The notes under the pieces: generated by a model | What the model saw: the letters and a program-made list of their open reading frames with translations, nothing else | The model's database searches: none | Told to the model about the DNA's origin: nothing | Source of the DNA: Psammoneis japonica | Lineage: Eukaryota | Assembly: GCA_008632985.1 (NCBI GenBank) | Contig: QPGO01000050.1 | Location: 372,001-436,000 of the forward strand | Direction of reading: 5' to 3' | DNA: 64,000 bases | Part shown: positions 1-64,000 of the stretch, piece after piece | How the letters are laid out: the number at the start of each line of letters is the position of its first letter | Numbering within the stretch: position 1 is the stretch's first letter | Position numbers and translations under genes: made by a program

Positions 1-195
1 TTGACATTCGGAGCACTTTGGCTTCGATGATGATGGTGGTTCAGTAGGTTTGTTACGACCGTGTTGATATTGTCGACGAGGACGACCACGACGGGAGTGT
101 TTGTTATTAGGGTGACTGTGACGACGTTTTCTTTGTTTCTTTTGGTTTTGCAGAGACGCTTGGTGCGGAGCTGGTGGTTTCGTAGCTTCGGACAT
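1..195 (-). CDS. 5' end of a gene running off the window; basic N-terminus ending in CxxC (possible HIT-type zinc finger protein)
   Basis: Manual translation from ATG at 195: MSEATKPPAPHQASLQNQKKQRKRRHSHPNNKHSRRGRPRRQYQHGRNKPTEPPSSSKPKCSECQ, open to the window edge. Family guess rests on CxxC only. Confidence 0.45.
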   Translation of the reverse strand, partial: MSEATKPPAPHQASLQNQKKQRKRRHSHPNNKHSRRGRPRRQYQHGRNKPTEPPSSSKPKCSECQ

Positions 196-1638
196 GGTTT
201 GTGGGTAGCGGGTGGTCATTCTATTCTAGTAAACGTGTATTGTACGTTATCCCAACAACGCGTTCACACAGTTAGTTGCCCCACGAGTATCCATGTCGGT
301 CTTGCGTGCTTTGATCTTTCACACCTTGTACTTTCACCTTAGCAGTGGTGCTTTCTGCACCGCCATTTTGGGTGTTTTGGAGTGTGTCGACCTTGCGTTT
401 TGCCCTGTGGTCTGTGGTACTTGCACGCCGCTGGCCCATCGCGCGTGATAATCGCCGTAATGCGGCGCATGGTAACCAAGCTGAACGCAACTTGCTTCAC
501 AAAGGATGTTGTCTACAAACGAGCCTCTCGTTCCTCCTAACCGATATAAGTTGACGGCCTATGAAAGCTGGTTTCGCTTCTAACGGAGATTCTCAAAGGA
601 GACTGGGGTTAGCCTAGGCGGGAACAGAGCGGCCGCGCCTCGAAGTGCAATTTCTTTCGACCTACAAACTTCCTGGATTCCATGACGACAGTCGAGCAAT
701 TGTTTGTGCTCGTACCAGTACTGTAGTATACTACTTTGAACTTTTGTCTCAATCTCGTCGCGCTTCTTGGCCCCAATGTCGTTAACCAAAATTGCGAAAA
801 CGAGGCCTCCTTTTCCGTGAAGCTCTCGTAAGCCTCGTCGTGCGATTGGGTCTTCATTTTTGGATGAGTTCATGGATCCAATGATTTTGATAGTAACAAA
901 TAATACTATCAGGCATTTTCTGACAATCAGTCTCCTACTTCTTTCGCTGTTCTTCGTTCAAGCGCAGCACGACGATTCCAATCGACCCAACCATAGAGGT
1001 TGTGTATCCTTCTCTCATCTGCCGCTGTTTAAATAGAACTTGTTGGTGTCGGAAGAGACTCTTGTCAGGGTCTCTCATTCCTTTAGTGCTGGGGGAATGA
1101 CGCCAAGCAGGGCAAGCTCAATGCACATCTCCCGGGCAATGCATGTTAGCCATCCAGGGAGTTCCCGTGCCAAACTCCTACTCCCCTACGCGGATGAAAG
1201 CATCACTCTCCGTGGTCGCTTTGAGCGCGACATACCGGATCAATTTCCGATTCCTTGCGCCTCGGTTAACGACATTGTTGCTATATTGGAGCACTTCTCG
1301 CCTCTGAGACGACGTACAGATTCAATTCGCCAACGCCACCTTCTCGTGTCAACGACGCCACTGTGTCTTTCCTGGATAAAAAGTGTGAATTCCTCTTCTG
1401 GTTGAACCTACTAGAGGTCATCTGATCTCTGACCTTTCCACATCTAAGCAAATATCTCGACTGCACTGCTGTCCATGGAGAGACACCAGCTTTCGTTCCT
1501 GTTTGTTCTGTCCGGGAGAGCTCTTGATGTAGATCAACTCACACAGCACTCTGAAGTTGTGTCACGTAATGGCTGGTTTCGTTCGATTTGCCACTCAATA
1601 GGTCTATTCAAACTTTCTATGCTGCCACGATCATGCCA

Positions 1639-2034
1639 TCAACAGTATCGCTCGCTGAATGAGGTGACAACTGAGAATTCTTTGTAAATTCGAACCGATA
1701 TGCGGCAGAAGTCATCCTTCACGACTACACCTTCGCGAGGGCCTGTCCATCTTGCATGCCCAGGAGCTGGGTATGGGTCAGGTGCTACTGTTGTTACAAA
1801 TTCAACGCCCCTTTCGCCTTCTGGAAGTGGCCCTACGTACGCCTGCACTTGAGGAATGTCAGATCCCCAGCGAGCGCGACCCCATATTTCTTGCGACTTC
1901 ATCTGGAGCTCAGCCACATCACTTGACTGGGTCAGCGACTGGAGACGATGAAACGGCCCATACTCAATCCGAATCTGGGGTGACTCGGTTCCTCCGTCTG
2001 GGTTGCTACGTAGCTCGACAGATAAGTCAGTCAT
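1639..2034 (-). CDS. Hypothetical 131-aa intronless protein resembling bacterial RHS/polymorphic-toxin-type C-terminal domains
   Basis: Globular-looking ORF with motifs YGPFHRL-x-S-x-TQ, EIWGR, IPQVQAYVGPLP, RGVEF, GHARWTGPREGV. Similarity recalled, not searched. Confidence 0.45.
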   Translation of the reverse strand: MTDLSVELRSNPDGGTESPQIRIEYGPFHRLQSLTQSSDVAELQMKSQEIWGRARWGSDIPQVQAYVGPLPEGERGVEFVTTVAPDPYPAPGHARWTGPREGVVVKDDFCRISVRIYKEFSVVTSFSERYC

Positions 2035-2336
2035 GACACTGCGAATCGACAGTTCTTGGATGATCTGGATCTTTCCTCAGGTTTACCAGCTTGCCCACGC
2101 CAGTCTCTTTCTTCTATCCCTATCCGTTACTAACTATCATAAGTCTCCTTCCTTCTTCTGATGCTCTCCGCTGTCATCAGCAGCTCTCTAAAGAGAAACA
2201 AACAGTACATCCGCCACTTATGTAGGGCTATGATACCGGTACTACCGTACAGCATGCATGAGTGAATGATGATGAGTGATGAGAGGCCTGACGGTTGCGT
2301 TGAAAAATCAGCCAGCCAGACGAACAAGGCCAACAT

Positions 2337-2344
2337 CCCTCCCT

Positions 2345-2382
<38 letters not shown>
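2337..2382. repeat. (CCCT)n/(CT)n microsatellite
   Basis: Directly visible ccct and ct runs. Confidence 0.95.
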
Positions 2383-2383
<1 letters not shown>

Positions 2384-2505
2384 GACTAGTAGGAATACCG
2401 GTAGCGAGTAGTAGAGAGTAAGTAGAGAGGACCCTGCTTCCTGGGTGAACACCGTTTACTAGTACAAGTACAGGCGAGTCGAGACTACAACTGAAAAATT
2501 AAAGT

Positions 2506-3778
2506 CTATTCATATTCTCCTTCCAGAAGATCGTTGATTGTGTCTGGCAATCTCGTGAGAAAGTTAACCGTAGCATCGATCTTGTCCTCACCGAGTTGAC
2601 TCATTTCGAATCGCTTCCTCAACTCATTACTGGGAGTTGTTGACCACGACGGTTGTTCTTCGCTGTCGAAGCGAAACCTTGCAGTTTGATCGTATTGCTC
2701 CGCTAGCTCAGCATAAATAGTCTTTGCTCCGCAAGCCGCACTACCACCCACATCAAACGCCAAGTCATCACCAACATGAATCCAAACCCGATCATCATAG
2801 GTGTCCGGAAAGGATAAGGCAGCTACTTTCTGATCTTCATCATCGTCATTTGTTGATGCACTCATTCCGTCTGCAGCTTGCTTCAACACTGCATATTTGT
2901 ACCGAGCTTCGTCGTAAATCCAAGTGAGCTGCGACGCTTCTCCTCCGGTCAATTCCAATTCCTTAAAGAATTTCTGCCGCCCACCTTGATCATCTTCCCA
3001 CGAACAAGAGAAATCAAAAAAGGGAGCAAGCGTAAATGTCATGAAAAGAGGATTCGACCGACCATCCGTAACGGCCCCGATGATTGCGGTTGGGTGCTCT
3101 TCTTTGATTTGCTTCAACACATCCAGTACTTCTGGGTATAAGTTTCGTTCAGCAGCATGGTGACGTTCCATCTCCCACGCAGTTGAGACGGCCTTCACCA
3201 TGGAGTCCGATACCGCAGCTTTTGCCCATCTTTGGAGAAGAAACAGGGGAAACGAGAGAAAGGTAAGCAAAGCATGGACTTGAAAGTAACTTACACATTA
3301 TTTGTTCGACGTCAGCTACTCACTTTTCAGCATTCGCTACGACAAGGTTCGAGAGACTCTCCACTGTTGTTGCCTCGTCGTCTGCGCACTTTTGAAGCTT
3401 GTTAGCAGTTGTTGCTTTCTCCATTTCTCTTCGAATCGCCAATTCACGAACTTGGTTGTGCGTCAGAATGGCAGCCTTCTCAGGATCTTCTTGGCTGATT
3501 TCCTCGCGAATTTCCTTTGCAGACTTGACGATATCATCCTTCTCTAGACCCTTAAATCCATACTGCTCCATAGCTCTGACAAAAGCCTCATTGGCTGCAG
3601 CTTCGACGGGGGCAATTGGATACAGGGTGTCGTCCAAATCAAACGTGAGCAAACCGAGTGTCTGAGTTTCATGAGCGTGCAGCGGAGGCAGTCGAGGACG
3701 ACGCGTTCCGACTGGTTTCACGGCGAATCCGTCGACCCTCGCGAGGAGTACTATGCATGCTGGGAACAGTATCTTCAT
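2506..3778 (-). CDS. HAD-superfamily hydrolase, probably plastid-targeted; 2 exons (3778-3324, 3229-2506)
   Basis: HAD motif I TFDLDDTLY, motif II VTDG, motif IV HVGDDLAFDVGG; signal peptide ending VDG-FAV; GTGAGT...AAG intron restores the frame (AEK/WAK). Confidence 0.85.
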
Positions 3779-4119
3779 TTTAGTATTTTTGTTGATTTGT
3801 TTTGTGGGGGGTCAGCAGTTTGAGTCGAATGTCGAATGGCATAGACCTTTCTTTTTCACTCTTCGCGTCTTTGTGTTGTGTCTTGTGTGATGTTGATGTG
3901 TGGCGGATTTTTCGGATGTGCGGCCACCCGGCGATCTTTGCACTTCGTACTATCTGTACGTGAAGATCACGTACGTAACATGTACAGGTGCAATCAGTAC
4001 GAACCATTTTAGTCACTAGTATGTTGAGTCACGTACTGTAGCTACCGACCTTCGACCGTCGACCCTTGGCAGCACTTATTTTCATCGTGTTGTGCTGTTG
4101 TGCTGCAAACTCCAAAACC

Positions 4120-4988
4120 ATGGCGTTGCAGGAAAGGCCAATCCATCCTACCGCTCGTGCCTTTTTCGACGCTTTAGAGGAGCAGGAAGCGCAAACAGTA
4201 GAGTTTGTGAGCGGAGAAAAAGTCCCTCGATTCAGAAACAAATACAGACGCTGGGTTGGCGAAATCGGCACTCGCAAGCTGAGAATTATCCCGTGACTGT
4301 GAAATGTTGTGAGGCAAGCTCCAAATCCTTTACTGTAAAGCAAGTTCAACGAGGAGAAGTTGAAGGTACATATGGAACAGGAGCCACTGTTTGGCCGGCG
4401 TCCATGGTGCTTTTGAAATACTTAGAACGACACGCTGATGCACGTGCGCGAGGAAAAGCCGCGGTGGATTTAGGCGCCGGTACGGGCATTACCAGTATTG
4501 GTGCTGCACTCTTTGGTGCCAGTCGAGTGGTTTGTACTGATGGAAATGAAAATGTAGTTGAACTTGCCAAAGAAAACCTGCACCATGCAGGGCAGCAGTT
4601 GAACAATGTAGCATCGTCGGTTGCAGTCCATGAAAGTGTGCCATCCTCGACAAGAATCGGGGAATGCACCGTAGATGTTCGACAATACTTGTGGGGAGAC
4701 GGATCTTTTGGGAAGGAGAAATTTGATCTTATTCTCGTGTCAGACTGTGTCCTTCCAAAGCTTTACCCAATTGAACCTCTGGTGAACGCGTTAGATGAAC
4801 TGCTTGGTGAAGATTCCGTAGCCATTCTTTCTTACGAGCATCGTTACTATCCAGATTTTGATCCTAGGGTCAAGTTTTGTGAGCTAACCAGAAGGAAAGG
4901 ACTGCACGTTCTTGTGATTCCCATGGATCAGCAAGACCCTGTGTACTCCGTGGAAGACATTGAGTTGTGGGAGGTGCGACGACGTTGA
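4120..4988 (+). CDS. METTL21/Methyltransf_16-type protein-lysine methyltransferase; apparent 1-nt frameshift near 4292
   Basis: GTGATVWPAS, VDLGAGTG, VCTD, YLWG, LILVSDCV motifs. The N-terminus (MALQERP...) is in another frame and joins at a short C run. Confidence 0.85.
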
Positions 4989-5309
4989 CTACAGCCAAGA
5001 TAGAAAGTTGACACGAAAGCATTGCGGCGGTATTGAGCGCCGATCTTTGCTCAGCTTCGAATTAATGGTGGGGGTAAGAATATTGAATATTCTCTATGTA
5101 GTAGCGAGAAAGAGAGAATGGAATAATGTCGTCGATTCATTCACGCCACGACATCGTGGTCCTCGACGGAGGCGGACACTCTAACAAGACTCCGGGTCGC
5201 CTGTTATTAGTGACACGACCACGACTCAAGCAACGCGAATCATCCAAGCGTCGTCGCATCCTTGCCATCAACACAAATAATACGGCACCCGAAACATATT
5301 CGCACCACG

Positions 5310-6165
5310 ATGAAAGACGATGCCAACGATGAATCACTTTATGTAGCGGTCCAGTTGCAGGAACCTTTGCTGGTTGAACAACCGAAACCTCCAGAAGAGG
5401 AATTCTGTCAGCGTCGCGTCTCGACAGGAGATACAAATAATATGTCGAACCTTTGACATTGCAGAACAGGAGCAAGAAGAAGAGGAATGGATTGGAGTCC
5501 AAGGGTTGCGATGTTTTTGGATCGCCTTTCAATGCGTATGGCCGGTAGTCATTCTTCTGAGATATATCTTCTCGGATCGTTACATCGGTATACCGGAATT
5601 TATTTTCCTCGTGATTTGTTCATCTGCAATAGTGCTCTTGCTACTAGTTTGCGGGAAGAAGAATATGAGCATTCGTGACTTTCGTTTTAGAGATGCACTT
5701 CCCACGGTGATATGGGTAGTCCTTCCATTCATCGGGGAGCATCAGTTCTTAATCTTCCTGGGAGCATTTATTTTATTTGCAGCGGTCGTTGTAGCAACGT
5801 GTTTCAAGAAAGGCCCTGCTGAAACGCTAAAAATGGGATGCGACTGCCTCTACTACAATGCTATTGTTCGCCCCTCGAACAAATTAAACTTCACCAAGAA
5901 TCTTGAGGATGATTTCTTCGAGCGGCTACAAGAGCAAGAAGATGCGGAACAAGAGAAGCTTGAAGCTCAAATCGAAAAGCTTTCCTACCTTGAGGAACTC
6001 GCTCAGCGCCACCCGCCTAGGAGGACTCCTTCCATTGCCGTGGTCGTGATGGCTGCTGTTATCGCAACGTTGGCTTTGGGGTTTCTCTTCTACGCCAGTT
6101 TTGTGTTGCTTGCCGACCCGAGTTTTGTGAATCTGGAAACACGGGTGGAGAAGATGTATCCTTAG
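5310..6165 (+). CDS. Hypothetical multi-pass membrane protein; probable frameshift near 5400-5450
   Basis: Several hydrophobic segments and a short coiled coil in ORF 5374-6165; plausible ATG at 5310 in an adjacent frame. Confidence 0.5.
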
Positions 6166-9100
6166 AAATATTGTCTGTGCAGTACGTCTAGATTACGAGA
6201 ACGGAAATTTGGATGGTTACTGGAATGCCTTCAATCAGAATTGAGAACTGTGGGTTTTTCTCAGTCCATATTTGTGCTGCGAGTAACAAAGTTAGCACAA
6301 CGCTATTCATTAAAACATTTATCCGTTCCCAGGGTCTACCACTGTTTGCACCCAGACACAATACCATCAGTGTCCTGTTCAAACGAGTCAATGTTTGTCT
6401 TCTCTCTGGACTGTCTTGCTAGTACCTAGAGTAGAAAACTGGCAACGGTATTATGCTAAAGTCAATCGAAAACAACTCATACGGTAGAGGCGACGGCGTG
6501 ATCGGGAACCGGTGCTGAAAAAGCATTCCCAAGTTCGTGTGAGCAAAACGATTTTGCGACTAGACGACTCTAACGTAATAAAAAATTTATCTAAAATGCA
6601 TTTTACAAGACTCTAATCACATTGAATCTTCAATGAATGAAACGGACAGTACATGCCAACTGATTCAGTCCAAGCTTTGAGAGGAATCTTAGAAGTCGCA
6701 TTCCCGATCATCATCAAAGACACCACTGAAAAATTTGAAGTGGCCCAAGCCAAGCTCCTCTGAAGGGTGGTCATCAGTTGTCTGCTTCTCTCATGCATCA
6801 CCCAGTTTCATGTTGTAAAATGGGACATGGTCATTGTCAAAACAGACCCCCAAAAATCTTTGCCATGAACATGTTTTTGAATGGCAACAATGCACACACT
6901 GTCCCTTCTGAATTTGGACTTTGGTTCCTTCCAAGGCTTCTTGGCATGGTCATTGTGATGGCAAGACAGATCATCCTTGGTTGCTGACAAATGTGATCCT
7001 GTTGTGTGCAAGTGAACGCAAAAGGCCAGGCTGCTCCCAACGTGAAATGCAACAAGAGAAATCTCACAAGTCTGCTGACATCAAAATTCTCCAAAGCCAG
7101 GAAAATGTTGAACAAGACAACACACTTGTCCTGTTGACATGCTTGGACTGAGAGACAATGCACATCCAGTCCACAGACTTGGTGGCAGCCTTGGACACAA
7201 GAACAGCAAGCTCCATGCACTTCAGCAAGAATGACTTTTGAACCCAAAGAAGTGATGGGCTTTGCTCCAGACAGAAGACTTGCTCACAGATGACCAAACT
7301 GAACTCAAAGTGACACTCAGAAAGCTCTGCCACTTGATGGGCAAACAGATGTTTGCAAGCTTTGTGCACCCCTGGCAAGCCCAACAAAGAAGTGCAGAGA
7401 ATGTTGCAGTGGCAGCCATCCACGTTGAGGAGATCTCTTGCTTGCAGCAAGATGTGCCAATGGATGAGCCAAAGAGCGGCACAAAGCCAACCACTCTCAC
7501 TCTTGCAATGAATCACAACTCAAACCAAGATGCAGCAGCCAAATTCACAAAGATGAGAAAAGACAGCATGGCAGCATCAGCAGTGGGCTGTGTGTTGCTT
7601 GCATTGTCAAAAGCAAAATTGTGGCAGCTTGAGTTGACGACATTTGAAGCACACTCGGACAGTCTCATCAGCACAAAAAACAAGTTTCACCATGCCAACA
7701 TTGGGGTGGACAAGGAGCATGCATCAGCCAAAACAAAATGGAAAACAGGCCAGAAGCCTTGTCATTTCTTGTTTCTGCCAACTTTGCCTGGCTGGTGAGA
7801 CAGACTGCATCGCACACAACATTGCACATTGTTGGCTTTCCAAAAGTGACATCTCCTGCATGTGGACTCAGATCTTGCTCCACAGTCTTGCTGTTTTCTT
7901 CTTTTGCTTCTTTTTGGTTGATTTAGAAACAATTTTTGTTCATGTCCTGATGTGCACACAAACTGGCTGATCATCAGAGCCATTTTGCAAGGAGAGCCAC
8001 ACTTGTGTGATTTTTGCAGCATTTTCTTTTCCTCCCTCCAGCTTGATTTGCAGGAAGCTTTTGAGCACCCCGGCTGCAGTTCAAGACTGGGTTTGTTGTT
8101 GTTGGATGATGGTGAGAAGCATCCCAAACAAACAATTTCCCTTGTCTTTTGTCCTTTGCTGCTCAGAAAAATTTCATTTCTTCAAGACAGGTGCCATTTT
8201 TGTTGACAATTTGACATGTGCAACCCATGCTTAAAAAGGTTTGCTCATGCCTGGCTGGCAGAACTTGTGCTGATTCAAGACACAGCATCTGTTGCCTGGT
8301 CGCAGGAATCTCCATCTGTTCTCCACATGGCTGGGGATCCTTGAGATGAGTCAAATGAAGAAGTCAGGCTCACACAAGGGGCCCCTCACAAAGCTCATGG
8401 CAAAACATGGACAAGCTGCACCTGTGTGGCAGGGAGTGCCAGAAACTCACCTTCTGCTTGGCAACCAAGCAGCTGAAAGAGGTCAGCAGCAGGTGTTGTG
8501 GCTTGATTGAAACAAGCCACCAGCTCAGTGCTTCTGAGGTTTGAAGTGATTGCTGGTGCAGGTTTGACATGCAGGGATTGACTTGCGACAACAGTTGTTG
8601 AGGCACCTTTTGCAACCAAGTTCAAGCCCACCAAGCTCTGCTCCAATTTCCTCAGTGTCAACAATGCCCAGGTCTGTTCAGCCATTGTGCTGCAAGCTCA
8701 TGATTGATGTGTGTTGTTGTTTGATTGACAAGTGAAATGTTGCTGTGATTTGTGAACATGCAGAAGATGTGTGGGGTGCAGCTGCGTTGAGTTCAACCAT
8801 GAAGGGTTTCAGCTCTGTCAGTTTGACTCTGCAGATTTGTTCCAAATCATGTGTTTTTGCTGTTGCAGCATGTGTGCATTTCTCTGAACCTTGGGAAAAG
8901 AAGACCCAGATTTCCTGAGTCTGCACATCTCTTTGCAACATTCACAAGCACGCATTGATTTGTTTTTTCTGCAATTCTGGCAATGTGAGCAAAGGATCCT
9001 GCTGAAGTGCATGACCAAGTGCATGTCAGAGGTGCATGAATCATCTGTGTTGTTGTTCGCACATGTGGATTTGCACACTTGGCACAGGCACAAAAGACAA

Positions 9101-12100
9101 AACAATGAGGTGGATCACACTGGTGGGGCCACTTCCTGTGATCATGATGTGCTGCACTGGAGAGAAATTTTGTGGGGCAAAGAATGGTTTGCTCTTAGAA
9201 AACACATGAAACAACATGACACATCAACATTTGTGCATGCGTGCATGGTGGTGCATTGGTGTCAAAAGTTTTGTGTCTCAATTGCAGGTGAGTCAGGCAT
9301 GGCATTGTTTGGATGGTGGCTTTCTTTGTCCACAGCCAGCCCAGGAGACCAAATGGCACTCTGACTGTCAACACATTCTGCTTGATTTGCAGCAGGACAC
9401 AAGAGGTGGGCTGCTTGATTTTTGGCATCCCAAGGGTTCAGCCATTCTTACAAAGATTGAAGACTTTTGGAAGAAAGAGCACCAAGACAATGGATGCAAT
9501 GTTGCGTGCACCCTGCATGTTGCAAATCTTTTCTCTGGAAAATGTTGGGACTTCTGCTTGAGAAGGAATGCTTGACCAAAAAGGTTGATTGAGGATGAGG
9601 ATCATCAGATCAAATCTGTGAACTGTCCCTTCCATGCTGTCTGATGTGCAAGAGTGAGCTTGGATGATGCTGTCAAGATTTTCCTTTTTGACAGGCAGAA
9701 CTCAGAACAGTCCACCGGCATGTTCAGCTCTCATGTTGTGCTTTTGCATTGAATGTTCTGCTTCTCTGGTCTTCTTGCCACTTGCCTCTCAAACTGTGGC
9801 TGTTCCGTGTGCAAGATGCAAGAGATCAGGTGCCTTGCATGGGCTGGTGCACATCCATGGTTTTGCACAAGACAATGCAAACATCTTTTGTCTGCCAGAG
9901 CAGCTGCAGGACAAGGTTGTTCAGGCGTTGGACTTGACCAAAATGATTCTTTCTTGCTTTGGCTTGCTTCTGACAAGTGTGACACCATGCTTTCAACACA
10001 ACTGGGCAAGTTCATTGGGTCTGATCAAATGTGGAAAACAGCGCAGCTGTGGCACTTGAGTTGAGGGAGCTCTTGAAGCAAAGAGCTGCTGTGAGCATGG
10101 CATCAATGAAGGAGGCGGGGCATTTTGCATTGCAAAGATTGACTTGATGATCCAAGATGCAACAGGGCACACTTGGCAGTGTGCTGCTGCTCAGGGTGAT
10201 TTCAATCTGCTGGGTCAATGTTGCGGTCTCAAGCATGCAAGCGCCAAAAGGATGAAGCAACAATCTGTCATGGCCCACCACCACAGCATCATTGGTTGGG
10301 GCTGAAGAAGCAGAAGAAATTGCCCTTTTTGGAAAAACAGAGAGGAAAAAGTGATGGCTGCATCAGATCAATTCACAACCAGAACGTTGTGCCATTGCAT
10401 GCCCACAATTGCCTCAGGCAATGGCTTGACAGTCAGCATCCTGGAAGTCACACAGTTTTGAGCAATGGCGTTGCTGGGTTTCCTTTTTCTCAAATGCAAA
10501 ACAACAGGTCAGGCATGCAGACATGGCAGAATTGTCAAGCATTCTCATTTCATTGCAACACAGCCTGTTTTTCACCAGAAAGTGTTTCTTCCAGGTTCTG
10601 CAGTCTGGCAGCAGAAGCGGGAATGGAGATCACAGTTTTGTTGAAATGCTCCTCCAGTGCCGCATGAAGGATCCAACTCAACATGAGCTCCATCCTTGGC
10701 AGCAAGACATGTGGACTTTTTGCTCCATTCCTCTCTGTCAACTTCAGGCAAACATGGTGGTGCCTTGCAACAACAACCTCACCTTTCCTTTTGAGCCTTG
10801 TCCAAGCAAGCAAATGGGCGATGCTCTCAAAGCTTTGTTCAATTCCTTTTTCCCACATGGAACTTTGCAACAAACCAACAGTGGATGTGCAGGAGTCTTG
10901 GCGGCAATTCAGCATTGTGCAATCTCTTTGCAACACCATTCAAAATTGCTCCAATGCTGCAGGTGCAGTTTGCATGCCAGCAACTGTGACCTTGGCATGT
11001 TGTGTTGAGCATGTGATGTCAGCACAAGTGATTGTGTGTTGTTGGTTGTGGCAGAATGTGGGTGCAAACTTGTTGGTTGGTGTGCATTGTGTCACAGTGA
11101 ATTTGCAAACATTTTGGATTTAAGCACACAGCTGTGAAGAGCCCACAAAGAATGGAGGGGAACAGCAGAAGGAGGCATGGCAGCAGCTGCAGTGACAGCA
11201 GAATAGAATGGAGCAAAGGGCATTTGGTTGAAGGGACAGGGAGTGCAGGAGCAGGAAGAGCTCGCCTCACAAAAATTTTCTCAGGTGCCACCCCTGAGCA
11301 GGAGGGTTCTCATGTCAGCTGCTTTGGGTTTGAAGTGCTTGGTTGATTGCATGCAATGGTTTGCATTGTCTGTGCAGGCAGGCAGTGCAGATGCATGGAT
11401 CTTCTGAGGTGTGTTCAGTCTCTTTGGATTTCAAAAAAAAAAACACAATGCCTGCACCACAACAACTCTGCACACCAAACCATTTCATTGTCTTTGCAAG
11501 CTGCTGTCAACACGGCCAATGACAGAGCAACAGTCGAGGAATGCACTCCTCACTGCCCCCTCATCTTTCACAAGACAACCATGCCACCAAAGAACAAGAA
11601 CCACCAGAAGCAGCACCAGCCCAAAAAAGAGCAAATCAAAAGTCAAGCAGTTCACCAGAAGCAAAGCAAAAGAGAAAATCAACAATTGCTGAGTGTGAGA
11701 AGGAAACAAAGAACTCCAGAAGGTGGTCCAGCAGCTCGAAACATGGTTTGATTGTCTTGCATGGTCACTTTTTGGGTCTGTGACATTGGCCTTTTTTTGC
11801 ATTGTTGTCACCACCAAGGCACTCCACCAAGGCACCTCTCACTTGTTCCCACTCAACGAGCTTTGGTCAAAAAGTTTGCAACACATTGTTGGACTTTTTG
11901 CTGGCTTGGCATGTTGTTCAAGGTCATGGCTGGCTTGTGATCATGGCACTTCATTTTTCAATTGTCACAACTCCAATTTTCTGCAAAGTGGCTGCACACC
12001 GTGGGAACAAAATGATGCAAGAGCACTCCGGGGGCACTTGAGACATTGGCATTTGTCAGGGAGACTCAAAACAGATTCCAAAACAGGTGTGACTGTGAGT

Positions 12101-13397
12101 GTGTTGTGGACAATTGAGCAATCCAACTCTCACCACTGTGCTCTCTAGAAAGCACCCAGCAATGGCCACTTTTGCATCCCACTGCCAGCAACTGACAGTT
12201 TCTTTGTTGACCTCTTGCAAGGAGTTGACATTTTTCTTTCAGGGTCTTCAATGCCCCCCCTTCCAGTTGACAAATTGATTGAAGAACAGCCAAGAAATCA
12301 ACCATCTCATCATTGTCATCCTCATCTCCAAGAAGCACCCAATCATGTGGGTCAAGATGCAAGACCAACAATGCTGATGCCATGGCAAAAGAAGCATGAA
12401 AATGCAAGCAATTGGCACATGCCACATCAATGGCAGTGGACTGAAACAGACAGGTTGCAGCTGGTCAATCTGGTGCACAGCAAGAAAAGGAGCTCAACAA
12501 AATCAGGAAACACATGTGGCGCTGCTCACCAACCACACCGTTCTTGTGGTGTGTGAAGACCGTGAACTGTGTGCATTGAATCACCCAATTTCTTGTCCTC
12601 AATCTGTTCCTTAAAGACAAGTCCTGCACAGTTCATGTGATGCAGATGCATCCACAGCATTTTCTTGCATGACATTCTTGAGTTGTCCATGTGTTGCCAT
12701 TGGGGGGGGGGGTGAACAATGAACAAAAATTTTAGCATGAACACTCTTCTTGCAAGAAACGCGGCTGTCACAACTCCACTTGCCAGATCTTGCCAACTCA
12801 CTGTTTTGCCAAAACTGATTCATTCCTCTCAAACCAGCTGCACACCACTGCTCTCACACAGAACTTGTGGCAATGGTTTGTGCCCCTGCTTTCCAAGGAA
12901 GGCAGAGAGAGAGTGCAGTTGCAACAGCCTGTCAGGTGAAAAGCATCAATGAACGGTGGCATTTTGGTGGTGAGATTTGAGTTCTGGCTTGACAGCACTC
13001 AGTCCAGAGTTGTTGCAGGGTCAGTGTGGGGGCCTCTGTGCAAACTAATTTCCAGGGTGTTTCACACACAAGCATTGCAACAATTGATGTTCACCAAATG
13101 CAGAAAACACATCTCATGTGCTGTGGATGACACGTGAGCATGCTCAACTCCTCATTTTTCAGATTTGCCCTCAGCATCATTCATGCGGCCAAATGTTTGT
13201 GCAGAGGAGGCCCCTGCTCAGGGGTGCTCAGGTGCGGCACATTGTGTGACAGATCTTCAGTGGATGATCTGCAGCAAGTGCATGAGCCACCTCATTGTTT
13301 TGTCATTTGTGCATTGCACGCGGGCAACAAGAACAGACAATTGCTCGCGCACCTCTGTCAAGCATGCAGCAGTGCACAAGCAATTGACAAACCCCAG

Positions 13398-15740
13398 GTG
13401 TGAAGAACGTGTGTTTTTGTGAAATTGTCAGTGTGTCAATGCTGGTTTGTTCAAGCCAGCAGTCACAGGGCCCCACTTGCTTTGCAAGGATGGCGAGGGA
13501 GCCTGCTGCCCACTGGAGAAAGTTTGCATTTCTCCAGAAGCAGACCAAGAAGTTTGCAGTGCTGACAGTGTTGGGAACCACCGCAAGAAAGTTGGCACTG
13601 CATCATTCCCCCAAGAAGCAAGTTGTGTGTGTGCATGTCAAAAAGCATCAGGAGCACTGCCAGAAATGTTGAGCCCCCCAGAAGTCCCAGTGAGAAAGTC
13701 TGCACCCCCCAGGAATGCAAAGGCAACAAGTTTGCGCGTGGTCAGAGGAAGAACAACCATGAGAAATCTGCACCGCCCAGGAACCCCCCCTCACCAAAAG
13801 TTTGCATTCCCCACCCCAGGCAGGAGGAATGCATGTGGAGGAACCACCATGAAAACAGGCCATGCAGTGGTGTCATGTCTGGAAACCTCACGGCAAGTGA
13901 GTGCTGCAAAAATCACATGTGAGAACCAAAATGACCCTCACCAAATTTTTGACGTGAAAAATGACATGGCCGTGGCAACAAAGCTGCTTGTGTTGCTTCC
14001 ACAGTTTGACATTCCACCAAACCAAGGCATGCATCAATGGGTCTTGTTGGTTGGATGTTGTGTCTGCACAGTGCACACTGTTGGTGACAATCTTGGTGCT
14101 CAAATTGAAGGCACACTGTTGATGGCAAAACTGATGCCCTGCAGAAAGCAGTGCAAATTCTGCACAAAAACAAAATCACCAATCAATGACCCTGTCACAA
14201 ATGGTGATTTGCAACACTGCACAACCCACCTCAGCAATCAACCAAATGTCACAAGGTGTGTCAGACAATGAAGGATGTGACCACATCAATGAAAGTGCCA
14301 CTCCAACAAAAGGCAACAACAGCGAGTGAGTCATTGTTGAGGATGCACATGTTTGTGACTCCGTTGGCCCAAGATTGAGGATTTCTTGCTGTGGGCCCAC
14401 ATCAAAGACACACGGGGGCACAAAAACAAGCGCGACCTTTGGTCATGCATGAAGGATCCTGTGGAAGTGTGTGACCAAGCATGTGGCGCATGAGTGTTTG
14501 GCGAGCCTTGGGTGTGAAGAGCACGTGTTTTTGCAGAATTGTCAGTGCATGCATGATGGCTTGCTTGCATCGGCAGTCACACTTGCCCTGCAGGGATGGC
14601 AAGGGAGCTCTGCCACCCACAGGAGAAAGTTTGCCCCCCCCCCCCAGAAGCAGACATGAGAAGTTTGCACAGGAACCACTGCAAGAAAGTTGGTTGCCAT
14701 GCCCCCCAAGACACAAGTTGTGCACCACACCACAGAGCATCAGGAGCCCCATGAGAAATGTCGAACCCCCTGGGAATCCCAGCAAGGAAGTTTGCATCCC
14801 CCAGGAATGCAAGGACAACAAGTCTGCACCCCCCAGGAACCCCCACAAAAAGTTTGCATTCCCCAAGACAGGAAAACAAGCACAGAGGAACAGCCACAAA
14901 AAAGTTTGCACCCCCCAGAAACCAACACCATGAAAAAATTTGTAGAGCCCCCAATGAATGCAAGTGTGAGAAGTCTGGAAGCCCCTTGGCAAGAAAGAGG
15001 AAGAGTCCTCCCCCGCAGCCTGGCCAGGAGTGTGTGTGCCACAAACATGACAATCAAAAGTGCAGAACGTTGAGTGCAACATTCAATGGATGTGATGCAA
15101 TGTCATTCTGAAGAGCACAACATTGCATGCTGAACTCAATGATGCACATGACATCAACGTGTGCACATGCAATGAAAATCACAAAAAATGAAGGTGACCC
15201 TTGCCAAATTTTTTGCACAAAAAATGATGAGGCCACAGCAGCAACAAATGCCACTTGTGTTGCCCACACAAGCCAAGGCATGAATTGATGAGAAACAATG
15301 ATGCCATTGCAATGAGTGCTGTTCACATTGCCCACAAAGTTTGGCATGTTGCAAAACCAAGGGATGGGTCAATGTGTCTTGTCAAGCAGATGTTGCAGTT
15401 GCACAATGCATGCAATTTGCAGTGACCTTGGTGCTCAAATCGAGGTGCACTCATCATGACAAAAATGATGCCCTGCAGAAACCCATGCATGTTCCACACA
15501 AAAACAAAATCACCAACCATCAGCTCTCTTGCACAAATGGCAACTGATGATGCCACACATGCCACACCAGCAATCAATCAACACATCACAAGGTGTGTCA
15601 GGCCATGATTGACAAGACAGCATTGAGCCAAGAAGTTGGTGTGCAACACAAAGGGCAGTGGCAGTCTGTGAGCGGGTCATTGTTAAAGATGAGCATTGTT
15701 GCAACTCCATTGGCTCAAGATTGAGAATTTCACACTCTTG
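13398..15740 (+). repeat. Degenerate tandem duplication (copy A ~13398-14400, copy B ~14511-15740) with internal Lys/Pro-rich 'aagtttgcaccccc' repeats
   Basis: Colinear shared blocks: tgtgaaga..gtgttttt..aattgtcagtg (13399/14513), cttggtgctcaaat (14092/15427), aaaacaaaatcaccaa (14167/15501), ttggc-caagattgag-atttc (14364/15710). Confidence 0.8.
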
Positions 15741-15899
15741 GGGCAAAAGCAAAACACACAGTCAGACAAAAAAGCGCCAGCTTTGGTTGTGCACATTGGA
15801 TTTGAATGTGCTGTGTGATTGTCTTCATCAACAAATGCAAGCATTTCTCCATTGCCGTGAGATGGAAGCATCTTGGAATGATTTTTGTGCATGCCTTTG

Positions 15900-16930
15900 A
15901 CATGTGCAATTTCCTGTGACATTTCATGTCACAGTGTTTTGTGGAAACTTCTTTAAAGTGCATGTCCAAATTAACATTTTGTGCTGATTTCATGACCCAG
16001 GATTCCACAACACCTTTTGGAATGTTTGCATCCATCATGAGCATCCAGCGCTGATTTCACGTTGTGCTGCACCTGTGGGAAGATGCCCGTGAGCAGCAAA
16101 AGTCTGTGAGGAAGCAGCAGCACCCCTGAGCCCTGAGCGGCAATGCAAACCTTTGTTTTTTGCGCAGACCACAACTTCTTGCACAAGGACACATCATGCC
16201 TCCAATCACATTCCTGGCAACATGCCGGCATGGTCATCAGCAGCTCAGAATGAAACAAGTGGCATCATCCTTGACAAAACATCTCACACTGGCACCCACA
16301 TCAGTGAATTTTTCAAGCTGATCATCTGGGTCTTTGTCATTTTCAACCTTGATTGAGAACTTTTTTGGTCAGCCCGTTGCAGTTTCTGGTGTGAACTCAT
16401 GCAACACAGCTCTCTCATTTCCCACACAGCTCACAATGGTTTGAACATGCTTGCCAGCAAATGCCAACAATGTCTGTTTCACCTGTTTGATTGACAGACT
16501 GTTTGAAAAGGCACAGCTGCAAATGGAGATGCTGGTGCAACCAGCATCAATCATCAAATCAAAAACAGCTCCTTCATCAAAGTCACTTGCACCAAAGATG
16601 GCATCTCCATGTTGATTCTTCCAAGCTCCAAAGTTGGACAGATGCTGATCTCCTGTGGCCCAAGTCCATGTGGCACGCGTGTCAAAAGGTGATCTGTCTT
16701 GCAACATTGTGCCAATGTCCCCATGTCATCCCAGACAAAGAGACCAAAGCCACTGCCCCAGTGCCCACCCACAAAATCCAACCACCAGATGGAGGCAGTT
16801 CTTGTGCAACAAAACACACTGCAATCTTGGGATTGTGCTGCACATTTTTCCAGCTTGCCCTCTTCTGCTGCTTGGGAGCTCCTTTCTGTGAAATGATTTA
16901 TGACCAATTTGCAATGTTGGGCCAGGTGGT
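15900..16930 (-). pseudogene. Hypermutated DUF2252-family pseudogene
   Basis: TGDQHLSNFGAW...IFG.SDFDEG motif and upstream VFCC.RTASIWWLDF, matching the DUF2252 FYRGTA..F..D and GD.HL.NFG/NDFDE motifs; stops and frameshifts present. Confidence 0.75.
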
Positions 16931-18046
16931 GTGGTTCCCACCACTTGCAGCTTTTGAAGCTTTTTTGCTCCAAAACAAAACAACACTTGGCTCATGGAAT
17001 GTGACAGAGTTGCCTTTGTTTTTAGCAAAGGAGGGCAATGCTTCTCCAACCATGACATTCGAGTTGGCTTTGAATTGTGAAAAGGCTGAAATGGCAAGAA
17101 TTGTCCATGATGCAACTGAGATTTTCTGTGTTTGCTTCCTGGCACTGGCAGACAAAATGTGCAGATGCAACAGGTTCCTCCTGTGGAGGTGCGCAGTGCC
17201 TCTGGGCCTCTTTCCCCTCCTGGCAGTTGACACAAACAAGAAACAACCACCATCATTTTGGAACTTTGCACACTGCCTTTTTCTTGATGGATGCTCTCAT
17301 TGTTTTTGTTGAGCCAAGATGCACCCTTGGGATCAACATCTTTCATGAACTCTCTCAAATTTTGCATGATTTCTTTGTAGAACAAAGGATGTCCCTGAAA
17401 AGAAGAAGAAAAAGATCGACATCCCCAGATCTTTTTCATGCACCGGTGCTCCAGTTTGATGCTGGATGAGCTTTTTGGAAGAAAAGTTTTGTTCCTTCTT
17501 GATCAGTGGGGGTGAGGGTGTGCTGGGCTTTGCACCTGTGCCAGTTGCTGTGATTGGGGAAGCATCCTGCACAAAAGGCCAGAGATCAGCTGTTGTCATC
17601 ACCATTTTTTAAGAGCCAAGCCACTGCAAAAGTTTTTGTTGCAAAGAGAAGGGATTGGAAGCACTTTGTGGCATGACTGGCATTCCATCCACACTGCAGC
17701 CATGTCTGGGTGCAATGATGCCCATGATGAAGCTTCCCTTCTTGGGTTCTGCAACAAGCCGACTGGTCTCACATGACAAGGAGCATGATGAGTCGTCCAT
17801 TGAACAGGCTCTGCCTTCATTGCCAAGGGCAACAACGCTGTTTTCTGATGAGACAGATTCCATCATCTGTGGAATCACAGCTTTGTTTGAAGAAGATCTT
17901 TGATGCCTTCACATGAAAACTTGATCAGCAGCTCAGCACTCCTGCCAATTTGAAATTTTCATCAACTGCCGGTGGGACTTGATCTTTGTTGCAAACTCTC
18001 AAAGTTCATTCAGCATTTTGAGAAAAGGAACAACACAACAAACAAG

Positions 18047-18185
18047 ATGAAGGTGGCTCCAACGTTTGAAATCAAGGTTGCCCTCTTGGGAAATGTTTCT
18101 GCTGGCAAGACCACCTTCCTGAATGCCCTCTTGAGGGACAAGTGCGGGGAGGCATCCATGAAGCGCATTGCTGCCGCAACTGCCC
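18047..18185 (+). pseudogene. Truncated N-terminal fragment of a dynamin-like P-loop GTPase
   Basis: FEIKVALLGNVSAGKTTFLNALL G1 motif, then the similarity stops at the domain edge. Confidence 0.65.
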
Positions 18186-18621
18186 ATAAGCTAACTACAC
18201 AATCTGCAATCAAAGGTCACCACACCTAATTCTGAAAGAGTAATTTACGTTGTGTCGTGACAAATTATCATGGATCAAATCAAGGTGCCTGCCGAACGAA
18301 ACTATGAGAATAAAGTTGTAGAGCGGCCTCTCTCTCTCTGCTCACAAATGGAGAGCCGCTCTGAACTTGTCTTGTAGTCTTGGCTCGTCTCAATGGCGGC
18401 TTCACCATTCAGCTACAGCAACCAAATAGGTGTGGTGGACTCGTCGGTTCATGCCACATGCATTGTGTCGCTGAAACAACGGAAGTTTCTTATCCCATGC
18501 GCAGAAACCTTGAACATAATCCACGTAATCTAGAAACTACAAAAAAAAAATCGCGACAACAATTCCTATGGCTAGGCAGTAGTGTCTGGAGTAATCAACG
18601 ACATCAATGACATCGATCTGT

Positions 18622-21600
18622 TCAGCTTGACTGCTGGGAAACGCTCTCTTGCCACCTCTCTTGTTCAATAATCAAGGCTGCGTTAAGTGTTTCAAGTGCC
18701 TTCTTGTGCAACCCTTGATTCCAGTACTTTACCGCAAGATAGTTGAAAAACGCGGCCACACTTGGATAGTCATCACCTAGAGCTTTCTTTTTGATGGACA
18801 AGGCCTGCTGGTATGATTTGAATGCCATGTCGTCCGATCCTTGCTTAGCATACACCTCTGCCATCCTGGCCAATGTAATTGAAATACTAAGGCGTTCATC
18901 ACCAAATGCCGCACTTTGAATCGACAAAGCCTGCCTGTACAACTCGAGCGCCATATCGTACCGTCCTTGCTTGTCATACACTGCCGCCATATTGTGATAT
19001 GTCCTGGCTACGAGAGGGTGTTTGTCGCCCAAAGACCCCCTTTCAATAGACAAGGCCTCCTCGTACTTCTCGAGTGCCTTGTCATACAGTTCCTGTTTCT
19101 CGTAAACCAAGCCGATGTTGTTCAATGTCGTGGCCGTTAGTGAGTGGTTGTAGCCCAATGATGCAATTTCAATTGACAAGGCCTGTTTGTATAAATCATG
19201 TGCTTTGTCGTACAAACCTTGACGGTACGATGCCATTGCCATGTTGTTCAATAGCTGGGCCATCTTAGGTTGTTCCTTACCCTTCGCAGCAATTACTGGT
19301 AGGGCCTGATCATAATACTCAAGTGCCTTGTCATGAAGTCCTTCATGATCAAAAACTGAACCCATGTGTTCAACGCAATAGCCACCAGTAAGTGCTTGTC
19401 ACCCAACCGTTCTTTCAGGATTGGCAGCGCTTTGTTGTAAAGTCTTTTGGCATTCTCGAATTTTTCAGCATACAAGTTTGCGTTACCAAGATAGATATAA
19501 AGCTCCCCAAGTAGTTCGAGGTCAGAACCCGTAAGCCACGGGCGATCAACAATGGCAAGGGCATGGGGCATCACCTTCATCGTCTCATTCCATCCACTCA
19601 TCATATCAATACTCCTCATTTTAATTAACAACTCCAAGCCTACCCAATTCATAACAACCATTCGTGTCACATTCGACATGGAGTAAAAAGCTGAGTCTTG
19701 CAAAAGCCGGTGTGTGCTAATCAGTTCGTGATCAGTATCGTATTGTATAACTGCCTTTTCTTGTAGATCCTCCAGAGCAATATTAACCTGGTTACGTGGC
19801 ATCGCAGAGTCCAGCAACCAGACAGGAACACGCTCTGCATCCACGACCGAGAGATTTTCGAGGACCACCATTGCCTCGTGGCAAAGCGATTCTAGCTGCA
19901 TGCGCAGCACAATCCACACCGATTCTCGATTGTCTCCCTCAAACGTACGTGCGAGATTGAGCCTTTCATCTAATGCCTCCTCACGACGCTCCTTGAATTC
20001 TTCGATTGTTCTTGAAACCCCAATTTTTTTAGCTCGTGAGGCAAACGCAACAATCGCAAGAGGCAGGAAATCAAATGATTCAAAGATACTCAGCATCTTT
20101 TTTCGCTCGTCTCGCTTAATGGAACCTTTTACAAAGTGTTCAACAATACGAATGGAAGATTCTCGGTCAAGAGGACCAAGAGTTAACAAAGAATCTTCTT
20201 CCAATCCAGCGCTGTCTCTCGTGGTAATCACTATCTGGCAATCGGATCCAACCGCGGGCAGCCAACTCCGGACCGCCTCGTAGGATTCAGCATTGTCGTA
20301 AACAATAAGAATAGGCTTTTCGTTCTCTCTATGCGCCGCGATCACCCTGATGACACGTTTAGCTATCTCGACTTTGTTATCAGAATCTAACAGCGACGAT
20401 AACCTTGTCGCATACGCATAGCTAACCAAATCATCAATCAGAGTAAGCTCGTGCTCTGCTCGCAACCATAGAATCGCGCCATACCGAGAAGAGTTCTTAT
20501 TTACCCATGCCGTGACTAGTTGGCTTTTCCCGATACCACCAATTCCATGAGGAACTACGGTAACAGACTTTTTGCTCTTTAGCATTTCCGTCAACTGATT
20601 CATTTCCTCTTCACGTCCCTGAAAGTATGGAACTGCCTCGCGGACATGAAACTTACCCACAAACAATTTGGAAGTTATGTCGTGTCCTTTGTCCGAATCA
20701 TGTCGGCTTTCTGACACCTTTCCGCCTTCGTCAGCAAATGGAACAATTGGATCTGACCGCGAGAGTAGGATCAAAGATATCAATAGAAGCGGAACAAAGA
20801 ATAGGAATCGCCGCTTCACTTTCTTCAACTTCTTCTTTGCCTGCAAAAACTCTACCGAAGATGTGAGTGCCTCAGACAGCCGTTGAAGGCCGCCGCTGCT
20901 TCCATTGTCCGTGAGTTTCATCGCTACGGGCATTCCTTTGCTGGGCCAAGGCAATGGGAGCTTGTGAACACAGTCGAACCACCCATCCCACCCTTTTGAA
21001 TAAAGCACAGTATCCTCCATCGTGGAACACAAGGTTGCAACCACCAGCTTGAAGTCATCTTCTCCGTGATATACGGCTCTTGCACTTAGAATGAAAAGCT
21101 CCAGCATTGGCCAACGTTTCTGGACAAAATCTTTCGAAATGAGAACCATTCCAACGTTGCAGGAAAGCAGCGCATCCCGTATTTCGTCCGAAATGTAGTC
21201 GCCATCCTTTAGTGACTCTGCGTCATAGAAACAACAAAAGTCAGACGACAACTGGTCTCGGAGGGGTTTGACTGTCTCTTCTTTTTGTTCCCCGCATGGG
21301 AGAGAAAAAGGTCAAGCTCCTCTGACTGTTTTGGTTCATAAGATCTTATCAGACTGACAATCATGGTCTCGATAATGTGGTTGAGATTCACAATATACTG
21401 ATATTTCTCGGACTCTCGAAATATATCAAATTCTGACCTGTCCAGATTGATGAGTCCGCCAGTGTATTTTGCAAATTTCTCTGTGTACTTGAAGAGAGAA
21501 ACCCATATTGTTTTTGTATCCATAGAGTCTCGATGCGGCTGAATTGCTACGTGGTATGTAGAGATAAGATCATCGGAAGCCGCCAGCAGATTTTGATATT

Positions 21601-21796
21601 TTGGTGCCGAAAGAAATCTCGTGATGTCCTCCTCAAGCTGCTGCTCTTGGGGCTCCGATATAGTAGGTAGTTCAACCTCCCCTTGCTCAATGAACGATTG
21701 CGATTCGTCTTGATTCATGCCTTGATTACCCCCCAACCACCATTTGACCTTTTCATAAGTTGAAATCGCCGAGCCGTGCAGGAAGAACACGCTCAT
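18622..21796 (-). CDS. NLR-like STAND protein, TIR - TM - NB-ARC - TPR; apparently intronless, with frameshifts at ~21260 and ~19370
   Basis: TIR: DLFLSHAG, CFYDAESL, VLISKDFVQKRWPMLEL. Walker A HGIGGIGKS, Walker B LIVYDNAE, IVITTR, FLPLAI. Then 42-aa kinesin-light-chain-type TPRs (HPLVARTYHNMA..Y..QG.YD.AL). Confidence 0.85.
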
Positions 21797-22646
21797 TTTA
21801 GTCAGCAATATTGTCTGTCGATCTTGTCTTCCCGACCCGGCGAGTCCGCTTCAGCGCTTTGAGTTTCCCTTTGTGCAGGCAGTCACGGACAATCCAAAAA
21901 TGATAAAAGCTCATCTCCTCCTCTCCCTGTCAGGGAAGAAATAGAGTTAAAGGTGTTGCGAAGTTCGCCCGCTGCGAGCACAAAGAGCTATTAGCAATGT
22001 ATTGAGTAAGGAGTAAGGTAGAAGTAAGTCGTACTGTACGGTACGGCGCCGGTGTTAAATACATGCTGGATGCTGGCATGGCCGTCAACCGCGAAGCAAA
22101 CAGATTCATCATTGATGTTGATGCTTGGCAGCAGTACCTCTAGCTAGGTGGAGCAGAAATAGGATTCACAGAAGCTATCATGTGCAAGAGTTCATCAATG
22201 ACGCGCGTCAGTACGGATCAACAATGAAAGAAGGAAGAAGGCTGCTTCTGTCTTCTTCATGCATTTCGTTTTCCAAGATGTTGAGAGTGAACTCTGCGAC
22301 GACCGACTCTCTAGCTTTTTTGTTTTCTTGTACTATGGTAGTAATGAAGCAAGGTGGAATAAACTGCATGGTCTTTGCTAGAATCTCTTGTTTACTATCT
22401 AAAATTGAAGAGCAGCTGAAAAACGCGATCACACCTTTACCTACTGTACCAGTCTCTGGAATTTCAGGTTTCCTCCCCATGCTCATTGACACCGGCCGCA
22501 CCTTGGTTCCACACAGAGATTGATAGGACAAGGGTATCGTTTCTTTGTGACAACACGCACGGCAGTATAATCCACTTTCAACTTAGTTTAAATACTCATT
22601 AAAACAAATACAACGTACTTCAGTAAAGTCTCCCAATTCCCTCTCT

Positions 22647-23516
22647 CTAGTCTTTCTTGACAATCTCGTTAAAGGTCGCCATGTCTTTGGCAGTACTCGT
22701 CATTCGCGTCATGTCCTTTTGGTATTGTTCCTTGGCGGTAAGCTTCTTGGGAGCAGGCTCCAACACGGCATCGTCGTCGCCTTGGTCGGCTCGTTGTCTC
22801 TTTAGTTGATTCATTTGCTCTGCTAGCGCATTTGCGTCTTGAATGCAATCTCCGAGTCCCACCTTTCCCATGCTCACGTCCGACACGTCATTGTGGACCG
22901 ATTCTTCCAACGGAGTGTTGCTGTCCTTGGTGACATTGGTAAGAATACGAGTCGCTGCCTTTTGTTCTTGATCTGTCTTGGCCAGAGCTTGCAACTGAAC
23001 AAGCAATTCCTTTTTGCGTTGTTTGGAGTCTCGGAGTTTTTGACGTAGCTCCGAAAGCTCTTGTTGAACGCGTTCCATATCTTGTGGAGACGGAATCTCT
23101 TTCTTGGTGGGGAGCTTGTAAAATGCGTCGTCGTTATCTTGAGCGTCATTTGCTTGATGCTCGTCACTCTGATTGCTCTTATTCTCGTCTTGCATGGCGT
23201 TGTTGTTCTTGCTGTCTGTTGCAACAAATGCCTTTACGATTTGAGTACGTCTCGATAAAGAAAAGTTCTGAATCGAAAATATATTCCGACACGCATATCC
23301 CTCGGCGACATCGACATTGCGTAAATACGCCTTACGCAACAGCTCCAACAGCCTGTCGCTGGCGGCTGCATCGTTGCTAAAGAGCGCAAGGTCCTTGACA
23401 CCCTCAGCCAGCTCCGACTCGACTTTCTGACCGAATTCTTCAAACACCAACTGAGGAGTCGAGCCAAAGAGAATCAGACTCTCTTGTGCGTGCTGCTTTT
23501 GATGCTTCTCCGTCAT
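22647..23516 (-). CDS. MIS12: Kinetochore Mis12-like protein
   Basis: N-terminal LFGSTPQ and AEGYACRNIFSI match the Mis12 pattern (F.F.P ... E.Y..RNIF.I); C-terminal coiled coil. Confidence 0.6.
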   Translation of the reverse strand: MTEKHQKQHAQESLILFGSTPQLVFEEFGQKVESELAEGVKDLALFSNDAAASDRLLELLRKAYLRNVDVAEGYACRNIFSIQNFSLSRRTQIVKAFVATDSKNNNAMQDENKSNQSDEHQANDAQDNDDAFYKLPTKKEIPSPQDMERVQQELSELRQKLRDSKQRKKELLVQLQALAKTDQEQKAATRILTNVTKDSNTPLEESVHNDVSDVSMGKVGLGDCIQDANALAEQMNQLKRQRADQGDDDAVLEPAPKKLTAKEQYQKDMTRMTSTAKDMATFNEIVKKD

Positions 23517-24114
23517 GGTGATGAGAACGAGAGTGAGCTGATGTTGCGTTGCTTGCTTTCACACAGCGCGCCAAATTTTGTGAGGCGTTGTACTGGCTTC
23601 GTAGTAGATTTTGTGTATGTAGAATCCTACTAAGCTTTTACCTTACGGCAATTGAAGACGACAGACAGCAAGACTTCAATTGCTACGTCATCATGACGAA
23701 AGCAAGATCCGTCTCGAAAATCTTCTGTGAAAGATCGTAAGCCTGTAGAACTCTGTACATTTTCTACGTAAAATCAACGAGGCTTCCTGCGCATGGTTGC
23801 CAATGATCTCCCCGCAACATCCTTTCTTTTCGCGTTGACACACGTTGAGTCACAAACTTTCCATACCATTCTATTGAGAGAGGTGCGTTGCTGTCGGTTG
23901 CTTGTGATATAATGTAGAACTTATTGTGATGTGTCTTTATGATTTGATTCGAGTGTTGAAACAAGCATCGGTTCAATCTACTGTACACAACATCATGATT
24001 TCACATCACCTTGTTCCTGATTGTTCCAAGACTAATTCTTTGCGTTTGTATTGTCGTTTCTCACTTTCTTGTTATTTGCGACAAATCAGAACCCATCAAC
24101 TACTACAACTTATC

Positions 24115-25657
24115 ATGAGCGCTGACATTGGACTGTGGGGACTCGCCGTGATGGGCCAGAACTTTGCCCTCAACATGGCGTCACACGGCTTTAGCGTTGT
24201 CGTTGGAAACCGATCTCCCGAAAAGGTCACCACGACTGTCGAACGCGCCAAGGCCGAGGGCGATTTGCCTCTGGTAGGATCCAAGGACGCCGAGGACTTC
24301 TGTAGTCACTCTCCAAACCACGCAAAGTTGTCATTTTGGTACAAGCTGGAAAACCCGTTGACATGACGATTGCAAATCTAGTCAAGCACATGGAAGAGGG
24401 TGATATCATTGTCGATGGTGGAAACGAGTGGTTTCCCAATCAAGTAAGGCGTGAAAAGGAATTGGCAGAAAAGGGAATTCTTTTTGTCGGCATGGGCATT
24501 TCGGGAGGTGAAGAGGGAGCTCGCAACGGACCGTCCCTCATGCCGGGTGGACCGAGGGAAGCCTACGATGCTTTGGAACCAATCATTACCAAGTGTGCGC
24601 TCAAGTTGGGGATCCTCAAGAGGCATGTACCGGATACTGTGGACCGATTGGAAGTGGAAACTACATCAAGATGGTTCATAACGGTATTGAGTATGGTGAC
24701 ATGCAGCTTATTGCGGAAGTTTATGATATTCTCAGGGTATGTGTTATATGTTGCTGCTATTGATTGATTGTTTTGTCGTTGATTCATCTAAACGTGTTAT
24801 CTTGACACTCGCAGAAAATTGTTGGCTTGAACAATAAGGAAATGTCGGATCAGTTTGCCGAGTGGAACAAGACAGAACTCGATTCATATCTCATTGAGAT
24901 TACCTCCATTATTCTCGCCAAGGAGGATGAAGACGGAGATGGATACGTGGTCGACAAGGTTCTGGACAAAACGGGTATGAAGGGGACCGGCCGTTGGACG
25001 GTCCAGGAAGCTGCCGAGTTGTCCGTTGCGGCTCCGACGCTGGCTGCCGCTCTGGATGGACGATACCTCAGTGGTCGCAAAGAAGAGCGCGTCAAGGCCT
25101 CCAAGATTCTCGAAGGACCCACCGAGATTCCACCCGTCGATAAAGACCAGCTCTTGAAGGATCTCGCCTCAGCCTTGTACATGGCCAAGGTCTGTTCCTA
25201 TTCTCAGGGTATGAGTCTCATCAAGGCCGCTTCGGACCATCACAAGTGGAATGTTGATTTGGCTCAGTGTGCTCTCATGTGGCGTGGTGGTTGTATTATC
25301 CGTGCCGGGCTTTTGGGCAAGATTCAGAACGCCTTCGATAATGACCCAAACCTGGCCAATCTCATGGTGGATCCCGCCTTTGCTGCTGAACTCAATTCCA
25401 AGCACATGGCCTTTCGCCGTGTCATTGCATTGGCCATGGCTGCCGGCATTCCGTGTCCCGCGCTCTCTGCCTCCTTGACGTATTATGATCAGTACCGTCG
25501 GGAATCCCTCGCGGCTAATCTTGTGCAGGCACAGCGGGACTTTTTCGGTGGACACACGTACGAGCGTATCGACAAGGAAGGAACCTTCCACACGGCTTGG
25601 ACCGATGCTCACAAAGATCTTGGTGATTTGTCTGGACGTACGGCTGGTGAGCTATAG
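24115..25657 (+). CDS. gnd: 6-phosphogluconate dehydrogenase (decarboxylating); intron 24737-24814; apparent 1-nt deletions near 24308 and 24598
   Basis: [83 protein letters not shown]. Confidence 0.96.
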
Positions 25658-25802
25658 ATGTTAAGTGAGCAAGTTGTAAAGCGTGCTAGTGTTGATTGGA
25701 CAAGATACCAGCACCAACAATGTTAGTCCTGCATAATAATCCGATAACTGTCAAAGCGTCTTGTTACGGGTACTCGAGAATCTCGCAACAAGCTTCTTGC
25801 CC

Positions 25803-26222
25803 AAGCTCCGTTTGTAATTGTAGTGTTCCTACTAGCGGGGACTTTTTCAGACTATGTACTGTCACAAGCTCTCTGTTTGGCTTTGCCTCTAGCGATCAAG
25901 TTACCAGTTTCAACTCTCCTTACCGCCGTTATGTTCGGGCACTCCGTTTGCAATTGAAGGCTTCCTACTAGCTAATAGCGGGCACTTTTTACGACTGCAT
26001 AGCTATCGAGTTAGGTAGTGTAGCAGCAAGCTCTGCCCTGGCATTCTCCTGCTTTGCCTACTAGTAGCTGCTACGTTAAAAAACGAATGCGCCTACCAAC
26101 ATTCTTTTTGGGCACTCCGTTTATAAATGTGGTCTTCCCACTTGCGTTGACGTTTTAAGACTACAGTATGTATTCGCGTAGCATTTCTTTTCTAAAGGAC
26201 TCATTTTGCTTTGCCTAGCTTC
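25803..26222. repeat. Three degenerate ~135-170 bp tandem units between convergent genes
   Basis: ctccgttt..aa.tg at ~25806, 25942, 26115; gctttgcct(a/c) at ~25880, 26051, 26208. Confidence 0.6.
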
Positions 26223-26243
26223 TAAGTTTTCATAACAAAGCTA

Positions 26244-27188
26244 TTACCGTCCTTTTGTACGGGCATTGCTCTTCATCATGTACTTGCCCTTTTCGTACGG
26301 CCCATTGACTTCTTCCCACGCCTCGCATTCATCGCTAAATTCATTCATTTCACAGGGAGAAATCTCACCGTATTGCTGCCCACCGGGAAAACTCACAATC
26401 CTTAAACTGTCAAACTTGAGTGGGCTGATTCCCCGATCAAACTGAGACACATCCTGTTGAGGAGAACAAAGAAAGATACAATGATGGTGAATGACGAGGA
26501 GTACGCGCAAAATACTATTTGACTTTCGTATCGTTCGTCAACACGTACAATTTCCATTGGAATAGCGGCGACGAATTCAAATTCTGCGCTCTTGTCTTTG
26601 GTTGTAATGCTCGGAATGATTGCAAATTGTCCAGCGTCCGTGTTCAAGTCGGGATTGTTTGCCAAGACACTCTCGCCGGAAACAGCGTCGGTGACAAAGC
26701 CATAAACGCCCACCTTGTCTAGATCCTGTGGCGAGTGACGAAAACATATGAGAGGATGAATCAGCTTCAGTACAAGATCAAGATTGGAATCACACTCACT
26801 TTCTCAAGTGGCTCGGCCAGATCAACTTTGACCGTGACACACAAACCGCGCATTCCCTTCATTGCTTTTTCTCCAGGAATCGGTTTGGAAGGAGGACAAG
26901 GCGCGGCAGAGTATTCGGGATTTAGCAAATCGACCTTGATTGGACCAAGTGCCTGTGCACGCTGCAAAGGAAATGCTGATGCAAGCGTGGTTGCTGCCAC
27001 GCTGGCTGTAGTTTTGACGAACAAGTCACGACGGGAAAACGAGGAAGAATCTTGTCGTGGTTCTTGCATCATTTTCAACACGGCTGCTCTCTTATCTGTC
27101 ACGCCCCAACAAGCTCCAGGTTGAAATGCATTCACGGGGGGGTTGTCCATGATGATACAATTGCAAACGCAAACACCAAGGCCATCAT
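26244..27188 (-). CDS. Plastid (thylakoid-lumen-type) hypothetical protein, 3 exons; homopolymer frameshift near 27140
   Basis: Signal peptide ending VNA-FQP, twin-arginine SRRDLF, AQA cleavage site; exons joined by GT-AG introns (~26726-26799, ~26454-26552). Confidence 0.75.
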
Positions 27189-29663
27189 CTTTGCTTTTTC
27201 AACTCAATTTGTGAGGATCAAAACGAGACTCAGCACTCTTGCTGTTGGATCTGAACAAAGTCTTCTTTGTTCAAGGTTCAAGCGGAGAAAACAAATACAA
27301 GATAGGAAGCCTCCTTCTATCTCCGTTCGTCGTCTCTATCGCGTCTCTTTATCTTCAATCTGATGATGTGTCGTGTCAGGCTGATCGTGTGCGATGGCTG
27401 GTGCAGTGTGCAGTGTGCGGGGGGCGGCGGGGGCGGACGAATCTTTTGTTTTGATGCGCGCGACGTCGATGACGTGTAAGATTTTCTACGACGACGACTC
27501 ATAACCATTTTTTATCAACGGCCTGATTGCATGATGAGACGCTGAGAGATGGAGATCGTTGAGAAAGCACAAGGTATGATGGCAAAGAGCAAAGAGAAGT
27601 GCTGAACTGGCAGGCTCTCTCTTGTAATGTCGATCAGAAAAATGGTTCATTACGACCGGTGGCATTTCCACCTTCTTGCCGCACACACACATGATTTGAA
27701 AAAGGCGGTGACGAATCTTGTCAAGCGCCACGATGTGGGCATTCCCGCTGCATCCAAGAAATTGTGCAATGCATTCCTAGAATCTCCTGCACAAAATAAG
27801 AGCTGAAACACTGATCAATGGCATTCATCAGAGCACGCAAAATGCAGTGACATCATCACACATCTTTTCCATTGTGACTTTTGTTCCTTTCACAGACAAC
27901 TTTTTTCAGCTTCAAACCTTGTCAGTTGTGCAGCTGGCAATGACATGTCAACTGTGATAGATTGACATTTTTGTGCTGTGGGATCAGACCCCCCCCTCCC
28001 CACAAATTGCACTGTTCAAACAAGGTTTGTGCAAAAAGAGGTTCTCTCATTGGTTTTTGACACATTCGCCAACAACACATCTGTCTTCTCCAATTTCCAT
28101 GTCCAGATCCAGAAAGACTGCAGGCGGTGCTTGTTCCTGCAGCTCTCAGAATCACACACATGAAAAGTTCTTTGCCATGGCGGGCCTGTGTGACACTCTT
28201 CAAAAAAGGCATGCACAGAAACAGCTTCACTTGTTTTTGATGTGTTCACTTGTGTTTTGCACCCATCTTCTCCAATTTCTACATCCAGATCCAGAAAGAC
28301 TGCAGGGCAGAGAGTGGGGGAGGCAACCCATTGGAGGTTGCCTGAGTTGTTGGGCTCATTTTTAAAGGCTTCCCAAGTCTCCCGCTGTTTGTGGACCATG
28401 CTCCAAACATGTCATCTCGATGAACCGTCCGCAGCATGGGAGGTGTGGGGCGAAGCAAAGATGCAACCTTGCTTTCCGTGTTCAGTGCAACCCCAATTTG
28501 CTCTGACAAAGTGCTCCACAATTGCTCATGCATTGCAGGCTGCAGAAATCAGGAGGCAAAAAGAGTTGCCTCCAGATGCTTCTCCCCATCATGATGACAA
28601 CTTGGCAAGAACAGCGATGTTGGTTGATTCACAATCTCTGACCTGCTGAGCATTGCACAATTCTCAGCGCCACTGCCGGTGGCACAGATGCATCAAAGTT
28701 GTTCCCACTCAAGACCTGAACACTCTTGCAAATCTCCATGCTCTCACAGTCATGACATTGTGCGTGCATGACCATCGCCTGCAAAGATCAGAAAGACCAA
28801 ACAAACAACAAGTGCAAGCCGACACCAACAACAAGAAACCAAGTGGACCAAACCAAGGACACCAAGAGCAAACCAGCAATGGGTGACAACAAGGAACAAA
28901 TCTGTGAGTGCTTGAAACAAAAGCAGAGGCTTGCCATGCTTTGTGGCCGATGCTGCTGCAAACCTGGAAACCAAACAAGAGTGACAAGCACAACAAGAGG
29001 AAGAGCGACAGCAAGAAGGACAAAGATGAGACATCAGCTTCCCACAAGAAATGTTGTCGTCACCCCAACAGCATGATGGCAATTGACATGGAGACCCTCA
29101 CCACCGCCCTCATCACAGTGGCGGTCATCACCTCTGCTGCCCGAGTGGAGAGGCCAAGGTCCTCCTCCTCCACACATGATGCCATGTCATGGAGGAAATC
29201 ATCACCGCTGGAGAGCAAGAGGAGGTCCGCCACCTCCCCACTGGAATGGAGAGGACATGGTCCACTGCCTCCTGATTGGCACTCCAATGCAGGGTGCAAG
29301 CACACACTGTCATGAAGGAGGAGGATGCCACAGTCAGTCCATGTCTTAAGCAGGAGTCATTCACGGTGGCACAGTTGCTCCAGGAGTTGGAGTTGCTCAT
29401 CATCATCATTGAGATCAAGGAGTGTGAGCAGCAGCAGAAGCATGAGCAAGTTATCAAGATTCACAAGTCACAGTTGCAGTCTGTCATGTTCTTGTGATGC
29501 ACACTGTCATTGACACGATGCAGTCCTTTGCACTCCAACATGCAAAGACAAGACCAACACCAACAGCGCCACAGACGATCGCACCAAGGACCAGCGCATT
29601 GTGCTTGCAGGGTCCTGTCACAGCTTGTGATGCAGAGCACATGTCAGATGACCTCCCCAACAA

Positions 29664-29846
29664 TGAGCAAACTTCTGCATCACAATTGCATCAGCAGCTG
29701 CAAGATTTGGGAGATTCGAATGACCATGATTGTTGACACCTCAAAGAAATTCTGCAACAGAAACCCAAACACTGTGGCTGTGGTCAATCGCAGCTTTTCC
29801 CACAATTTTTAGAAAGCATTTGTGGACAACTTGTCAAGACTGTTCA
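29664..29846 (+). repeat. 5' LTR (183 bp)
   Basis: Aligns end to end with 35791-35976. Confidence 0.9.
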
Positions 29847-30979
29847 CTGTGATCACACTGTGTCTTGTTCTTCCTTCTCTTTTCTTTGCTGTGCATTCTT
29901 TGCTTCAAATGCAATGTTGCATTTGGCGAGAGCCTCACTGAGAGCACTGTGCTTTGTGTGCAAACCAACCTTCAAGCACAGAGATTTGGACAAAGTGAAA
30001 CTTGTGCAGAGCTGTGGCGATGGCACTGCATTCCATGCAAGCACCTGTGGGATTGTCCCGTGTGAGAGTGTGGTGGCATGCCAACCTCTTTGGGCACTTT
30101 GGGACATTGGACAGTTGCGCCAATGACAAAGAAACCAAAAGGCATTGGAGGGGATGCTCTGTTGTGTCTGCATTCGGGGGGGCAGCTCTGCCATGGTGTT
30201 GCATCTCTTTGCATTTTCTTTCCATGTGTCAGCATGTTTTCTACGTTAATTTCCACGCAATTCAGCAATTTCCAAGTCAGTTGTTTCAGCACAAATTCCA
30301 TGTGTGCAATTCTGCGCGTTTGGCCAGAATTTTGAGTTAAGACCATTTCAAGTTTCATCCTTTGTTTTTCTCATCAACGTTCTTCCTCCAAGTTTTCTTT
30401 GCAGCGCAATTCAATGTCATGATCAACACTTCACGGTGCTTCAAAGTGGGTCTTCACAAGTCTTTCAAGTGGCCAGCATTTCCAGGTCTGAGTGTTTGCT
30501 CTTTTTGCACTTCGATGCTGCAGCTTCAGCACACAACTCCTTCGCAATTCTACGCATGATGGTGTTTTCCGCAATCATCATTTCCTTTCATCGTTGGGGT
30601 CCATGTTGGACTTCCTGGATGGTTTCATGCCAGGAATTTCATTCACATTCTCTTTGAGCAAATTGTCTTCGGAGATGGACACGTGTTCCAGTTTTCTGCA
30701 GTGTTCATTTTGGTGTCTCCCAAGTGGTGTGGCTGGGCTTGTCCATTCTTTGAGGCACAGCAACTGTGTTGCCGTGTGACAAGCATCCGGTCGGTGCTGT
30801 TCTGACTTAAAAGAAACAGCTTCTTTCTGATGGTGCATTAACAGCATTGCCTTCAGACAACATGTTAATGGCGCTGTCTTTCTGACAACATTTGACGGTG
30901 TTTAAATTGCCCCTGCTGCCCTTTGTGGGCACTGGGGAGTGCGGGTCTGCCATGGTTGGTGTTGGTGTGGGCGGCAGTG

Positions 30980-32050
30980 AGGCAGCAGCAAAAGAGATTT
31001 CGTTTTTTTTCTTGTGACAATGGCACTAAGAAACAGAAGATGTGCCCTCAGTTCACTGGCAAGTGCAGTGTTGAGTGCTTGCTCCACACTGCAGAGTGCT
31101 TTGAGAACTGCGCCAAGCATTTGGATCATGATGAAGGGCCCAAAAATTCACCCATTTTGAAGAAGTGCCAGAAGACAATGCTCAAGACACACGGAGCAAT
31201 TTGGTTTCAGGTGTCGTGGAAGCAGATCGGACGATGGCCAGGTTTGATGCAGAAATCGCATGCTTCTGTCAGCGACACTGCGATCATCAAGCACATGATG
31301 CAATGTTTGAATTTTTGAAAAACTTCTTTAAACCCTTTGGTGATTCTCTTTGTGAGCATGCTGACAGGATGATTCAAATGTCACGTTGTGCTGACAAGCC
31401 ACCAGGAACTGAGCCTTTGCTCAATGAGCAGCAGATCAAGAAGAACAACACATTCACGGGCATGCCAATGATGTGGAAACAGAGTCACGCATGTGCTGGA
31501 AAGGACGTCAGCACTGATTCCTTGGAGGATGTCATTCAGCACATGTCCAATGAAAAAGGATTTGCAGATCAGAAGAGTTCTGGCAAGCCTGAAGATGAGC
31601 CCAAGAAGCACAAGGCCAGGGACATGGATCCTGCCAGGAACAAGAAGAAGTTTGGTCCTGATTCTTGTTGTCGATTGCACAAAGACTCTGCAGCACCTCA
31701 TTTGTGGCAAAGCTGCAGGGAGAATCCCAAGAGTCCCAACTGTGATCCAAAACCTCATTTTCAAAGAGGTGGCCAAGGTTTGCCAAGTGCAAGCCAAGAT
31801 GCAGGTCGTGGATGAGAGGTTGCAACCAACATCCAGGCCAAGGAAACTGTGGAGGCCAATTTTATGACCCTCAGAATGCCAGCTGCGCTGGACGTGGATG
31901 TGGCGATGGTGGATGTGCCCCTGACAACAGTTTTGGACGTGGCCAAGGTGGGCATGGCCGTGGATGCAACCAGAGCAGTTTGGGCTGAGGATGCGGTCTG
32001 CAAAATTTGCCTCAGAATTTTTGTGCGAATCAAAATCAAGTGCAGAGCAG
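30980..32050 (+). pseudogene. gag: Decayed gag
   Basis: Position upstream of the protease; zinc-knuckle-like CRLH...HLWQSCRENP followed by a Gly/Arg-rich tail; frameshifted. Confidence 0.6.
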
Positions 32051-32399
32051 CTCAGAAGAACCAAATGCTCACCTGGCTTGATGAGCTCCTCTGACTGACA
32101 CTCAGTCACAAGAGCAGGGTGCAGATGTGCACCACTTTGACATGGCATGCTGTGGTCTGCCAGGAGGTCCTGACGAGACGTCAGGAGGAACGGACATCAG
32201 ACGAGGTCCACATCCAAGAGGACCTGGATTGTGATCCAGTTTGGAGTGCCGCTCCAGTCCTGGTGTCAGCTTTGAAGTTGACAACACCATTGCTGTTGAT
32301 GTGGGGGTGCACCGGTTGAACATGATGAATCTTTGCATGATGCACATTTGTTGCATGAAAACAACAACACGGAAAATGAGAAAAATCAAGATGAGCCGA

Positions 32400-35300
32400 T
32401 GGGATTGAATTGTGATGGCATGCCAGTGCCAAAGGCAAAAGGCATGAGCCCCAACATGGCACCCACATCAGTCCTTGCATGCAAACAAATGAATGGAGCT
32501 CACTCTTCTTGCTTGTTGAGAGCATTGTTTGATTCAGGCAGTGTGGCTGCTCTTGTTCACGAATGGTGTTTGGCAAGTGGAGCTGCTCCAAGCCTGCTCA
32601 AGAAGACTGTGGGACCAATGAAAAGCAACAGAACAGTTGGTTTGGAGACAATTGTGCCACCTGAATTTGACAGATCAAGAAGCATTGATTTTCAAAAGGC
32701 TCTGGTCTTTCAAATGCTGTGCCGTTGCAATGACGTGATTCTTGGATGATCGGATTTTTTGACCAAGGCAGGAATTGACGTGAACTTCTCATCACAGACA
32801 GTCAAATGGTTGGACAAGTCCACATCTGTGAAGGAACTCACCTTTTGGGACAATGCAGAGAATGCTCATCATGCTCTTGCAGGTCCAGAAGTCGAAGAAG
32901 AAGAAACCAACAAGATCAAGTTCTGTTCATTCACCACGCAAATTCTGGATGCCAAGCATGAGTCAGTGTCTCCAAAAAAAGCAGCTGAGAGGCAAACACA
33001 TCTGTCAAGAGAGCAGCAACTGGAGTTGCAGCAAGTGCCAGCCAAGTTCCCAAAGGCATTTGATGGAAAATTGGGTCGGCACCCACATGGGTTGGTTCAC
33101 TTGCTGGAAATTGATCCCAACGTGATTCCGGTTCATCCTCGACCGCACTCAGTTCCAAAGATTCATGAAGATGTTTTCAAAAAGGAGCTCCAGTGTCTCA
33201 TTCAGACAGGAGCATTGAGGCCTTGTGGCCCCACCTGTTGGGCATCTCCTTTGTTCATCATTCCCAAAAAGGGTCAACGAGTGCAATGTGTGTCCAATTT
33301 TTGCATGCTCAACAAGGTGCAAAAAAGGCCAATCTGCCCTCCACCAAGAATTCAAGATGTTGTCAAGAAGAGGAAGGGACACAAGCATTTCACCAAGTTG
33401 GATCTGTCTGTGTTCTGTTGCACTTTGGAGCTGGATGAAGAATCCAAGGAACCATGTGCTGTTGTTGCTCCTTGTGGCAAGTTCCAATGTTTTCGACTCG
33501 TGATGGGTTTGAAGCCTGTGGCAGATGTTGCTCAAGCTGTCATTGAAGAAGTGTTGAGCGAGATTGATGTGGATTGTTTCATTGATGATGTTGGGCTCTT
33601 CTTGATGGTTTGGTCAGAGCATCTAGCAGCATTGAGTGCCACACTTCACTGACCAGAGCAAAACGGCTTGAAAGTGAATCCGCTCAAGCGCGAATGGGCC
33701 ATTCAGGAAACCGATTTTTTGGGACATTGGATGACTCCAGAAGGTGTCAAGCCTTGGAAAAAGAAAGCAGAGGCAGCACTCAAACTTGCTCCTCCTAAGA
33801 ATCACACACAACTCAGATCTTTCATTGGAGCCGTCACATGTTGTCGTGACATGTGGCCTCAGCGATCGCACGTTTTGGCATCATTGACAGATTTGACCGG
33901 AAAGCAACATTTTGAATGGACCCCAGCTTGTCAGAAAGCCTTTGAAGAGATCAAGGCCATTGTGGTGGGTGATGTGTTGCTTGCTTGCCCTGATCACAAC
34001 CTTCCTTTTCAGATTTGCACAGATGCAACCGATCATTGGCTTGGTGCCATCATCACACAGAACGGCAAGCTGATGGCGTGTTGGTCCCAAAAGCTCAGTG
34101 AAGCTCAGAGGAGGAACTGCTCTGCTGTGGAAAAAGATGTGCTTGCTGCAGTTCTTTGTTCCAAGGATTTCTGATCCATGTTGTTGGGAGCTGAAACAAC
34201 AGTCTGTGCGGATCACAAGAATTTGACCTTCAAGATGCTCAGTGCGCAACAAGTGCTTCATTTGCGCCTTTTTCTCAAAGAATTTGCACCCAAGTTTGAA
34301 TGTGTCAAGGACAAGGAGAACATTCCAGCTGATTTCTTTTTACAATTTCCTCACATGGAGAAAACCATGGAAGGGAAGAGTTCAAAGTGGAGTTGAAAGG
34401 CACCGCCATTGATTTTTCTGTTCTTCCGACTGCCATGGCTCCAGAAGACAGTCGCTTGAAGAAAATTTGGGTCCTGAATTGAACACCCCCCATTCTGCAC
34501 CATTCAAGATCAAAGAGTTGGTGGATTGCTTTTTGAATTGTCCAAGCTTAGAAGAGATGCAATGCCCTCTGAATTGTCCTGACACACAGAGGTTTCAGTT
34601 CGAAGATCATGAGCTGAGTCAAGAGCAACAGAGGAACCTGCTTTGTTTTCCAACTCAACACATCGGCAGAGCTCCGTTGATTTGTTGGAGACCTGATGCC
34701 AATGCACAAGAGAATGACCAGAGAATTGCTTTGCCAACAGCTTTGTTGGCACCTGCTGTCAGGTGGCGCCATCAAGTTTTAGGGCACTGTGGCATGCAGA
34801 AGCTCTGCTGCATGATTCGCAAGCATTGTTGCCATCCGTCGCTGCACCGATTGGTCGAGAATCATCACTGCAATGCGCACCAAAGGAACAAGCTCTGGGG
34901 AGCTAGATGCAGCTGCTTGCCACCAGGAGAAGCCCCCTCAGTTCCTTGGGATGAAGTCACCGTTGATTCAATTGGTTCTTGGAAAGCACAAGTGCAAGGA
35001 CAAGAAGTTGAGTTTAACGTGCTGACTGCAATTGACGCTGTTTCTAACCTTGTTGAATTGGCTCGCATTGACAACAAGACTTCAGATTGTGTGCAGACAA
35101 AGTTTGCCAACTGCTGGTTGGCAAGACATCCAAAACCAAATTGTTGCATTCCTGACAAAGGCGGTGAATTTGTTGGAGAACCATTTCAGATTCTGTTGGC
35201 AAGGGCTGGAATCAAGGGTGTGGAGACTGCCGCTGGAAATCCTCAAGCCAACGCCATTTTTGAAAGAATGCATCAGACTGCTGGCAACATTGTTGGAGCT

Positions 35301-35798
35301 GCAGTTGGAGAACATCCTTCTTGCAATGTGATGGAAGTTCAACAGATTGTTGACAGTGCCTTGGCTGCAACCATGCATGGTCTGCGGTGCGCCCCTTCAA
35401 GAGTCTTGGGAATTTCACCAGGAGCTCTCATCTGCCAGAGAGACATGTTTCTTGATTTGCCACTTGTTGCAGATTCAATTGCCATCCGGGATCATCAACA
35501 AGCATTGATTGATGACAACTTGCATCGGCAAAATCTCAAAAGATGCTTTTTTGACTGTCGTGTTGGGCAGCAAATTTTGATCAAGACAGATGATCCTGCC
35601 AAGTTGGAAGAAAGATCTTTTGGTCCATTTCCCATCACACAGATTCGTGTGAATGGGAATGTTGTTGCTGAGCAGAGAGCACCTTGTGTGTTTGAAAGGA
35701 TCAACATTTGGCGCATTTTGCCGCATCGACTTTGGCATGATTGGGTGGATTGCGATTCAAAGCATTTGCGTGAATCGTGGAAGGAAAGAGTGAAGTGA
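32400..35798 (+). pseudogene. pol: Decayed pol (protease, RT, RNase H, integrase)
   Basis: ALFDSGS (PR); WASPLFIIPKK, FTKLDLS, CFIDDV (RT); CTDATD..LGA, DHKNLT (RH); H..LGH, VD.IG.W, DKGGEF, NPQANAIFERMHQT (IN); in-frame TGA stops. Confidence 0.93.
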
Positions 35799-35976
35799 AC
35801 TTCCACATCATAATTGTGTCAGCAGCTGCAAGACTCAGGAGAGATTCAAATGACTGGGATTGTTGACACCTCGAAGAAACTCTGTGACAGAAACCCAAAC
35901 ACTCTGGCTGTGGTCAATCGCAGCTTTTCCCACAATTTTTAGAAAGTGTTCATGGACAACTTGTCAAGACCATTCA
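35791..35976 (+). repeat. 3' LTR (186 bp)
   Basis: Immediately follows the PPT; TG...CA; followed by gacaa. Confidence 0.9.
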
Positions 35977-37605
35977 GACAATGCGGCAGCAATGATTCAA
36001 AAGGCACAAATGTCACTTGTGCAAGTCAAAGCCTTGGGTGCCGCCAGCTCTGCTGCCGGCATGCCATCTGCAGCCGTGTTGTCTGTTGCCAAGGCTGCCA
36101 TGAATGGTGCTCTTGGATTGCCCACGCCATTGAATCTGGCTGCCGTTGTCCCTGCTGCTGCTGCTCTGACGCTGTTGCCAGTGTGCCAATTGCAACACCT
36201 GTGACCTGTCGGCAGCTGTCTCAAGCATGCCTTTTGCCACTCCTGCAAGTGCAGCCGCACTGGAACTGGCAGCAAGGATGCCAAAATGGCTCCAGGTGCT
36301 TCGTCAATGCATTTGCTTGTTCGCAACATGTTCAAGAAATACGAAGAAACCGAAGCTGGTTGGGAAGAAGAGATTTGCTTGGACTTTGAAGAAGAGTGCA
36401 GAATTGTGGCAAAATGGGTCATGTCAAACGAGCCGGGTGGTGAGATTTTACAAATTTCACTGCATTGATGGAGCCATTGCTGGTCGATGGTTTGACAAGC
36501 GGCAGTTGCAGGCAGAGTGTGTTTTGGAGCAAGACTTGCCCAAGAACAGCAAGGTCGAAAAGGAAGAAGATGCCCATGCACCAGTGGGCCAGATTGTGCA
36601 GAGGACGTGAAGGAGGAGAATTGCGATGCCTCACCCATGGGTGAGGTCATCAAGACAGAGGACAGTGATTCTGTGGACAAAGCTGTCAAGACGGTGAGCG
36701 ATGCTTCATCTGGAGCTGTCGTAAAGGAGGGAGATGACGAATCTCCAGCGACTGCAGTAAGGAAGGTCGACGACTACGTCAAAAAGGAGGAGCGAAAAGC
36801 TGCGTGGACATGTCGTTTTCTTTTTGTTTCATCACGGCAGGGAGGAAACAATGGAAATGGTGACATTAGCAAGGGGAGAACGCGTGGCTCGACAAGTTGT
36901 TGATTGAAGAAGACATCAAGGAGAGTCGCGCAAGAAGGACTTGCTTTGTCAACCAACGTTGTGGATTTGCATGAAAGAGTCAAGTGTTTCACACCCATGT
37001 GCATTTTTTGTTTTAGATTTGTGCAGAGCGATGTTTGGACGGTGTGTTCAAAGCGTCAACGGGTTTATTCCTTTTAACGCTTCCCCGGCTACGGCACATG
37101 ACGTTGTAAAGGCGTTTGCAAAAGTAGATGAATGACACTGCCAGTCTGTTGTTCCGCGTTTGAGAATACGGCGTCGCTGACATCAGTAGCGTTGAGTGGA
37201 TCACTGGTCGTCAATGCCATCACACTATGGAATGGGCATGGAAATCGTTTCAAATCGACGACAATGTTGTCTTCGAGGTGAAGCCTCTCCAGCCAGCTGC
37301 ATTTGGCATTGTCCATGCCCCCAGCATTAGGCTGTGATTGAACAAGCCTACCGATCCGACAAAAGTCGCCAAAGCGCTGGTTCGTAAGTGCGGGTTGAAC
37401 CAGTTGACAAACTTATGTCGGATGAAGGAATGCCTGTGAGTGGTGGAAAGAAGGAACGCAAAACAGGCACAGTTGGGGACAAGGCGGAGGATGGGCGTTA
37501 CAGGACATTAATTATAAATTAATTAATAAATTATTAGCTTGTTCTAATTCAGATTGCAAATTACCTAAAGCATGAGTTTCGCTTATCATGACCAGGATCA
37601 TACGC

Positions 37606-39167
37606 TTAGCGATAGTAGCGCGGGTGCCTGTAGGGGTAGGGACTTTCGGCGGTTGCGTTTCGTGGTTCATAGTGACCGTCAACGCCTCCATAGTAGCTTG
37701 TGGTGTCATTGTTGTCCTGCGTGATTCCTCTGTGGTCCCCACAACGATGATCTTCGGAGCGACGATAGTATGAATCATACTCGAAGTGACTACGGTCGCC
37801 GTAATGGCTTCCATACGCGCATTCGTCTCTGGGGTAGAATGCCTTTCTGGCGTAAGGACGGCTGGAATCACAATTACCATCGCTGCCATAACGGCTCCAT
37901 TGGAGATGCTGAAAGTCGGTTGGACGGAACCACTTGTGGTCCCTACAAGAGTAGACATCGCAATCGTCACGCTCACGATGCTGTTTAATTTGCGTTTTGA
38001 GGTCGGCAGTCCTCTCGCGTTCACGAAAATACGCGTCTTTGCATTTGTCCTTCTCCTTGGTCAATGCAATTATGTTGTTGAGTGCCGCGTTATGGGCCTC
38101 TCTCGCAACCCGCAGCTCCTCCTTTTCGTCACACAGGATCAAGCCCATATCCGACCCTACCAACTTGGCGCACTCCTCCCACACTTCCACCACTCGTCCA
38201 CATTCTGCACACCACCACCAAAAGGTTGGTTTTGTCGGGCTCGCGAATCCACAACGCCATCGACATCAAACTTGTGATGAAGTTGATTCTTTGGAAAGAG
38301 TAACTTGCTAAGGCATGTTTCAATATCGAAAGCCTTTCCAGGAGGATACAAGCTCCTGACCGCCAAGAACTTTTTCCAAACTCCATCTAGCTTACCAACG
38401 GCATGAACAACATTGGGATCACCGCTAGCCTTCGCCTTTTCAATGAATATCTGCTCGAGAAATGCCACTGCCCGTGAGGTAGTCTGGTACTTGTCCGAAG
38501 TGACAATACAAAATCCATCAGCCCTAGCCATGTTTTCGGACGGAGCGTTGTAGTCGGTAGTGGCGGTTGCATCATCGTGGTTCTTCTCGGCGTCCTTCTC
38601 GACTTCGCTGCTGGCCAAATCGATGTTGCTCTGATCGCCGTCACTCTCGTCTTCAAGGCTTGGACAATCAACTATGGTCTTGGCTTCTGGAGGCGAGTTG
38701 CTAAGCGATGGTCTCTCTCTGGCGTTGACGGCATCCACAGCGTTGTCTGTTACAAGGCCCGTAGCACTGACACCTTCTCCATGAATATCCGCTATGGCAT
38801 CAAGGCGTTCCCATTCATGTACCTCTGATCTGGGAGCCTCGTCATTCACAGCATTGAAAGCCTTGGTTGTAATCTTTGCTACAATGCCCGCACCCTTGGC
38901 ATGAATGCTCTTGATGCTTTCCAAGCGCTTATCTTCCTTATTGATAGTCACTTGAGCTGTCTTGATGACGACTCTCTTGCCTTTTTCTGCTGAATTGATC
39001 TTCCACTTCTTCTTCCAGATTTTGTTCTTTTCCTTTTGCTCAGCTTGCTCTTCAGGAGGGGCCGTCTTCAGACGCTCACGACGTAGAGCTTGCCTCTGTG
39101 CGTCTGTCAGCGCATCCGCAGCCTTTCGCTTTTGGCCGCGTGGTTGCTTCTCGTTGTTCTCTTCCAT
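37606..39167 (-). CDS. Hypothetical protein (basic N-terminus, coiled coil, Tyr/Arg/Asp-rich tail); probable frameshift near 38190
   Basis: Two overlapping long ORFs (339 and 195 aa) with normal composition; no family recognised. Confidence 0.5.
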
Positions 39168-39832
39168 TGTTAGCAATTGAAACAGCTTTGTGAAGTCGTG
39201 TAATCTCTTAAAATGAAAGAGTTTCTTCGAGTCGCCAATCCCAAAAGGCCAGCAACGTTTTCTCGCTCATGACTTCGTGTGAACGTGTCATCATTGTTTC
39301 GAAACAGTTTCAAAACAATTCAAAATGATTTCGAACTGGATCGTTCAAATCGCCAGCTCAACTGAGTGTAGGCAGGTTAGGTGCCTTCTGGTGGAGACTA
39401 CGAGACATAGACAACCATGGTGGTTATTCCAGACGACCATGACGGTGGTAAACCTGAGCAGAGTTGTGTATTACGGGTTACCGGTACTCATCCAGACGAC
39501 CGCGACCCGCGACCGACCGTTACCATTTTGAAATTTCAACGCCGCAGCAAGTTTTCGCTTGTTTTTAGGGTATTTTGGAAATAGTATAAAAAAACTAAAT
39601 TGATATATGATTTTGTACAATTACACAAGAATTATGATAAAAACGCAAACGGCTTGTCCGCGAGTTCTGCGCCTTCCATTCCACATGCACCGGTGCGCAC
39701 ATCACACCGCACCTACGGTTATCTCTACTCTAGCTCTCTAGAGTAGAGAGAAGCTAGTGCCGTAGCTGCTAGTAGAGCTACTGTAAGAATAGAGAGAGCC
39801 ACTGCCGCTGCACTCTCCAGGTTCTCTCTAGC

Positions 39833-39858
39833 TAGAGAGAGAGAGAGAGAGAGAGAGA
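39833..39858. repeat. (GA)n microsatellite
   Basis: Directly visible. Confidence 0.95.
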
Positions 39859-40127
39859 GTTCCGCATGGATGAGGGCCCTGCGGCACTGCAGCTGCTGGT
39901 GGCCGAAATCTTGTCTCGCCGCATGGCCATTGACAGCGACCGCGACACCCTCTCTAGAGTACACTCTCTAGTGGCTAGGGCCTAGAGAGAGAGACACAAG
40001 GTTACAACGCACAAGGCATGAGCCGTTGAACCAGAACGTTGGTCCCACGTGCCAGTGCAAGCTGTGCATGACATGCGAGCAGGCTGTAAGAACCACATTG
40101 AATGTCCTTGGCGTCGGCTTTCTCTCT

Positions 40128-40490
40128 CTCAACGCAGGATGGGCCGTTGAATTCGTCTCTCAACGCATGAACGGGCCGTTGAATCTGCTTTTTTTCGTGA
40201 CTTCCCCAAGGGAAGTCACGAAAAAAACACTCTGCGCGAAAATCGCGCTCCCTTCTCCAACCTCTGCGCGACCGTCTCGCGCGCTTTTCAACGCATGTGG
40301 GCCGTTGAATTCGTCTCTCAACGCATGAACGGGCCGTTGAATCTGCTAATTTTCGTGACTTCCGGCCGGGAAGTCACGAAAAAAAACACTCTCTGCGCGA
40401 AAATCGCGCTCCCTTCTCCAACCTCTGCGCGACCGTCTCGCGCGCTTTTCAACGCATGTGGGCCGTTGAATTCGTCTGTCAACGCATGAA
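40128..40490. repeat. ~160-bp tandem repeat (2.2 copies), each full copy with a long inverted repeat
   Basis: Units start gggccgttgaattcgtct at 40141, 40299, 40460; hairpin tttcgtgacttcc-N5-ggaagtcacgaaa in both full copies. Confidence 0.92.
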
Positions 40491-40990
40491 AGAACGCATT
40501 GTGAGGATATGGTACAGTTTTTACCGTACCGTATGATATGAACACCGGTAGACCGACTTCATCCGTACAGTACCGGTAGGGCCTACGGACTGAGACGAGC
40601 GAAGTTAGACGGGACTCATTTCTGTAGTCACGTGTGCGCATCATACCTACCTCAAAACACCACACACCATGAGAATCGGAGCGGCTTTTTAGACTACAGT
40701 ATTTCCAATCCTTTCAACAATGCCAACGCTGGTCGGAATTTTGCTGCGGTGAAGCACGACGCCACCTCGGGTGAGGAGTCCCGAGGCGGGAACGAACAGA
40801 TAATATAATAATAATAGTTGGTCATGTCGCCGCCCGCCCGCCGCCCGCAAAGTCCGTCGATCCGTCGACCGACACCCGAGACACCGACCGGTACCGCATT
40901 GAGCATTCACCATGAACAAACGTGCCTGGCATAAACACACACACACACACAAAACACACACCTTGTTTAAAAATAACCACTTCAACAAAC

Positions 40991-41716
40991 ATGGGCGACA
41001 AGAAGGAGAAAAAGCGAAAGAAGCATCATGACGAGGGCTTTGCTCGAATAGGATCTGGCGTGGATTATTCCAAAGTTGCGAATCGGCACGTTGATGATGA
41101 ACGGTATGAAAAGCATCAGCAAAAGAGCGGTGCATCAGGATCGACGTCGACTTCTCCTCCACCACCGTCACAAGAAGTGAAACGGTCGTCTCAAATGGAA
41201 GCTGTGTATCGAATCATGACGGGAAAAGAAGAACGAACGATTGCCGAAAAGCTAGCGGATTCCAACAGACCCACGTGGGAACAGTATAAGAAGGACAACG
41301 AAGACAAACTCAATTTGGAGGGGGCGGATCAGCGGAAAATGGAAGAATACCGAAAAGAATTAGACCATGAACGAGAGCGTCTCCTAGCACGGGGAATCAA
41401 TCAAGGGGCAGAAAAGAAAAAGAAAAAGGCGAAACGAAAAAAGAGGAGGCACAGCAGTAGCGGCAGCGATAGTGACAGCAGTGATGACTCCAGGCGACGA
41501 CACAAGAAGAAGCATAAGAAGAAAAAGGATCGTAAACGAAAGAAGCATCACCACGAAGAATCGTCGTCATCTAGTGACAGTGAAGATAGCCACGATCGTC
41601 ATAAGAAGAAACGACACAAAAAGCATAAGAAAAAGAAGAAGTCTTCGAAAGGTGAAGAGGAGGATAATCGCTATCGGCTCAGTAACTTTTTCACAGCTGC
41701 ATCTGACGACGGCTAG
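40991..41716 (+). CDS. FAM133-like Lys/Ser-rich nuclear protein
   Basis: NRPTWEQYK...MEEYRKELDHERERLL core followed by K/H/S/D low-complexity tail. Confidence 0.75.
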   Translation: MGDKKEKKRKKHHDEGFARIGSGVDYSKVANRHVDDERYEKHQQKSGASGSTSTSPPPPSQEVKRSSQMEAVYRIMTGKEERTIAEKLADSNRPTWEQYKKDNEDKLNLEGADQRKMEEYRKELDHERERLLARGINQGAEKKKKKAKRKKRRHSSSGSDSDSSDDSRRRHKKKHKKKKDRKRKKHHHEESSSSSDSEDSHDRHKKKRHKKHKKKKKSSKGEEEDNRYRLSNFFTAASDDG

Positions 41717-41823
41717 ATAAAGCGAGCCATATTTTTATACCGTACATGCATATTGAGTAGATTCTAGCGGAAAGATTTAAAAAAAAGAGCTGCTAAATAA
41801 TGAACTCTGTTCCCAGCACGCGA

Positions 41824-44056
41824 CTACGCCCAATAATGCGGAGCGAGCTCTCTTAGCCACCTAGCTTCAATCACGCTACACGATCGAAGTTCAATGCCGC
41901 CTCGCGGACCATCTGACGTTTCTCCAAACACAATGTATTCACTTGCTTCGCCGTGGGAATGAAGCACACTTGCTTGGTTTGGAGTCACCATGTGTTTGCC
42001 TCGGATTGTGTAGTATCTCCCATCATTTCCCAGTTTCGCCACGTTGAAAAAGAAACCAGCTGTAACGCATTTTCGAATGGCTCTGCTGCGAGCGTCTGTT
42101 TCATCGTGACCCATGCCAAGTCCCATGGCGTCGACGCGACCGTAGCGGCGAAGGAAACGAGACAGTTGTTTCCGTACCTCCATGGCTCTTGTCAGGGCGA
42201 TGTAATTGATAAACTTCTCCTTGCACTCTTCTTGATCCATTTCTGTTTCTTCATGCTGTGCTAGGAGATTGGCATATGTGACATGGTCGCCACTTGGATC
42301 CACGAGCTCTGCCATTGTGGCATCGTAATCGATTCGTTGGCGCTGGGTGCGGGGCTGAAAGAAGAGGGACCGCACCTGCAGTGCACTCGCCACAGACAAA
42401 GCTTCCGATGCGCAATCCAGTTCTATCGATTCAAGCAACATTCGAGATACACGTGGCTCGGTTGGAAAGGCAGACATATCCATTCCACGCTTGGTCAAGT
42501 GCGTTTGTTCATCGATAGCGCCTAGCGCAAACAAACATTCCAACCCATGCGACAGCGCATCGACACTTGGGAGATCCATTAAATCAAACGCGAGAATGTT
42601 GTGAATGCCCAGTGCCTTGAGGGTCAAAATGAATCCCGTAAGATTGGTCCGCAGCACTTCCGGCGGGGTCGATGCTTGCATCTTGTCCATGACCCACTTC
42701 TCGGTGTAAAGGCGATAGCACTTGCCGGACTGTACTCGGCCTGCCCTGCCTGCACGTTGGCGAGCACTCGCGAGGCTAATGGGAGACACAATGAGCCTAT
42801 CAAAACCAGTTCTGGGGTCAAAATAAGGCAACTTGGCAAACCCGCAGTCAATCACATGTGTAATATCCGGAACTGTCACACTGGTTTCAGCAATGTTGGT
42901 GGCAAAGATTACCCGACGTAAATTTCGTTCCGAGGTGGATTTGGGCTGAAATACTTTAACTTGCATTTGGTACGGGAGGCTTCCATAGAGAGGGAGAAAA
43001 GATAGATCATACTGATTCTTTCCCCGGGGAGGCTCCATGTTTGCAATCGTGTCCTCCGCCAGCCGGATGGCACGATCAATGTCCTCACCGGAAGGTAAGA
43101 AACACAGTATGTCTCCTCCGTTCTCTTCCCGGTGTATACTCAGTGCCGTCTCCACGGTACATCGAATGTAGTCGGCCACAGGTTCTGCCAGGTACAAAAT
43201 ATCCACAGGATGCTGTCGACCGTCAACAGAAATGATTGTTCCACAGCTAGACGGTTGCGTCGTGTCCTCCTTTTCTGGTACTTCACCCACTCGGCCCCAT
43301 CTGCTTTTCCTTGGTCTCTTTCCCGTTTCAACTTTGCTTTGAGACACAAAAAAGTCCAAGAAGGCTTGTGCATCAATGGTGGCGCTACATACAATGATTT
43401 TAAGATTTTTTCGCTTCCGTCGAATCTTTTTCAGAATGCCGAGCAACGCATCCGAATTGAGAGATCGTTCGTGCGCTTCATCGATCATAATCAAACTGTA
43501 TTTGGAAAGGAGTGGATCAACTAGAGTTGCCTCTCTTAGTAGCATTCCGTCCGTCATGTATTTGATTCGTGTTCTAGGAGACGTGCAGTCATCAAATCGA
43601 ACCGTATATCCCACCTCCCGACCAAGCTGGACGCCAGACTCTGTGGCAACGCGGCGAGCTAGAGTTTGTGCAGCCAATCTTCGTGGTTGAGTGCAAGCCA
43701 CCTGAAAGCCCCGATCTGCCCAGCCATTCTCGTGAAGGTACTGCGGTATTTGTGTACTTTTGCCTGTTTAAAAACAAAAACAAAACAAGAGTGTACATGA
43801 GAAACGAAAGCTTGCAAGGAAAATATTCTTTCACACACATACCGCATCCAGTTTCGCCGACAATTATCACCACATGAAACTTTTCCATTGCATAAAGAAT
43901 CTGCCGACGATATTTATGAATAGGAAGTAGCAACCGCTGCTGAGCTAGAGGAGCTGAGCTAAAGTTGAACGCAACCTCAGATACTTCGCCGCCTGCTGTG
44001 TCATCGTCCCGCAACACCGATCTAGCACCTGGTTTCCAGAACCCATGAGATGCCAT
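41824..44056 (-). CDS. DHX35: DEAH-box RNA helicase DHX35-like; intron ~43763-43841
   Basis: N-terminal FWKPG, GETGCGKST, TQPRR, TDGMLLRE, DEAHER, SAT, TNIAETSVT, QRAGRAGR, HA2/OB C-terminus. Confidence 0.9.
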
Positions 44057-44417
44057 TATTGTATTCGTTTCATCTCTTTTCTATTTTGAACGTGTTCCGC
44101 GAAGAATAATCGGGATGGATAGGGCGGAGAATTAGCCAGGCAGGTTCAAAGGTCGGCGGTGGCTCGCAACTCGCAACGCATCAGATGATGGGTGGAAATA
44201 AGTGAAAAAACTTGAAAAATCGAAAAAAGAAAACTGGCAATACATTCATTAGTATTCATAAACTTATACCTATATAACTGATAATTTTGAGCGCGTCAGA
44301 AGCAAAAAAAATGAAAGCAATGGGGGAAAATGGCAAACTGACTCGTCACACTCTCTTTTCTTCATCTTCTTTTAAAAGTAAGGCGAAGTTGGATTAGACG
44401 TCGACATCTCAGAAGCC

Positions 44418-44773
44418 ATGGTGAGTATTTTGAATTTGCTAAAGGCGCATCTCGAGGAAAAATGATCTTGGGCGCGAAAACGGCATGTTTAGTGTTTAGC
44501 AGTGGCGGTACCTCCTGACTGCTTCTCTGACGATACACTCCATGCTTCTGTCCTTTTTCTTTATAGTCTAAACAGTGCGCTGAAGCAGCTCTTAGTCTTG
44601 TGACTTGTATGGAAGAAACGGATTGCGTAAAGAAAGACAAAAAATCTATTGTGGAGTGTCTGAAGGACCCGATTGAGAGCGATGATTGCCGTGCACAACG
44701 AAATGCCTATTATACCTGCAAACACAGCCAGCTTGACATGAGGAAGAGGATTCGAGGCGTTAGAGTATACTAG
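44418..44773 (+). CDS. COA5: Cytochrome c oxidase assembly factor COA5/PET191 (ATG-only exon 44418-44420, intron 44421-44566)
   Basis: Manual splice ATG|gtgagt...tag| gives MSKQCAEAALSLVTCMEETDCVKKDKKSIVECLKDPIESDDCRAQRNAYYTCKHSQLDMRKRIRGVRVY*: twin CX9C plus DMRKRIRG. Not in the ORF track. Confidence 0.88.
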
Positions 44774-45257
44774 ATTTTGAAAAGGACAACGGCGACAATG
44801 CTGCTGGGAGTTGAGCACTGGATTCTTGCGAGGAACCCGTGATTCGGAAAGTCGATACGGAAACCTTATTTAGAAGTTTCACGTCATTGTTTTCTCTTGA
44901 GATAAAAGCTTAAAGCAGAGTTATACAAAAATGACGCTCGTAGCTAAAAAGTGGTGAAGCGTCACTCGCGTGCTGATAGAATCCTCTCGCTATTTTCTCA
45001 GCAAAGTCCGCCTTCTTACACAGCAACACGGCACTTTAAGTTAAGTGGAGAGAATCGAACTAGTCTGCAAATTGACGCATCCACTATGTACAGGGATCGA
45101 GCCTTTCTGGTTTCTACATTCAAGAACAAGAGACCGCGCGCATTGTTTGATTATCACCGCTACTCAGCTACCTCTCCGTGACCGATCCGATTCTCAAATT
45201 TCTAGACCCAAGTCAAAGTTTACCGGTAGGTGCCACTCAGCAATTTGTTTTCTATTT

Positions 45258-45731
45258 CTAAATATCCAACCCTTCTGCTTCCCATAAATCTACCAAGATA
45301 TCTACCATTTGAGGTAGCGGTACAGGTTGGGCGAAAGTTCCTTTGGATGCATCAGGGTCTCTCCACCGCTGGCTAAAAATGAGATCAATGATATCGTCGA
45401 CGTCAACCGGGACAGCTGCCCGTGCCGTCGAATCTGAGCCATCACATGATTCCAACCAAGAAGCACGAGATTCTTCCCATCGTCTCAAGCCTAATGAAAA
45501 ATCAAACAGCAACCATGAGAGGGCGGCATCCGGGAAGACAGATTGTGAGAAGGCTATTCTGCATTCTGAGTCCTGCGTCAGCCGTTGAAGCGTAAAAATC
45601 GGCAAAATCAGCTTCGGATTACCTCTGTTAACAAAATCACTTGTTTCTGCAGAAGATTCTTCATCTTCCTTTGTTGAAGTCCCTTGCGCAGATTCGACAA
45701 CACTCTTCTTCTCGTCTTTGACGTCCGTCAT
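45258..45731 (-). CDS. DUF4050/Gag1-like clamp domain protein; probable intron ~45492-45623
   Basis: FVNRG|LRRWEESRASW and FAQPVPLPQMVDILVDLWEAEGL motifs. Confidence 0.75.
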   Translation of the reverse strand: MTDVKDEKKSVVESAQGTSTKEDEESSAETSDFVNRGNPKLILPIFTLQRLTQDSECRIAFSQSVFPDAALSWLLFDFSLGLRRWEESRASWLESCDGSDSTARAAVPVDVDDIIDLIFSQRWRDPDASKGTFAQPVPLPQMVDILVDLWEAEGLDI

Positions 45732-45879
45732 GGTGGCGTCTGATTTATGTGCTGTGATGCGATAATGCTCTTATTATCGCTTTTGCGCGCGGCCGCATCG
45801 CATCATACCGGTGCCAAGGCATGCGTGCAAGAGAGCTTGGAGCAGACAGGCGAAACTTGACTGAAGATGTTATAGAAAG

Positions 45880-48800
45880 CAAAAAAAGAGTGCGAAGCTG
45901 TGCACACTGGCCTGGAGCAGTGTGGCTGCAGCACTCCTCCTTTGGAGCAAAGCTCCTGCTCTAACACATCAGAGTTTGTCTCACTGCTGGTGCCTCCTCT
46001 CTTTCTTCTCTCTCTTGTGTTTTGCCCGCCAGCCACATGCCGCCCCTCCTCTCAAGAGCACTGCAATGGATCTCTGGTGCAGGGGCTGCATTGAGAAAAC
46101 CTTTGGAGGAAGGTCTCCCATGCAGGCAACAATTCCAAGTGCCAGTGGTGCAGCTGCAAACAACAAAAAGAAAAGAAGAGCAGAGACTGTCTTCTCCAGA
46201 ATTGCAGAGCTGAAAAAAGGGGTTGTGCGCATTCATTGCTCCCCCCGCGGTCTGTGTGGAGGTGCTGCACAGCACACACAGTGTGGAGCTGTGGAGGTTG
46301 TGCCCCTGAAAGACATTTGCAAAAGATTGGCAGGCGGCATGTGTTGAGTCTGTTTTGCCAATTCCGCGATGTTGCAAGAAAAGTCAGTTTTGACCCAGGT
46401 GCTCTCCTCCTGGGGATGGGCATTTTCCAATCCCAAAGCCACAAAAGCTGATTTGTGGCATCACAGGGAAACTTGTCTCATCAGCCATCTCAGAGAAACA
46501 AGCAACAACAACTCATGACACACACCACCACATTGACAGCCTGCACTCATCGTCACTTTCAAGAGCAGAAGAAGCAGTGCTGAGCTGGCACAAGCAAGTG
46601 CGGTGCTGCAAAACTGCAAACTCAAGCAAGCATCATGGGTGCACATTTCTCAAAAGCAGAGCAGCATGACAACAGCACCCTCTTTGTCATCAAAGTTCAT
46701 GATGATGCCACCCTCATTGACCCCAATGCTCAACTCTCATGTTGACTCCACTTGCTCCTGTCGTGGTTGCAGCATCTTTTGGTGGACCCAAAAATGCCAG
46801 CCTGTTCTCGACAATTTGCCCTTGTTGCTCAAAGACCATGGCAATGGCTCCACACTTGCTGTGGCCCTGCCTCAGTTGCTCCCACAATGTTTTTTGCATG
46901 CCGGCACTTGCGATGAGCTGGAAGACATGCAACTGGCCAAACTGGGCTTGACCCAAATTCACGCATGTGGCAAATTGGTGGCTTCATTCAATGTGAAGAA
47001 GAGGCTGCATCTGTGGCAAGCGCTTGCACCAGCAATCAAGAGAGTGCTGCTGCAAGAGCTGGCTGTCAGCAGCAGTGGCAATGGAGGAGGCTGCTGCAGC
47101 CCCTCCCCCCCTGCCAACAACAGAAAAAACTGGCTGCATGCTGTCCTCCTGGTGCTTTGTCAGATTGTGGCAACTCTTCTCACATTGACCCCTTGGGTGT
47201 GTGCTTCAAATGGCATGGCACAGCTGTGTGACATGCTGCAGTCAACTGCAATGGTCACAAGGACAGCATGGCAGCAGCATTGTGTCAGTGCTGCTGGTGC
47301 AGCATCAATGGGTCACAAAATTGTCAAGTGGGCACAGACTTCAACTTGTGGCCAACCTGGTTGAGAATGAGAAATGACACATTGATTTGGGGAGTGCAAC
47401 CCTGAAGAGTTGGCTGCTTTTTGGTGGCCAAACTTTGGGGCTAGCTGGCATGGTCATTGGAGTTGACACATGATGTCTGCCATGATTTTCAAGGCATGAA
47501 GTGAAGTCATGGTGTGCAAAGAAAAAGATGGCCAATGTTGAATGTTTTTTAAGAGACTGAGCACCTTCTCTCACAGCCAATGGCGCACAGTTGGTTGCAT
47601 GTTGAGAGCAGCTGTGTCAATGATCTCATGCTTGACAAGCCCCAGGTGTTTTGAGAAATGCACCACATCATTTTCAAACCCTGTGGCCACATTTTTGCAT
47701 CAGATGTGGCATTTTGTCAAAAAAAAATGCAGCCAAAATTGTCTCAAGATTGGTGAGGCACTGGCTCCTTGCCGAGTTGCCAGGGCATCACAAATGGTGT
47801 CCCTCTTGAAAAGTGCTTGGTGGTTGCAGGATTTTTGGCAGTGAAGGTGAGGCTCAAGGAGCAGATCAGAGAGGTTGTCAAGCAGTGGTTGCCAGGGAGC
47901 TGGGGGCAAAGAATTTGTGGCAGGGGTGAAAACATCACAGCAACATGGCAGAGCAACCAAGTGGGTGCAAGACTGCATGATGCAGAGAGGAGTGCTCATG
48001 TTGAGTCTGCACTTTTTCTGGAAGGCACGGTGGTCAGAGCAAAGTGCCTGATTGCTTGTGCATCCACAGCTGTGCACGAGGGGATGGGACATTGCAGTGC
48101 AGGGTGCACGCCTGAAAAATGACTTTGAGTGGATGTCCAGCAGACTTTGCCTGAGCAAACTTGTGTGAACAACAGCACTGCACAACAACATGTGCTTCAA
48201 GAACTCAGCCTCACTCTTGCACGCAATGGCTGCCACATCATCCATCATGTGCTTTGCAGGCAGTGCACTCATTCAACCTTTGCACAGAGACAGAAGCAGA
48301 ACATTCATGCTGCAATCATCACAAGCACTCTTCAAAGTCCAGCTTGGTGTTGCTGGTGTGCATTGTTTCTCTCCACCAGCCTTTTGTTCAAATCTTTTTT
48401 GGCCTTTTCTTTGCCTTTTTGTTGTTCCACCAAAACACGCTGTTTGAAAGCCCTGGGTTTTGATGAGTGCAACATCAACTCCTTCATGATGAATTGCCTG
48501 AATCACAGAATGCACAGGAAACAATTGAACAATCCTTGCAAGATTTTGGTGCAAAAGTGGCCACATTGTGGGTTTGCTTTCCTTGGAAACATGAGCAAGC
48601 CTTGCCAGCCTGCATTGAGGCAACCTGTGCTCTCCAGCAGCACTGATGTGACTTGCTGTCCCAGGGCAGATTGTGCCAGAAAATTGAAGCAGATCAAGAA
48701 AAGCACCCAGAAATTGGTGAGGAGGAGCGCTGCTTTGCAGATGATGTGGGCCACTCTTGCTGAAGAAGTGCAAGTGTGCAAAGAGACAAACATGAGGTGT

Positions 48801-51800
48801 TCTTCTTGTGGCATCACCCATGAGCAACAGAGAAGCCCCCAACCTCTGAGGTGGACTGCACCACAGTTTGAGGCAGCCAGGCACACCACCGCCAGCAAAA
48901 GGAGTGGTGCTTGCAGCTTCAAGGCACCCACATCATGCAGCAACAAACAGCAGCGCACACTCAAAACAAGCGGTGCTTGATTTGAGCACAAAAACTTCAA
49001 ATTGCAGCATTGTCTGCACTGGCATGATGAGCACAGCAGCAGTTGTGTCACATTTGGCAGCAACTTGCCCCTGTCATTGGAAATGCCAGCTTTTGTCTTG
49101 ATGGAAGGATGCAACCAAGCTGAGGACAAATGGGCAACAAGACAATGAGATGTGTGAATGTGGGTGAATGGCAACAAGACTGTCAGCTGAGAAGTGGGCT
49201 CTGTCTCAACAAGTGCACTCTCATCAATGCCGTGCACCACCACTGTGTTGAGAGCATGCCATGCTGCAGTCTTGAGAAAGATCCGTGCAAGACGAACCAC
49301 AGGGAACATGCTGGAAGTCACAATCACACCTCCTGTCTCTCTGCCAGTCATGCTTGCTGGAGCAAAAGAGGTGCTTGTTCAACAAATGTTCAGCCAGCTG
49401 GTCAGGCAGGCTTTTGCCAGAGGGACAGAAAGATGCTCCCCTGTTTCAGGCTGTTTCAAATGTGCTGTTCAGCTGCAAAAGCAAGGCAATGCTCTGACAT
49501 TTTGACAAAAGTTTTGTGGCCCAACAGTCTGGCACTTTTTTGCAATGAACTTGATGTCACAAAAAATGTCAAACCCCTGTGTTTGTTCAAACCAAATCTC
49601 ACCTTGTGCAAAAGACCACACATCTCTCACATTGCTTTCTTTTCAACCACATCCACAGTGCCCAGCCAAACAATGAGGTCCGCTCTTTCTCCCCCCACAC
49701 CACCCACTCATGTGAGTGGCATGGGGCATGCTCACATGTGTGCGGGGGCAACAAGAAAGGGCAGAAGGCTGATGAATCAAGACAGGGTCTCTTGTGGCAC
49801 ATGAAGCTTCTGACAAGTGGACATCCTTCAAAACATTTCCAGTGACAGCCACAGATTCCTCTTGATGAGTGCATCTCAGAGATGAGGGACATGTCCAAGA
49901 GGTGGCAGCTTCTGCAGCAGTGGTGTGGATGGCAGTGCAGGATGACCCTTCTAATTTTTGCAAGTTTGGTCCTGAGAAACACAACAAGGTGCACAAAGAA
50001 GTGTTGGCTGGCAAATGAAACAATGGGTGGGGGGTGGAAAAAGTGGGCACTTTTTTGTCTGCGCATGCGCTGCAAAGCATGGTGCACCACAGCTTAAAAA
50101 AAAACCCTGACTTTGCAAATGGCTGCAGCAGAGCTGTGGAAAAAATGCAATGAGCTGCCATGTGGCAGAGCTGAGAAGCTCCTGCTCATTTGTGTCACAT
50201 GGCACATGAGCCAGACTGGGGTGCAAAGTCAAGCCACATGCCACAGAAGAGTTCTGCATCTTGTCGGGCCTCCTTGGCAATGATGCCTCCATTCCGAATT
50301 CACATGATGGCACAGCTGAAGTGCTGGCAAGAAAGGAACCAGAAGGAGAGGTGCAAATGTTTTGGGAGCTCAAAGTGCACAAGTGCACCTCTTTCTGTCT
50401 GTGTGGTGTCACATGCATCCCACAGAATCTGAGCAGCCAAGCCTTGCACTTTCTGCATGCATCATCACCTGCTGACATGTGGCATGCACAAGAGTGTTTT
50501 TGGGCATGCAGGGTTGCCACCAGAAGGGGCTTGCTGCCAACCCAGCAATGTGGGCAATGTTGCCAGTCAGCAGGAGCACCTTCTCCAGATCCTCTCACAA
50601 CTCAGCAGTGTTTGCAGCTTTGTGTCAGCTCTTTTGGTGTGGCCCAGGCTGCAGCTGCAGCTGGCATTGTGACTCATTCCCTTTCAGTCATTTCCACAGA
50701 GCCAAGAAGCTCTGTGTTTTAAACCATGCCAACAAAAAGAGAAGAGAACAACACTTTATTTTTGCCTCATGTGCTTGCAGGCTTCTGAATGTAGTTTGCA
50801 CAGTTTTCAGCAATTGAGCTTGACAACTTTTCTGACAAATCAAGGCGTGCCATTCCCAAGAGCAGCTGACTTTGCTTGTTGAGTTCTTCCAAGAGCATGT
50901 CGCAAAACAAAGCATTCCACCCCCCATGCCACTGATCCACCCCACTGGTGTGCCATCTGTTGCACTGTTGATCACCAGTCAACTGAGCTGCTCTCATGGT
51001 GGTGGCACCAGGGGAACCCTTCATGACTTGCTCCACCCCCAAGCTTGTCAAATTTTGAGATCCAAAAGGCTTTCCAGATTCAAGGCAGCAAAGTTGCCAT
51101 CACAATCACTGCCATCAATGAGCACTTTTGTCCAGACATGGCATCTGCTTGCTGAGAAGATTGGAGGAGAGAGTTTTCTCTTGGGTGTGCAAAATGTGCA
51201 AACCCAAATGAACCCCCTCTCTCTTCTTTTCCGGCTGCTGGGGATCACACACCATCCCTGGCCTGCTGCCAGCTGCAACTCCCTCCAACTGGCATGAATG
51301 CTCTCACACAAGTCTGGGGTGCAAACACAAACATCTGGAGTCCTTCTTGGGTTTCAGCATTGTGCTGACATTGCTGTGCCATGGGAGCAGAAGTGTGGGA
51401 TGCTGTGTGCATCACAGATTTGATGGATGAAGTGGTGTGCTGGCAAGGCAGCAGAGAGTCCAGGGGGGTGTCAAGAACACAGCACTGCTGGTTGTGACAA
51501 CTTTTGCAGCAGCTGCACTTTTAAAATGCAAGCAAATGACACACAAATGGGGCAGAGCATGTGTGTCAAACAAAAATTTTTTTTTAAACAAAAAAAGAAA
51601 GGTTGAGATTTGCACCAAGCCACACTCTGCTGGGTTTGACACAGCAGCTGCAGTCTGTGTTTTCAACTTTTTGCTCACAGAGGCACATCTTGCCGTTGAG
51701 CTCTTGTTGCTGTGCCATCTTCCTTTCTCATTTGGGGTCAATCAGCTCATGGGCTGTCCTGTCTCCAACTTCTCTGGCCTGGAGCAACCCTGTGAAACAA

Positions 51801-51826
51801 CACACCCGATGACATGCCCGTTCAAG
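45880..51826. other. Hypermutated domain 3 (TpA/CpG-depleted) of unidentified relics
   Basis: Same signature; TA returns abruptly at ~51827 (gtaactgtaattttaaaaattatac). Confidence 0.92.
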
Positions 51827-52004
51827 TAACTGTAATTTTAAAAATTATACAGCATTGAAGGAAGATAAATGAACTTGCACGAAAAAAATTTCGGAATCTC
51901 ATCGCAATCTGCGAACTTCATCACCATCACTCATCCAACACGACCGGACCTACCTCTGCCACTGCGTGCCTCATTCGTCTTCGGAGCAGGCGACTCGCAC
52001 CATC

Positions 52005-55000
52005 ATGGAGCAGGAAAACAGCTTCTCGGTTAGTCGTATCTCGTTGGGAGATGTGGAAATTAGTGTGAATCCATCAGAGGCAGTAGATCGAAGTCCGGCA
52101 TTTTCAATGTCGCATGTCCTTCCCGCCGAAGTACGGATTGATCTGTCGAATTTCACTGGTACATTGTCCGTGTCAAGAAGACAGCAAGTCATTGTAACTG
52201 ATTCTCCAGCTCCTCCTTCGTTAACGAGAAAACCTATCGGTAAAGATATGGAAGATACACCGCGACGAAGCAACGAGTCTCAGAAGCGTATTGAGATGGA
52301 AGCGGTCAATGAACCTGAGATTAGGCCTTCCGCTACGTTTGATTCGAAAGGGTCTCTTTCGACCGCATCAAGTGTTTACGACGATACAATTGACGGACTT
52401 ATTATCCCTGACCTCAGATTGATGCAAGCGGAGACAGATGAGACTCGTTTGGAATCATATAGCAGTGAGGGGGAAGACGATACCGAAGAAGGTGATGACA
52501 GTGACGGCGCTTCGTCTTCTCTGCATCAAGAGCATCATGAAATCTCAAGAACGGCGGAACTCAGTGAAAAGACCATTTCGTTTTCCGAGAAGAATAGTGT
52601 TGTGTTCCGCCCCTCTAAGTCTGGCGTGATTCTATCAAAAGAGACCAACTCATCTGCCTTGACAAGCGATAGTGGTTTTCCCACTATGCTTCACAATGCT
52701 TGCGCACGACCAAATGCTACACTCCTTGAACTAGAGTCTATTCTGGCAACTGATCCTGAAGCAGCCTCCAAGCCTGACGTACGAGGAAGGCTACCCCTTC
52801 ACGTCTTGTCTGAAAATCGATTCTTGCTCGAGAGCAGGAAAGGGCGGATGATTGCTCGAGATTTTGCTTTTCAACTTATGGAGACGTCCATGGACGGCAT
52901 AACAACTGAAGATTATGAAGGGCATGTTCCCTTTGCAGTGGGGATAAGACAATGGGTGAGTGATGCTTGTGCGACAGATGACGCACCCACCGATCAATCC
53001 TCCCACGGAATTCGGAACGAGCGGCCTTCTCGACAAGATGGTGGAGGTGAAGCGAACACTCGCTTGCCATTGACTTTGAGTGACTTGACTACGAAGCAGA
53101 CACACCCCGAAATCGATAGCGGTCCAGCAGTTGAGTGGCTCTTTACCATGCTGGCAATGGGCTTAGACCAAGTGAGTGGCAAGAACAGAACTGGCAAGCA
53201 AAAACTACCTCGAAGGAGGATACGGGCTAGTCGATTGGTTCTAGCCGAAAATGTGGCATCGATTCCGAACCTCCTGAAAGCCATTCTGCTCATTGAAGAC
53301 AGCCACTCGAGGCACAAAATTCTTAGACTGTCTATTATAAAGCGGGTGGTCCTGTGTTCCAAATCGATTGGACCATGGGTCTTATGGATGCTTCACGCGC
53401 ACGGGACACCGTCACAACGGGTAGTCGATTATTTTGAGCTACTGTCACAAGTAAGTCTCAAAGAATACGCTGGTGGATTTCGCTCACTGCGACCAGAGGA
53501 TGTTTCTCAGTTTCACGAGGAACGCAAAAAGGCCGTCGACGCGGTTACCAGTATGGACATTGTGCCATCGCTCACGGTACTTGACAACAACGAGATCGAG
53601 CGTGCAGCGTCGACAGAATTAATATGGAAAATCCTAACAGATGGAATATCTCGTCCATTCGTTATTGGGATTGTTACAATTGACTTTGTGTTGCACGTTG
53701 CACTCATCCTTGCTTTTCGGACCCAAGCCAGAGTGATAAACCCGGACACCAAAACGGTTGATCCATGTACGTCTTGTCGTATCATTATTTCTTCATCTTC
53801 ACTTCTGCTCAGAACTATTTTCGTTTCTTCTTCTCAGTCGGAACTACTGATTTTGAATACGCTATCACAATGACCCTGTCGTCCTATTTTATGGTTCGAA
53901 TCGTGACCCAAGGAATCGCCTTTTTCTTCACGTCTTGGCGAGTCTTTAAATCGTTCTTCTTGGATTTCTGGAAGCTTCTCGAGGTAGCCACCATCATTCT
54001 CACCATGATAGCAGCAAGTGCCATCCACAACGACCTAGGAGATGCGAACCTGAGTGCCATTACAGTGGGTTTGTTGTGGCTGAAGCTGCTTTTCTTTCTC
54101 AAGGTGGGAGACGGACCGACAGACTGAATTCCCGCCTGATTCGCTTGTCGCCTTTCTATCTAACTTGTTTCTGTTCATCTGTCACGCAGAATATCAACCT
54201 TCAGTTGGCAACTTATGTCTTAGCAATCATCGAGGTACTAAATGATCCAGCTTCATGAACCTTGCGTTCAGCTTTGTGACGTTCCGAGGCTAACACGTTT
54301 TTGTCTCTATCTATCAGATCATTAAAGACATTCGGTGGTTTATGGTCATTGTTGTTGTGGCTATCTTTATGTTTGGAGAGATGATGCACATCATCACGGC
54401 AAGTCTACTCTACTAGCTGCTTATCTGTAACTGGTCTTCTCAGAGACTCTGTCTGACTTGCGTTTCTTTCCCTTGCTATCGACGAAGACTCAAACTAGCT
54501 CCGGAAGAGCCTGCTGGGGCGATCCGGACCTTGCAGTCACGGATTTCTGCGAAGGGTTTGTTGACTCGTATCTTCGAATGTACACAGTTCTTCTCGGGGG
54601 TAAGACTTTTCCCCACGTTACCCGCATTATCGACATCTAGTTTCTCATTGTGCGTTTCGTGTTACTCCAGATTTTAATCTACACACCTATCGAGAGCTAA
54701 GAGGGATCACGGTTTTGTTCGTGCTGTTCACTCTTCTCGGATTTATCGTTTTACTAAATGTTTTGATAGCTGTGGTTGGCGATTCTTACGAAAAGTCCAG
54801 GCTCGCGTCGCGACATTTGTTTGGAAGGTAAGTCGACAGACAGTGCGTTTCTTCCTCTGCAAGTATGTACTCGCTTCCCATCTCTACCGTTTTGCTTCAT
54901 GTGTAGGGCACGAGTTGGATTTCTTGCCGAGCACTTGGCCATGGAACGCTTGTTACACCCTCGCTTCAGAAGCTTAAAAGCCAGGAGGGAGGAAACTCAA

Positions 55001-55592
55001 GGAAGGTCAATCACCAAACAACGCCGAGTCTTCTCCATGCTGGGGCGGTGGACCATTTTACTGTCCTTGCTGGGCGCTGCCGCGTTTGCGGGTGTCTTGC
55101 TGGTTACTGCGGCTGTCCATATGATTAAAGACACCTACAACACATTTGCTTTGGTCGTTGTGATTATTTTGGCCGTATTATTGATTACAGCTCTTTTGGC
55201 AACAGCGAGTTCTCTATTTGGAGGTTGGTTGGACGCGGCGTCAAGTCCGCGTGCCAAAAGAATTGTTGGAGCGTTCAATTCGGGCATGCTACGTGCTATA
55301 CGTGTTGTATCGGTTGGTGTGTTTGGAGCACCCGCCAATTTGAGCAGCTCTTGGGACAGCAGCGTAGACGGCGAAGAGGACGAATGGCAAGGTAGACTGA
55401 ATTACCTCTCAAGATCCGGTGTGCAGCATCGTAGCCAAGTCCGAACGTAGTGTTCAGGTAGCTGTCCAGTCATCCGAATTTCGCTTGAAGGACCACGAAA
55501 GGATTCTGGCCAAGCAAATCTCATCAAAGATTGACAAGATGAAGCAAGGCTGAAAGAATTTGAGTTGGCCAAGTCATCGCTTCGCTCGATAG
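52005..55592 (+). CDS. TRP-like cation channel with ankyrin-like N-terminal repeats; multi-exon, 3' end approximate
   Basis: TMLHNAC, GRLPLHVL; TM region FLDFWKLL, LLWLKLLFFLK, IIKDIRWFMVI, SYLRMYTVLLG|DF, LLNVLIAVVGDSYEK; several GT-AG introns. Confidence 0.8.
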
Positions 55593-55808
55593 CATCGTTT
55601 CTATTTATCAACGAAAGCACACATTATGAATAATCCCCTCGCAGAATGACAAGAAGAACGTATCTAATCTGGCGCCTACCACTGTTGGCACTCCCATGAT
55701 CCACAATGCTAGCCATGCGTAGCTACATAATATTCTGAAATTTCTTTATCTAAAGAGTAGTTAGCAGTTACTCTGATATACCGGTACATACTGACTCTTG
55801 ACGCAACC

Positions 55809-57256
55809 TTAGCACAGAACAGGTTTCAGTGTGGCAACAACAGGCGTCTTGTTGTTGCTGCTGTTGTTTCGTCCCAAATACAATAGTCGCCGTGCCATGC
55901 GCTTGGCCGCTTTCCGTTTTTGTCGTTGCCGTTCATGATCTGTGACATCTTGTAAAAACGCCACACACAAGTCATTGTCGGGCGTCGAACAAAAGCGCAT
56001 GGCGAGTTGCAACGGGGTGCACTTGTCCTCGTCGCGCACGAGAATAGTTTCGGGTTTCCAACTGAGCAAGAGACGAATCACGTCGAGTCTCGGTTTGCCA
56101 TGTTGCACGCAATGTGAAGAGGCAAACGTCCCTTGGAGTCGCATGTCGAGATGGATTCGGGACAGGCCGTCAGCATGGATTTCAGAATGCCAATCGAGAC
56201 GGGATTCTCACTTTCGTCGACCCATCGTGCACACAAGACATGAAGCGGTAGTTTGCACCTCGCATTCATAACCTTGGCAGCATCCGCGTGTGCTTGTAGC
56301 AAAATGTGAAGTGTCTCGTTGGTCCCACACATGGCAGCGTAGTGCATGGGGAGGTTCCCCTCGGCGTCTTGTATTTGTAGTGATGTTGGAACTGCTCGTG
56401 CAAGATATCGAACGACTGCTGCCGACGCCCCCTTGAGTGTAGCAATGTGAATTGGTAGACGCCCTCGTCGCTGTTCTGGCTGCATGACGGAAGCGGGATT
56501 GGCGGTTACAAGGGCATCCACCAAAGACAGCGGTGTCTCTCTCCGACTGCACACCAAGTGTAACAAAAGCGCCGAGCATTTCTCTCCTTGACACATCATT
56601 GTAACTTCTCGTCGAGCAATATCAGGCTCTTCTTCGCAGAGCCGTTCCACGTCCATCCAATTTCCGTAATCAATCAAGTCAACGAGTTCATCCGTTGAGG
56701 TGGTGGGCTTACGTTGAGGTATGGGAGCGACTAAAGTTGTTGTAAGTTCCGCGAGTTGTTCAGAAACCTTCGTCTCGTCGCTCATGTCACACTCGCCGTG
56801 TGACTTGCACATGTCATCGCTGACATCCAAGCTTGCTACTGGCCGTGCTACTGTTGTTGCTGATGTAGTTTCCTCATCGTGCTGGTTCTCAGCGATGAAG
56901 CGTAGCACTGTTTTGCTCTCCATGTGATACGGAACAGACGAGTCTAGCGACGTCTCCATCATTGAACTCAGATTGGCAGGAAGTGATATGGATCGAACTA
57001 GACGTCCACTGGTGGCTCTGGATGTCAGCTTGACACCTCCCATCCGTTGAAAAGAGTCATTTACTGCTGTAGTAGTACAAGGGCTACGAAGAGCATGAAA
57101 GGTTCCGGAACATTTGTCGATTCCATCAAACGAGCGGTCCTGAAGCGTTTCAGATGATTCCAACGAGAAAAAGTCATCTTTTCTACTATCAGGCGATACA
57201 GATCCCACTGTAAGGGACCGTATCCGTCGAGAGGCACAAGCATTCGGCTCCGTCAT
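55809..57256 (-). CDS. Ankyrin-like repeat protein; apparent frameshift near 56090
   Basis: Repeated GRLPIHIA, GNLPMHYA, KLPLHVL, GRLPLHIAC, CTPLQLA motifs. Confidence 0.8.
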
Positions 57257-57605
57257 GGTCAACGCAAGTGCCGGATGCTGTGGTGTGTTGAGACCACACG
57301 TTGAAGTCAGGGTTTTTTCGTTGTTCTTTGGCTTCGCAAATGACGTGTCATGTTGAAGCTTTACAGATGTTTTGTACGTAGATGCTACCGTAAGCTATGG
57401 TATCTCGGCTGTACATACGGGAATCCTACATACGACTGAAATTTCAAGTTTCGAAGAAGATTTTTTGGAATGGACGAGCGAGCCTCATTCATCTTTCTCA
57501 TCTCATTCGTCATCACGAAGCGAGGCGAGTCAGAACTCAGAACTGAACATTGAAAAGATCGACGTCGCGACAATGGTAAAAGGCCGACAGCGAGTTGATC
57601 AAAAA

Positions 57606-59078
57606 ATGGGACAAAGTTCTCGTTGCATAGTGAACGCCGTATGGTTTGGAATGATCGCATTGACATGCAACGCGTTTTCCTTTTCAACAACAGTAACAAC
57701 AACGAGAGCATCACTGTCCATGAGAGTTATGAATTCCAACGATTGGGAGACAAGCTATCAGCCACAGCAGTTTCAAGAAAAGAAAACATCCTTTCAACCC
57801 ATTTTTGATTTTCGTAAGAATGATACCGTTACGGCGTTTGATCGGATAGATGATGCAATCATGGGTGGAATCAGCACGTCGGCTGTCAGAAACGTATTCA
57901 ACGAGAGCTACGCGGCATGGAGTGGAGTTTGTCGATTGGATGGAGGGTAAGGCTAGAGATAGAAAGCAGCGAGTATCGTCTCGTTCTCTTTGGTAACGGA
58001 GCTCTAATGCTGTTCTCTTTGACTTCTACACCATTACTCTTTTCTTTGTTTTGAAGAGGCTTTTGCGGAATGAGAACCTTACCCTTTGTGGAACCGCTCA
58101 ATGTGAGCACGGCCCAAGGATTTTATATTGATTGTCGTTTAACGAGTGACGATGAACCGGAACGACGGGTATGGAAAATGACAACCAGAGCCGAGTCGTC
58201 AGGACGAGGCGGTGAAGTGGTCTATCAAGCTCCCTTTGAAATTCCATCAACCAAACAACAAGAGTGGTCACGAATCAAGGTGCCGTTTCAAGATTTTGTC
58301 AAGGTGCGGGGACCCAGAATGGTACCAGGTATGTTGATTTTGTAATGTGTGGCGGCAGCAATTGAGTATTACACTCATGCCTTCCGCTCTGTTTGTGTTG
58401 ATCATGCAAGATGCACCTCCGTTGGATACCAGAGGCGGTTTGTATCAGGTTGGCTTGTCGTTGTCCAAATTTGTGATTGGGCCAAACGTGACAGAGCTAG
58501 AGAATTTTCGTCCGGGTTTCTTTGAATTGCAATTGAAAGCAATTGGCTTGTACAAGCAAAAGGATACTTCTGCGTCTTTGCTTCAAGTTACGACTCCTTA
58601 CACGTTGGATGCATCACAAGCCAAGGAGCAACGTCCATTCATTTTTAAAGTATTGGCACCCGTCTTCAAATTGCTCTTCTCTGAACAAAAGTAAGTTGAC
58701 GAAACTCGTACGATTCGTTTGTGTGGACTGGACAGACCAATGGTCTCTCTCACCTCTTGCAATTCTCCTTATTGTTTGCTCTCTTGCCACTTATCTAGAC
58801 GGCGACGCCGTTCTGCCATGAGATTGCTACGAGAGCAACGCAACATGACACGATGGACAGCGATCAAGTTTGGAATACGAAGACGACGTGCTAGCAGCGG
58901 TTTGGTCAAGTCCATTGCCAATTCGGTGGGAATCGTGCTGGACGATTGTGCATCTACCCTGATTCAGTTTGTTGCTCGGTATGCTCTTTTCTATCCTCTG
59001 ATCTTTGTCAGTCGGGCGATCAAATTCATCAATGGGAAGCTATCGTCCAAACCCAAACAGGAAACTGCTTCGGGCTGA
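57606..59078 (+). CDS. CIA30/NDUFAF1-domain protein, probably plastid-targeted; multi-exon
   Basis: Signal peptide ending CNA-FSF; RIDDAIMGGISTS, GVCRLDGG|GFCG, YQAPF, VPFQDF..VRGPR, GLSLSKF motifs; GT-AG introns. Confidence 0.85.
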
Positions 59079-59989
59079 AGCCTTTGCTACTGGCACTAAA
59101 GCGATCCAGCTGGTATTAGGGCCCTACTACTCTAGATCTGAAGCGAATTATACCTGGCAGGGCCTCTCTACTAGATTCTTCTACTCTAGTAGAGAGAGTA
59201 GAGAGCATACCATAGAGGGTTTCGTTGAGTTGGAGCACAGGGAGTTTTCGGAGGACGGCAAGATCACACCTGGAAATTTTGAACGAAATGTGTGGTGTTT
59301 GTCTAGAGCGTCGTGTTCTCTGTTGGCACACTATCGTTCAGTTGATTTCTCATATTCATCAAAAGCAGCTTGTTGGTTTCAGCTTTACTGATGACACTTG
59401 AAGATGTCGCCATGTGGGGGTTTGTCAGCGAGTAAAAATGAGAGTTGGTACCATTCATGGTTCCTTCCTGAATCTAATGGCACTTGGAGGTTCCGCAAAA
59501 GGCCAAGGCGCGAAGGAGACGATAAGATTGATTTCAGCGATGTCCATGGCAAAGCCAAGATGCCTGTGCGGTCGCTACTGGCAAACTGTCGCAAAGCCAA
59601 TAATGAGGATATTGCAATTGGCAACGAATACTCTTCAGTGCATCAAATTGGCAAAGCTTTTCAGTGGGGAAACTTTGAGTATCGGTTCAGAAAAACGAGA
59701 GAGAATGCTCTTCGTGGTCCAGACGCTTGCCAAGAAACACCACAGGGGCGATACCATACTGCTGGTCTTACATGGTGGATCAATGACTCTCATCTTTACG
59801 AGCGTCTCACCGGCAACAAATGGTCCGGACCTGGTGAGAGCACTTGTTGCTATAGTGTTTGCGGGCAGGTCGAGGGTGGAGATTTTGAACGAAATGCTGT
59901 CAACGAGTCGATTTTGTCCACTTCTGAGAAACATGCAGGTTAGTAGCGCCACATACACGCATTACACGACGCTGTCGCCGGTTTTCAAG

Positions 59990-61100
59990 ATGCTCAAGGA
60001 GAAAGAACCTACCGGTAAGGATGGTTTGGCTGACGGCGATAGGGCGACGCAGACAAACTGCGCAGCCTGGCGACTTGATCCACTTTCGTCAGTTATATTA
60101 TGTTCCATGGGCTATTCAGGGTGGCGATGTCGGCTTTGACGACGGAGATGATTGGGAACGTGCCACTGGTTTGCTTAGTTCCGATCTCAATCATGTGTAC
60201 CATCTCAGTGGATTTGCGGATAATGTCTACGCGGAGGCCTTCGACACGGGCCATGATTATGACATTGTGTTGGAGATTCTGGTCACTAATTGTACTCCCA
60301 ACACGCGAGCCAACTTGACGGTGGAGCTCGTCGCCAAAGATTGTCGAACGCCCACAGTCTCAATATATTGGCCCCCTCACTCAGATCACCGTCCACGCCT
60401 CCATCAAGGTCTCCCGACCGAGATGGCGCACATATTTGGAACCATTGTCTACGAAGACACTGACAGAATACGGCGATTCGAGAGAGGGGATACATCAATC
60501 TCAACGATATTCAAATGGACATTATGGATTACATTCGCCCAACTACTTGTACCAATGAGTTCTTTCGATCCATGTGCGCCCAGTTTCAATGTGGCCATTT
60601 CAACCATGATTCCCATCTGGTTTGATGTTCTCAATCACATTGTCGAGTCGACTAACATGCGTTGCCTCACTCCGCATGACACGTCGGAAATGGGAAGCTT
60701 CCCTGCCGCCAAACTCTACGCAAGAAGGTAATAAGACGGTGCTCGTTCTCGTTGCACTTGTTGATTGTTTCTCGCGAAACTGTTGGCGCCGATAAGAGGC
60801 CTTGTGACGCCTTCAGCACTAGCTAGAGGGCCTATATTGCAAGCACGAGAGCGTGCCCGTGTGGGACCTGTCCTTACTACGCGTACCTTTAAATTATGTC
60901 TAGAGTATTGCTGATACAACTCGAGTTTCGTAGTCTTGAACCTTCAACTAAATCTAGCTTGCTTTTGTTGTTTTTATGGTGCCTTTGGCAAAGACGCCCT
61001 CGTTAATGTTTCGGTCGAGAATAAGAACGACGACGACGGCCAGGTGCTGGGTTCATACGGATTCGTTCTAAGAGACAGGTATCGCTCTGGATATTGGAAT
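59990..61100 (+). pseudogene. COPB1: Degenerate fragment of coatomer beta subunit (C-terminal appendage)
   Basis: DLIHFRQL, LSGFADNVYAEA, YDIVLEILVTN, HIFGTIVYED, IMDYIRP (shifted frame), TNMRCLTP, AAKLYAR, FGKDALVNVSVE; multiple frameshifts, N-terminal trunk missing. Confidence 0.8.
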
Positions 61101-62108
61101 TTCGCATCAACAGCGTTCATAGATCCATGCCCGAAGCCAAGCAGTAAACCAAACGATTGGGATAGAGAACACAGAATATATTCTGAACCAAGAATGCCAC
61201 TTAGCATGACACTGCATGAACTAGCCCGACCAGTATGTAGGTTGGCCTACTCTCTAGGCTTCTATCCGTCGGTTTGGTTTCCCGAGATACCACTGCTAGG
61301 GTCGATCGATTCCTTGATGCCAATCGGTACAAACAAGAAAACCGTGAGGGCTGGGCATCATGCGGATCAAGCCTCTAGAATATCAATATGGTTGGCAATA
61401 ACAAGATTGTATGGGGACCCATTTGAACAAGAAGATTGAAAAGCTATACATAATAACAAAGTTTTACATTTATTCTAGACGCCACGGAATCGTTTCCTTC
61501 ATTTGCCACCATAGAGAGGAGCCGCTATCCTTTCTAATGTGTAAACAAAGCCATTCCGTGACGCCAATACTTACCTAACCACTCCATTCTTCCACAATTC
61601 ATTCTCCGCGTCCGAAATAAGTAAGGGTTTGGTTCATTGACTACCGCGGGTCTTGAGCAAATACAGAGTCGTCGTGACGTTGAAGCACCAATCATGCCTG
61701 GTACACATTTTGTTCCGGAAAACATAAGTCGCGGGGCGGGACCCACTGTTACTTGAACCTTGGTACTTCAACAAAGACTGACTGCCGCATTGTTTCAAGT
61801 CGGGTGGTCGAACCGGGGTATAGGGTGTATTTCTATGTTGACAAAATGAAGATAAAAACAACGTCAGTTAACAAAGCTCAAAGGAAAAGAAATAGACACG
61901 AAATCGACTTACATTGGGGGTGCATTCGAATGTAGCGTAACACAACGAGTGCACCCCATGGTATTTTTAATTGCACGACAAACTCGTGCAATGTTGGCGA
62001 GTCTTTGATGCGCACAAAAGCTGTTTTGTAGTAGCACCGTGAAATGGAATCGAGAGATGCCCCCATGCATGCTCGATTTCCAGGGTACAAAACAAACAGT
62101 TAATGAGT

Positions 62109-63864
62109 CTAGCGGCGACTCATGATCCTTGCGGATCTACGCCCGGCGCGCCCAGCATTAGACGAAAGAAAGATGCTGCCCGTTGCTCCACCGAGCCTAG
62201 GCGAGCGTCTCAAAGAGACAGGATGGGCTGCTTTCTCCTCGTTCTGCGTAACAACAGCAACAACATCCACCGGATCAGCGTCTTCATCTGACAACTCCGC
62301 GTTCTCCAAGTCCTGATCCTCTCCTCGAATAATGGCATGTTGCAATGGCCCATCGTCCACGGGTTCCTCCAAATCGTCCATCGGTTCTTCCACATCTGGA
62401 GGATCGTTCAAGACATCGTCAGGCTCCTCGTCTGCTACCGGAACGACTTCCTCCTCGGCAACAGAATTGTTATCAACAGCAACAGCAGGATCAGCCAAGG
62501 GTTCCTCTTCACCCCCTCCTTCTAGAACAGTGTCGTGTTGCAATGACCCGTCATCCACAGGATCCTTCGAATCGTCCGTCGGTGCTTCCACGTCTGGTGG
62601 ATCATTCAAGGTATCGTCAGGCTCCTCGTCTGCTACCGGAACGACTTCCTCCTCGGCAACAGAATTGTTATCAACAGCAGCAGCAGGATCAGCCAAGGGT
62701 TCCTCTTCACCCTCTCCTTCTAGAATAGTGTCGTGTTGCAATAACCCGTCATCCACAGGATCCTCCGAATCGTCCGTCGGTACTTCCACGTCCAAGGCAT
62801 CGTCTGGCTCCTCACGCACGTCAACGACTACATCCACGGGAACAACTTCCTCCTCGGCGATAGGATCAGCAGCAGCAACAACATGATCAGCAATGGGTCC
62901 CTCAACCACTGCATCTACCGGAGCAACAATGGCCTTGACCGGTTCAATTGCCGCTGGAGTTCGCACCCATCCACGCCAATGATCATACCTTGGATGCGCT
63001 CGACATTCTCGAATGTATCGGTCTTGCTTCCACGCAAATTCAAGCATCGCGACAGCCAACTGCTCATCATTCAAGACGGGTATAGCATGGGTATAACGTG
63101 GGCGTCGAAGAACGCGTTTGGCAGCCCTACCAGTGGGGATTGGAGGAAGGTCGTCGACAAAGATATGCTTGATCATTTCTTCGTCCGGCAGCCACTCTAG
63201 ATGCCGCTGACGATACTGCCGAGCCAGCTTGTCATGGTTCTCGTCGATTCGTCTCAAAGCAAAGTCCAGCTTCCCATCTGATAGCACTGGAATCTTGGTT
63301 GTATACTTTGGGTCTCGAAGAACTTTTGGAGCAGCCACGCCGGTTGGGACGGCACGATCGCGAGCACCGTACAGGTTCTTCAGCCCGGCGGGTCTCCATC
63401 TGACACTCCCGCGGCAAAAAGCATTTGCGCTTCAACAACAGCAGCCAAGTGACCACAAACTGAAAAGCATCGTAGACGAAGTAGAAGAACGAATACACGG
63501 TCCATACAACCAATGCAACCGCGAGAGTAGCCGCAACAGCATCGCACGCTCGATCCCAAAGAAGCGTGGTAAGGTCGTCAATTTCCATAATTCGACAGTA
63601 CAAGAAATATACAGTGATACCAATCAACTTCAGCGAGCGGTATAGGAACGCCATAGCGAGTAAAGCAAGGAGAGCTGTGCAGACCGCAAGCACAAAGGAC
63701 GCCAATTCCTCAATCATGCAGCGAATCTCGTCCACGGCAACGCACGAGAAAATCCACAAGTCCCAAAGCAAACCGCTGACGATTCGGCCGTGGTTCTGCT
63801 TACCGTGAAATACGCGTAGCAGGAGATTGATAAAGAGAATGAGTAGTGCAATATATGCAATCAT
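62109..63864 (-). CDS. Hypothetical protein: hydrophobic N-terminus, duplicated basic motif, acidic 66-aa repeats, basic RRSPRL/RRSAR tail; probable frameshift ~63340-63420
   Basis: Two overlapping ORFs (210 and 409 aa); internal repeats visible in DNA and protein. Confidence 0.55.
62335..62860. repeat. 198-bp coding tandem repeat (~2.5 copies)
   Basis: ggatc(g/a)ttcaag recurs at 62401 and 62599; near-identical 66-aa units. Confidence 0.9.
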
Positions 63865-64000
63865 AATGGGGTGATAGTATCGATAAAGATAGATTGGTAA
63901 GAGTGTGTTTCAATTCAACAAGTTGATTTTTGTTTTTTGTGTGGTGAGCGAGACGATCGCCCGTTGTTGCGGCTGGCATTATTCGTGACTGCGTAGAAGC

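Follow-up and report, generated by a model that had tools for sequence, protein, structure and literature searches.

In a window of 64,000 nucleotides from the diatom Psammoneis japonica (contig QPGO01000050.1, positions 372,001 to 436,000), three blocks have lost nearly all of their TA and most of their CG dinucleotides and are rich in TG and CA. This TA-poor state arose by mutation; it is neither a native composition nor a family trait. We consider it likely that the blocks are silenced, non-functional DNA in the diatom nuclear genome that has been rewritten almost completely by two context-specific transition processes. The process is real, and its TpA part has a published counterpart in the chlorarachniophyte Bigelowiella natans, for which the accessible part of a preprint (Mettrop et al. 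2026, bioRxiv 10.64898/2026.01.13.699255) describes de novo hypermutation of TpA alone to TpG/CpA in integrated viral DNA. The initial annotation had called the process undescribed, which no longer holds for the TpA part.

Composition and borders of the blocks

The three blocks are as follows, with TA and CG given relative to the flank-based expectation.

6695..18185, no strand: hypermutated block 1, 11.5 kb; TA 4.5%, CG 15%
27750..36700, no strand: hypermutated block 2, 9 kb of nested repeats; TA 8.5%, CG 35%
45875..51826, no strand: hypermutated block 3, 6 kb; TA 4.2%, CG 13%

In 1-kb windows across positions 7001-18000, the observed/expected ratio is 0.00-0.04 for TA, 0.09-0.25 for CG, 1.65-2.34 for TG and 1.62-2.06 for CA. 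The TA and CG ratios are 0.00-0.12 and 0.26-0.44 across 28001-36000, and 0.00-0.06 and 0.05-0.24 across 46001-51000. Windows that lie entirely in the flanks have ratios of 0.44-0.80 for TA and 0.79-1.34 for CG. Counted against flank frequencies, which presupposes a flank-like starting composition, the three blocks together retain 62 TA against an expectation of about 1072, and 319 CG against about 1513; TG and CA are nearly doubled. Block by block, 21 TA remain of about 467 expected and 97 CG of about 660 in block 1 (6650-18185), 31 of 363 and 179 of 513 in block 2 (27730-36700), and 10 of 241 and 43 of 340 in block 3 (45880-51826), with a Poisson P of at most 1e-88 for the TA count of each block. 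The initial annotation had claimed blocks poor in TA and CG and rich in TG and CA and had suggested these observed/expected ratios as a check; the 1-kb windows of this stretch and the counts both confirm the signal.

The G+C content is level throughout, at 0.43-0.53 in 1-kb windows and 0.479 in the blocks versus 0.477 in the flanks. The four pyrimidine-purine dinucleotides together make up 0.24048 of all dinucleotides in the blocks and 0.24048 in the flanks, which is what pure transitions from TA and CG to TG and CA predict.

Change-point analysis puts the TA and CG borders of block 1 at 6695 and 6710 on the left and at 18185 and 18145 on the right, and those of block 3 at 45875 and 45895 and at 51825 and 51805. 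In block 2, CG changes at 27750 and 36690, and TA, less crisply, at 26565 and 37010. The two signals therefore change within 15-40 bp of each other at four of the six borders, and the coordinates first given for the blocks were correct to about 100 bp. The borders are abrupt on a scale of tens of bp, the adjoining flanks have ordinary TA, and the flanking genes are diatom-like, which bears out the initial annotation's guess of a diatom.

One might instead blame long-read basecalling: 5-methylcytosine at CG, together with a modified form of A or T at TA, might have been misread and never corrected by polishing, and there is no record of which platforms produced the assembly and the runs. We regard this as scarcely credible. 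Contigs built reference-free from a public run (X1) carry the same TA-free sequence; one of 7371 nt, with a k-mer depth of 58.3, runs from block 1 into its normal flank (17001-23532) and differs from the window in eight letters, four in 1185 bp of block and four in 5347 bp of flank. Block 2 contigs have a depth of 52-54 versus 55-58 for the flanks. The comparison with reads that the initial annotation had proposed thus gives TA-free, flank-joined contigs of equal depth, with the reservations that the independence of X1 is unproven, since it shares its sample with other listed runs and may be the window's own assembly data, and that its read accuracy, its platform being off the record, is judged from the size and depth of its contigs. 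Moreover, miscalls on opposite strands should yield TA from CG and CG from TA, and both are depleted. The flanking genes keep intact open reading frames of 577-622 aa, and the B. natans preprint documents the same signature with Illumina data.

Contents of the blocks and direction of change

Recognizable features within the blocks are listed here.

9658..10302, + strand: relic of a threonyl-tRNA synthetase (ThrRS) catalytic core (Pfam tRNA-synt_2b, E 3.3e-08; PDB ThrRS, E 1.7e-13)
13369..15793, + strand: old tandem duplication in block 1, with copies at about 13369-14449 and 14483-15793
16249..16683, - strand: relic of a DUF2252-family gene (Pfam PF10009, E 1.5e-10, in a read-through frame)
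29608..35976, + strand: gypsy-type LTR retrotransposon insertion, 6369 bp; a related locus lacks it (joint 29607>35977)
32750..34171, + strand: reverse transcriptase and RNase H relic (RT_RNaseH_2, E 2.2e-18; RVT_1, E 0.003, below the Pfam cut-off)
34413..35795, + strand: integrase relic (rve, E 6.1e-04, below the Pfam cut-off), alignable with the C-terminal portion of intact relatives

The initial annotation had taken the blocks to be methylated transposons, which is too simple. Block 1 carries the ThrRS and DUF2252 relics, and its final 1.2 kb is single-copy (k-mer depth 58-62, nothing else reaching 80% likeness). The ThrRS relic, whose nearest representative (P0241) is nearer to bacterial-type ThrRS, has one in-frame TGA and, when aligned to the PDB ThrRS, Tyr replaced by Cys or His and Arg by His at conserved positions. 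Pfam searches found no reverse-transcriptase domain in blocks 1 and 3 and no capsid or other viral hallmark in the blocks; none of the 50 open reading frames of block 3 has a credible Pfam match, and no gene is recognizable there.

Block 2 is built of repeats with k-mer depths of 116-3949 versus about 58. The retrotransposon within it has direct terminal repeats at 29670-29846 and 35798-35976, is skipped at the related locus by one DNA contig and one RNA-like contig, and belongs to a family with depths of 650-2300, that is, roughly 12-40 copies. The mutated zone overshoots the element by about 1.9 kb and 0.7 kb. The likeness of block 2 to the transposon-free relative continues to at least 37000, past the end of the mutated zone near 36700.

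The element also gives the direction of change. A search with its reverse transcriptase/RNase H relic found 590 relatives, the best of them 57% identical. At the 23 columns where intact relatives conserve Tyr, the element now has Cys 14 times, His seven times, Phe once, Ser once and Tyr never. Ten of 20 conserved Arg columns now hold Gln, His, Cys or a stop, and conserved Lys (18/18) and His (7/7) are all retained. The initial annotation had named equally TA-poor intact relatives as one finding that would count against it; however, all 78 environmental relatives of the element have ordinary TA (observed/expected 0.46-1.08), in a scan with one Tyr-containing peptide pattern, which is biased against hypermutated copies elsewhere.

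Repeat copies tell the same story. Read as purines and pyrimidines, the element's two terminal repeats have an identity of 0.99 versus 0.88 as bases, and the tandem copies in block 1 one of 0.90-0.97 versus 0.66-0.76. Where two adjacent bases both differ between repeat copies, the difference is a swap of TG for CA in 8 of 14 and 31 of 73 cases, with every other class at three or fewer. Such swaps also occur between the window's element and its other copies in the genome (33194-5 and 33777-8 are two cases among the 40 of 1522 differences listed), and over the whole stretch compared with reference-free contigs there are 1283 transitions versus 237 transversions. The polarised excess of TA to TG/CA that the initial annotation had called for is thus found at the Tyr columns and between repeat copies. 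The analysis as a whole shows which way the changes go, in which context they occur, that they keep to the blocks and that they are independent of each other; it also shows that they took place in situ, after duplication and insertion.

The context is narrower than TA as such. Of the surviving TA, 22 of 55 lie within TTAA in the blocks versus 57 of 1509 in the flanks (P 5e-16), and neither ATAT nor GTAC occurs among these 55. Former Tyr codons with a 5' pyrimidine became Cys nine times and His once, and those with a 5' purine became Cys five times and His six times (P 0.063); the preference for TA followed by a pyrimidine (TAY) is based on these 21 polarised sites and the contexts of the survivors. 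There are no strand-coordinated runs (runs-test z -0.61, 0.23 and -0.45 in the three blocks). CG persists best in G+C-rich contexts.

Proposed mechanism and its alternatives

We propose that one process would convert the A:T pair at TpA to G:C, yielding TpG or CpA depending on the strand hit, with each site resolved independently, about half each way, and without strand-coordinated tracts. TAY (RTA on the other strand) would go first, TAG more slowly, and TTAA would largely be spared. A second process would change C to T at CpG, again yielding TpG/CpA, more slowly than the first and slowest in G+C-rich contexts, a pattern expected of 5-methylcytosine deamination in CG-methylated silent DNA. 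The outcome would be permanent inactivation, with all Tyr codons and TAA/TAG stops lost, CGA turned into TGA, and repeat copies diverging from each other. Because both processes end at the same borders, one mark of the segment probably directs both. We infer that the marked segments are methylated or heterochromatic, in other words silenced, and the process presumably serves as a defence. The core of the initial annotation therefore stands: besides CpG decay, a second targeted process changes TpA to TpG/CpA on either strand of discrete DNA that is apparently silenced.

As for the chemistry, our tentative suggestion is that a TadA/ADAT-like enzyme works on DNA and deaminates adenine to inosine; we do not put it higher because oxidation of the paired thymine leaves an identical footprint. 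Thymine modification favors TpA in some protists, and formyluracil is mutagenic. A TET/JBP-type oxidase could make 5-hydroxymethyl- or 5-formyl-uracil at RTA in marked DNA, which would mispair with G and give T to C; TA is self-complementary, so the A of TAY and the T of RTA belong to the same base pair. We think this unlikely, as no sequence feature favors it over adenine deamination. A single deaminase, recruited to marked DNA and able to attack adenine at TpA as well as (methyl)cytosine at CpG, would account for the shared borders and for the fact that both depletions rank alike across the blocks, block 2 being least depleted in each; the B. natans preprint also cites ADAT2 enzymes that reportedly edit both A and C in DNA. 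It is nonetheless improbable. Some environmental relatives have CpG decay without TA loss (L042, CG 0.11 and TA 0.76; L054, CG 0.24 and TA 0.77), CG loss is far less complete (13-35% of expectation left versus 4-9% for TA), CG survives best where ordinary 5-methylcytosine decay would leave it, and the changes reported for B. natans in the accessible text are almost solely A:T to G:C.

Two further explanations borrow from known systems. Fungal RIP changes C:G to T:A, mostly CpA to TpA, and so creates TA and lowers G+C. The sharp borders and the repeats of block 2 would suit a strict RIP, in which duplicates detected by homology are mutated in the sexual cycle, and diatoms have a DNMT4 that groups with fungal RID, its function not being known (Hoguin et al. 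2023, PMC9998398, as far as its accessible text goes). However, as the initial annotation held, the direction is the opposite, TA being destroyed instead of made, and a cytosine methyltransferase cannot account for A:T to G:C. The final part of block 1 is single-copy at the 80% likeness level, the likeness of block 2 to its relative runs past the mutated zone, and the B. natans target is single-copy and mutates in mitotic growth, according to the preprint, all of which makes strict RIP very doubtful. Still more remote is ADAR-like A-to-I editing of double-stranded retrotransposon RNA followed by insertion of the edited copies. A retrotransposon is present in block 2, and ADARs favor a U 5' of the edited A, as the preprint notes. 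The terminal repeats, identical at insertion, differ by TG-versus-CA swaps, and therefore the changes postdate insertion; in addition, the mutated zone reaches beyond the element, blocks 1 and 3 have no reverse-transcriptase domain, strand-coordinated runs are absent, and CpG loss would be left unexplained. Two targeted processes acting on marked chromosomal DNA remain the reading that we prefer.

Relation to known systems and significance

To our knowledge, no cellular process that hypermutates chromosomal DNA at adenine or thymine in a TpA context was known before 2026, and a full-text literature search found no report of TpA hypermutation in a diatom. APOBEC3 and ADAR work in bursts, on single-stranded cDNA or on RNA, and leave strand-coordinated runs. 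What is seen here may resemble APOBEC3 (cDNA) and ADAR (double-stranded RNA, with a liking for a 5' U) in being context-specific deamination against mobile or foreign nucleic acid, but the changes are post-integration, strand-symmetric and made site by site, and they reach non-retroelement DNA. Fungal RIP, too, is an irreversible hypermutation by transitions in a dinucleotide context that keeps to segments with sharp borders, hits non-functional or repeated DNA, and has the net effect of inactivating copies and driving them apart. Unlike RIP, the process here removes TA and leaves G+C level, and a dependence on duplication and a premeiotic stage, as RIP has it, is not shown here and is not likely. 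CpG decay of methylated transposons is likewise a loss of CG to TG/CA that affects only silent repeats and proceeds more slowly where G+C is high, but it covers the CG half only and cannot remove TA. The accessible text of Hoguin et al. (PMC9998398) describes DNMT5-maintained CG methylation in diatoms.

The closest likeness is to B. natans, as far as the accessible part of the preprint goes. There, 124 genomic clusters are depleted in TpA and enriched in CpA and TpG, the targets are integrated giant-virus and virophage DNA, and an ADAT2-type adenine deaminase is proposed. The hypermutation was seen in Illumina-sequenced mutation-accumulation lines, at a de novo rate about 1000-fold above background and in some lines only. 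Both cases have TpA to TpG/CpA transitions on both strands in discrete genomic segments, TA-depleted clusters enriched in TG and CA (in B. natans, the affected genes show an excess of reverse-transcriptase and transposase domains), and a direction that opposes the usual bias from G+C to A+T. The host here is a stramenopile, whereas B. natans is a rhizarian. The TA observed/expected ratio is about 0.02, an almost complete loss, versus 0.45 in the B. natans giant-virus region, and the targets seen are an LTR retrotransposon nest and gene relics, with no viral hallmark found. The preprint's accessible text does not mention CpG and states the TpA context alone, whereas CpG decay has the same borders here, TAY is preferred and TTAA is spared. 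Rates were measured de novo in B. natans; the process here is known from its sequence footprint, and the one hint at a raised rate is that X1 and the window differ at four positions in 1185 bp of block versus four in 5347 bp of flank.

New here, then, are the near-complete conversion, the CpG decay that shares borders within 40 bp at four of six edges, the TAY preference together with the sparing of TTAA, the absence of strand runs, and the targets themselves. The only prior report being a preprint on one rhizarian alga with a still shallow footprint, the saturated diatom footprint means that the process is not peculiar to one species and can go to completion, destroying retrotransposons and dead genes. 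The TAY preference, the sparing of TTAA, the lack of strand runs and the borders common with CpG decay add constraints on mechanism.

One may speculate, and we do so with little confidence, that a TAY-specific DNA base-editing defence is old and widespread in SAR and coupled to CG methylation, with a mark or a dual adenine/methylcytosine deaminase driving both erasures. If this were true, TpA and CpG erasure would together amount to silencing by mutation alone, as a mirror image of fungal RIP, and a comparison of genomes that carry the footprint with genomes that lack it should identify the enzyme, which would be a natural editor of adenine in chromosomal DNA. Diatoms offer genetic tools and many sequenced genomes, which opens the search for the enzyme to species comparison and knockouts; a natural A:T to G:C editor of double-stranded chromosomal DNA would interest base-editing research. 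Finally, such blocks conceal genes and transposons from homology searches, and comparing them as purine/pyrimidine strings recovers them.

Footprint and borders of the blocks

The three blocks, which are separate dead stretches of a diatom genome, bear a real and striking footprint in which TpA-directed DNA hypermutation is combined with CpG decay. In 1-kb windows at 7001-18000, 28001-36000 and 46001-51000, observed/expected ratios are 0.00-0.12 for TA and 0.05-0.44 for CG, versus 0.44-0.80 (TA) and 0.79-1.34 (CG) in pure-flank windows; TG and CA in the blocks are mostly at 1.5-2.3, and the G+C content is level across the whole window. Only 62 TA sites survive in the three blocks together. The summed fraction of the four pyrimidine-purine dinucleotides is 0.24048 in the flanks and 0.24048 in the blocks. 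Therefore, TA and CG have been swapped for TG and CA via transitions, with no other bulk change. The TA/CG-poor, TG/CA-rich composition described in the initial annotation is thus borne out by the 1-kb windows, the counts against flank expectation and the dinucleotide sums, and its block coordinates agree with Poisson change points computed separately for TA and CG.

Dinucleotide counts and borders of the three blocks (expectation from flank frequency; change points as TA/CG)
Block 1, 6695-18185: TA 21 vs ~467 expected; CG 97 vs ~660 expected; borders 6695/6710 and 18185/18145
Block 2, 27750-36700: TA 31 vs ~363 expected; CG 179 vs ~513 expected; CG borders 27750 and 36690, TA change points less sharp
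Block 3, 45875-51826: TA 10 vs ~241 expected; CG 43 vs ~340 expected; borders 45875/45895 and 51825/51805

Contents of the blocks and their flanks

The recognisable features are as follows.

Block 1: relic of a threonyl-tRNA synthetase (ThrRS) core (Pfam E 3.3e-08; PDB E 1.7e-13)
Block 1: relic of a DUF2252 gene (Pfam E 1.5e-10)
Block 1: old tandem duplication
18622-21149, minus strand: NB-ARC/TPR STAND-type NTPase gene across two adjoining ORFs, beginning only ~440 bp beyond the right-hand end of block 1 and covered by contigs of sequencing run X2
27673-28339, left edge of block 2: very high-copy repeat (k-mer depth ~3949 vs ~58 for unique DNA) with short internal direct repeats at 28084-28124 and 28266-28306
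29608-35976, plus strand, block 2: gypsy-type LTR retrotransposon (RT_RNaseH_2 E 2.2e-18; RVT_1 and rve under Pfam cut-offs)
40129-40490, normal flank: short tandem repeats of ~160 bp, 94% identical

The flank genes are ordinary eukaryotic ones (the NB-ARC/TPR NTPase, a DEAH helicase, ankyrin, Mis12 and 6-phosphogluconate dehydrogenase), and the named relatives of the last are nearly all from diatoms, with identities up to 75%, so that the window can be placed in a diatom. In comparison with solved structures, the nearest representative of the ThrRS relic is bacterial-type, a likeness that would fit a foreign gene or an organelle-targeted host gene equally well. The retrotransposon carries short direct terminal repeats and has 590 database relatives, the best at 57% identity. 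Block 3 holds no recognisable gene, and none of its 50 ORFs has a credible Pfam match. In the host part of block 2, a protein search with ORF 36496-36900 was without matches, and an RBM39-linker hit (Pfam E 0.0098) was rejected as a chance-level match.

Direction, timing and alternative explanations

The read-through translation of the retrotransposon was aligned with intact relatives, 50 for reverse transcriptase plus RNase H and 39 for the integrase. At 23 columns of conserved Tyr the element now has Cys (14), His (7), Phe (1) or Ser (1) and never Tyr, and 10 of 20 conserved Arg columns have become Gln, His, Cys or stop; conserved Lys (18/18), His (7/7) and Gly (16/17) are unchanged. The Tyr and Arg replacements are precisely those that TAY>TGY/CAY and CGN>CAN/TGN produce, and the ThrRS relic displays the same pattern against solved structures. 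The initial annotation had left it to be checked whether intact relatives are equally TA-poor. They are not: TA observed/expected is 0.46-1.08 in 78 environmental relatives, and therefore low TA is no property of the family. None of these 78 metagenome loci is a hypermutated copy, a count biased against mutated copies in that one search pattern required Tyr.

On timing and INDEPENDENCE, the element's terminal repeats, which were identical at insertion, now have an identity of 0.88 as bases versus 0.99 as purine/pyrimidine, and the tandem copies of block 1 have 0.66-0.76 versus 0.90-0.97. The commonest adjacent double mismatch between copies is TG opposite CA (8/14 and 31/73, every other class numbering at most 3), as expected where each copy has independently resolved an ancestral TA or CG. 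TG-vs-CA swaps also distinguish the window's element from its other copies in the genome, and differences over the compared contig stretch comprise 1283 transitions versus 237 transversions. Therefore, the mutations arose in place, later than the insertion and the duplication.

Reference-free contigs of one public sample (runs X1, X2 and X3) were matched to 17001-37000 at a likeness of at least 80%. X1 contigs have a k-mer depth of 55-58 over unique DNA and 52-54 over block 2, and a 7371-nt contig spans the block 1 border (17001-23532) with eight letters differing from the window. Therefore, TA-free sequence is present in reference-free contigs at single-copy depth, continuous with normal DNA. 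The transposon part of block 2 has depths of 650-2300, and therefore the family numbers ~12-40 copies. Two contigs, one DNA (depth 56.8) and one X2 (depth 231.7), match the block 2 edges at ~86% and skip 29607>35977, so that a related transposon-free locus, apparently expressed, exists elsewhere. Short GT..AG introns are missing from the X2 contigs, which marks X2 as RNA-like; this run covers neither 17001-18334 nor the transposon, and its cover at the block 2 edges derives from the related locus. No X3 contig matched 17001-37000 at 80% likeness or more.

These results bear on several other explanations. An artefact, such as miscalling of modified bases, is unlikely: the TA-free X1 contigs run on into normal DNA, TA and CG are both depleted, and the flanking ORFs are intact. 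The length and depth of the X1 contigs imply accurate reads not prone to such miscalls; no platform is recorded for X1, which may itself be the data that the assembly was built from. Native composition is excluded by the Tyr and Arg column changes, the ordinary TA of the relatives and the swaps between copies. RNA editing prior to retrotransposition is excluded since the terminal repeats have diverged from each other, the mutated zone reaches the element's flanks and transposon-free blocks, and strand runs are missing. Repeat-induced mutation in the strict sense is unlikely: fungal RIP changes DNA in the opposite direction, no second copy of the final 1.2 kb of block 1 is present at 80% likeness or more, and block 2 stays similar to the related locus to at least 37000, past its own mutated zone.

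Sequence context and relation to known systems

TG and CA counts are nearly equal in the blocks (1283/1363, 933/925 and 675/698), and there are no strand-coordinated tracts: TG/CA order is random (runs-test z -0.61, 0.23 and -0.45), with clustering not above that of the flanks. Sites were changed singly, on either strand, without strand-coordinated bursts. TTAA makes up 22 of 55 remaining TA sites in the blocks versus 57 of 1509 in the flanks (P 5e-16); CTAA/TTAG rank second, and ATAT and GTAC have vanished altogether. Former Tyr codons (N-TA-Y) became TG nine times and CA once where N is a pyrimidine, and TG five and CA six times where it is a purine (P 0.063). We tentatively suggest that an A:T pair would mutate where A precedes a pyrimidine (TAY, read as RTA on the opposite strand), at a lower rate where G follows and scarcely where A follows. 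Such a rule may account for both the survivor contexts and the Tyr-codon products; the flank classes of the swaps between copies (R..R 7, Y..Y 9, R..Y 7, Y..R 1) agree with it only loosely. Native TadA recognises U-A-C in tRNA-Arg. Editing within YAC by a TadA variant is mentioned in a review. The TAY rule would read the same with A or its paired T as the target; thymine oxidation in place of adenine deamination is possible, at a fairly low probability.

CG retention is highest in GCGC (0.51) and CCGC (0.35) and lowest in ACGA/TCGT (0.09). In being best kept in G+C-rich contexts, the CG of the blocks resembles ordinary 5-methylcytosine decay. Common borders could point to a single dual-specificity enzyme for both TpA and CpG, which we consider quite doubtful: three environmental relatives (L042, L054 and L041) have lost CG without losing TA, and therefore the two processes are separable despite their common borders here. 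These three plus L057 and L071 have CG observed/expected of 0.11-0.40 and an ordinary TA of 0.48-0.81.

A full-text literature search found one description of a process of this kind, a preprint on Bigelowiella natans (Mettrop et al. 2026, bioRxiv 10.64898/2026.01.13.699255), and no diatom paper describing anything similar. According to the available portions of the preprint, mutation-accumulation lines acquired 302 single-nucleotide mutations in the nuclear genome, of which 231 fell in integrated giant-virus and virophage regions; with a single exception, these 231 were A>G or T>C changes, every one in a TpA context. The rate was ~6e-7 per site per generation, in some lines only; the genome has 124 TA-depleted, CA+TG-enriched clusters, and an ADAT2 homologue is the proposed enzyme. 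The opinion in the initial annotation that no prior description existed must therefore be given up. Its proposal of a second targeted mutation process at TpA gains support from this precedent, the Tyr and Arg columns and the copy swaps. The kind of process was first reported in 2026. The text of the preprint is silent on CpG, diatoms and context beyond TpA, whereas CpG decay and a tentative TAY preference are features here. With our results the phenomenon is seen in another, distant lineage and in a saturated state, and they add strand-independence, the TAY/TTAA context, and the CpG-context and separability constraints. Among diatom proteins, the portions available of Hoguin et al. (2023, PMC9998398) report that transposon methylation is maintained by DNMT5 and that DNMT4, of unknown function and related to the fungal RIP enzyme RID, occurs in many diatoms.

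Outside the blocks, 198-bp tandem repeats lie at 62317-62903, within the unannotated coding ORF 62109-63176 (minus strand). Of the 39 differences between them 32 are transitions, often CA/CG or TA/CA/TG exchanges; the identity of the repeats is 0.98 as purine/pyrimidine and 0.87 as bases, in a region without TA depletion. In the unique flank 20784-24886, all eight transition differences between X1 and the window lie in pyrimidine-purine steps (about half expected by chance, P ~0.003), four being TA/TG or TA/CA and four CA/CG. It may be that these two classes of mutation prevail at a low rate across the whole genome; the counts are small.

Follow-up and report, generated by a model that had tools for sequence, protein, structure and literature searches.

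A degenerate Ty3/Gypsy retrotransposon in diatom repeat DNA with probable TpA and CpG hypermutation in place

The Element and Its Insertion

The window considered here, a 64,000-nt stretch of DNA from the diatom Psammoneis japonica, contains a single degenerate Ty3/Gypsy LTR retrotransposon, the components of which are listed in Table 1; no further copies of the element were found within the window. A search for the dinoflagellate spliced-leader motif gave 0 matches. Comparison with 13 intact pol proteins by tblastn recovered the order reverse transcriptase (RT), RNase H, and integrase. The first part of pol shares 55% identity with residues 22-685 of an intact relative (P0121) and is interrupted by in-frame TGA stops at 32747, 33650, and 34172. 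The integrase part shares 59% identity with residues 708-1138 of the same protein, and a single frameshift, located between 34369 and 34434, separates it from the first part. In Pfam searches, RT_RNaseH_2 (E 2.2e-18) scored above the curated cut-off, while RVT_1 (E 0.003) and rve (E 6e-4) scored below it, and the ORFs tested from the gag-like region gave no matches.

Related Ty3/Gypsy elements of marine protists (P0121-P0133, L001-L078) have the same PR-RT-RNaseH-IN order, short LTRs, and a length of 5-6 kb. Their pol frames are open and encode 1000-1100 aa, whereas the copy in the window, with a pol that is 43-59% identical to theirs, is dead.

Table 1. Features of the retrotransposon and of the depleted block in which it lies.
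Feature	Position	Strand	Basis or remark
Depleted block 2, repeat-derived	27960-36990	.	Edges from lists of TA and CG sites
Left target-site duplication copy, AACAA	29659-29663	+	Four of five bases as in GACAA at 35977-35981
Degenerate Ty3/Gypsy LTR retrotransposon	29664-35976	+	Two LTRs, target-site duplication, polypurine tract, and pol
5′ LTR, 183 nt, TG...CA	29664-29846	+	Swap-site states CA, TG, CA, TG, CA, CA, CA, TG, TG
Leader and gag-like region, TGA-rich, without family match	29847-32401	+	ORFs against Pfam
Degenerate pol: protease (DSG), RT, RNase H	32402-34369	+	tblastn and Pfam
Integrase part of pol, different frame	34434-35732	+	tblastn and Pfam
Polypurine tract GGAAGGAAAGAG	35779-35790	+	Abuts the 3′ LTR
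3′ LTR, 186 nt, TG...CA	35791-35976	+	Other dinucleotide at every one of the nine swap sites
Right target-site duplication copy, GACAA	35977-35981	+	A paralogous contig without the element picks up at 35977

The two LTRs are direct repeats with 86% identity over 179 nt, and they derive from one insertion. This is evident from the target-site duplication (TSD), which matches at four of five bases, the polypurine tract, the TG...CA ends, and the joint with the empty-site paralogue. A similar polypurine tract precedes the start of the LTR in other copies, as seen in the loose-end consensus at 29666 from contigs of sequencing run X1. The single mismatch between the TSD copies (A versus G) may itself be due to CpG decay, since the left copy is preceded by C. 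Derivation of the LTRs from different elements was also considered, but the flanks, the polypurine tract, and the empty-site joint favor one insertion. It follows that the differences between the LTRs arose after insertion, in chromosomal DNA, as a preliminary description of this locus had proposed.

Blocks Depleted in TpA and CpG

A scan in 1-kb steps revealed three sharply bounded blocks in the window (7001-18000, 28001-37000, and 46001-52000) in which the observed/expected ratio (o/e) of TA falls to 0-0.13 and that of CG to 0.05-0.6, with G+C unchanged. The o/e of CA and of TG averages >1.52 across the three blocks. For comparison, TA o/e is 0.44-0.80 and CG o/e 0.68-1.34 in the adjoining genes. 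The element lies in block 2, along with flanks of ~1.7 kb and ~1.0 kb. There, the scan gave TA o/e of 0-0.12, CG of 0.26-0.59, CA and TG of 1.36-2.25, and G+C of 0.45-0.51; in the other two blocks, CG o/e is 0.05-0.25. Depletion of CpG is thus accompanied by a matching gain of TpG and CpA in the element and the blocks alike.

In run X1, contig depth climbs from ~52 to 100-6200 across 27702-37178, an interval that coincides approximately with block 2; this evidence of copy number concerns block 2. Similarity to paralogues reaches 37254 and beyond, whereas depletion ends near 36990. The element belongs to a multicopy family, for which the X1 contigs show 1291 transition versus 230 transversion places between copies. 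Two further runs contributed little: X2 gave few additional data, and no contigs of X3 aligned, which does not speak for absence. In the flank, among the 40 variant places listed out of 1524, ten of 13 transitions that distinguish the window from a paralogous contig pair CA or TG in the window with CG in the paralogue. These listed differences, which fall within ~150 nt, thus comprise ten of CG origin and none of TA origin. Blocks 1 and 3 gave no match to the pol relatives of the element. Pfam searches with 53 ORFs of the depleted blocks recovered only a fragment of a class II aminoacyl-tRNA synthetase and one of DUF2252, both in block 1.

Differences Between the Two LTRs

Global alignment of 29664-29846 with 35791-35976 yielded 28 differing columns out of 186. 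Eight sites are unambiguous swaps in which one LTR reads CA and the other TG (29668/9, 29676/7, 29689/90, 29725/6, 29755/6, 29817/8, 29821/2, and 29841/2). At 29707/8 (TTTG versus CTCA), one more appears only if a 2-nt gap is set in a GA run, so that the automatic count is eight, versus nine with this site. In addition, there are two CG/CA sites (29717/8 and 29742/3), one TA/CA site (29682/3), and four other substitutions, namely T/C transitions at 29706 and 29750 and transversions at 29727 (T/G) and 29774 (G/C), plus one 1-nt and one 2-nt indel. The counts that had been obtained by manual alignment, including nine swaps, were thereby reproduced. The two non-target transitions read as ApA on the opposite strand. 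A Pol-eta-like WA signature was considered for them but not adopted, two events being a very small sample.

Swaps of this kind are not expected by chance. When 23 transitions and two transversions were placed at random on the 183-nt LTR in 20,000 trials, no swap arose in 10,333 trials, one in 7,166, two in 2,120, three in 351, and four, the maximum, in 30, versus the nine observed. Among eight diverged LTR pairs (85-96% identity) of related elements on metagenome contigs, there were no CA/TG swaps in 3149 aligned columns. Within the window, three repeat pairs outside the depleted blocks showed 0, 0, and 2 swaps, and two duplicate pairs inside another depleted block showed 9 and 11.

CA and TG outcomes are interleaved within each LTR. 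By our own arithmetic, each LTR had ~23 ancestral CG and TA sites, of which ~85% were converted, versus four substitutions over ~137 non-target bases (~1.5% of other bases per LTR). These figures suggest a hazard ratio of order 100 between target and non-target positions, a historical estimate from one LTR pair. Near-saturation of target sites against little background change, and a rate far above the neutral clock, had both been claimed from the first inspection, and the figures agree with each. The swaps by themselves do not tell CG from TA, as had also been recognized. None of the nine could be assigned to an ancestral state except 29725/6, which is weakly assigned to CG because one X1 contig reads C then G there; the X1 variant places listed are again 40 of 1524. 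A degenerate LTR pattern found no matches among the metagenome contigs.

TpA and CpG as Targets in the Interior

The interior of the element shows that TA is a genuine target, as judged from sequence comparison. The element contains only 22 TA dinucleotides (o/e 0.05); 78 related loci, totaling 361 kb, predict ~342. Among these loci, TA o/e ranges from 0.43 to 0.94 and CG is mostly normal. Ancestral densities of TA and CG are necessarily proxies here, taken from elements of other hosts and from neighboring genes. None of the 78 metagenome relatives is depleted in TA, a result that is uninformative on how frequent such loci are elsewhere, since the pattern used to fetch them contains Tyr and leaves out mutated relatives by design.

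Codons tell a similar story. At 23 positions where Tyr is conserved in intact relatives, not a single Tyr is kept in the element: 13 have become Cys (TGY), seven His (CAY), and one each N, F, and R. Ten intact relatives, on the other hand, keep 16-20 of 20-23 such Tyr. In 531 conserved columns there are 149 differences, of which 45 can be explained by one TA to CA or TG change, 31 by one CG to CA or TG change, and 73 by neither, a remainder due to the distance of the relatives, whose identity does not exceed 59%. An origin of all swaps in ancestral CG, which would have left plain CpG decay as sufficient, therefore does not fit the element as a whole, given the complete loss of Tyr and a TA o/e of 0.05 versus 0.43-0.94.

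Both strands were affected. Events of TA origin gave 26 TG and 19 CA, and those of CG origin 12 TG and 19 CA, in line with the earlier claim that each palindromic site was resolved independently on either strand. A strand-run test for processive editing of one strand gave no signal (19 runs versus 22.9 expected, P 0.14). Some interior changes could predate the insertion if a dead copy was mobilized in trans.

CpG, too, has undergone genuine and considerable decay in this DNA, again by comparison with relatives. The element has a CG o/e of 0.36 and a CpA/TpG o/e of 1.6-1.8. Of 41 conserved Arg, 17 have changed (seven to Q, four to C, three to H, two to stop, and one to W), and the Arg codons that are kept comprise 11 AGR and nine CGN. 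TGA makes up all 11 in-frame stops of the pol frame and, with the three frames combined, 152 of 167. Conversion of CpG to TpG or CpA is the usual result of 5-methylcytosine deamination in CpG-methylated, silent DNA. Methylation of transposons is known in diatoms (PMC9998398, from the part of the article available).

The surviving TA sites have a distinct context. YTAR accounts for 17 of the 22 in the element and for 40 of 59 over all blocks, as opposed to 19% in the relatives and in the genic part of the window. Expressed as survival, RTAY retained 0 of 101 sites, YTAY 4 of 112, RTAR 1 of 65, and YTAR 17 of 64 (Fisher 4.6e-9). An additive two-strand fit to the block-wide counts, by our own arithmetic, indicates that, relative to sites where either strand reads TAY, YTAR slows TA conversion by a factor of about 3-4.

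Proposed Explanation and Alternatives

The explanation favored here, with a probability of about 0.82, is that a Ty3/Gypsy insertion in diatom repeat DNA was hypermutated in situ by two processes, one at TpA and one at CpG. The element would have inserted into DNA that was already repeated and died afterwards, and, since insertion, two transition processes, each specific for one dinucleotide, would have altered the whole block in place and on both strands. Each would convert a self-complementary pyrimidine-purine (YpR) step to CpA or TpG. One process, TpA to TpG or CpA (A:T to G:C), would be the faster and would have come near saturation; the other, CpG to TpG or CpA, was probably driven by methylation. 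Because the target is palindromic, the strand affected is random, and two copies of a site end as CA/CA, TG/TG, or CA/TG, the last being a swap. The two processes offset each other in base composition, which is why G+C does not change. The sequence comparisons show the signature itself, its confinement to blocks, its timing after insertion, its symmetry between strands, and its context bias, whereas the agents and the reason for targeting are proposals. A TadA/ADAT2-like deaminase acting on DNA adenine (A to I to G) is the candidate agent for TpA, by analogy with the chlorarachniophyte Bigelowiella natans, and the block may have been targeted through being repeated or silenced. A single machinery might conceivably recognize the two palindromic YpR steps alike.

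A very improbable account is that only methylated CpG decayed, in an element that was once rich in CpG and had been poor in TA from the start. It does explain the CG o/e of 0.36, the CpG-wise change of 17 of 41 Arg, the TGA stops, the ten CG-origin differences from the paralogue, and the CG at one swap site in one X1 contig; moreover, some related elements in other hosts have lost CG alone (for example, L057, with CG 0.27 and TA 0.81). However, CpG decay is unable to yield the loss of all 23 Tyr, 20 of them to TGY or CAY, and 45 protein differences require a TA ancestor. Furthermore, none of the 78 related loci has a TA o/e below 0.43, as against 0.05 here, and G+C is unchanged, though CpG decay by itself would reduce it. 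With survival of 6% for TA and 39% for CG, our own arithmetic makes 72-84% of doubly converted sites TA-derived, and sets the probability that nine of nine swaps are CG-derived at ~1e-5. A different alternative, unlikely but less remote, retains the same in-situ TpA process and places the chemistry on thymine, with a TET/JBP-type enzyme forming 5-hydroxymethyl- or 5-formyluracil at RTA and so causing T to C changes. Such modified or oxidized T mispairs with G, and some protists carry these bases at TpA. At a palindromic site, A to G at TAY is the same pattern as T to C at RTA, and block-wise targeting would be compatible with a chromatin mark. Against it, the literature examined held no report of such a modification in diatoms, and the sole published proposal for the signature, in the available text of the B. 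natans preprint, is an ADAT2-like deaminase (bioRxiv 10.64898/2026.01.13.699255).

Two further accounts deserve next to no credence. Editing of RNA or cDNA before integration by an ADAR- or APOBEC-like enzyme, with LTRs recombined from differently edited copies, might be entertained for a multicopy family whose differences are mostly transitions. An upstream U/T preference is also typical of ADARs according to the Discussion of that preprint (bioRxiv 10.64898/2026.01.13.699255). Nevertheless, sense-RNA editing would yield TG only, not 26 TG and 19 CA; the flanks outside the element are equally depleted, as are two blocks without a match to its pol relatives; the TSD and empty-site joint favor a single insertion; and CA and TG are interleaved inside each LTR. 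A consensus or base-calling artefact, in which modified bases are misread and the assembler picks CA or TG at random, would likewise produce blocks of random CA/TG without CG or TA; in addition, run X1 has no recorded library type and may itself have supplied the data from which the window was assembled, so that it is not independent of the window. Yet the X1 k-mer contigs have a depth of ~52, and 271 pieces at least 99% identical to the window imply accurate reads; one match inside the element (34520-35014) differs at only four of 495 letters. Scattered differences between X1 and the window mean that X1 is not a copy of the assembly, and the frameshift, transversions, and indels are real decay. 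Finally, no platform is known to misread methylated CpG at near 100%.

Comparison with Known Systems

In-situ hypermutation at TpA has its closest counterpart in B. natans. In mutation-accumulation lines of this alga, TpA to TpG or CpA changes occur at ~1000 times background, and hypermutation affects integrated viral DNA (Mettrop et al., bioRxiv 10.64898/2026.01.13.699255, 2026; this and the following statements refer to the available text of the preprint). As in the diatom, A/T to G/C transitions turn TpA into TpG or CpA according to the strand affected, and the affected regions are sharply delimited. TpA-depleted clusters of B. natans genes are enriched in RT and DDE domains, and a defence against foreign or mobile DNA was proposed; the element described here is a retrotransposon. 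In that species, too, an ADAT2-like deaminase is no more than a candidate agent (bioRxiv 10.64898/2026.01.13.699255).

There are also clear differences. The host here is a diatom (Stramenopila), while B. natans belongs to the Rhizaria, and the evidence here is historical (an LTR pair and codons) rather than from de novo mutations. TA o/e is 0-0.1 here, compared with a Rho of 0.45 for the B. natans NCLDV region, although a TpA-poor class of coding sequences in that species is about as empty. The diatom blocks have lost CpG along with TpA, whereas the GC to AT rate in B. natans viral regions is low. The spectrum here is therefore not almost exclusively AT to GC, and the loss of CpG may be a second, independent process. 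The words "CpG", "LTR", and "retrotransposon" are absent from the main text of the preprint, as are words for flanking, trinucleotide, or context effects to set beside the resistance of YTAR (bioRxiv 10.64898/2026.01.13.699255).

Repeat-induced point mutation (RIP) of fungi is similar in being a block-wise, two-strand transition hypermutation of repeats and mobile DNA in place, which disables ORFs while altering little else and can be recognized by its dinucleotide signature. However, RIP changes C to T, mostly at CpA, and enriches TpA (PMC2621366, available part), whereas TpA is destroyed here (o/e 0.05) and CpA/TpG are the products (1.6-1.8), so that the signature is not that of RIP. A diatom methyltransferase, DNMT4, is related to RID, with its function given as unknown in the available part of the source (PMC9998398). 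Similarity to the CpG decay of methylated transposons in vertebrates, plants, and diatoms is seen in the CG o/e of 0.05-0.6 and in the change of CGN Arg codons to C, H, Q, W, or stop; such decay accounts for only ~40% of the events inferred here and for no part of the loss of TA. In the literature, no report of TpA to TpG or CpA hypermutation in diatoms was found.

Implications

The depleted blocks have practical consequences. They defeat homology-based annotation of TEs and genes, since Tyr and Arg codons in them have been changed in a systematic way, and they bias dating by LTR divergence unless YpR sites are masked. The sparing of YTAR provides a testable sequence rule that could discriminate among candidate enzymes. 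The LTR pair, in turn, is a clock-like internal control that the B. natans case lacks, and it describes a process that is post-integration, chromosomal, active on both strands, and roughly 100 times as frequent at targets as at other sites.

Taken from sequence, the pattern is indicative of a process that directs mutations at repeated DNA, described to date in one unrelated alga only. If real, it would add a second and ecologically major eukaryotic lineage with TpA-specific hypermutation of mobile or foreign DNA. A bolder possibility, held at somewhat less than even odds, is that a block-targeted DNA-editing defence exists in diatoms and, next to the decay of methylated CpG, removes TpA (A to I to G at 5′-TA, with TAY preferred) from silenced DNA such as transposons and pseudogene copies. 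It would be the same system as in Bigelowiella, and either ancient in SAR or repeatedly evolved.

The element and its single insertion

The element is a dead Ty3/Gypsy LTR retrotransposon of the + strand. In Pfam its pol matches RT_RNaseH_2 (E 2.2e-18), and RVT_1 (E 0.003) and rve (E 6e-4) score under the curated cut-offs. Two stretches (32402-34369 and 34434-35732) align at 29-59% identity with 13 intact pol proteins of 995-1676 aa from public assemblies, and every stop that interrupts the frame is TGA; the frame also carries one frameshift. Over the three + frames of 29664-35976, TGA accounts for 152 of 167 stop codons (TAA 11, TAG 4).

Features of the element and the three TA- and CG-depleted blocks of the window
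Feature	Position	Strand	Details
5' LTR	29664-29846	+	183 nt, TG start, CA end; repeat search and alignments
3' LTR	35791-35976	+	186 nt, TG start, CA end; repeat search and alignments
Target-site duplication, left	5 bases directly before 5' LTR		AACAA; read from sequence
Target-site duplication, right	5 bases directly after 3' LTR		GACAA; read from sequence
Polypurine tract	directly before 3' LTR	+	GGAAGGAAAGAG; read from sequence
Degenerate pol	between LTRs	+	order protease (DSG), reverse transcriptase, RNase H, integrase
Block 1	~6.85-18.14 kb		TA o/e 0-0.04, CG o/e 0.09-0.25; largest block
Block 2	~27.96-36.99 kb		contains the element; 1-kb scan, TA/CG site edges
Block 3	~46.03-51.80 kb		TA o/e 0-0.13, CG o/e 0.05-0.26

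No second copy of the LTR or interior occurs within the 64-kb window. The two copies of the target-site duplication agree at four of five bases, and the odd base of the left copy would be explained by CpG>CpA, being preceded by C. One contig, found in the public sequencing runs X1 and X2, matches both flanks at ~86-90%, skips the element and resumes exactly at 35977. The flanks thus copy sequence that occurs elsewhere free of the element, and the LTRs bracket one insertion, so their differences arose in chromosomal DNA. The duplication and this contig thereby bear out the preliminary description, which had taken both LTRs to belong to one insertion and their changes to be later than it.

The flanking segments 28852-29607 and 35977-37254 have this paralogue elsewhere in the genome, without the element and with CpGs that are lost in the window. 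Its contig shows further skips and a depth of 232 in X2 and 57 in X1; it may represent an expressed, spliced gene, of which the window flanks would be a dead copy.

Divergence of the LTR pair

A swap is a site that reads CA in one LTR and TG in the other. Alignment reproduced the nine swaps first described, eight of them unambiguously; the ninth (29707/8) depends on the placement of a 2-nt gap in a GA run, which is why an automatic count returns eight. The two CG/CA sites and one TA/CA site were also recovered, and the roughly four remaining substitutions and small indels proved to be two T/C transitions, two transversions and two small indels. When 23 transitions and two transversions were placed at random on the LTR, at most four swaps arose in 20,000 trials (mean ~0.6). 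Eight diverged LTR pairs (85-96% identity) among 78 related metagenome loci served as a control; they contain no swap over 3149 aligned columns and keep 84 shared CG and 189 shared TA. The two window LTRs have 1 CG, 1 TA, 16 CA and 12 TG in common. The swap pattern has a further example within the window, the old direct duplication in block 1 (13397-14449, 14511-15793; 69-71% identical), whose two duplicate pairs carry 9 and 11 swaps and have no TA in common. Outside the blocks, the swap counts of three repeat pairs are 0, 0 and 2.

Direct evidence on ancestry is available at one swap site. At 29725/6 a single X1 contig has C followed by G, which hints at a CG ancestor there, weakly since the bases near the joint are somewhat ambiguous. 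The T of the 5' LTR at 29727 is private to it, G being the base of all 11 contigs at that position.

Nine discordant sites imply that about nine of the 28 shared CA/TG are likewise converted, with the same outcome in both LTRs, and hence ~23 ancestral CG and TA sites in 183 nt. This density (12.5%) lies within the range of the control LTRs (9-15%). By computation, ~39 of 46 site-copies (85%) are converted, versus four substitutions in ~137 other bases, in agreement with the earlier claim of near-saturated targets and a rate far above background. Our own arithmetic gives a hazard ratio per dinucleotide of the order of 100, with a wide interval since the denominator is four events.

TA and CG as targets in the dead pol

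As first noted, swaps alone cannot separate ancestral CG from TA, and the question was settled on the dead pol instead. Its read-through translation was aligned with ten intact relatives, giving 531 columns in which at least seven of the ten agree. None of 23 conserved Tyr is kept in the element, the residues now being 13 Cys (TGY), 7 His (CAY), 1 Asn, 1 Phe and 1 Arg. In each intact relative, compared with the remaining nine, 16-20 of 20-23 Tyr are preserved, with 0-2 changes to Cys or His. Since Tyr is TAY, the losses represent TA>TG and TA>CA. Conserved Arg is kept at 20 of 41 positions (11 AGR, 9 CGN), and 17 of the 41 have become Gln (7), Cys (4), His (3), stop (2) or Trp (1), changes that number 0-2 in relatives. 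A single TA>CA/TG step suffices for 45 of the 149 columns that differ, and a single CG>CA/TG step for 31; the 73 explained by neither are to be read against the distance of the relatives.

Scaled to the element's length, the relatives' densities predict 342 TA and 318 CG. The element contains 22 TA, 125 CG, 635 CA and 686 TG (TA o/e 0.05, CG o/e 0.36), a survival of 6% for TA and 39% for CG. Judged by these alignments, TA is demonstrably the target of a process. CG is also a target, and CpG decay is present in the element. Of the 13 best-supported transitions listed for the left flank against the paralogous contig, 10 pair CA/TG in the window with CG in the paralogue, and none needs a TA origin. 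Whether interior or control-LTR densities are combined with the survival values, the share of doubly converted LTR sites expected to derive from TA is 72-84%.

Sequence context

Survival of TA in the element depends on its neighbors: 0/101 for RTAY, 4/112 for YTAY, 1/65 for RTAR and 17/64 for YTAR (Fisher 4.6e-9). YTAR thus supplies 17 of the 22 TA that survive in the element, and 40 of the 59 survivors when all blocks are taken together, versus 19% of TA sites both in relatives and in the genic part of the window. The sole TA common to both LTRs, TTTTTAGAAAG, is YTAR, and the half-converted LTR site is RTAR, resolved to RCA. By our arithmetic, the block-wide counts fit independent hits at 5'-TA on the two strands, either of which is about three times faster when a pyrimidine follows the A. 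CG survival is 33-48% by context, with little dependence.

Depleted blocks across the window

All blocks are sharply bounded in a 1-kb scan (TA o/e 0-0.13, CG 0.05-0.59, CA and TG 1.4-2.3), with G+C of 0.44-0.51. The genic remainder has TA o/e 0.44-0.80 and CG o/e 0.68-1.34. Across the 78 related loci, TA o/e is 0.43-0.94 and CG o/e 0.27-1.40; they were retrieved with peptide patterns that include Tyr, which put mutated relatives out of reach. Four loci from other hosts (L057, L072, L061 and L066) combine strong CG depletion (o/e 0.27-0.45) with TA that is normal or mildly low (o/e 0.48-0.81), and so show plain CpG decay without the TpA process.

Block 1 has no match to the pol relatives of the element. 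It holds fragments of a class II aminoacyl-tRNA synthetase core (9658-10056, +, E 2.5e-6) and of DUF2252 (16372-16725, -, E 2.6e-11). Instead of a transposon, the block may be a gene duplicate that has mutated, or DNA of foreign (viral or bacterial) origin. Directly adjoining it, 19293-21311 (-) is one open frame of 672 aa that matches TIR, NB-ARC and TPR, a STAND-type immune-receptor-like gene. Long frames free of stops run along both strands of block 3, the expected result where TAA and TAG cannot exist, and 17 ORFs from this block gave no Pfam match.

At the left edge of block 2, 27702-28403 is a very high-copy repeat (summed depth 2150-6200 vs ~52 for unique sequence in X1); contig depth rises at ~27.70 kb, close to that edge. 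On the right, similarity to the paralogue extends past the depletion edge. In the right flank at 36000-37000, TA is nearly gone (o/e 0.10) and CG only mildly down (o/e 0.59), so the two depletions are not strictly coupled.

Mechanism and alternatives

The best reading is that two co-localised processes act in situ on silenced, repeated DNA. One would convert TpA to TpG or CpA, probably by adenine deamination, and the other would be ordinary 5mC decay at CpG. The 5'-T requirement recalls the substrate of TadA/ADAT2, U33-A34. The blocks may be triggered by repetition (as in RIP) or by heterochromatin that spreads from the TE. Thymine modification in place of adenine deamination would yield the same pattern, and we regard it as unlikely.

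CpG decay alone, the plain explanation that the preliminary description had held open for every swap, is very improbable: it is contradicted by the complete loss of conserved Tyr, and the probability of all nine swaps coming from CpG would be ~1e-5. Editing before integration is less credible still, being contradicted by specific results; the LTR pair places both TA and CG change after insertion. Sense-RNA editing is excluded, since both strands are affected (26 TG and 19 CA of TA origin, 12 TG and 19 CA of CG origin) and the two outcomes are mixed along the element without significant runs; resolution on either strand had been proposed from the LTRs and holds here. That the pattern is a consensus artefact is likewise contradicted by specific results and has scarcely any probability.

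Host and relation to a known system

The host is a diatom, not Bigelowiella. For a DEAH helicase ORF (best match overall 81%), the top named matches, down to 59% identity, are all diatoms at 59-70% (Attheya, Fragilaria, Seminavis, Cylindrotheca, Pseudo-nitzschia, Nitzschia, Mayamaea and Epithemia), and for an exon of 6-phosphogluconate dehydrogenase the best named matches are ochrophyte (65-71%).

In the main text of a 2026 preprint on B. natans mutation-accumulation lines (Mettrop et al., bioRxiv 10.64898/2026.01.13.699255), two integrated viral regions are reported to mutate ~1000-fold faster than the remaining genome, with changes almost only A>G/T>C and all at TpA. That genome has 124 TpA-poor, CpA+TpG-rich clusters, RT and DDE domains are enriched in TpA-poor genes, and an ADAT2-like deaminase is the proposed agent. 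The words "CpG", "LTR", "retrotransposon", "flanking" and "context" are absent from the main text; the supplements may hold context data. Relative to B. natans, the window adds a context rule and CpG co-decay. Hoguin et al. (2023, PMC9998398) note a relationship between diatom DNMT4, for which no function is known, and RID, the enzyme of RIP in fungi.

A literature search found no report of a TpA-hypermutation signature in diatoms. Stop-codon usage alone marks the process in such blocks, where spurious long ORFs appear on both strands. The window adds a case of a very recently described kind of system in a new major lineage.

Follow-up and report, generated by a model that had tools for sequence, protein, structure and literature searches.

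Introduction

The only published match to the mutational signature described below is a 2026 preprint on the chlorarachniophyte Bigelowiella natans, in which integrated NCLDV and virophage DNA is hypermutated from TpA to TpG or CpA (Mettrop et al., bioRxiv 10.64898/2026.01.13.699255). According to the accessible text of that preprint, the transitions are confined to TpA, fall on either strand and do not extend beyond bounded stretches of foreign or silent DNA, a pattern read there as genome defence, and mutation-accumulation lines provide direct evidence, the de novo TpA to TpG/CpA mutations being confined to the integrated viral DNA (10.64898/2026.01.13.699255). The B. natans clusters, which are depleted in TpA and enriched in CpA and TpG, are also enriched in reverse-transcriptase and DDE domains, and TA o/e in the NCLDV region is given as 0.45. 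The authors favour adenine deamination and name an ADAT2-like candidate by prediction only (10.64898/2026.01.13.699255). CpG does not occur in the accessible preprint, Tables S2 and S6-S11 aside, and an effect of flanking bases is not discussed in its text.

Several better known processes share part of this signature. Fungal RIP, described in ascomycetes, is a DNA-level, post-integration and transition-only process that cripples transposons, can leak into neighbouring sequence and is often linked to cytosine methylation; it converts C to T mainly at CpA, however, which creates TpA and AT-rich isochores, and it mutates both copies. The decay of CpG through deamination of 5-methylcytosine (5mC) in vertebrates and plants turns CG into TG or CA on both strands of silenced repeats, and it predicts a fall in GC content and no loss of TA. 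ADAR hyper-editing and ADAT-derived A-to-I editing change A to G beside a 5' T or U, but they act on RNA, are strand-biased and are confined to transcripts. Vertebrate LTR retrotransposons reportedly carry a genomic record of APOBEC editing, a deaminase-type inactivation that occurs at the cDNA stage as plus-strand G to A change, is strand-asymmetric and is not directed at TpA or CpG palindromes. In diatoms, LTR elements are CpG-methylated (PMC2806351; PMC12344493); neither 'deaminat' nor 'point mutation' occurs in the accessible text of PMC2806351, and we found no literature report of TpA/TA erasure or RIP-like mutation in diatoms.

Results

A dead Ty3/Gypsy element without tyrosine codons

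The window analysed here is a stretch of 64,000 nucleotides (64 kb) from the diatom Psammoneis japonica, and the homologues of its host genes support a diatom origin. It contains a retrotransposon with the following features.

29659..29663, plus strand: left copy of the target-site duplication, 5 bp, AACAA
29664..29846, plus strand: 5' LTR, 183 bp, TG...CA ends
32468..34384, plus strand: first frame of pol, with protease-like N-terminus, RT and RNase H, aligned to residues 2-634 of the relative P0001
32747, 33650 and 34172, plus strand: in-frame TGA stops in the first pol frame
32750-33652: stop-to-stop pol ORF, 300 aa
33653-34174: stop-to-stop pol ORF, 173 aa
34413-35798: stop-to-stop pol ORF, 461 aa
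34515..35732, plus strand: integrase part of pol in another frame, with the frameshift between 34385 and 34514
35779..35790, plus strand: polypurine tract adjoining the 3' LTR upstream, read from sequence
35791..35976, plus strand: 3' LTR, 186 bp, TG...CA ends
35977..35981, plus strand: right copy of the target-site duplication, GACAA, one transition away from the left copy

The element is a Ty3/Gypsy LTR retrotransposon, in which LTRs with TG..CA ends, a target-site duplication, a polypurine tract and the pol order are all present. Pfam searches with the pol ORFs returned RT_RNaseH_2 at 2e-18, upstream of rve, as well as matches to RVT_1 and rve that were weak and under the curated cut-offs, which supports a predicted domain order of RT, RNase H and integrase; the three relatives used for comparison (P0001-P0003, 39-47% identical to the RT ORF) bear PF00078, PF17919, PF17917, PF17921 and PF00665. 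Gag and a primer-binding site were not recognised in this copy, which is dead, its pol being interrupted by the three TGA stops and the frameshift. The family is multi-copy, with a summed contig depth of 440-1690 across the body of the element compared to ~55 for single-copy DNA.

The preliminary description of this DNA had called the pol free of tyrosine, and the three stop-to-stop ORFs indeed contain none in 934 codons, an outcome with a probability of ~1e-12 at the relatives' median Tyr content of 2.9%. The region 32759-35798 contains 8 TA and 61 CG, along with 319 TG and 298 CA. At the 347 alignment columns in which all three relatives agree (invariant columns), none of the 17 Tyr residues is kept (now Cys at 8, His at 5, Asn at 2, Phe at 1 and Trp at 1), whereas 248 of the 330 other invariant residues are (Fisher p = 1.9e-10). 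Columns with Tyr in at least two of the three relatives (n = 29) now read Cys (11), His (8), Phe (6), Asn (2), Trp (1) or Arg (1), and invariant Arg is kept at 16 of 27 columns, its replacements including Gln (5), His (1), Cys (1), Trp (1) and a stop (1). A single step from TA or CG to TG or CA accounts for 46 of the 99 changes at invariant columns, against a mean of 10.6 and a maximum of 21 in 2000 permutations, and the best single-step assignment yields 16 TA>TG, 9 TA>CA, 12 CG>CA and 9 CG>TG. The remaining 53 of the 99 changes are unexplained by one signature step, and Asn, Phe or Trp stand at 4 of the 17 invariant Tyr columns; both observations count against the explanation that we favour below.

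The direction proposed for the change, TA to TG and TA to CA, is borne out by the relatives, which carry Tyr at the positions that read Cys or His in the window. Seven of the motif pairs on which that proposal was built match real relatives (LAYPD>LACPD, IYTDASDY>ICTDATDH, RNY>RNC, RYP>RHP, YPLP>CPPP, VDLIG>VDSIG and YYRDMW>CCRDMW). For GYKYF, all three relatives have Phe rather than Tyr at position two.

TpA and CpG are depleted across three bounded domains

The element lies within the second of three hypermutated domains in the window.

6817..18186: D1, hypermutated domain, 18 TA in 11,370 bp, TA o/e 0.02, CG o/e 0.15
27798..36721: D2, hypermutated domain holding the Gypsy element, TA o/e 0.05, CG o/e 0.35, TG/CA o/e 1.67/1.76
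45963..51826: D3, hypermutated domain, 9 TA in 5,864 bp, TA o/e 0.02, CG o/e 0.12

Together the domains occupy ~26 kb of the window (26,158 bp, with 37,842 bp outside) and have lost ~95% of TA and 65-88% of CG. Expressed as a share of dinucleotide steps, TA amounts to 0.21% inside and 4.03% outside, CG to 1.20% and 5.69%, and TG+CA to 22.64% and 14.32%; the combined loss of TA and CG (8.31%) equals the gain of TG+CA (8.32%), and the GC content is unaltered (0.47-0.50 inside compared to 0.477 outside). The largest TA-free gaps inside the domains measure 2402, 1897 and 1761 bp, whereas no gap outside them exceeds 260 bp and the median there is 15 bp. Outside the domains, o/e is 0.59 for TA, 1.14 for TG and 1.16 for CA. 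The signature of RIP is not found, given that TpA falls to 0.2% of steps with GC at 0.47-0.50, and standard RIP indices would therefore read the opposite of RIP.

The domain borders are sharp, to within ~150 bp or less at five of six edges, and those of TA and CG coincide; the right edge of D2 is graded (36.7-37.0 kb). D2 reaches past the Gypsy LTRs by ~1.9 kb to the left and ~0.75-1 kb to the right. D3 ends 47 bp before an open frame that starts at 51873, well upstream of the first ATG of this frame, and the promoter-proximal DNA directly beyond D3 is of normal composition.

Three gene relics were recognised in D1.

9378..10278, plus strand: threonyl-tRNA synthetase (ThrRS) relic, in three frames with stops
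16372..16725, minus strand: DUF2252 relic, Pfam E = 2.6e-11
18074..18190, plus strand: N-terminal relic of a P-loop GTPase at the right edge of D1, the frame of which breaks soon after

Compared to its relative P0290, the ThrRS relic has Cys or His in place of Tyr and His in place of Arg. Pfam searches of the domain ORFs, which produced 2 hits at E < 1e-3 in 64 long ORFs and hits in 1 of 146 short ones, recognised no transposon protein in D1 and had no hits in D3. A GAGA_bind match in a long domain ORF (E 0.0087) was dismissed as chance level. Self-comparison in a purine/pyrimidine code revealed neither LTRs flanking D1 or D3 nor homology among the domains. TAA and TAG stops number 94 on both strands of the domains compared to 1313 TGA, and owing to this scarcity spurious long ORFs crowd all six frames of the domains (in 9 kb, 58 are at least 80 aa long).

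The change occurred in place and after integration

The two LTRs are 87.0% identical in nucleotides and 97.8% identical in the purine/pyrimidine code. Among their 23 mismatches in 177 columns, 14 make up seven TG/CA doublets and three are singles of the type CG/CA or TA/CA, which leaves 6 of the 177 columns unaccounted for by the signature. Since LTRs are identical at integration and these now differ mainly by TG/CA doublets, the change came after integration. The strand symmetry claimed in the preliminary description extends to all three domains, in which TG and CA outcomes are balanced (1283/1364, 952/950 and 675/698) and unclustered (runs-test z of -0.59, 0.32 and -0.45). We conclude that the DNA itself was rewritten in place, once the element had integrated.

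TTAA sites are mostly spared

Of the TA dinucleotides that survive inside the domains, 22 of 56 lie in TTAA, compared to 58 of 1528 outside (p = 9e-16), and such survivors are present in each of the three domains (7, 10 and 5), whereas ATAT and GTAC have no survivors inside compared to 97 and 113 outside. The TpA step prefers RTAY over YTAR, RTAY being fully erased and TTAA mostly spared. A rule by which T before TA protects failed, with 4 of 5 T-preceded polarised Tyr sites having become TG; the effect of the tetranucleotide stands, with TTAA foremost, then TTAG and CTAA.

Sequencing runs and other copies

Contigs from run X1, the only DNA run that contains the stretch and possibly the source sample of the assembly, hence not fully independent, match the mutated window at single-copy depth, with 6 of 671 and 4 of 495 letters different. 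Relative to the window, these same-locus contigs have 10 changes in 1166 positions of D2 and 8 in 3040 positions of the flank (p = 0.015), a faint hint of elevated mutation in D2, and the flank differences indicate that X1 is not merely an identical consensus. An insertion-free copy of the D2 flank is present in X1 at a single-copy depth of 56.8 with its joint at 35977, and the insertion-free contig of runs X1 and X2 resumes exactly at that position. This paralogue has CG where the window has TG or CA in the rows listed, and appears to be unmutated, whereas RIP mutates both copies; it is also present in run X2, which looks RNA-like because of its spliced GT..AG joints and leaves most of D2 uncovered, a gap to which we give no weight as evidence. 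The 29 listed read differences in D2, out of 1192 in total, comprise 2 of TA type, 15 of CG type, 7 other transitions and 5 transversions, so that the copy-to-copy variation now visible is mostly CpG decay. Among related Gypsy loci in metagenomes, the best 79 of 297, a set biased toward intact copies, have TA o/e of 0.47-1.08 in 79 of 79 cases and include no second TA-free locus.

Discussion

We propose, with a probability of about 0.8, that the Gypsy copy belongs to one of at least three silenced domains of diatom nuclear DNA that were rewritten in place, as double-stranded DNA and after integration, by two site-specific transition processes. One process would convert TpA to TpG or CpA through A:T to G:C changes on either strand, and the other would convert CpG to TpG or CpA through C:G to T:A changes, as expected of 5mC deamination. 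The two would converge on a single end state, TG/CA, with the outcome at each site independent of its neighbours, and no site would be hit a second time, given that TG/CA offers no further target on either strand. Erasure of TpA is near-complete in all three domains and that of CpG is partial (65-88%), which makes the two rates separable. The expected consequences are the destruction of all Tyr codons, of TAA and TAG stops and of TATA-type signals, the creation of TGA from CGA and an unchanged GC content. The CG o/e of 0.12-0.35 and the apparent conversion of Arg (CGN) codons to Gln, His, Cys, Trp or stop conform to the pattern of 5mC deamination; this familiar decay would explain the CG half only. 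We infer that the domains are targeted in this organism, that the process may be ongoing and that it would constitute a defence tied to repressive, CpG-methylated chromatin. The least certain step is the chemistry at TpA, for which we name enzymatic deamination of adenine on DNA as a doubtful candidate.

Editing of RNA or cDNA, either ADAR/ADAT-like (A to I) or APOBEC-like (C to U on minus-strand cDNA), could have been fixed by retrotransposition of what is, after all, a multi-copy retroelement, and ADAR and ADAT-derived editors show A>G changes with a preference for 5' U/T (see also the accessible text of 10.64898/2026.01.13.699255). Such editing would leave strand bias, a transcript-limited mark and identical LTRs, all of which are contradicted: LTRs made from one template are seven TG/CA doublets apart, both strands are equally affected without tracts, the conversion of CG likewise, and the mark is also borne by DNA beyond the LTRs, untranscribed flanks included, and by the non-mobile ThrRS relic 20 kb off. 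The argument made earlier against an RNA or cDNA stage is strengthened by these LTR doublets, affected flanks and relic, and by the strand balance, and we consider editing at that stage very improbable. A sequencing or assembly artefact, in which modified TA and CG bases in heterochromatin are misread and the consensus settles at random on TG or CA, would be strand-symmetric and domain-bound too, and the presence of the stretch in one DNA run, possibly the source sample, speaks for it. It is no more credible than editing of RNA or cDNA, as independently built X1 contigs of single-copy depth agree with the mutated sequence to within 0.8-0.9% and depart from the window in the flank, the pol frame carries a frameshift and three TGA stops, and Tyr is likewise absent from certain public protein fragments of other Gypsy families, which have Cys or His at columns where Tyr is conserved. 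Suppression of CpG and UpA is common in viruses, and the domains might be virus-like foreign DNA in which avoidance of TA and CG was selected before or after arrival. We rate this explanation lowest of all, given that conserved Tyr and Arg are replaced and stops created in pol and in the ThrRS relic, that all frames and non-coding DNA are affected and that TA and CG are ordinary in 79 of 79 related elements (best 79 of 297); our searches found no intact, expressed, TA-free relatives.

Passive decay would bring very old, unconstrained DNA to the ordinary, untargeted equilibrium of context-dependent mutation, and the low TA and high TG/CA even outside the domains agree with it, as does the decay of CpG in methylated DNA, which requires no special enzyme. 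Yet the LTRs differ at just 6 of 177 columns beyond the signature while ~95% of TA is lost, a rate excess at TA that we estimate at about two orders of magnitude, the borders of TA and CG coincide and are sharp (~150 bp at five of six edges), and the promoter-proximal DNA past D3 is normal; neutral decay is thus improbable, if less far-fetched than the preceding explanations. The same in-place, domain-targeted process could also run through thymine, with a modified T (for example of the 5-hydroxymethyluracil type) mispairing with G to give T>C, as A>G on one strand and T>C on the other are indistinguishable by sequence. In dinoflagellates, 5-hydroxymethyluracil reportedly shows a preference for TpA. 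The B. natans authors favour adenine deamination in the accessible preprint, where an ADAT2-like candidate is predicted, and this analysis found no evidence of such a base in diatoms, so that the thymine route seems unlikely, albeit less so than neutral decay.

The features of the B. natans signature, TpG and CpA as products, bounded regions and both strands, are all found at the diatom locus, which we read as a further instance of hypermutation of this type, here coupled to CpG decay. By analogy, the TpA step would probably be the process seen directly in B. natans mutation-accumulation lines. The two cases differ in host (a rhizarian compared to a diatom) and in extent, the diatom domains being saturated (TA o/e 0.02-0.05) and reaching low-copy flanks and gene relics, and the sparing of TTAA is described here only, as far as the accessible preprint text goes. 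B. natans offers direct evidence of mutation, whereas we infer the process from an end state that comprises the signature, its polarity, its timing after integration, its domain-wide reach and its strand symmetry. Given that the preprint, in its accessible parts, is without mention of CpG, the coupling of TpA and CpG loss is unprecedented and could be a coincidental co-location. CG erasure, the three multi-kb domains, TTAA sparing and the B. natans precedent all go beyond the preliminary description of the locus.

The same signature, in saturated form and in a diatom, suggests that the process is shared widely by microbial eukaryotes and is not peculiar to a single species. In a broader and tentative reading, to which we give somewhat less than even odds, diatoms carry a chromatin-domain-targeted DNA editing defence, at the core of which a natural editor of double-stranded DNA would convert A:T to G:C at TpA, preferring RTAY and sparing TTAA, and would act with CpG methylation and deamination, with the result that both self-complementary pyrimidine-purine dinucleotides end as TG/CA; this would be the same system as in B. 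natans and hence either of ancient origin and common in the SAR supergroup or horizontally mobile. The possibility of a natural adenine editor that works on duplex DNA is relevant to base editing, and some diatoms are genetically tractable, which makes an experimental hunt for the enzyme possible. Candidates are constrained by one hit per site, absence of strand tracts, preference for RTAY over YTAR, sparing of TTAA, co-location with CpG decay and spreading over ~1 kb into flanks. If such a system exists, the unaltered GC content would account for its having been missed by standard repeat-mutation indices. For annotation, the long spurious ORFs in such domains call for caution, and screens based on GC content or RIP indices are blind to them. 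Among public proteins of other Gypsy families, some fragments lack Tyr and have Cys or His at conserved Tyr columns, and the integrase fragments P0198, P0225 and P0271 are Tyr-free.

TA and CG are replaced by TG and CA in three domains

Dinucleotide profiling in 500-bp windows revealed three domains (D1 to D3) in which TA and CG are almost absent and TG/CA is about doubled:

6817-18186: D1, TA observed/expected (o/e) 0.02, CG o/e 0.15
27798-36721: D2, TA o/e 0.05, CG o/e 0.35
45963-51826: D3, TA o/e 0.02, CG o/e 0.12

Of all dinucleotide steps, TA makes up 4.03% outside the domains (37,842 bp) and 0.21% inside (26,158 bp), CG 5.69% and 1.20%, and TG+CA 14.32% and 22.64%, such that the joint loss of TA and CG (8.31%) equals the gain of TG+CA (8.32%). 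GC content is unmoved (0.47-0.50 inside, 0.477 outside), and the domains are therefore invisible in a GC profile. The longest TA-free run inside the domains measures 2402 bp, compared to a maximum of 260 bp and a median of 15 bp outside. Five of the six domain edges are sharp (within about 150 bp or less), with TA edges coinciding with CG edges; the exception is the right edge of D2, graded across about 1 kb. D2 reaches beyond the long terminal repeats (LTRs) of the dead Ty3/Gypsy retrotransposon that it contains, by 1.9 kb to the left and about 0.75-1 kb to the right. The preliminary description had centred a TA mark on the Gypsy pol region; TA is indeed erased there, but the erasure is not confined to pol and takes CG as well. 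Because about 95% of TA is lost in every domain, whereas CG loss varies from 65% to 88%, two rates can be separated.

As a consequence of the erasure no Tyr codons are left. Stop codons inside the domains comprise 94 TAA/TAG and 1313 TGA versus 1386 and 1479 outside, and TATA is absent inside but found 110 times outside (both strands counted throughout); spurious long ORFs fill all six frames inside the domains.

Two further repeats were recorded. The patch at 40001-40500, rich in CG and poor in TA (50 CG and 3 TA per 500 bp), holds a tandem repeat of 159 bp (40129-40490, identity 93.6%) and is ordinary repeat composition, unlike D1-D3. At 62317-62903, within an open frame on the minus strand (62109-63431), copies of a tandem repeat of about 198 bp differ by 12 CG/CA singles and 9 TA/CA or TA/TG singles in a region of normal composition.

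Conserved tyrosines of the Gypsy pol became cysteine or histidine

The Gypsy copy in D2 comprises the following features:

29664-29846 and 35791-35976: LTRs with TG..CA ends
35779-35790: polypurine tract
5 bp, AACAA / GACAA: target-site duplication
32750-33652: pol ORF (stop to stop), 300 aa
33653-34174: pol ORF (stop to stop), 173 aa
34413-35798: pol ORF (stop to stop), 461 aa
32468-34384: pol frame 1 by tblastn of relatives, with one frameshift before the second frame
34515-35723: pol frame 2 by tblastn of relatives

All three ORFs are present and, as had been claimed, devoid of tyrosine: 0 Tyr in 934 residues has a probability of about 1e-12 at the relatives' median Tyr content of 2.9%. In Pfam the pol frames match RT_RNaseH_2 (2e-18) and, weakly and under curated cut-offs, RVT_1 and rve. 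The interval 32759-35798 contains 8 TA, 61 CG, 319 TG and 298 CA, and the three in-frame stops in pol are all TGA.

For polarity we compared the window with the full-length polyproteins of three Gypsy relatives, P0001 (47% identical to the RT frame), P0002 and P0003, which a search with the RT frame had retrieved; 1024 of 1045 window codons aligned ungapped, and 347 columns were invariant across the three relatives. None of the 17 invariant Tyr columns is kept in the window (Cys 8, His 5, Asn 2, Phe 1, Trp 1), compared to 248 of 330 invariant non-Tyr residues (Fisher p = 1.9e-10). Relatives bearing Cys or His at conserved tyrosines would have spoken against the proposed TA>TG and TA>CA polarity; since P0001-P0003 carry Tyr at the invariant columns, that polarity is upheld. 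The window retains Arg in 16 of 27 invariant Arg columns, and the replacements include Gln (5), His (1), Cys (1), Trp (1) and a stop (1), the pattern that CGN>CAN/TGN predicts. A single step accounts for 46 of the 99 changed invariant columns (TA>TG 16, TA>CA 9, CG>TG 9, CG>CA 12), compared to a mean of 10.6 and a maximum of 21 when residues were permuted (2000 trials); the other 53 lack such an explanation.

As a baseline we took 79 related Gypsy loci, retained from 297 confirmed matches in a metagenome scan. In all 79, CG is ordinary and TA o/e lies between 0.47 and 1.08, and the window's element thus lies far beyond the family range. Among 150 integrase relatives from a representative library, a few short fragments (P0198, P0225, P0271) contain 0 Tyr and show Cys or His in conserved Tyr columns, although their identity to the window is just 35-43%, which hints at further hypermutated families. 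Together with P0230 they represent Gypsy families other than that of the window (31-43% identity, 0-2 Tyr, with Cys or His in conserved Tyr columns) and are possibly hypermutated copies, whether of the same organism or of others. For host genes, the best named matches of a DHX35-type helicase in the window are diatoms (Fragilaria crotonensis 70%, Attheya 68%, Seminavis 61%), and its highest match, to a protein with no species name, reaches 81%; the window is accordingly assigned to a diatom.

D1 holds gene relics

Relics of cellular genes were recognised in D1:

9378-10278: threonyl-tRNA synthetase (ThrRS) relic
within D1: DUF2252 piece
within D1: start of a P-loop GTPase

Relative to the public protein P0290, the ThrRS relic has exchanged Tyr for Cys or His and Arg for His. 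D1 is not recognisable as a transposon; it may represent a segmental duplication that was silenced, or foreign, perhaps viral, DNA that integrated. Its internal repeat pairs (13369-13737 with 14483-14829; 13954-14390 with 15288-15736) are 88% identical in purine/pyrimidine code versus 69-76% in nucleotides. About 1 kb past its right edge, a long open frame (19293-21311, minus strand) encodes a TIR, NB-ARC and TPR (STAND NTPase) protein of innate-immunity-like architecture. D3 (5.9 kb) gave 0 Pfam matches among 58 ORFs and lacks repeat structure; it ends 47 bp ahead of an open frame starting at 51873.

Changes occurred in place, after integration and on both strands

The two LTRs of one copy are identical at integration. 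Those of the Gypsy copy have since diverged to 87.0% identity, with mismatches in 23 of 177 columns, yet still share 97.8% in purine/pyrimidine code; 14 of the 23 columns form 7 TG/CA doublets, 3 are CG/CA or TA/CA singles, and only 2 are transversions. Since the LTRs differ by TG/CA doublets, each ancestral TA or CG was settled independently in either LTR. The strand symmetry that had been proposed is borne out: TG and CA outcomes are balanced (11 and 8 at 19 polarised Tyr sites) and unclustered (runs-test z for their order -0.59, 0.32, -0.45), and we found no single-strand tracts of either. Editing of transposon RNA or cDNA, against which the preliminary description had argued, accounts for neither the LTR differences nor the strand symmetry, the marked flanks and the gene relics of D1.

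The few TA left are biased in context, 22 of 56 being TTAA (D1 7, D2 10, D3 5) versus 58 of 1528 outside (p = 9e-16).

Survival of TA tetranucleotides (density inside the domains relative to outside)
TTAA: 0.55
TTAG/CTAA: 0.14
CTAG: 0.06
Every mixed class: at most 0.04
ATAT: 0 (97 outside)
GTAC: 0 (113 outside)

A simpler rule, that T preceding TA protects, fails, as 4 of 5 such polarised Tyr sites became TG. By the same measure, CG survives best in GCGC (0.51) and least in ACGA/TCGT (0.10), a bias that may reflect the flank preference of a methyltransferase or of the deamination step.

We conclude that the best explanation, with a probability of roughly 0.8, is an in-place, DNA-level, domain-targeted hypermutation turning TpA and CpG into TG/CA, which supports and extends the earlier interpretation of a confirmed observation. 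Fungal RIP runs in the opposite direction, creating TpA where the window has it destroyed. The closest likeness is in mutation-accumulation lines of Bigelowiella natans, for which the accessible part of a 2026 preprint (10.64898/2026.01.13.699255) reports two integrated viral regions with 231 mutations, of which 230 are A>G or T>C and each of these lies at TpA, a rate about 1000-fold over the remaining genome, 124 clusters depleted in TpA and enriched in CpA+TpG, and an ADAT2-like candidate that is predicted only; that part mentions neither CpG nor diatoms nor flank context. The TpA half would be a process of this type, but saturated and sparing TTAA. The CpG half would, most simply, be 5mC deamination within the same methylated chromatin; two diatom studies describe CpG methylation of LTR elements (PMC2806351) and repressive 5mC on silent genes and repeats (PMC12344493). 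For the TpA chemistry we can only guess at adenine deamination acting on duplex DNA, which we consider doubtful, and the step may take a thymine-side route. Our literature search found no report of TpA hypermutation in diatoms, and the diatom would be a second case of a kind otherwise known from one preprint, relative to which CpG coupling, saturation, flank spreading and TTAA sparing are new.

Copies in sequencing reads

The stretch was found in one public DNA run, X1, which may be the assembly's own source sample, and whose contigs agree with the mutated letters of the window at a word depth that fits single-copy DNA:

28352-29019: 6 of 671 positions differ, depth 51.9
34520-35014: 4 of 495 positions differ, depth 53.8
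normal flank: 8 of 3040 positions differ, depth 55.2

Differences are commoner inside D2 (10/1166) than in the flank (8/3040; p = 0.015). Summed contig depth over the Gypsy body (440-1690) indicates a multi-copy family, whose copies vary at 938 transition and 184 transversion places. Judged by 29 differences listed within D2, out of 1192 in total (15 CG-type, 2 TA-type, 7 other transitions, 5 transversions), present copy-to-copy variation is mainly CpG.

A contig in X1 (depth 56.8) and in run X2, probably an RNA run given its spliced GT..AG joints, jumps from 29607 to 35977, the base directly after the 3' LTR, which shows that the D2 flanks also occur in a copy free of the insertion. This copy shares 85-88% identity with the window; the left-flank differences listed are mostly CG where the window reads TG or CA, and depths suggest a paralogue ending near 39.5 kb and not the other allele. 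Together with this contig, depth in X1 about twice single-copy over 28806-29607 and 35977-39485 points to a second copy of the segment, either at another genomic site or in the other haplotype; this copy lacks hypermutation and was found in the RNA-like X2. The left end of D2 carries a high-copy repeat (27738-28805), with a summed X1 depth of 1470-3820 versus about 55 for single-copy sequence.
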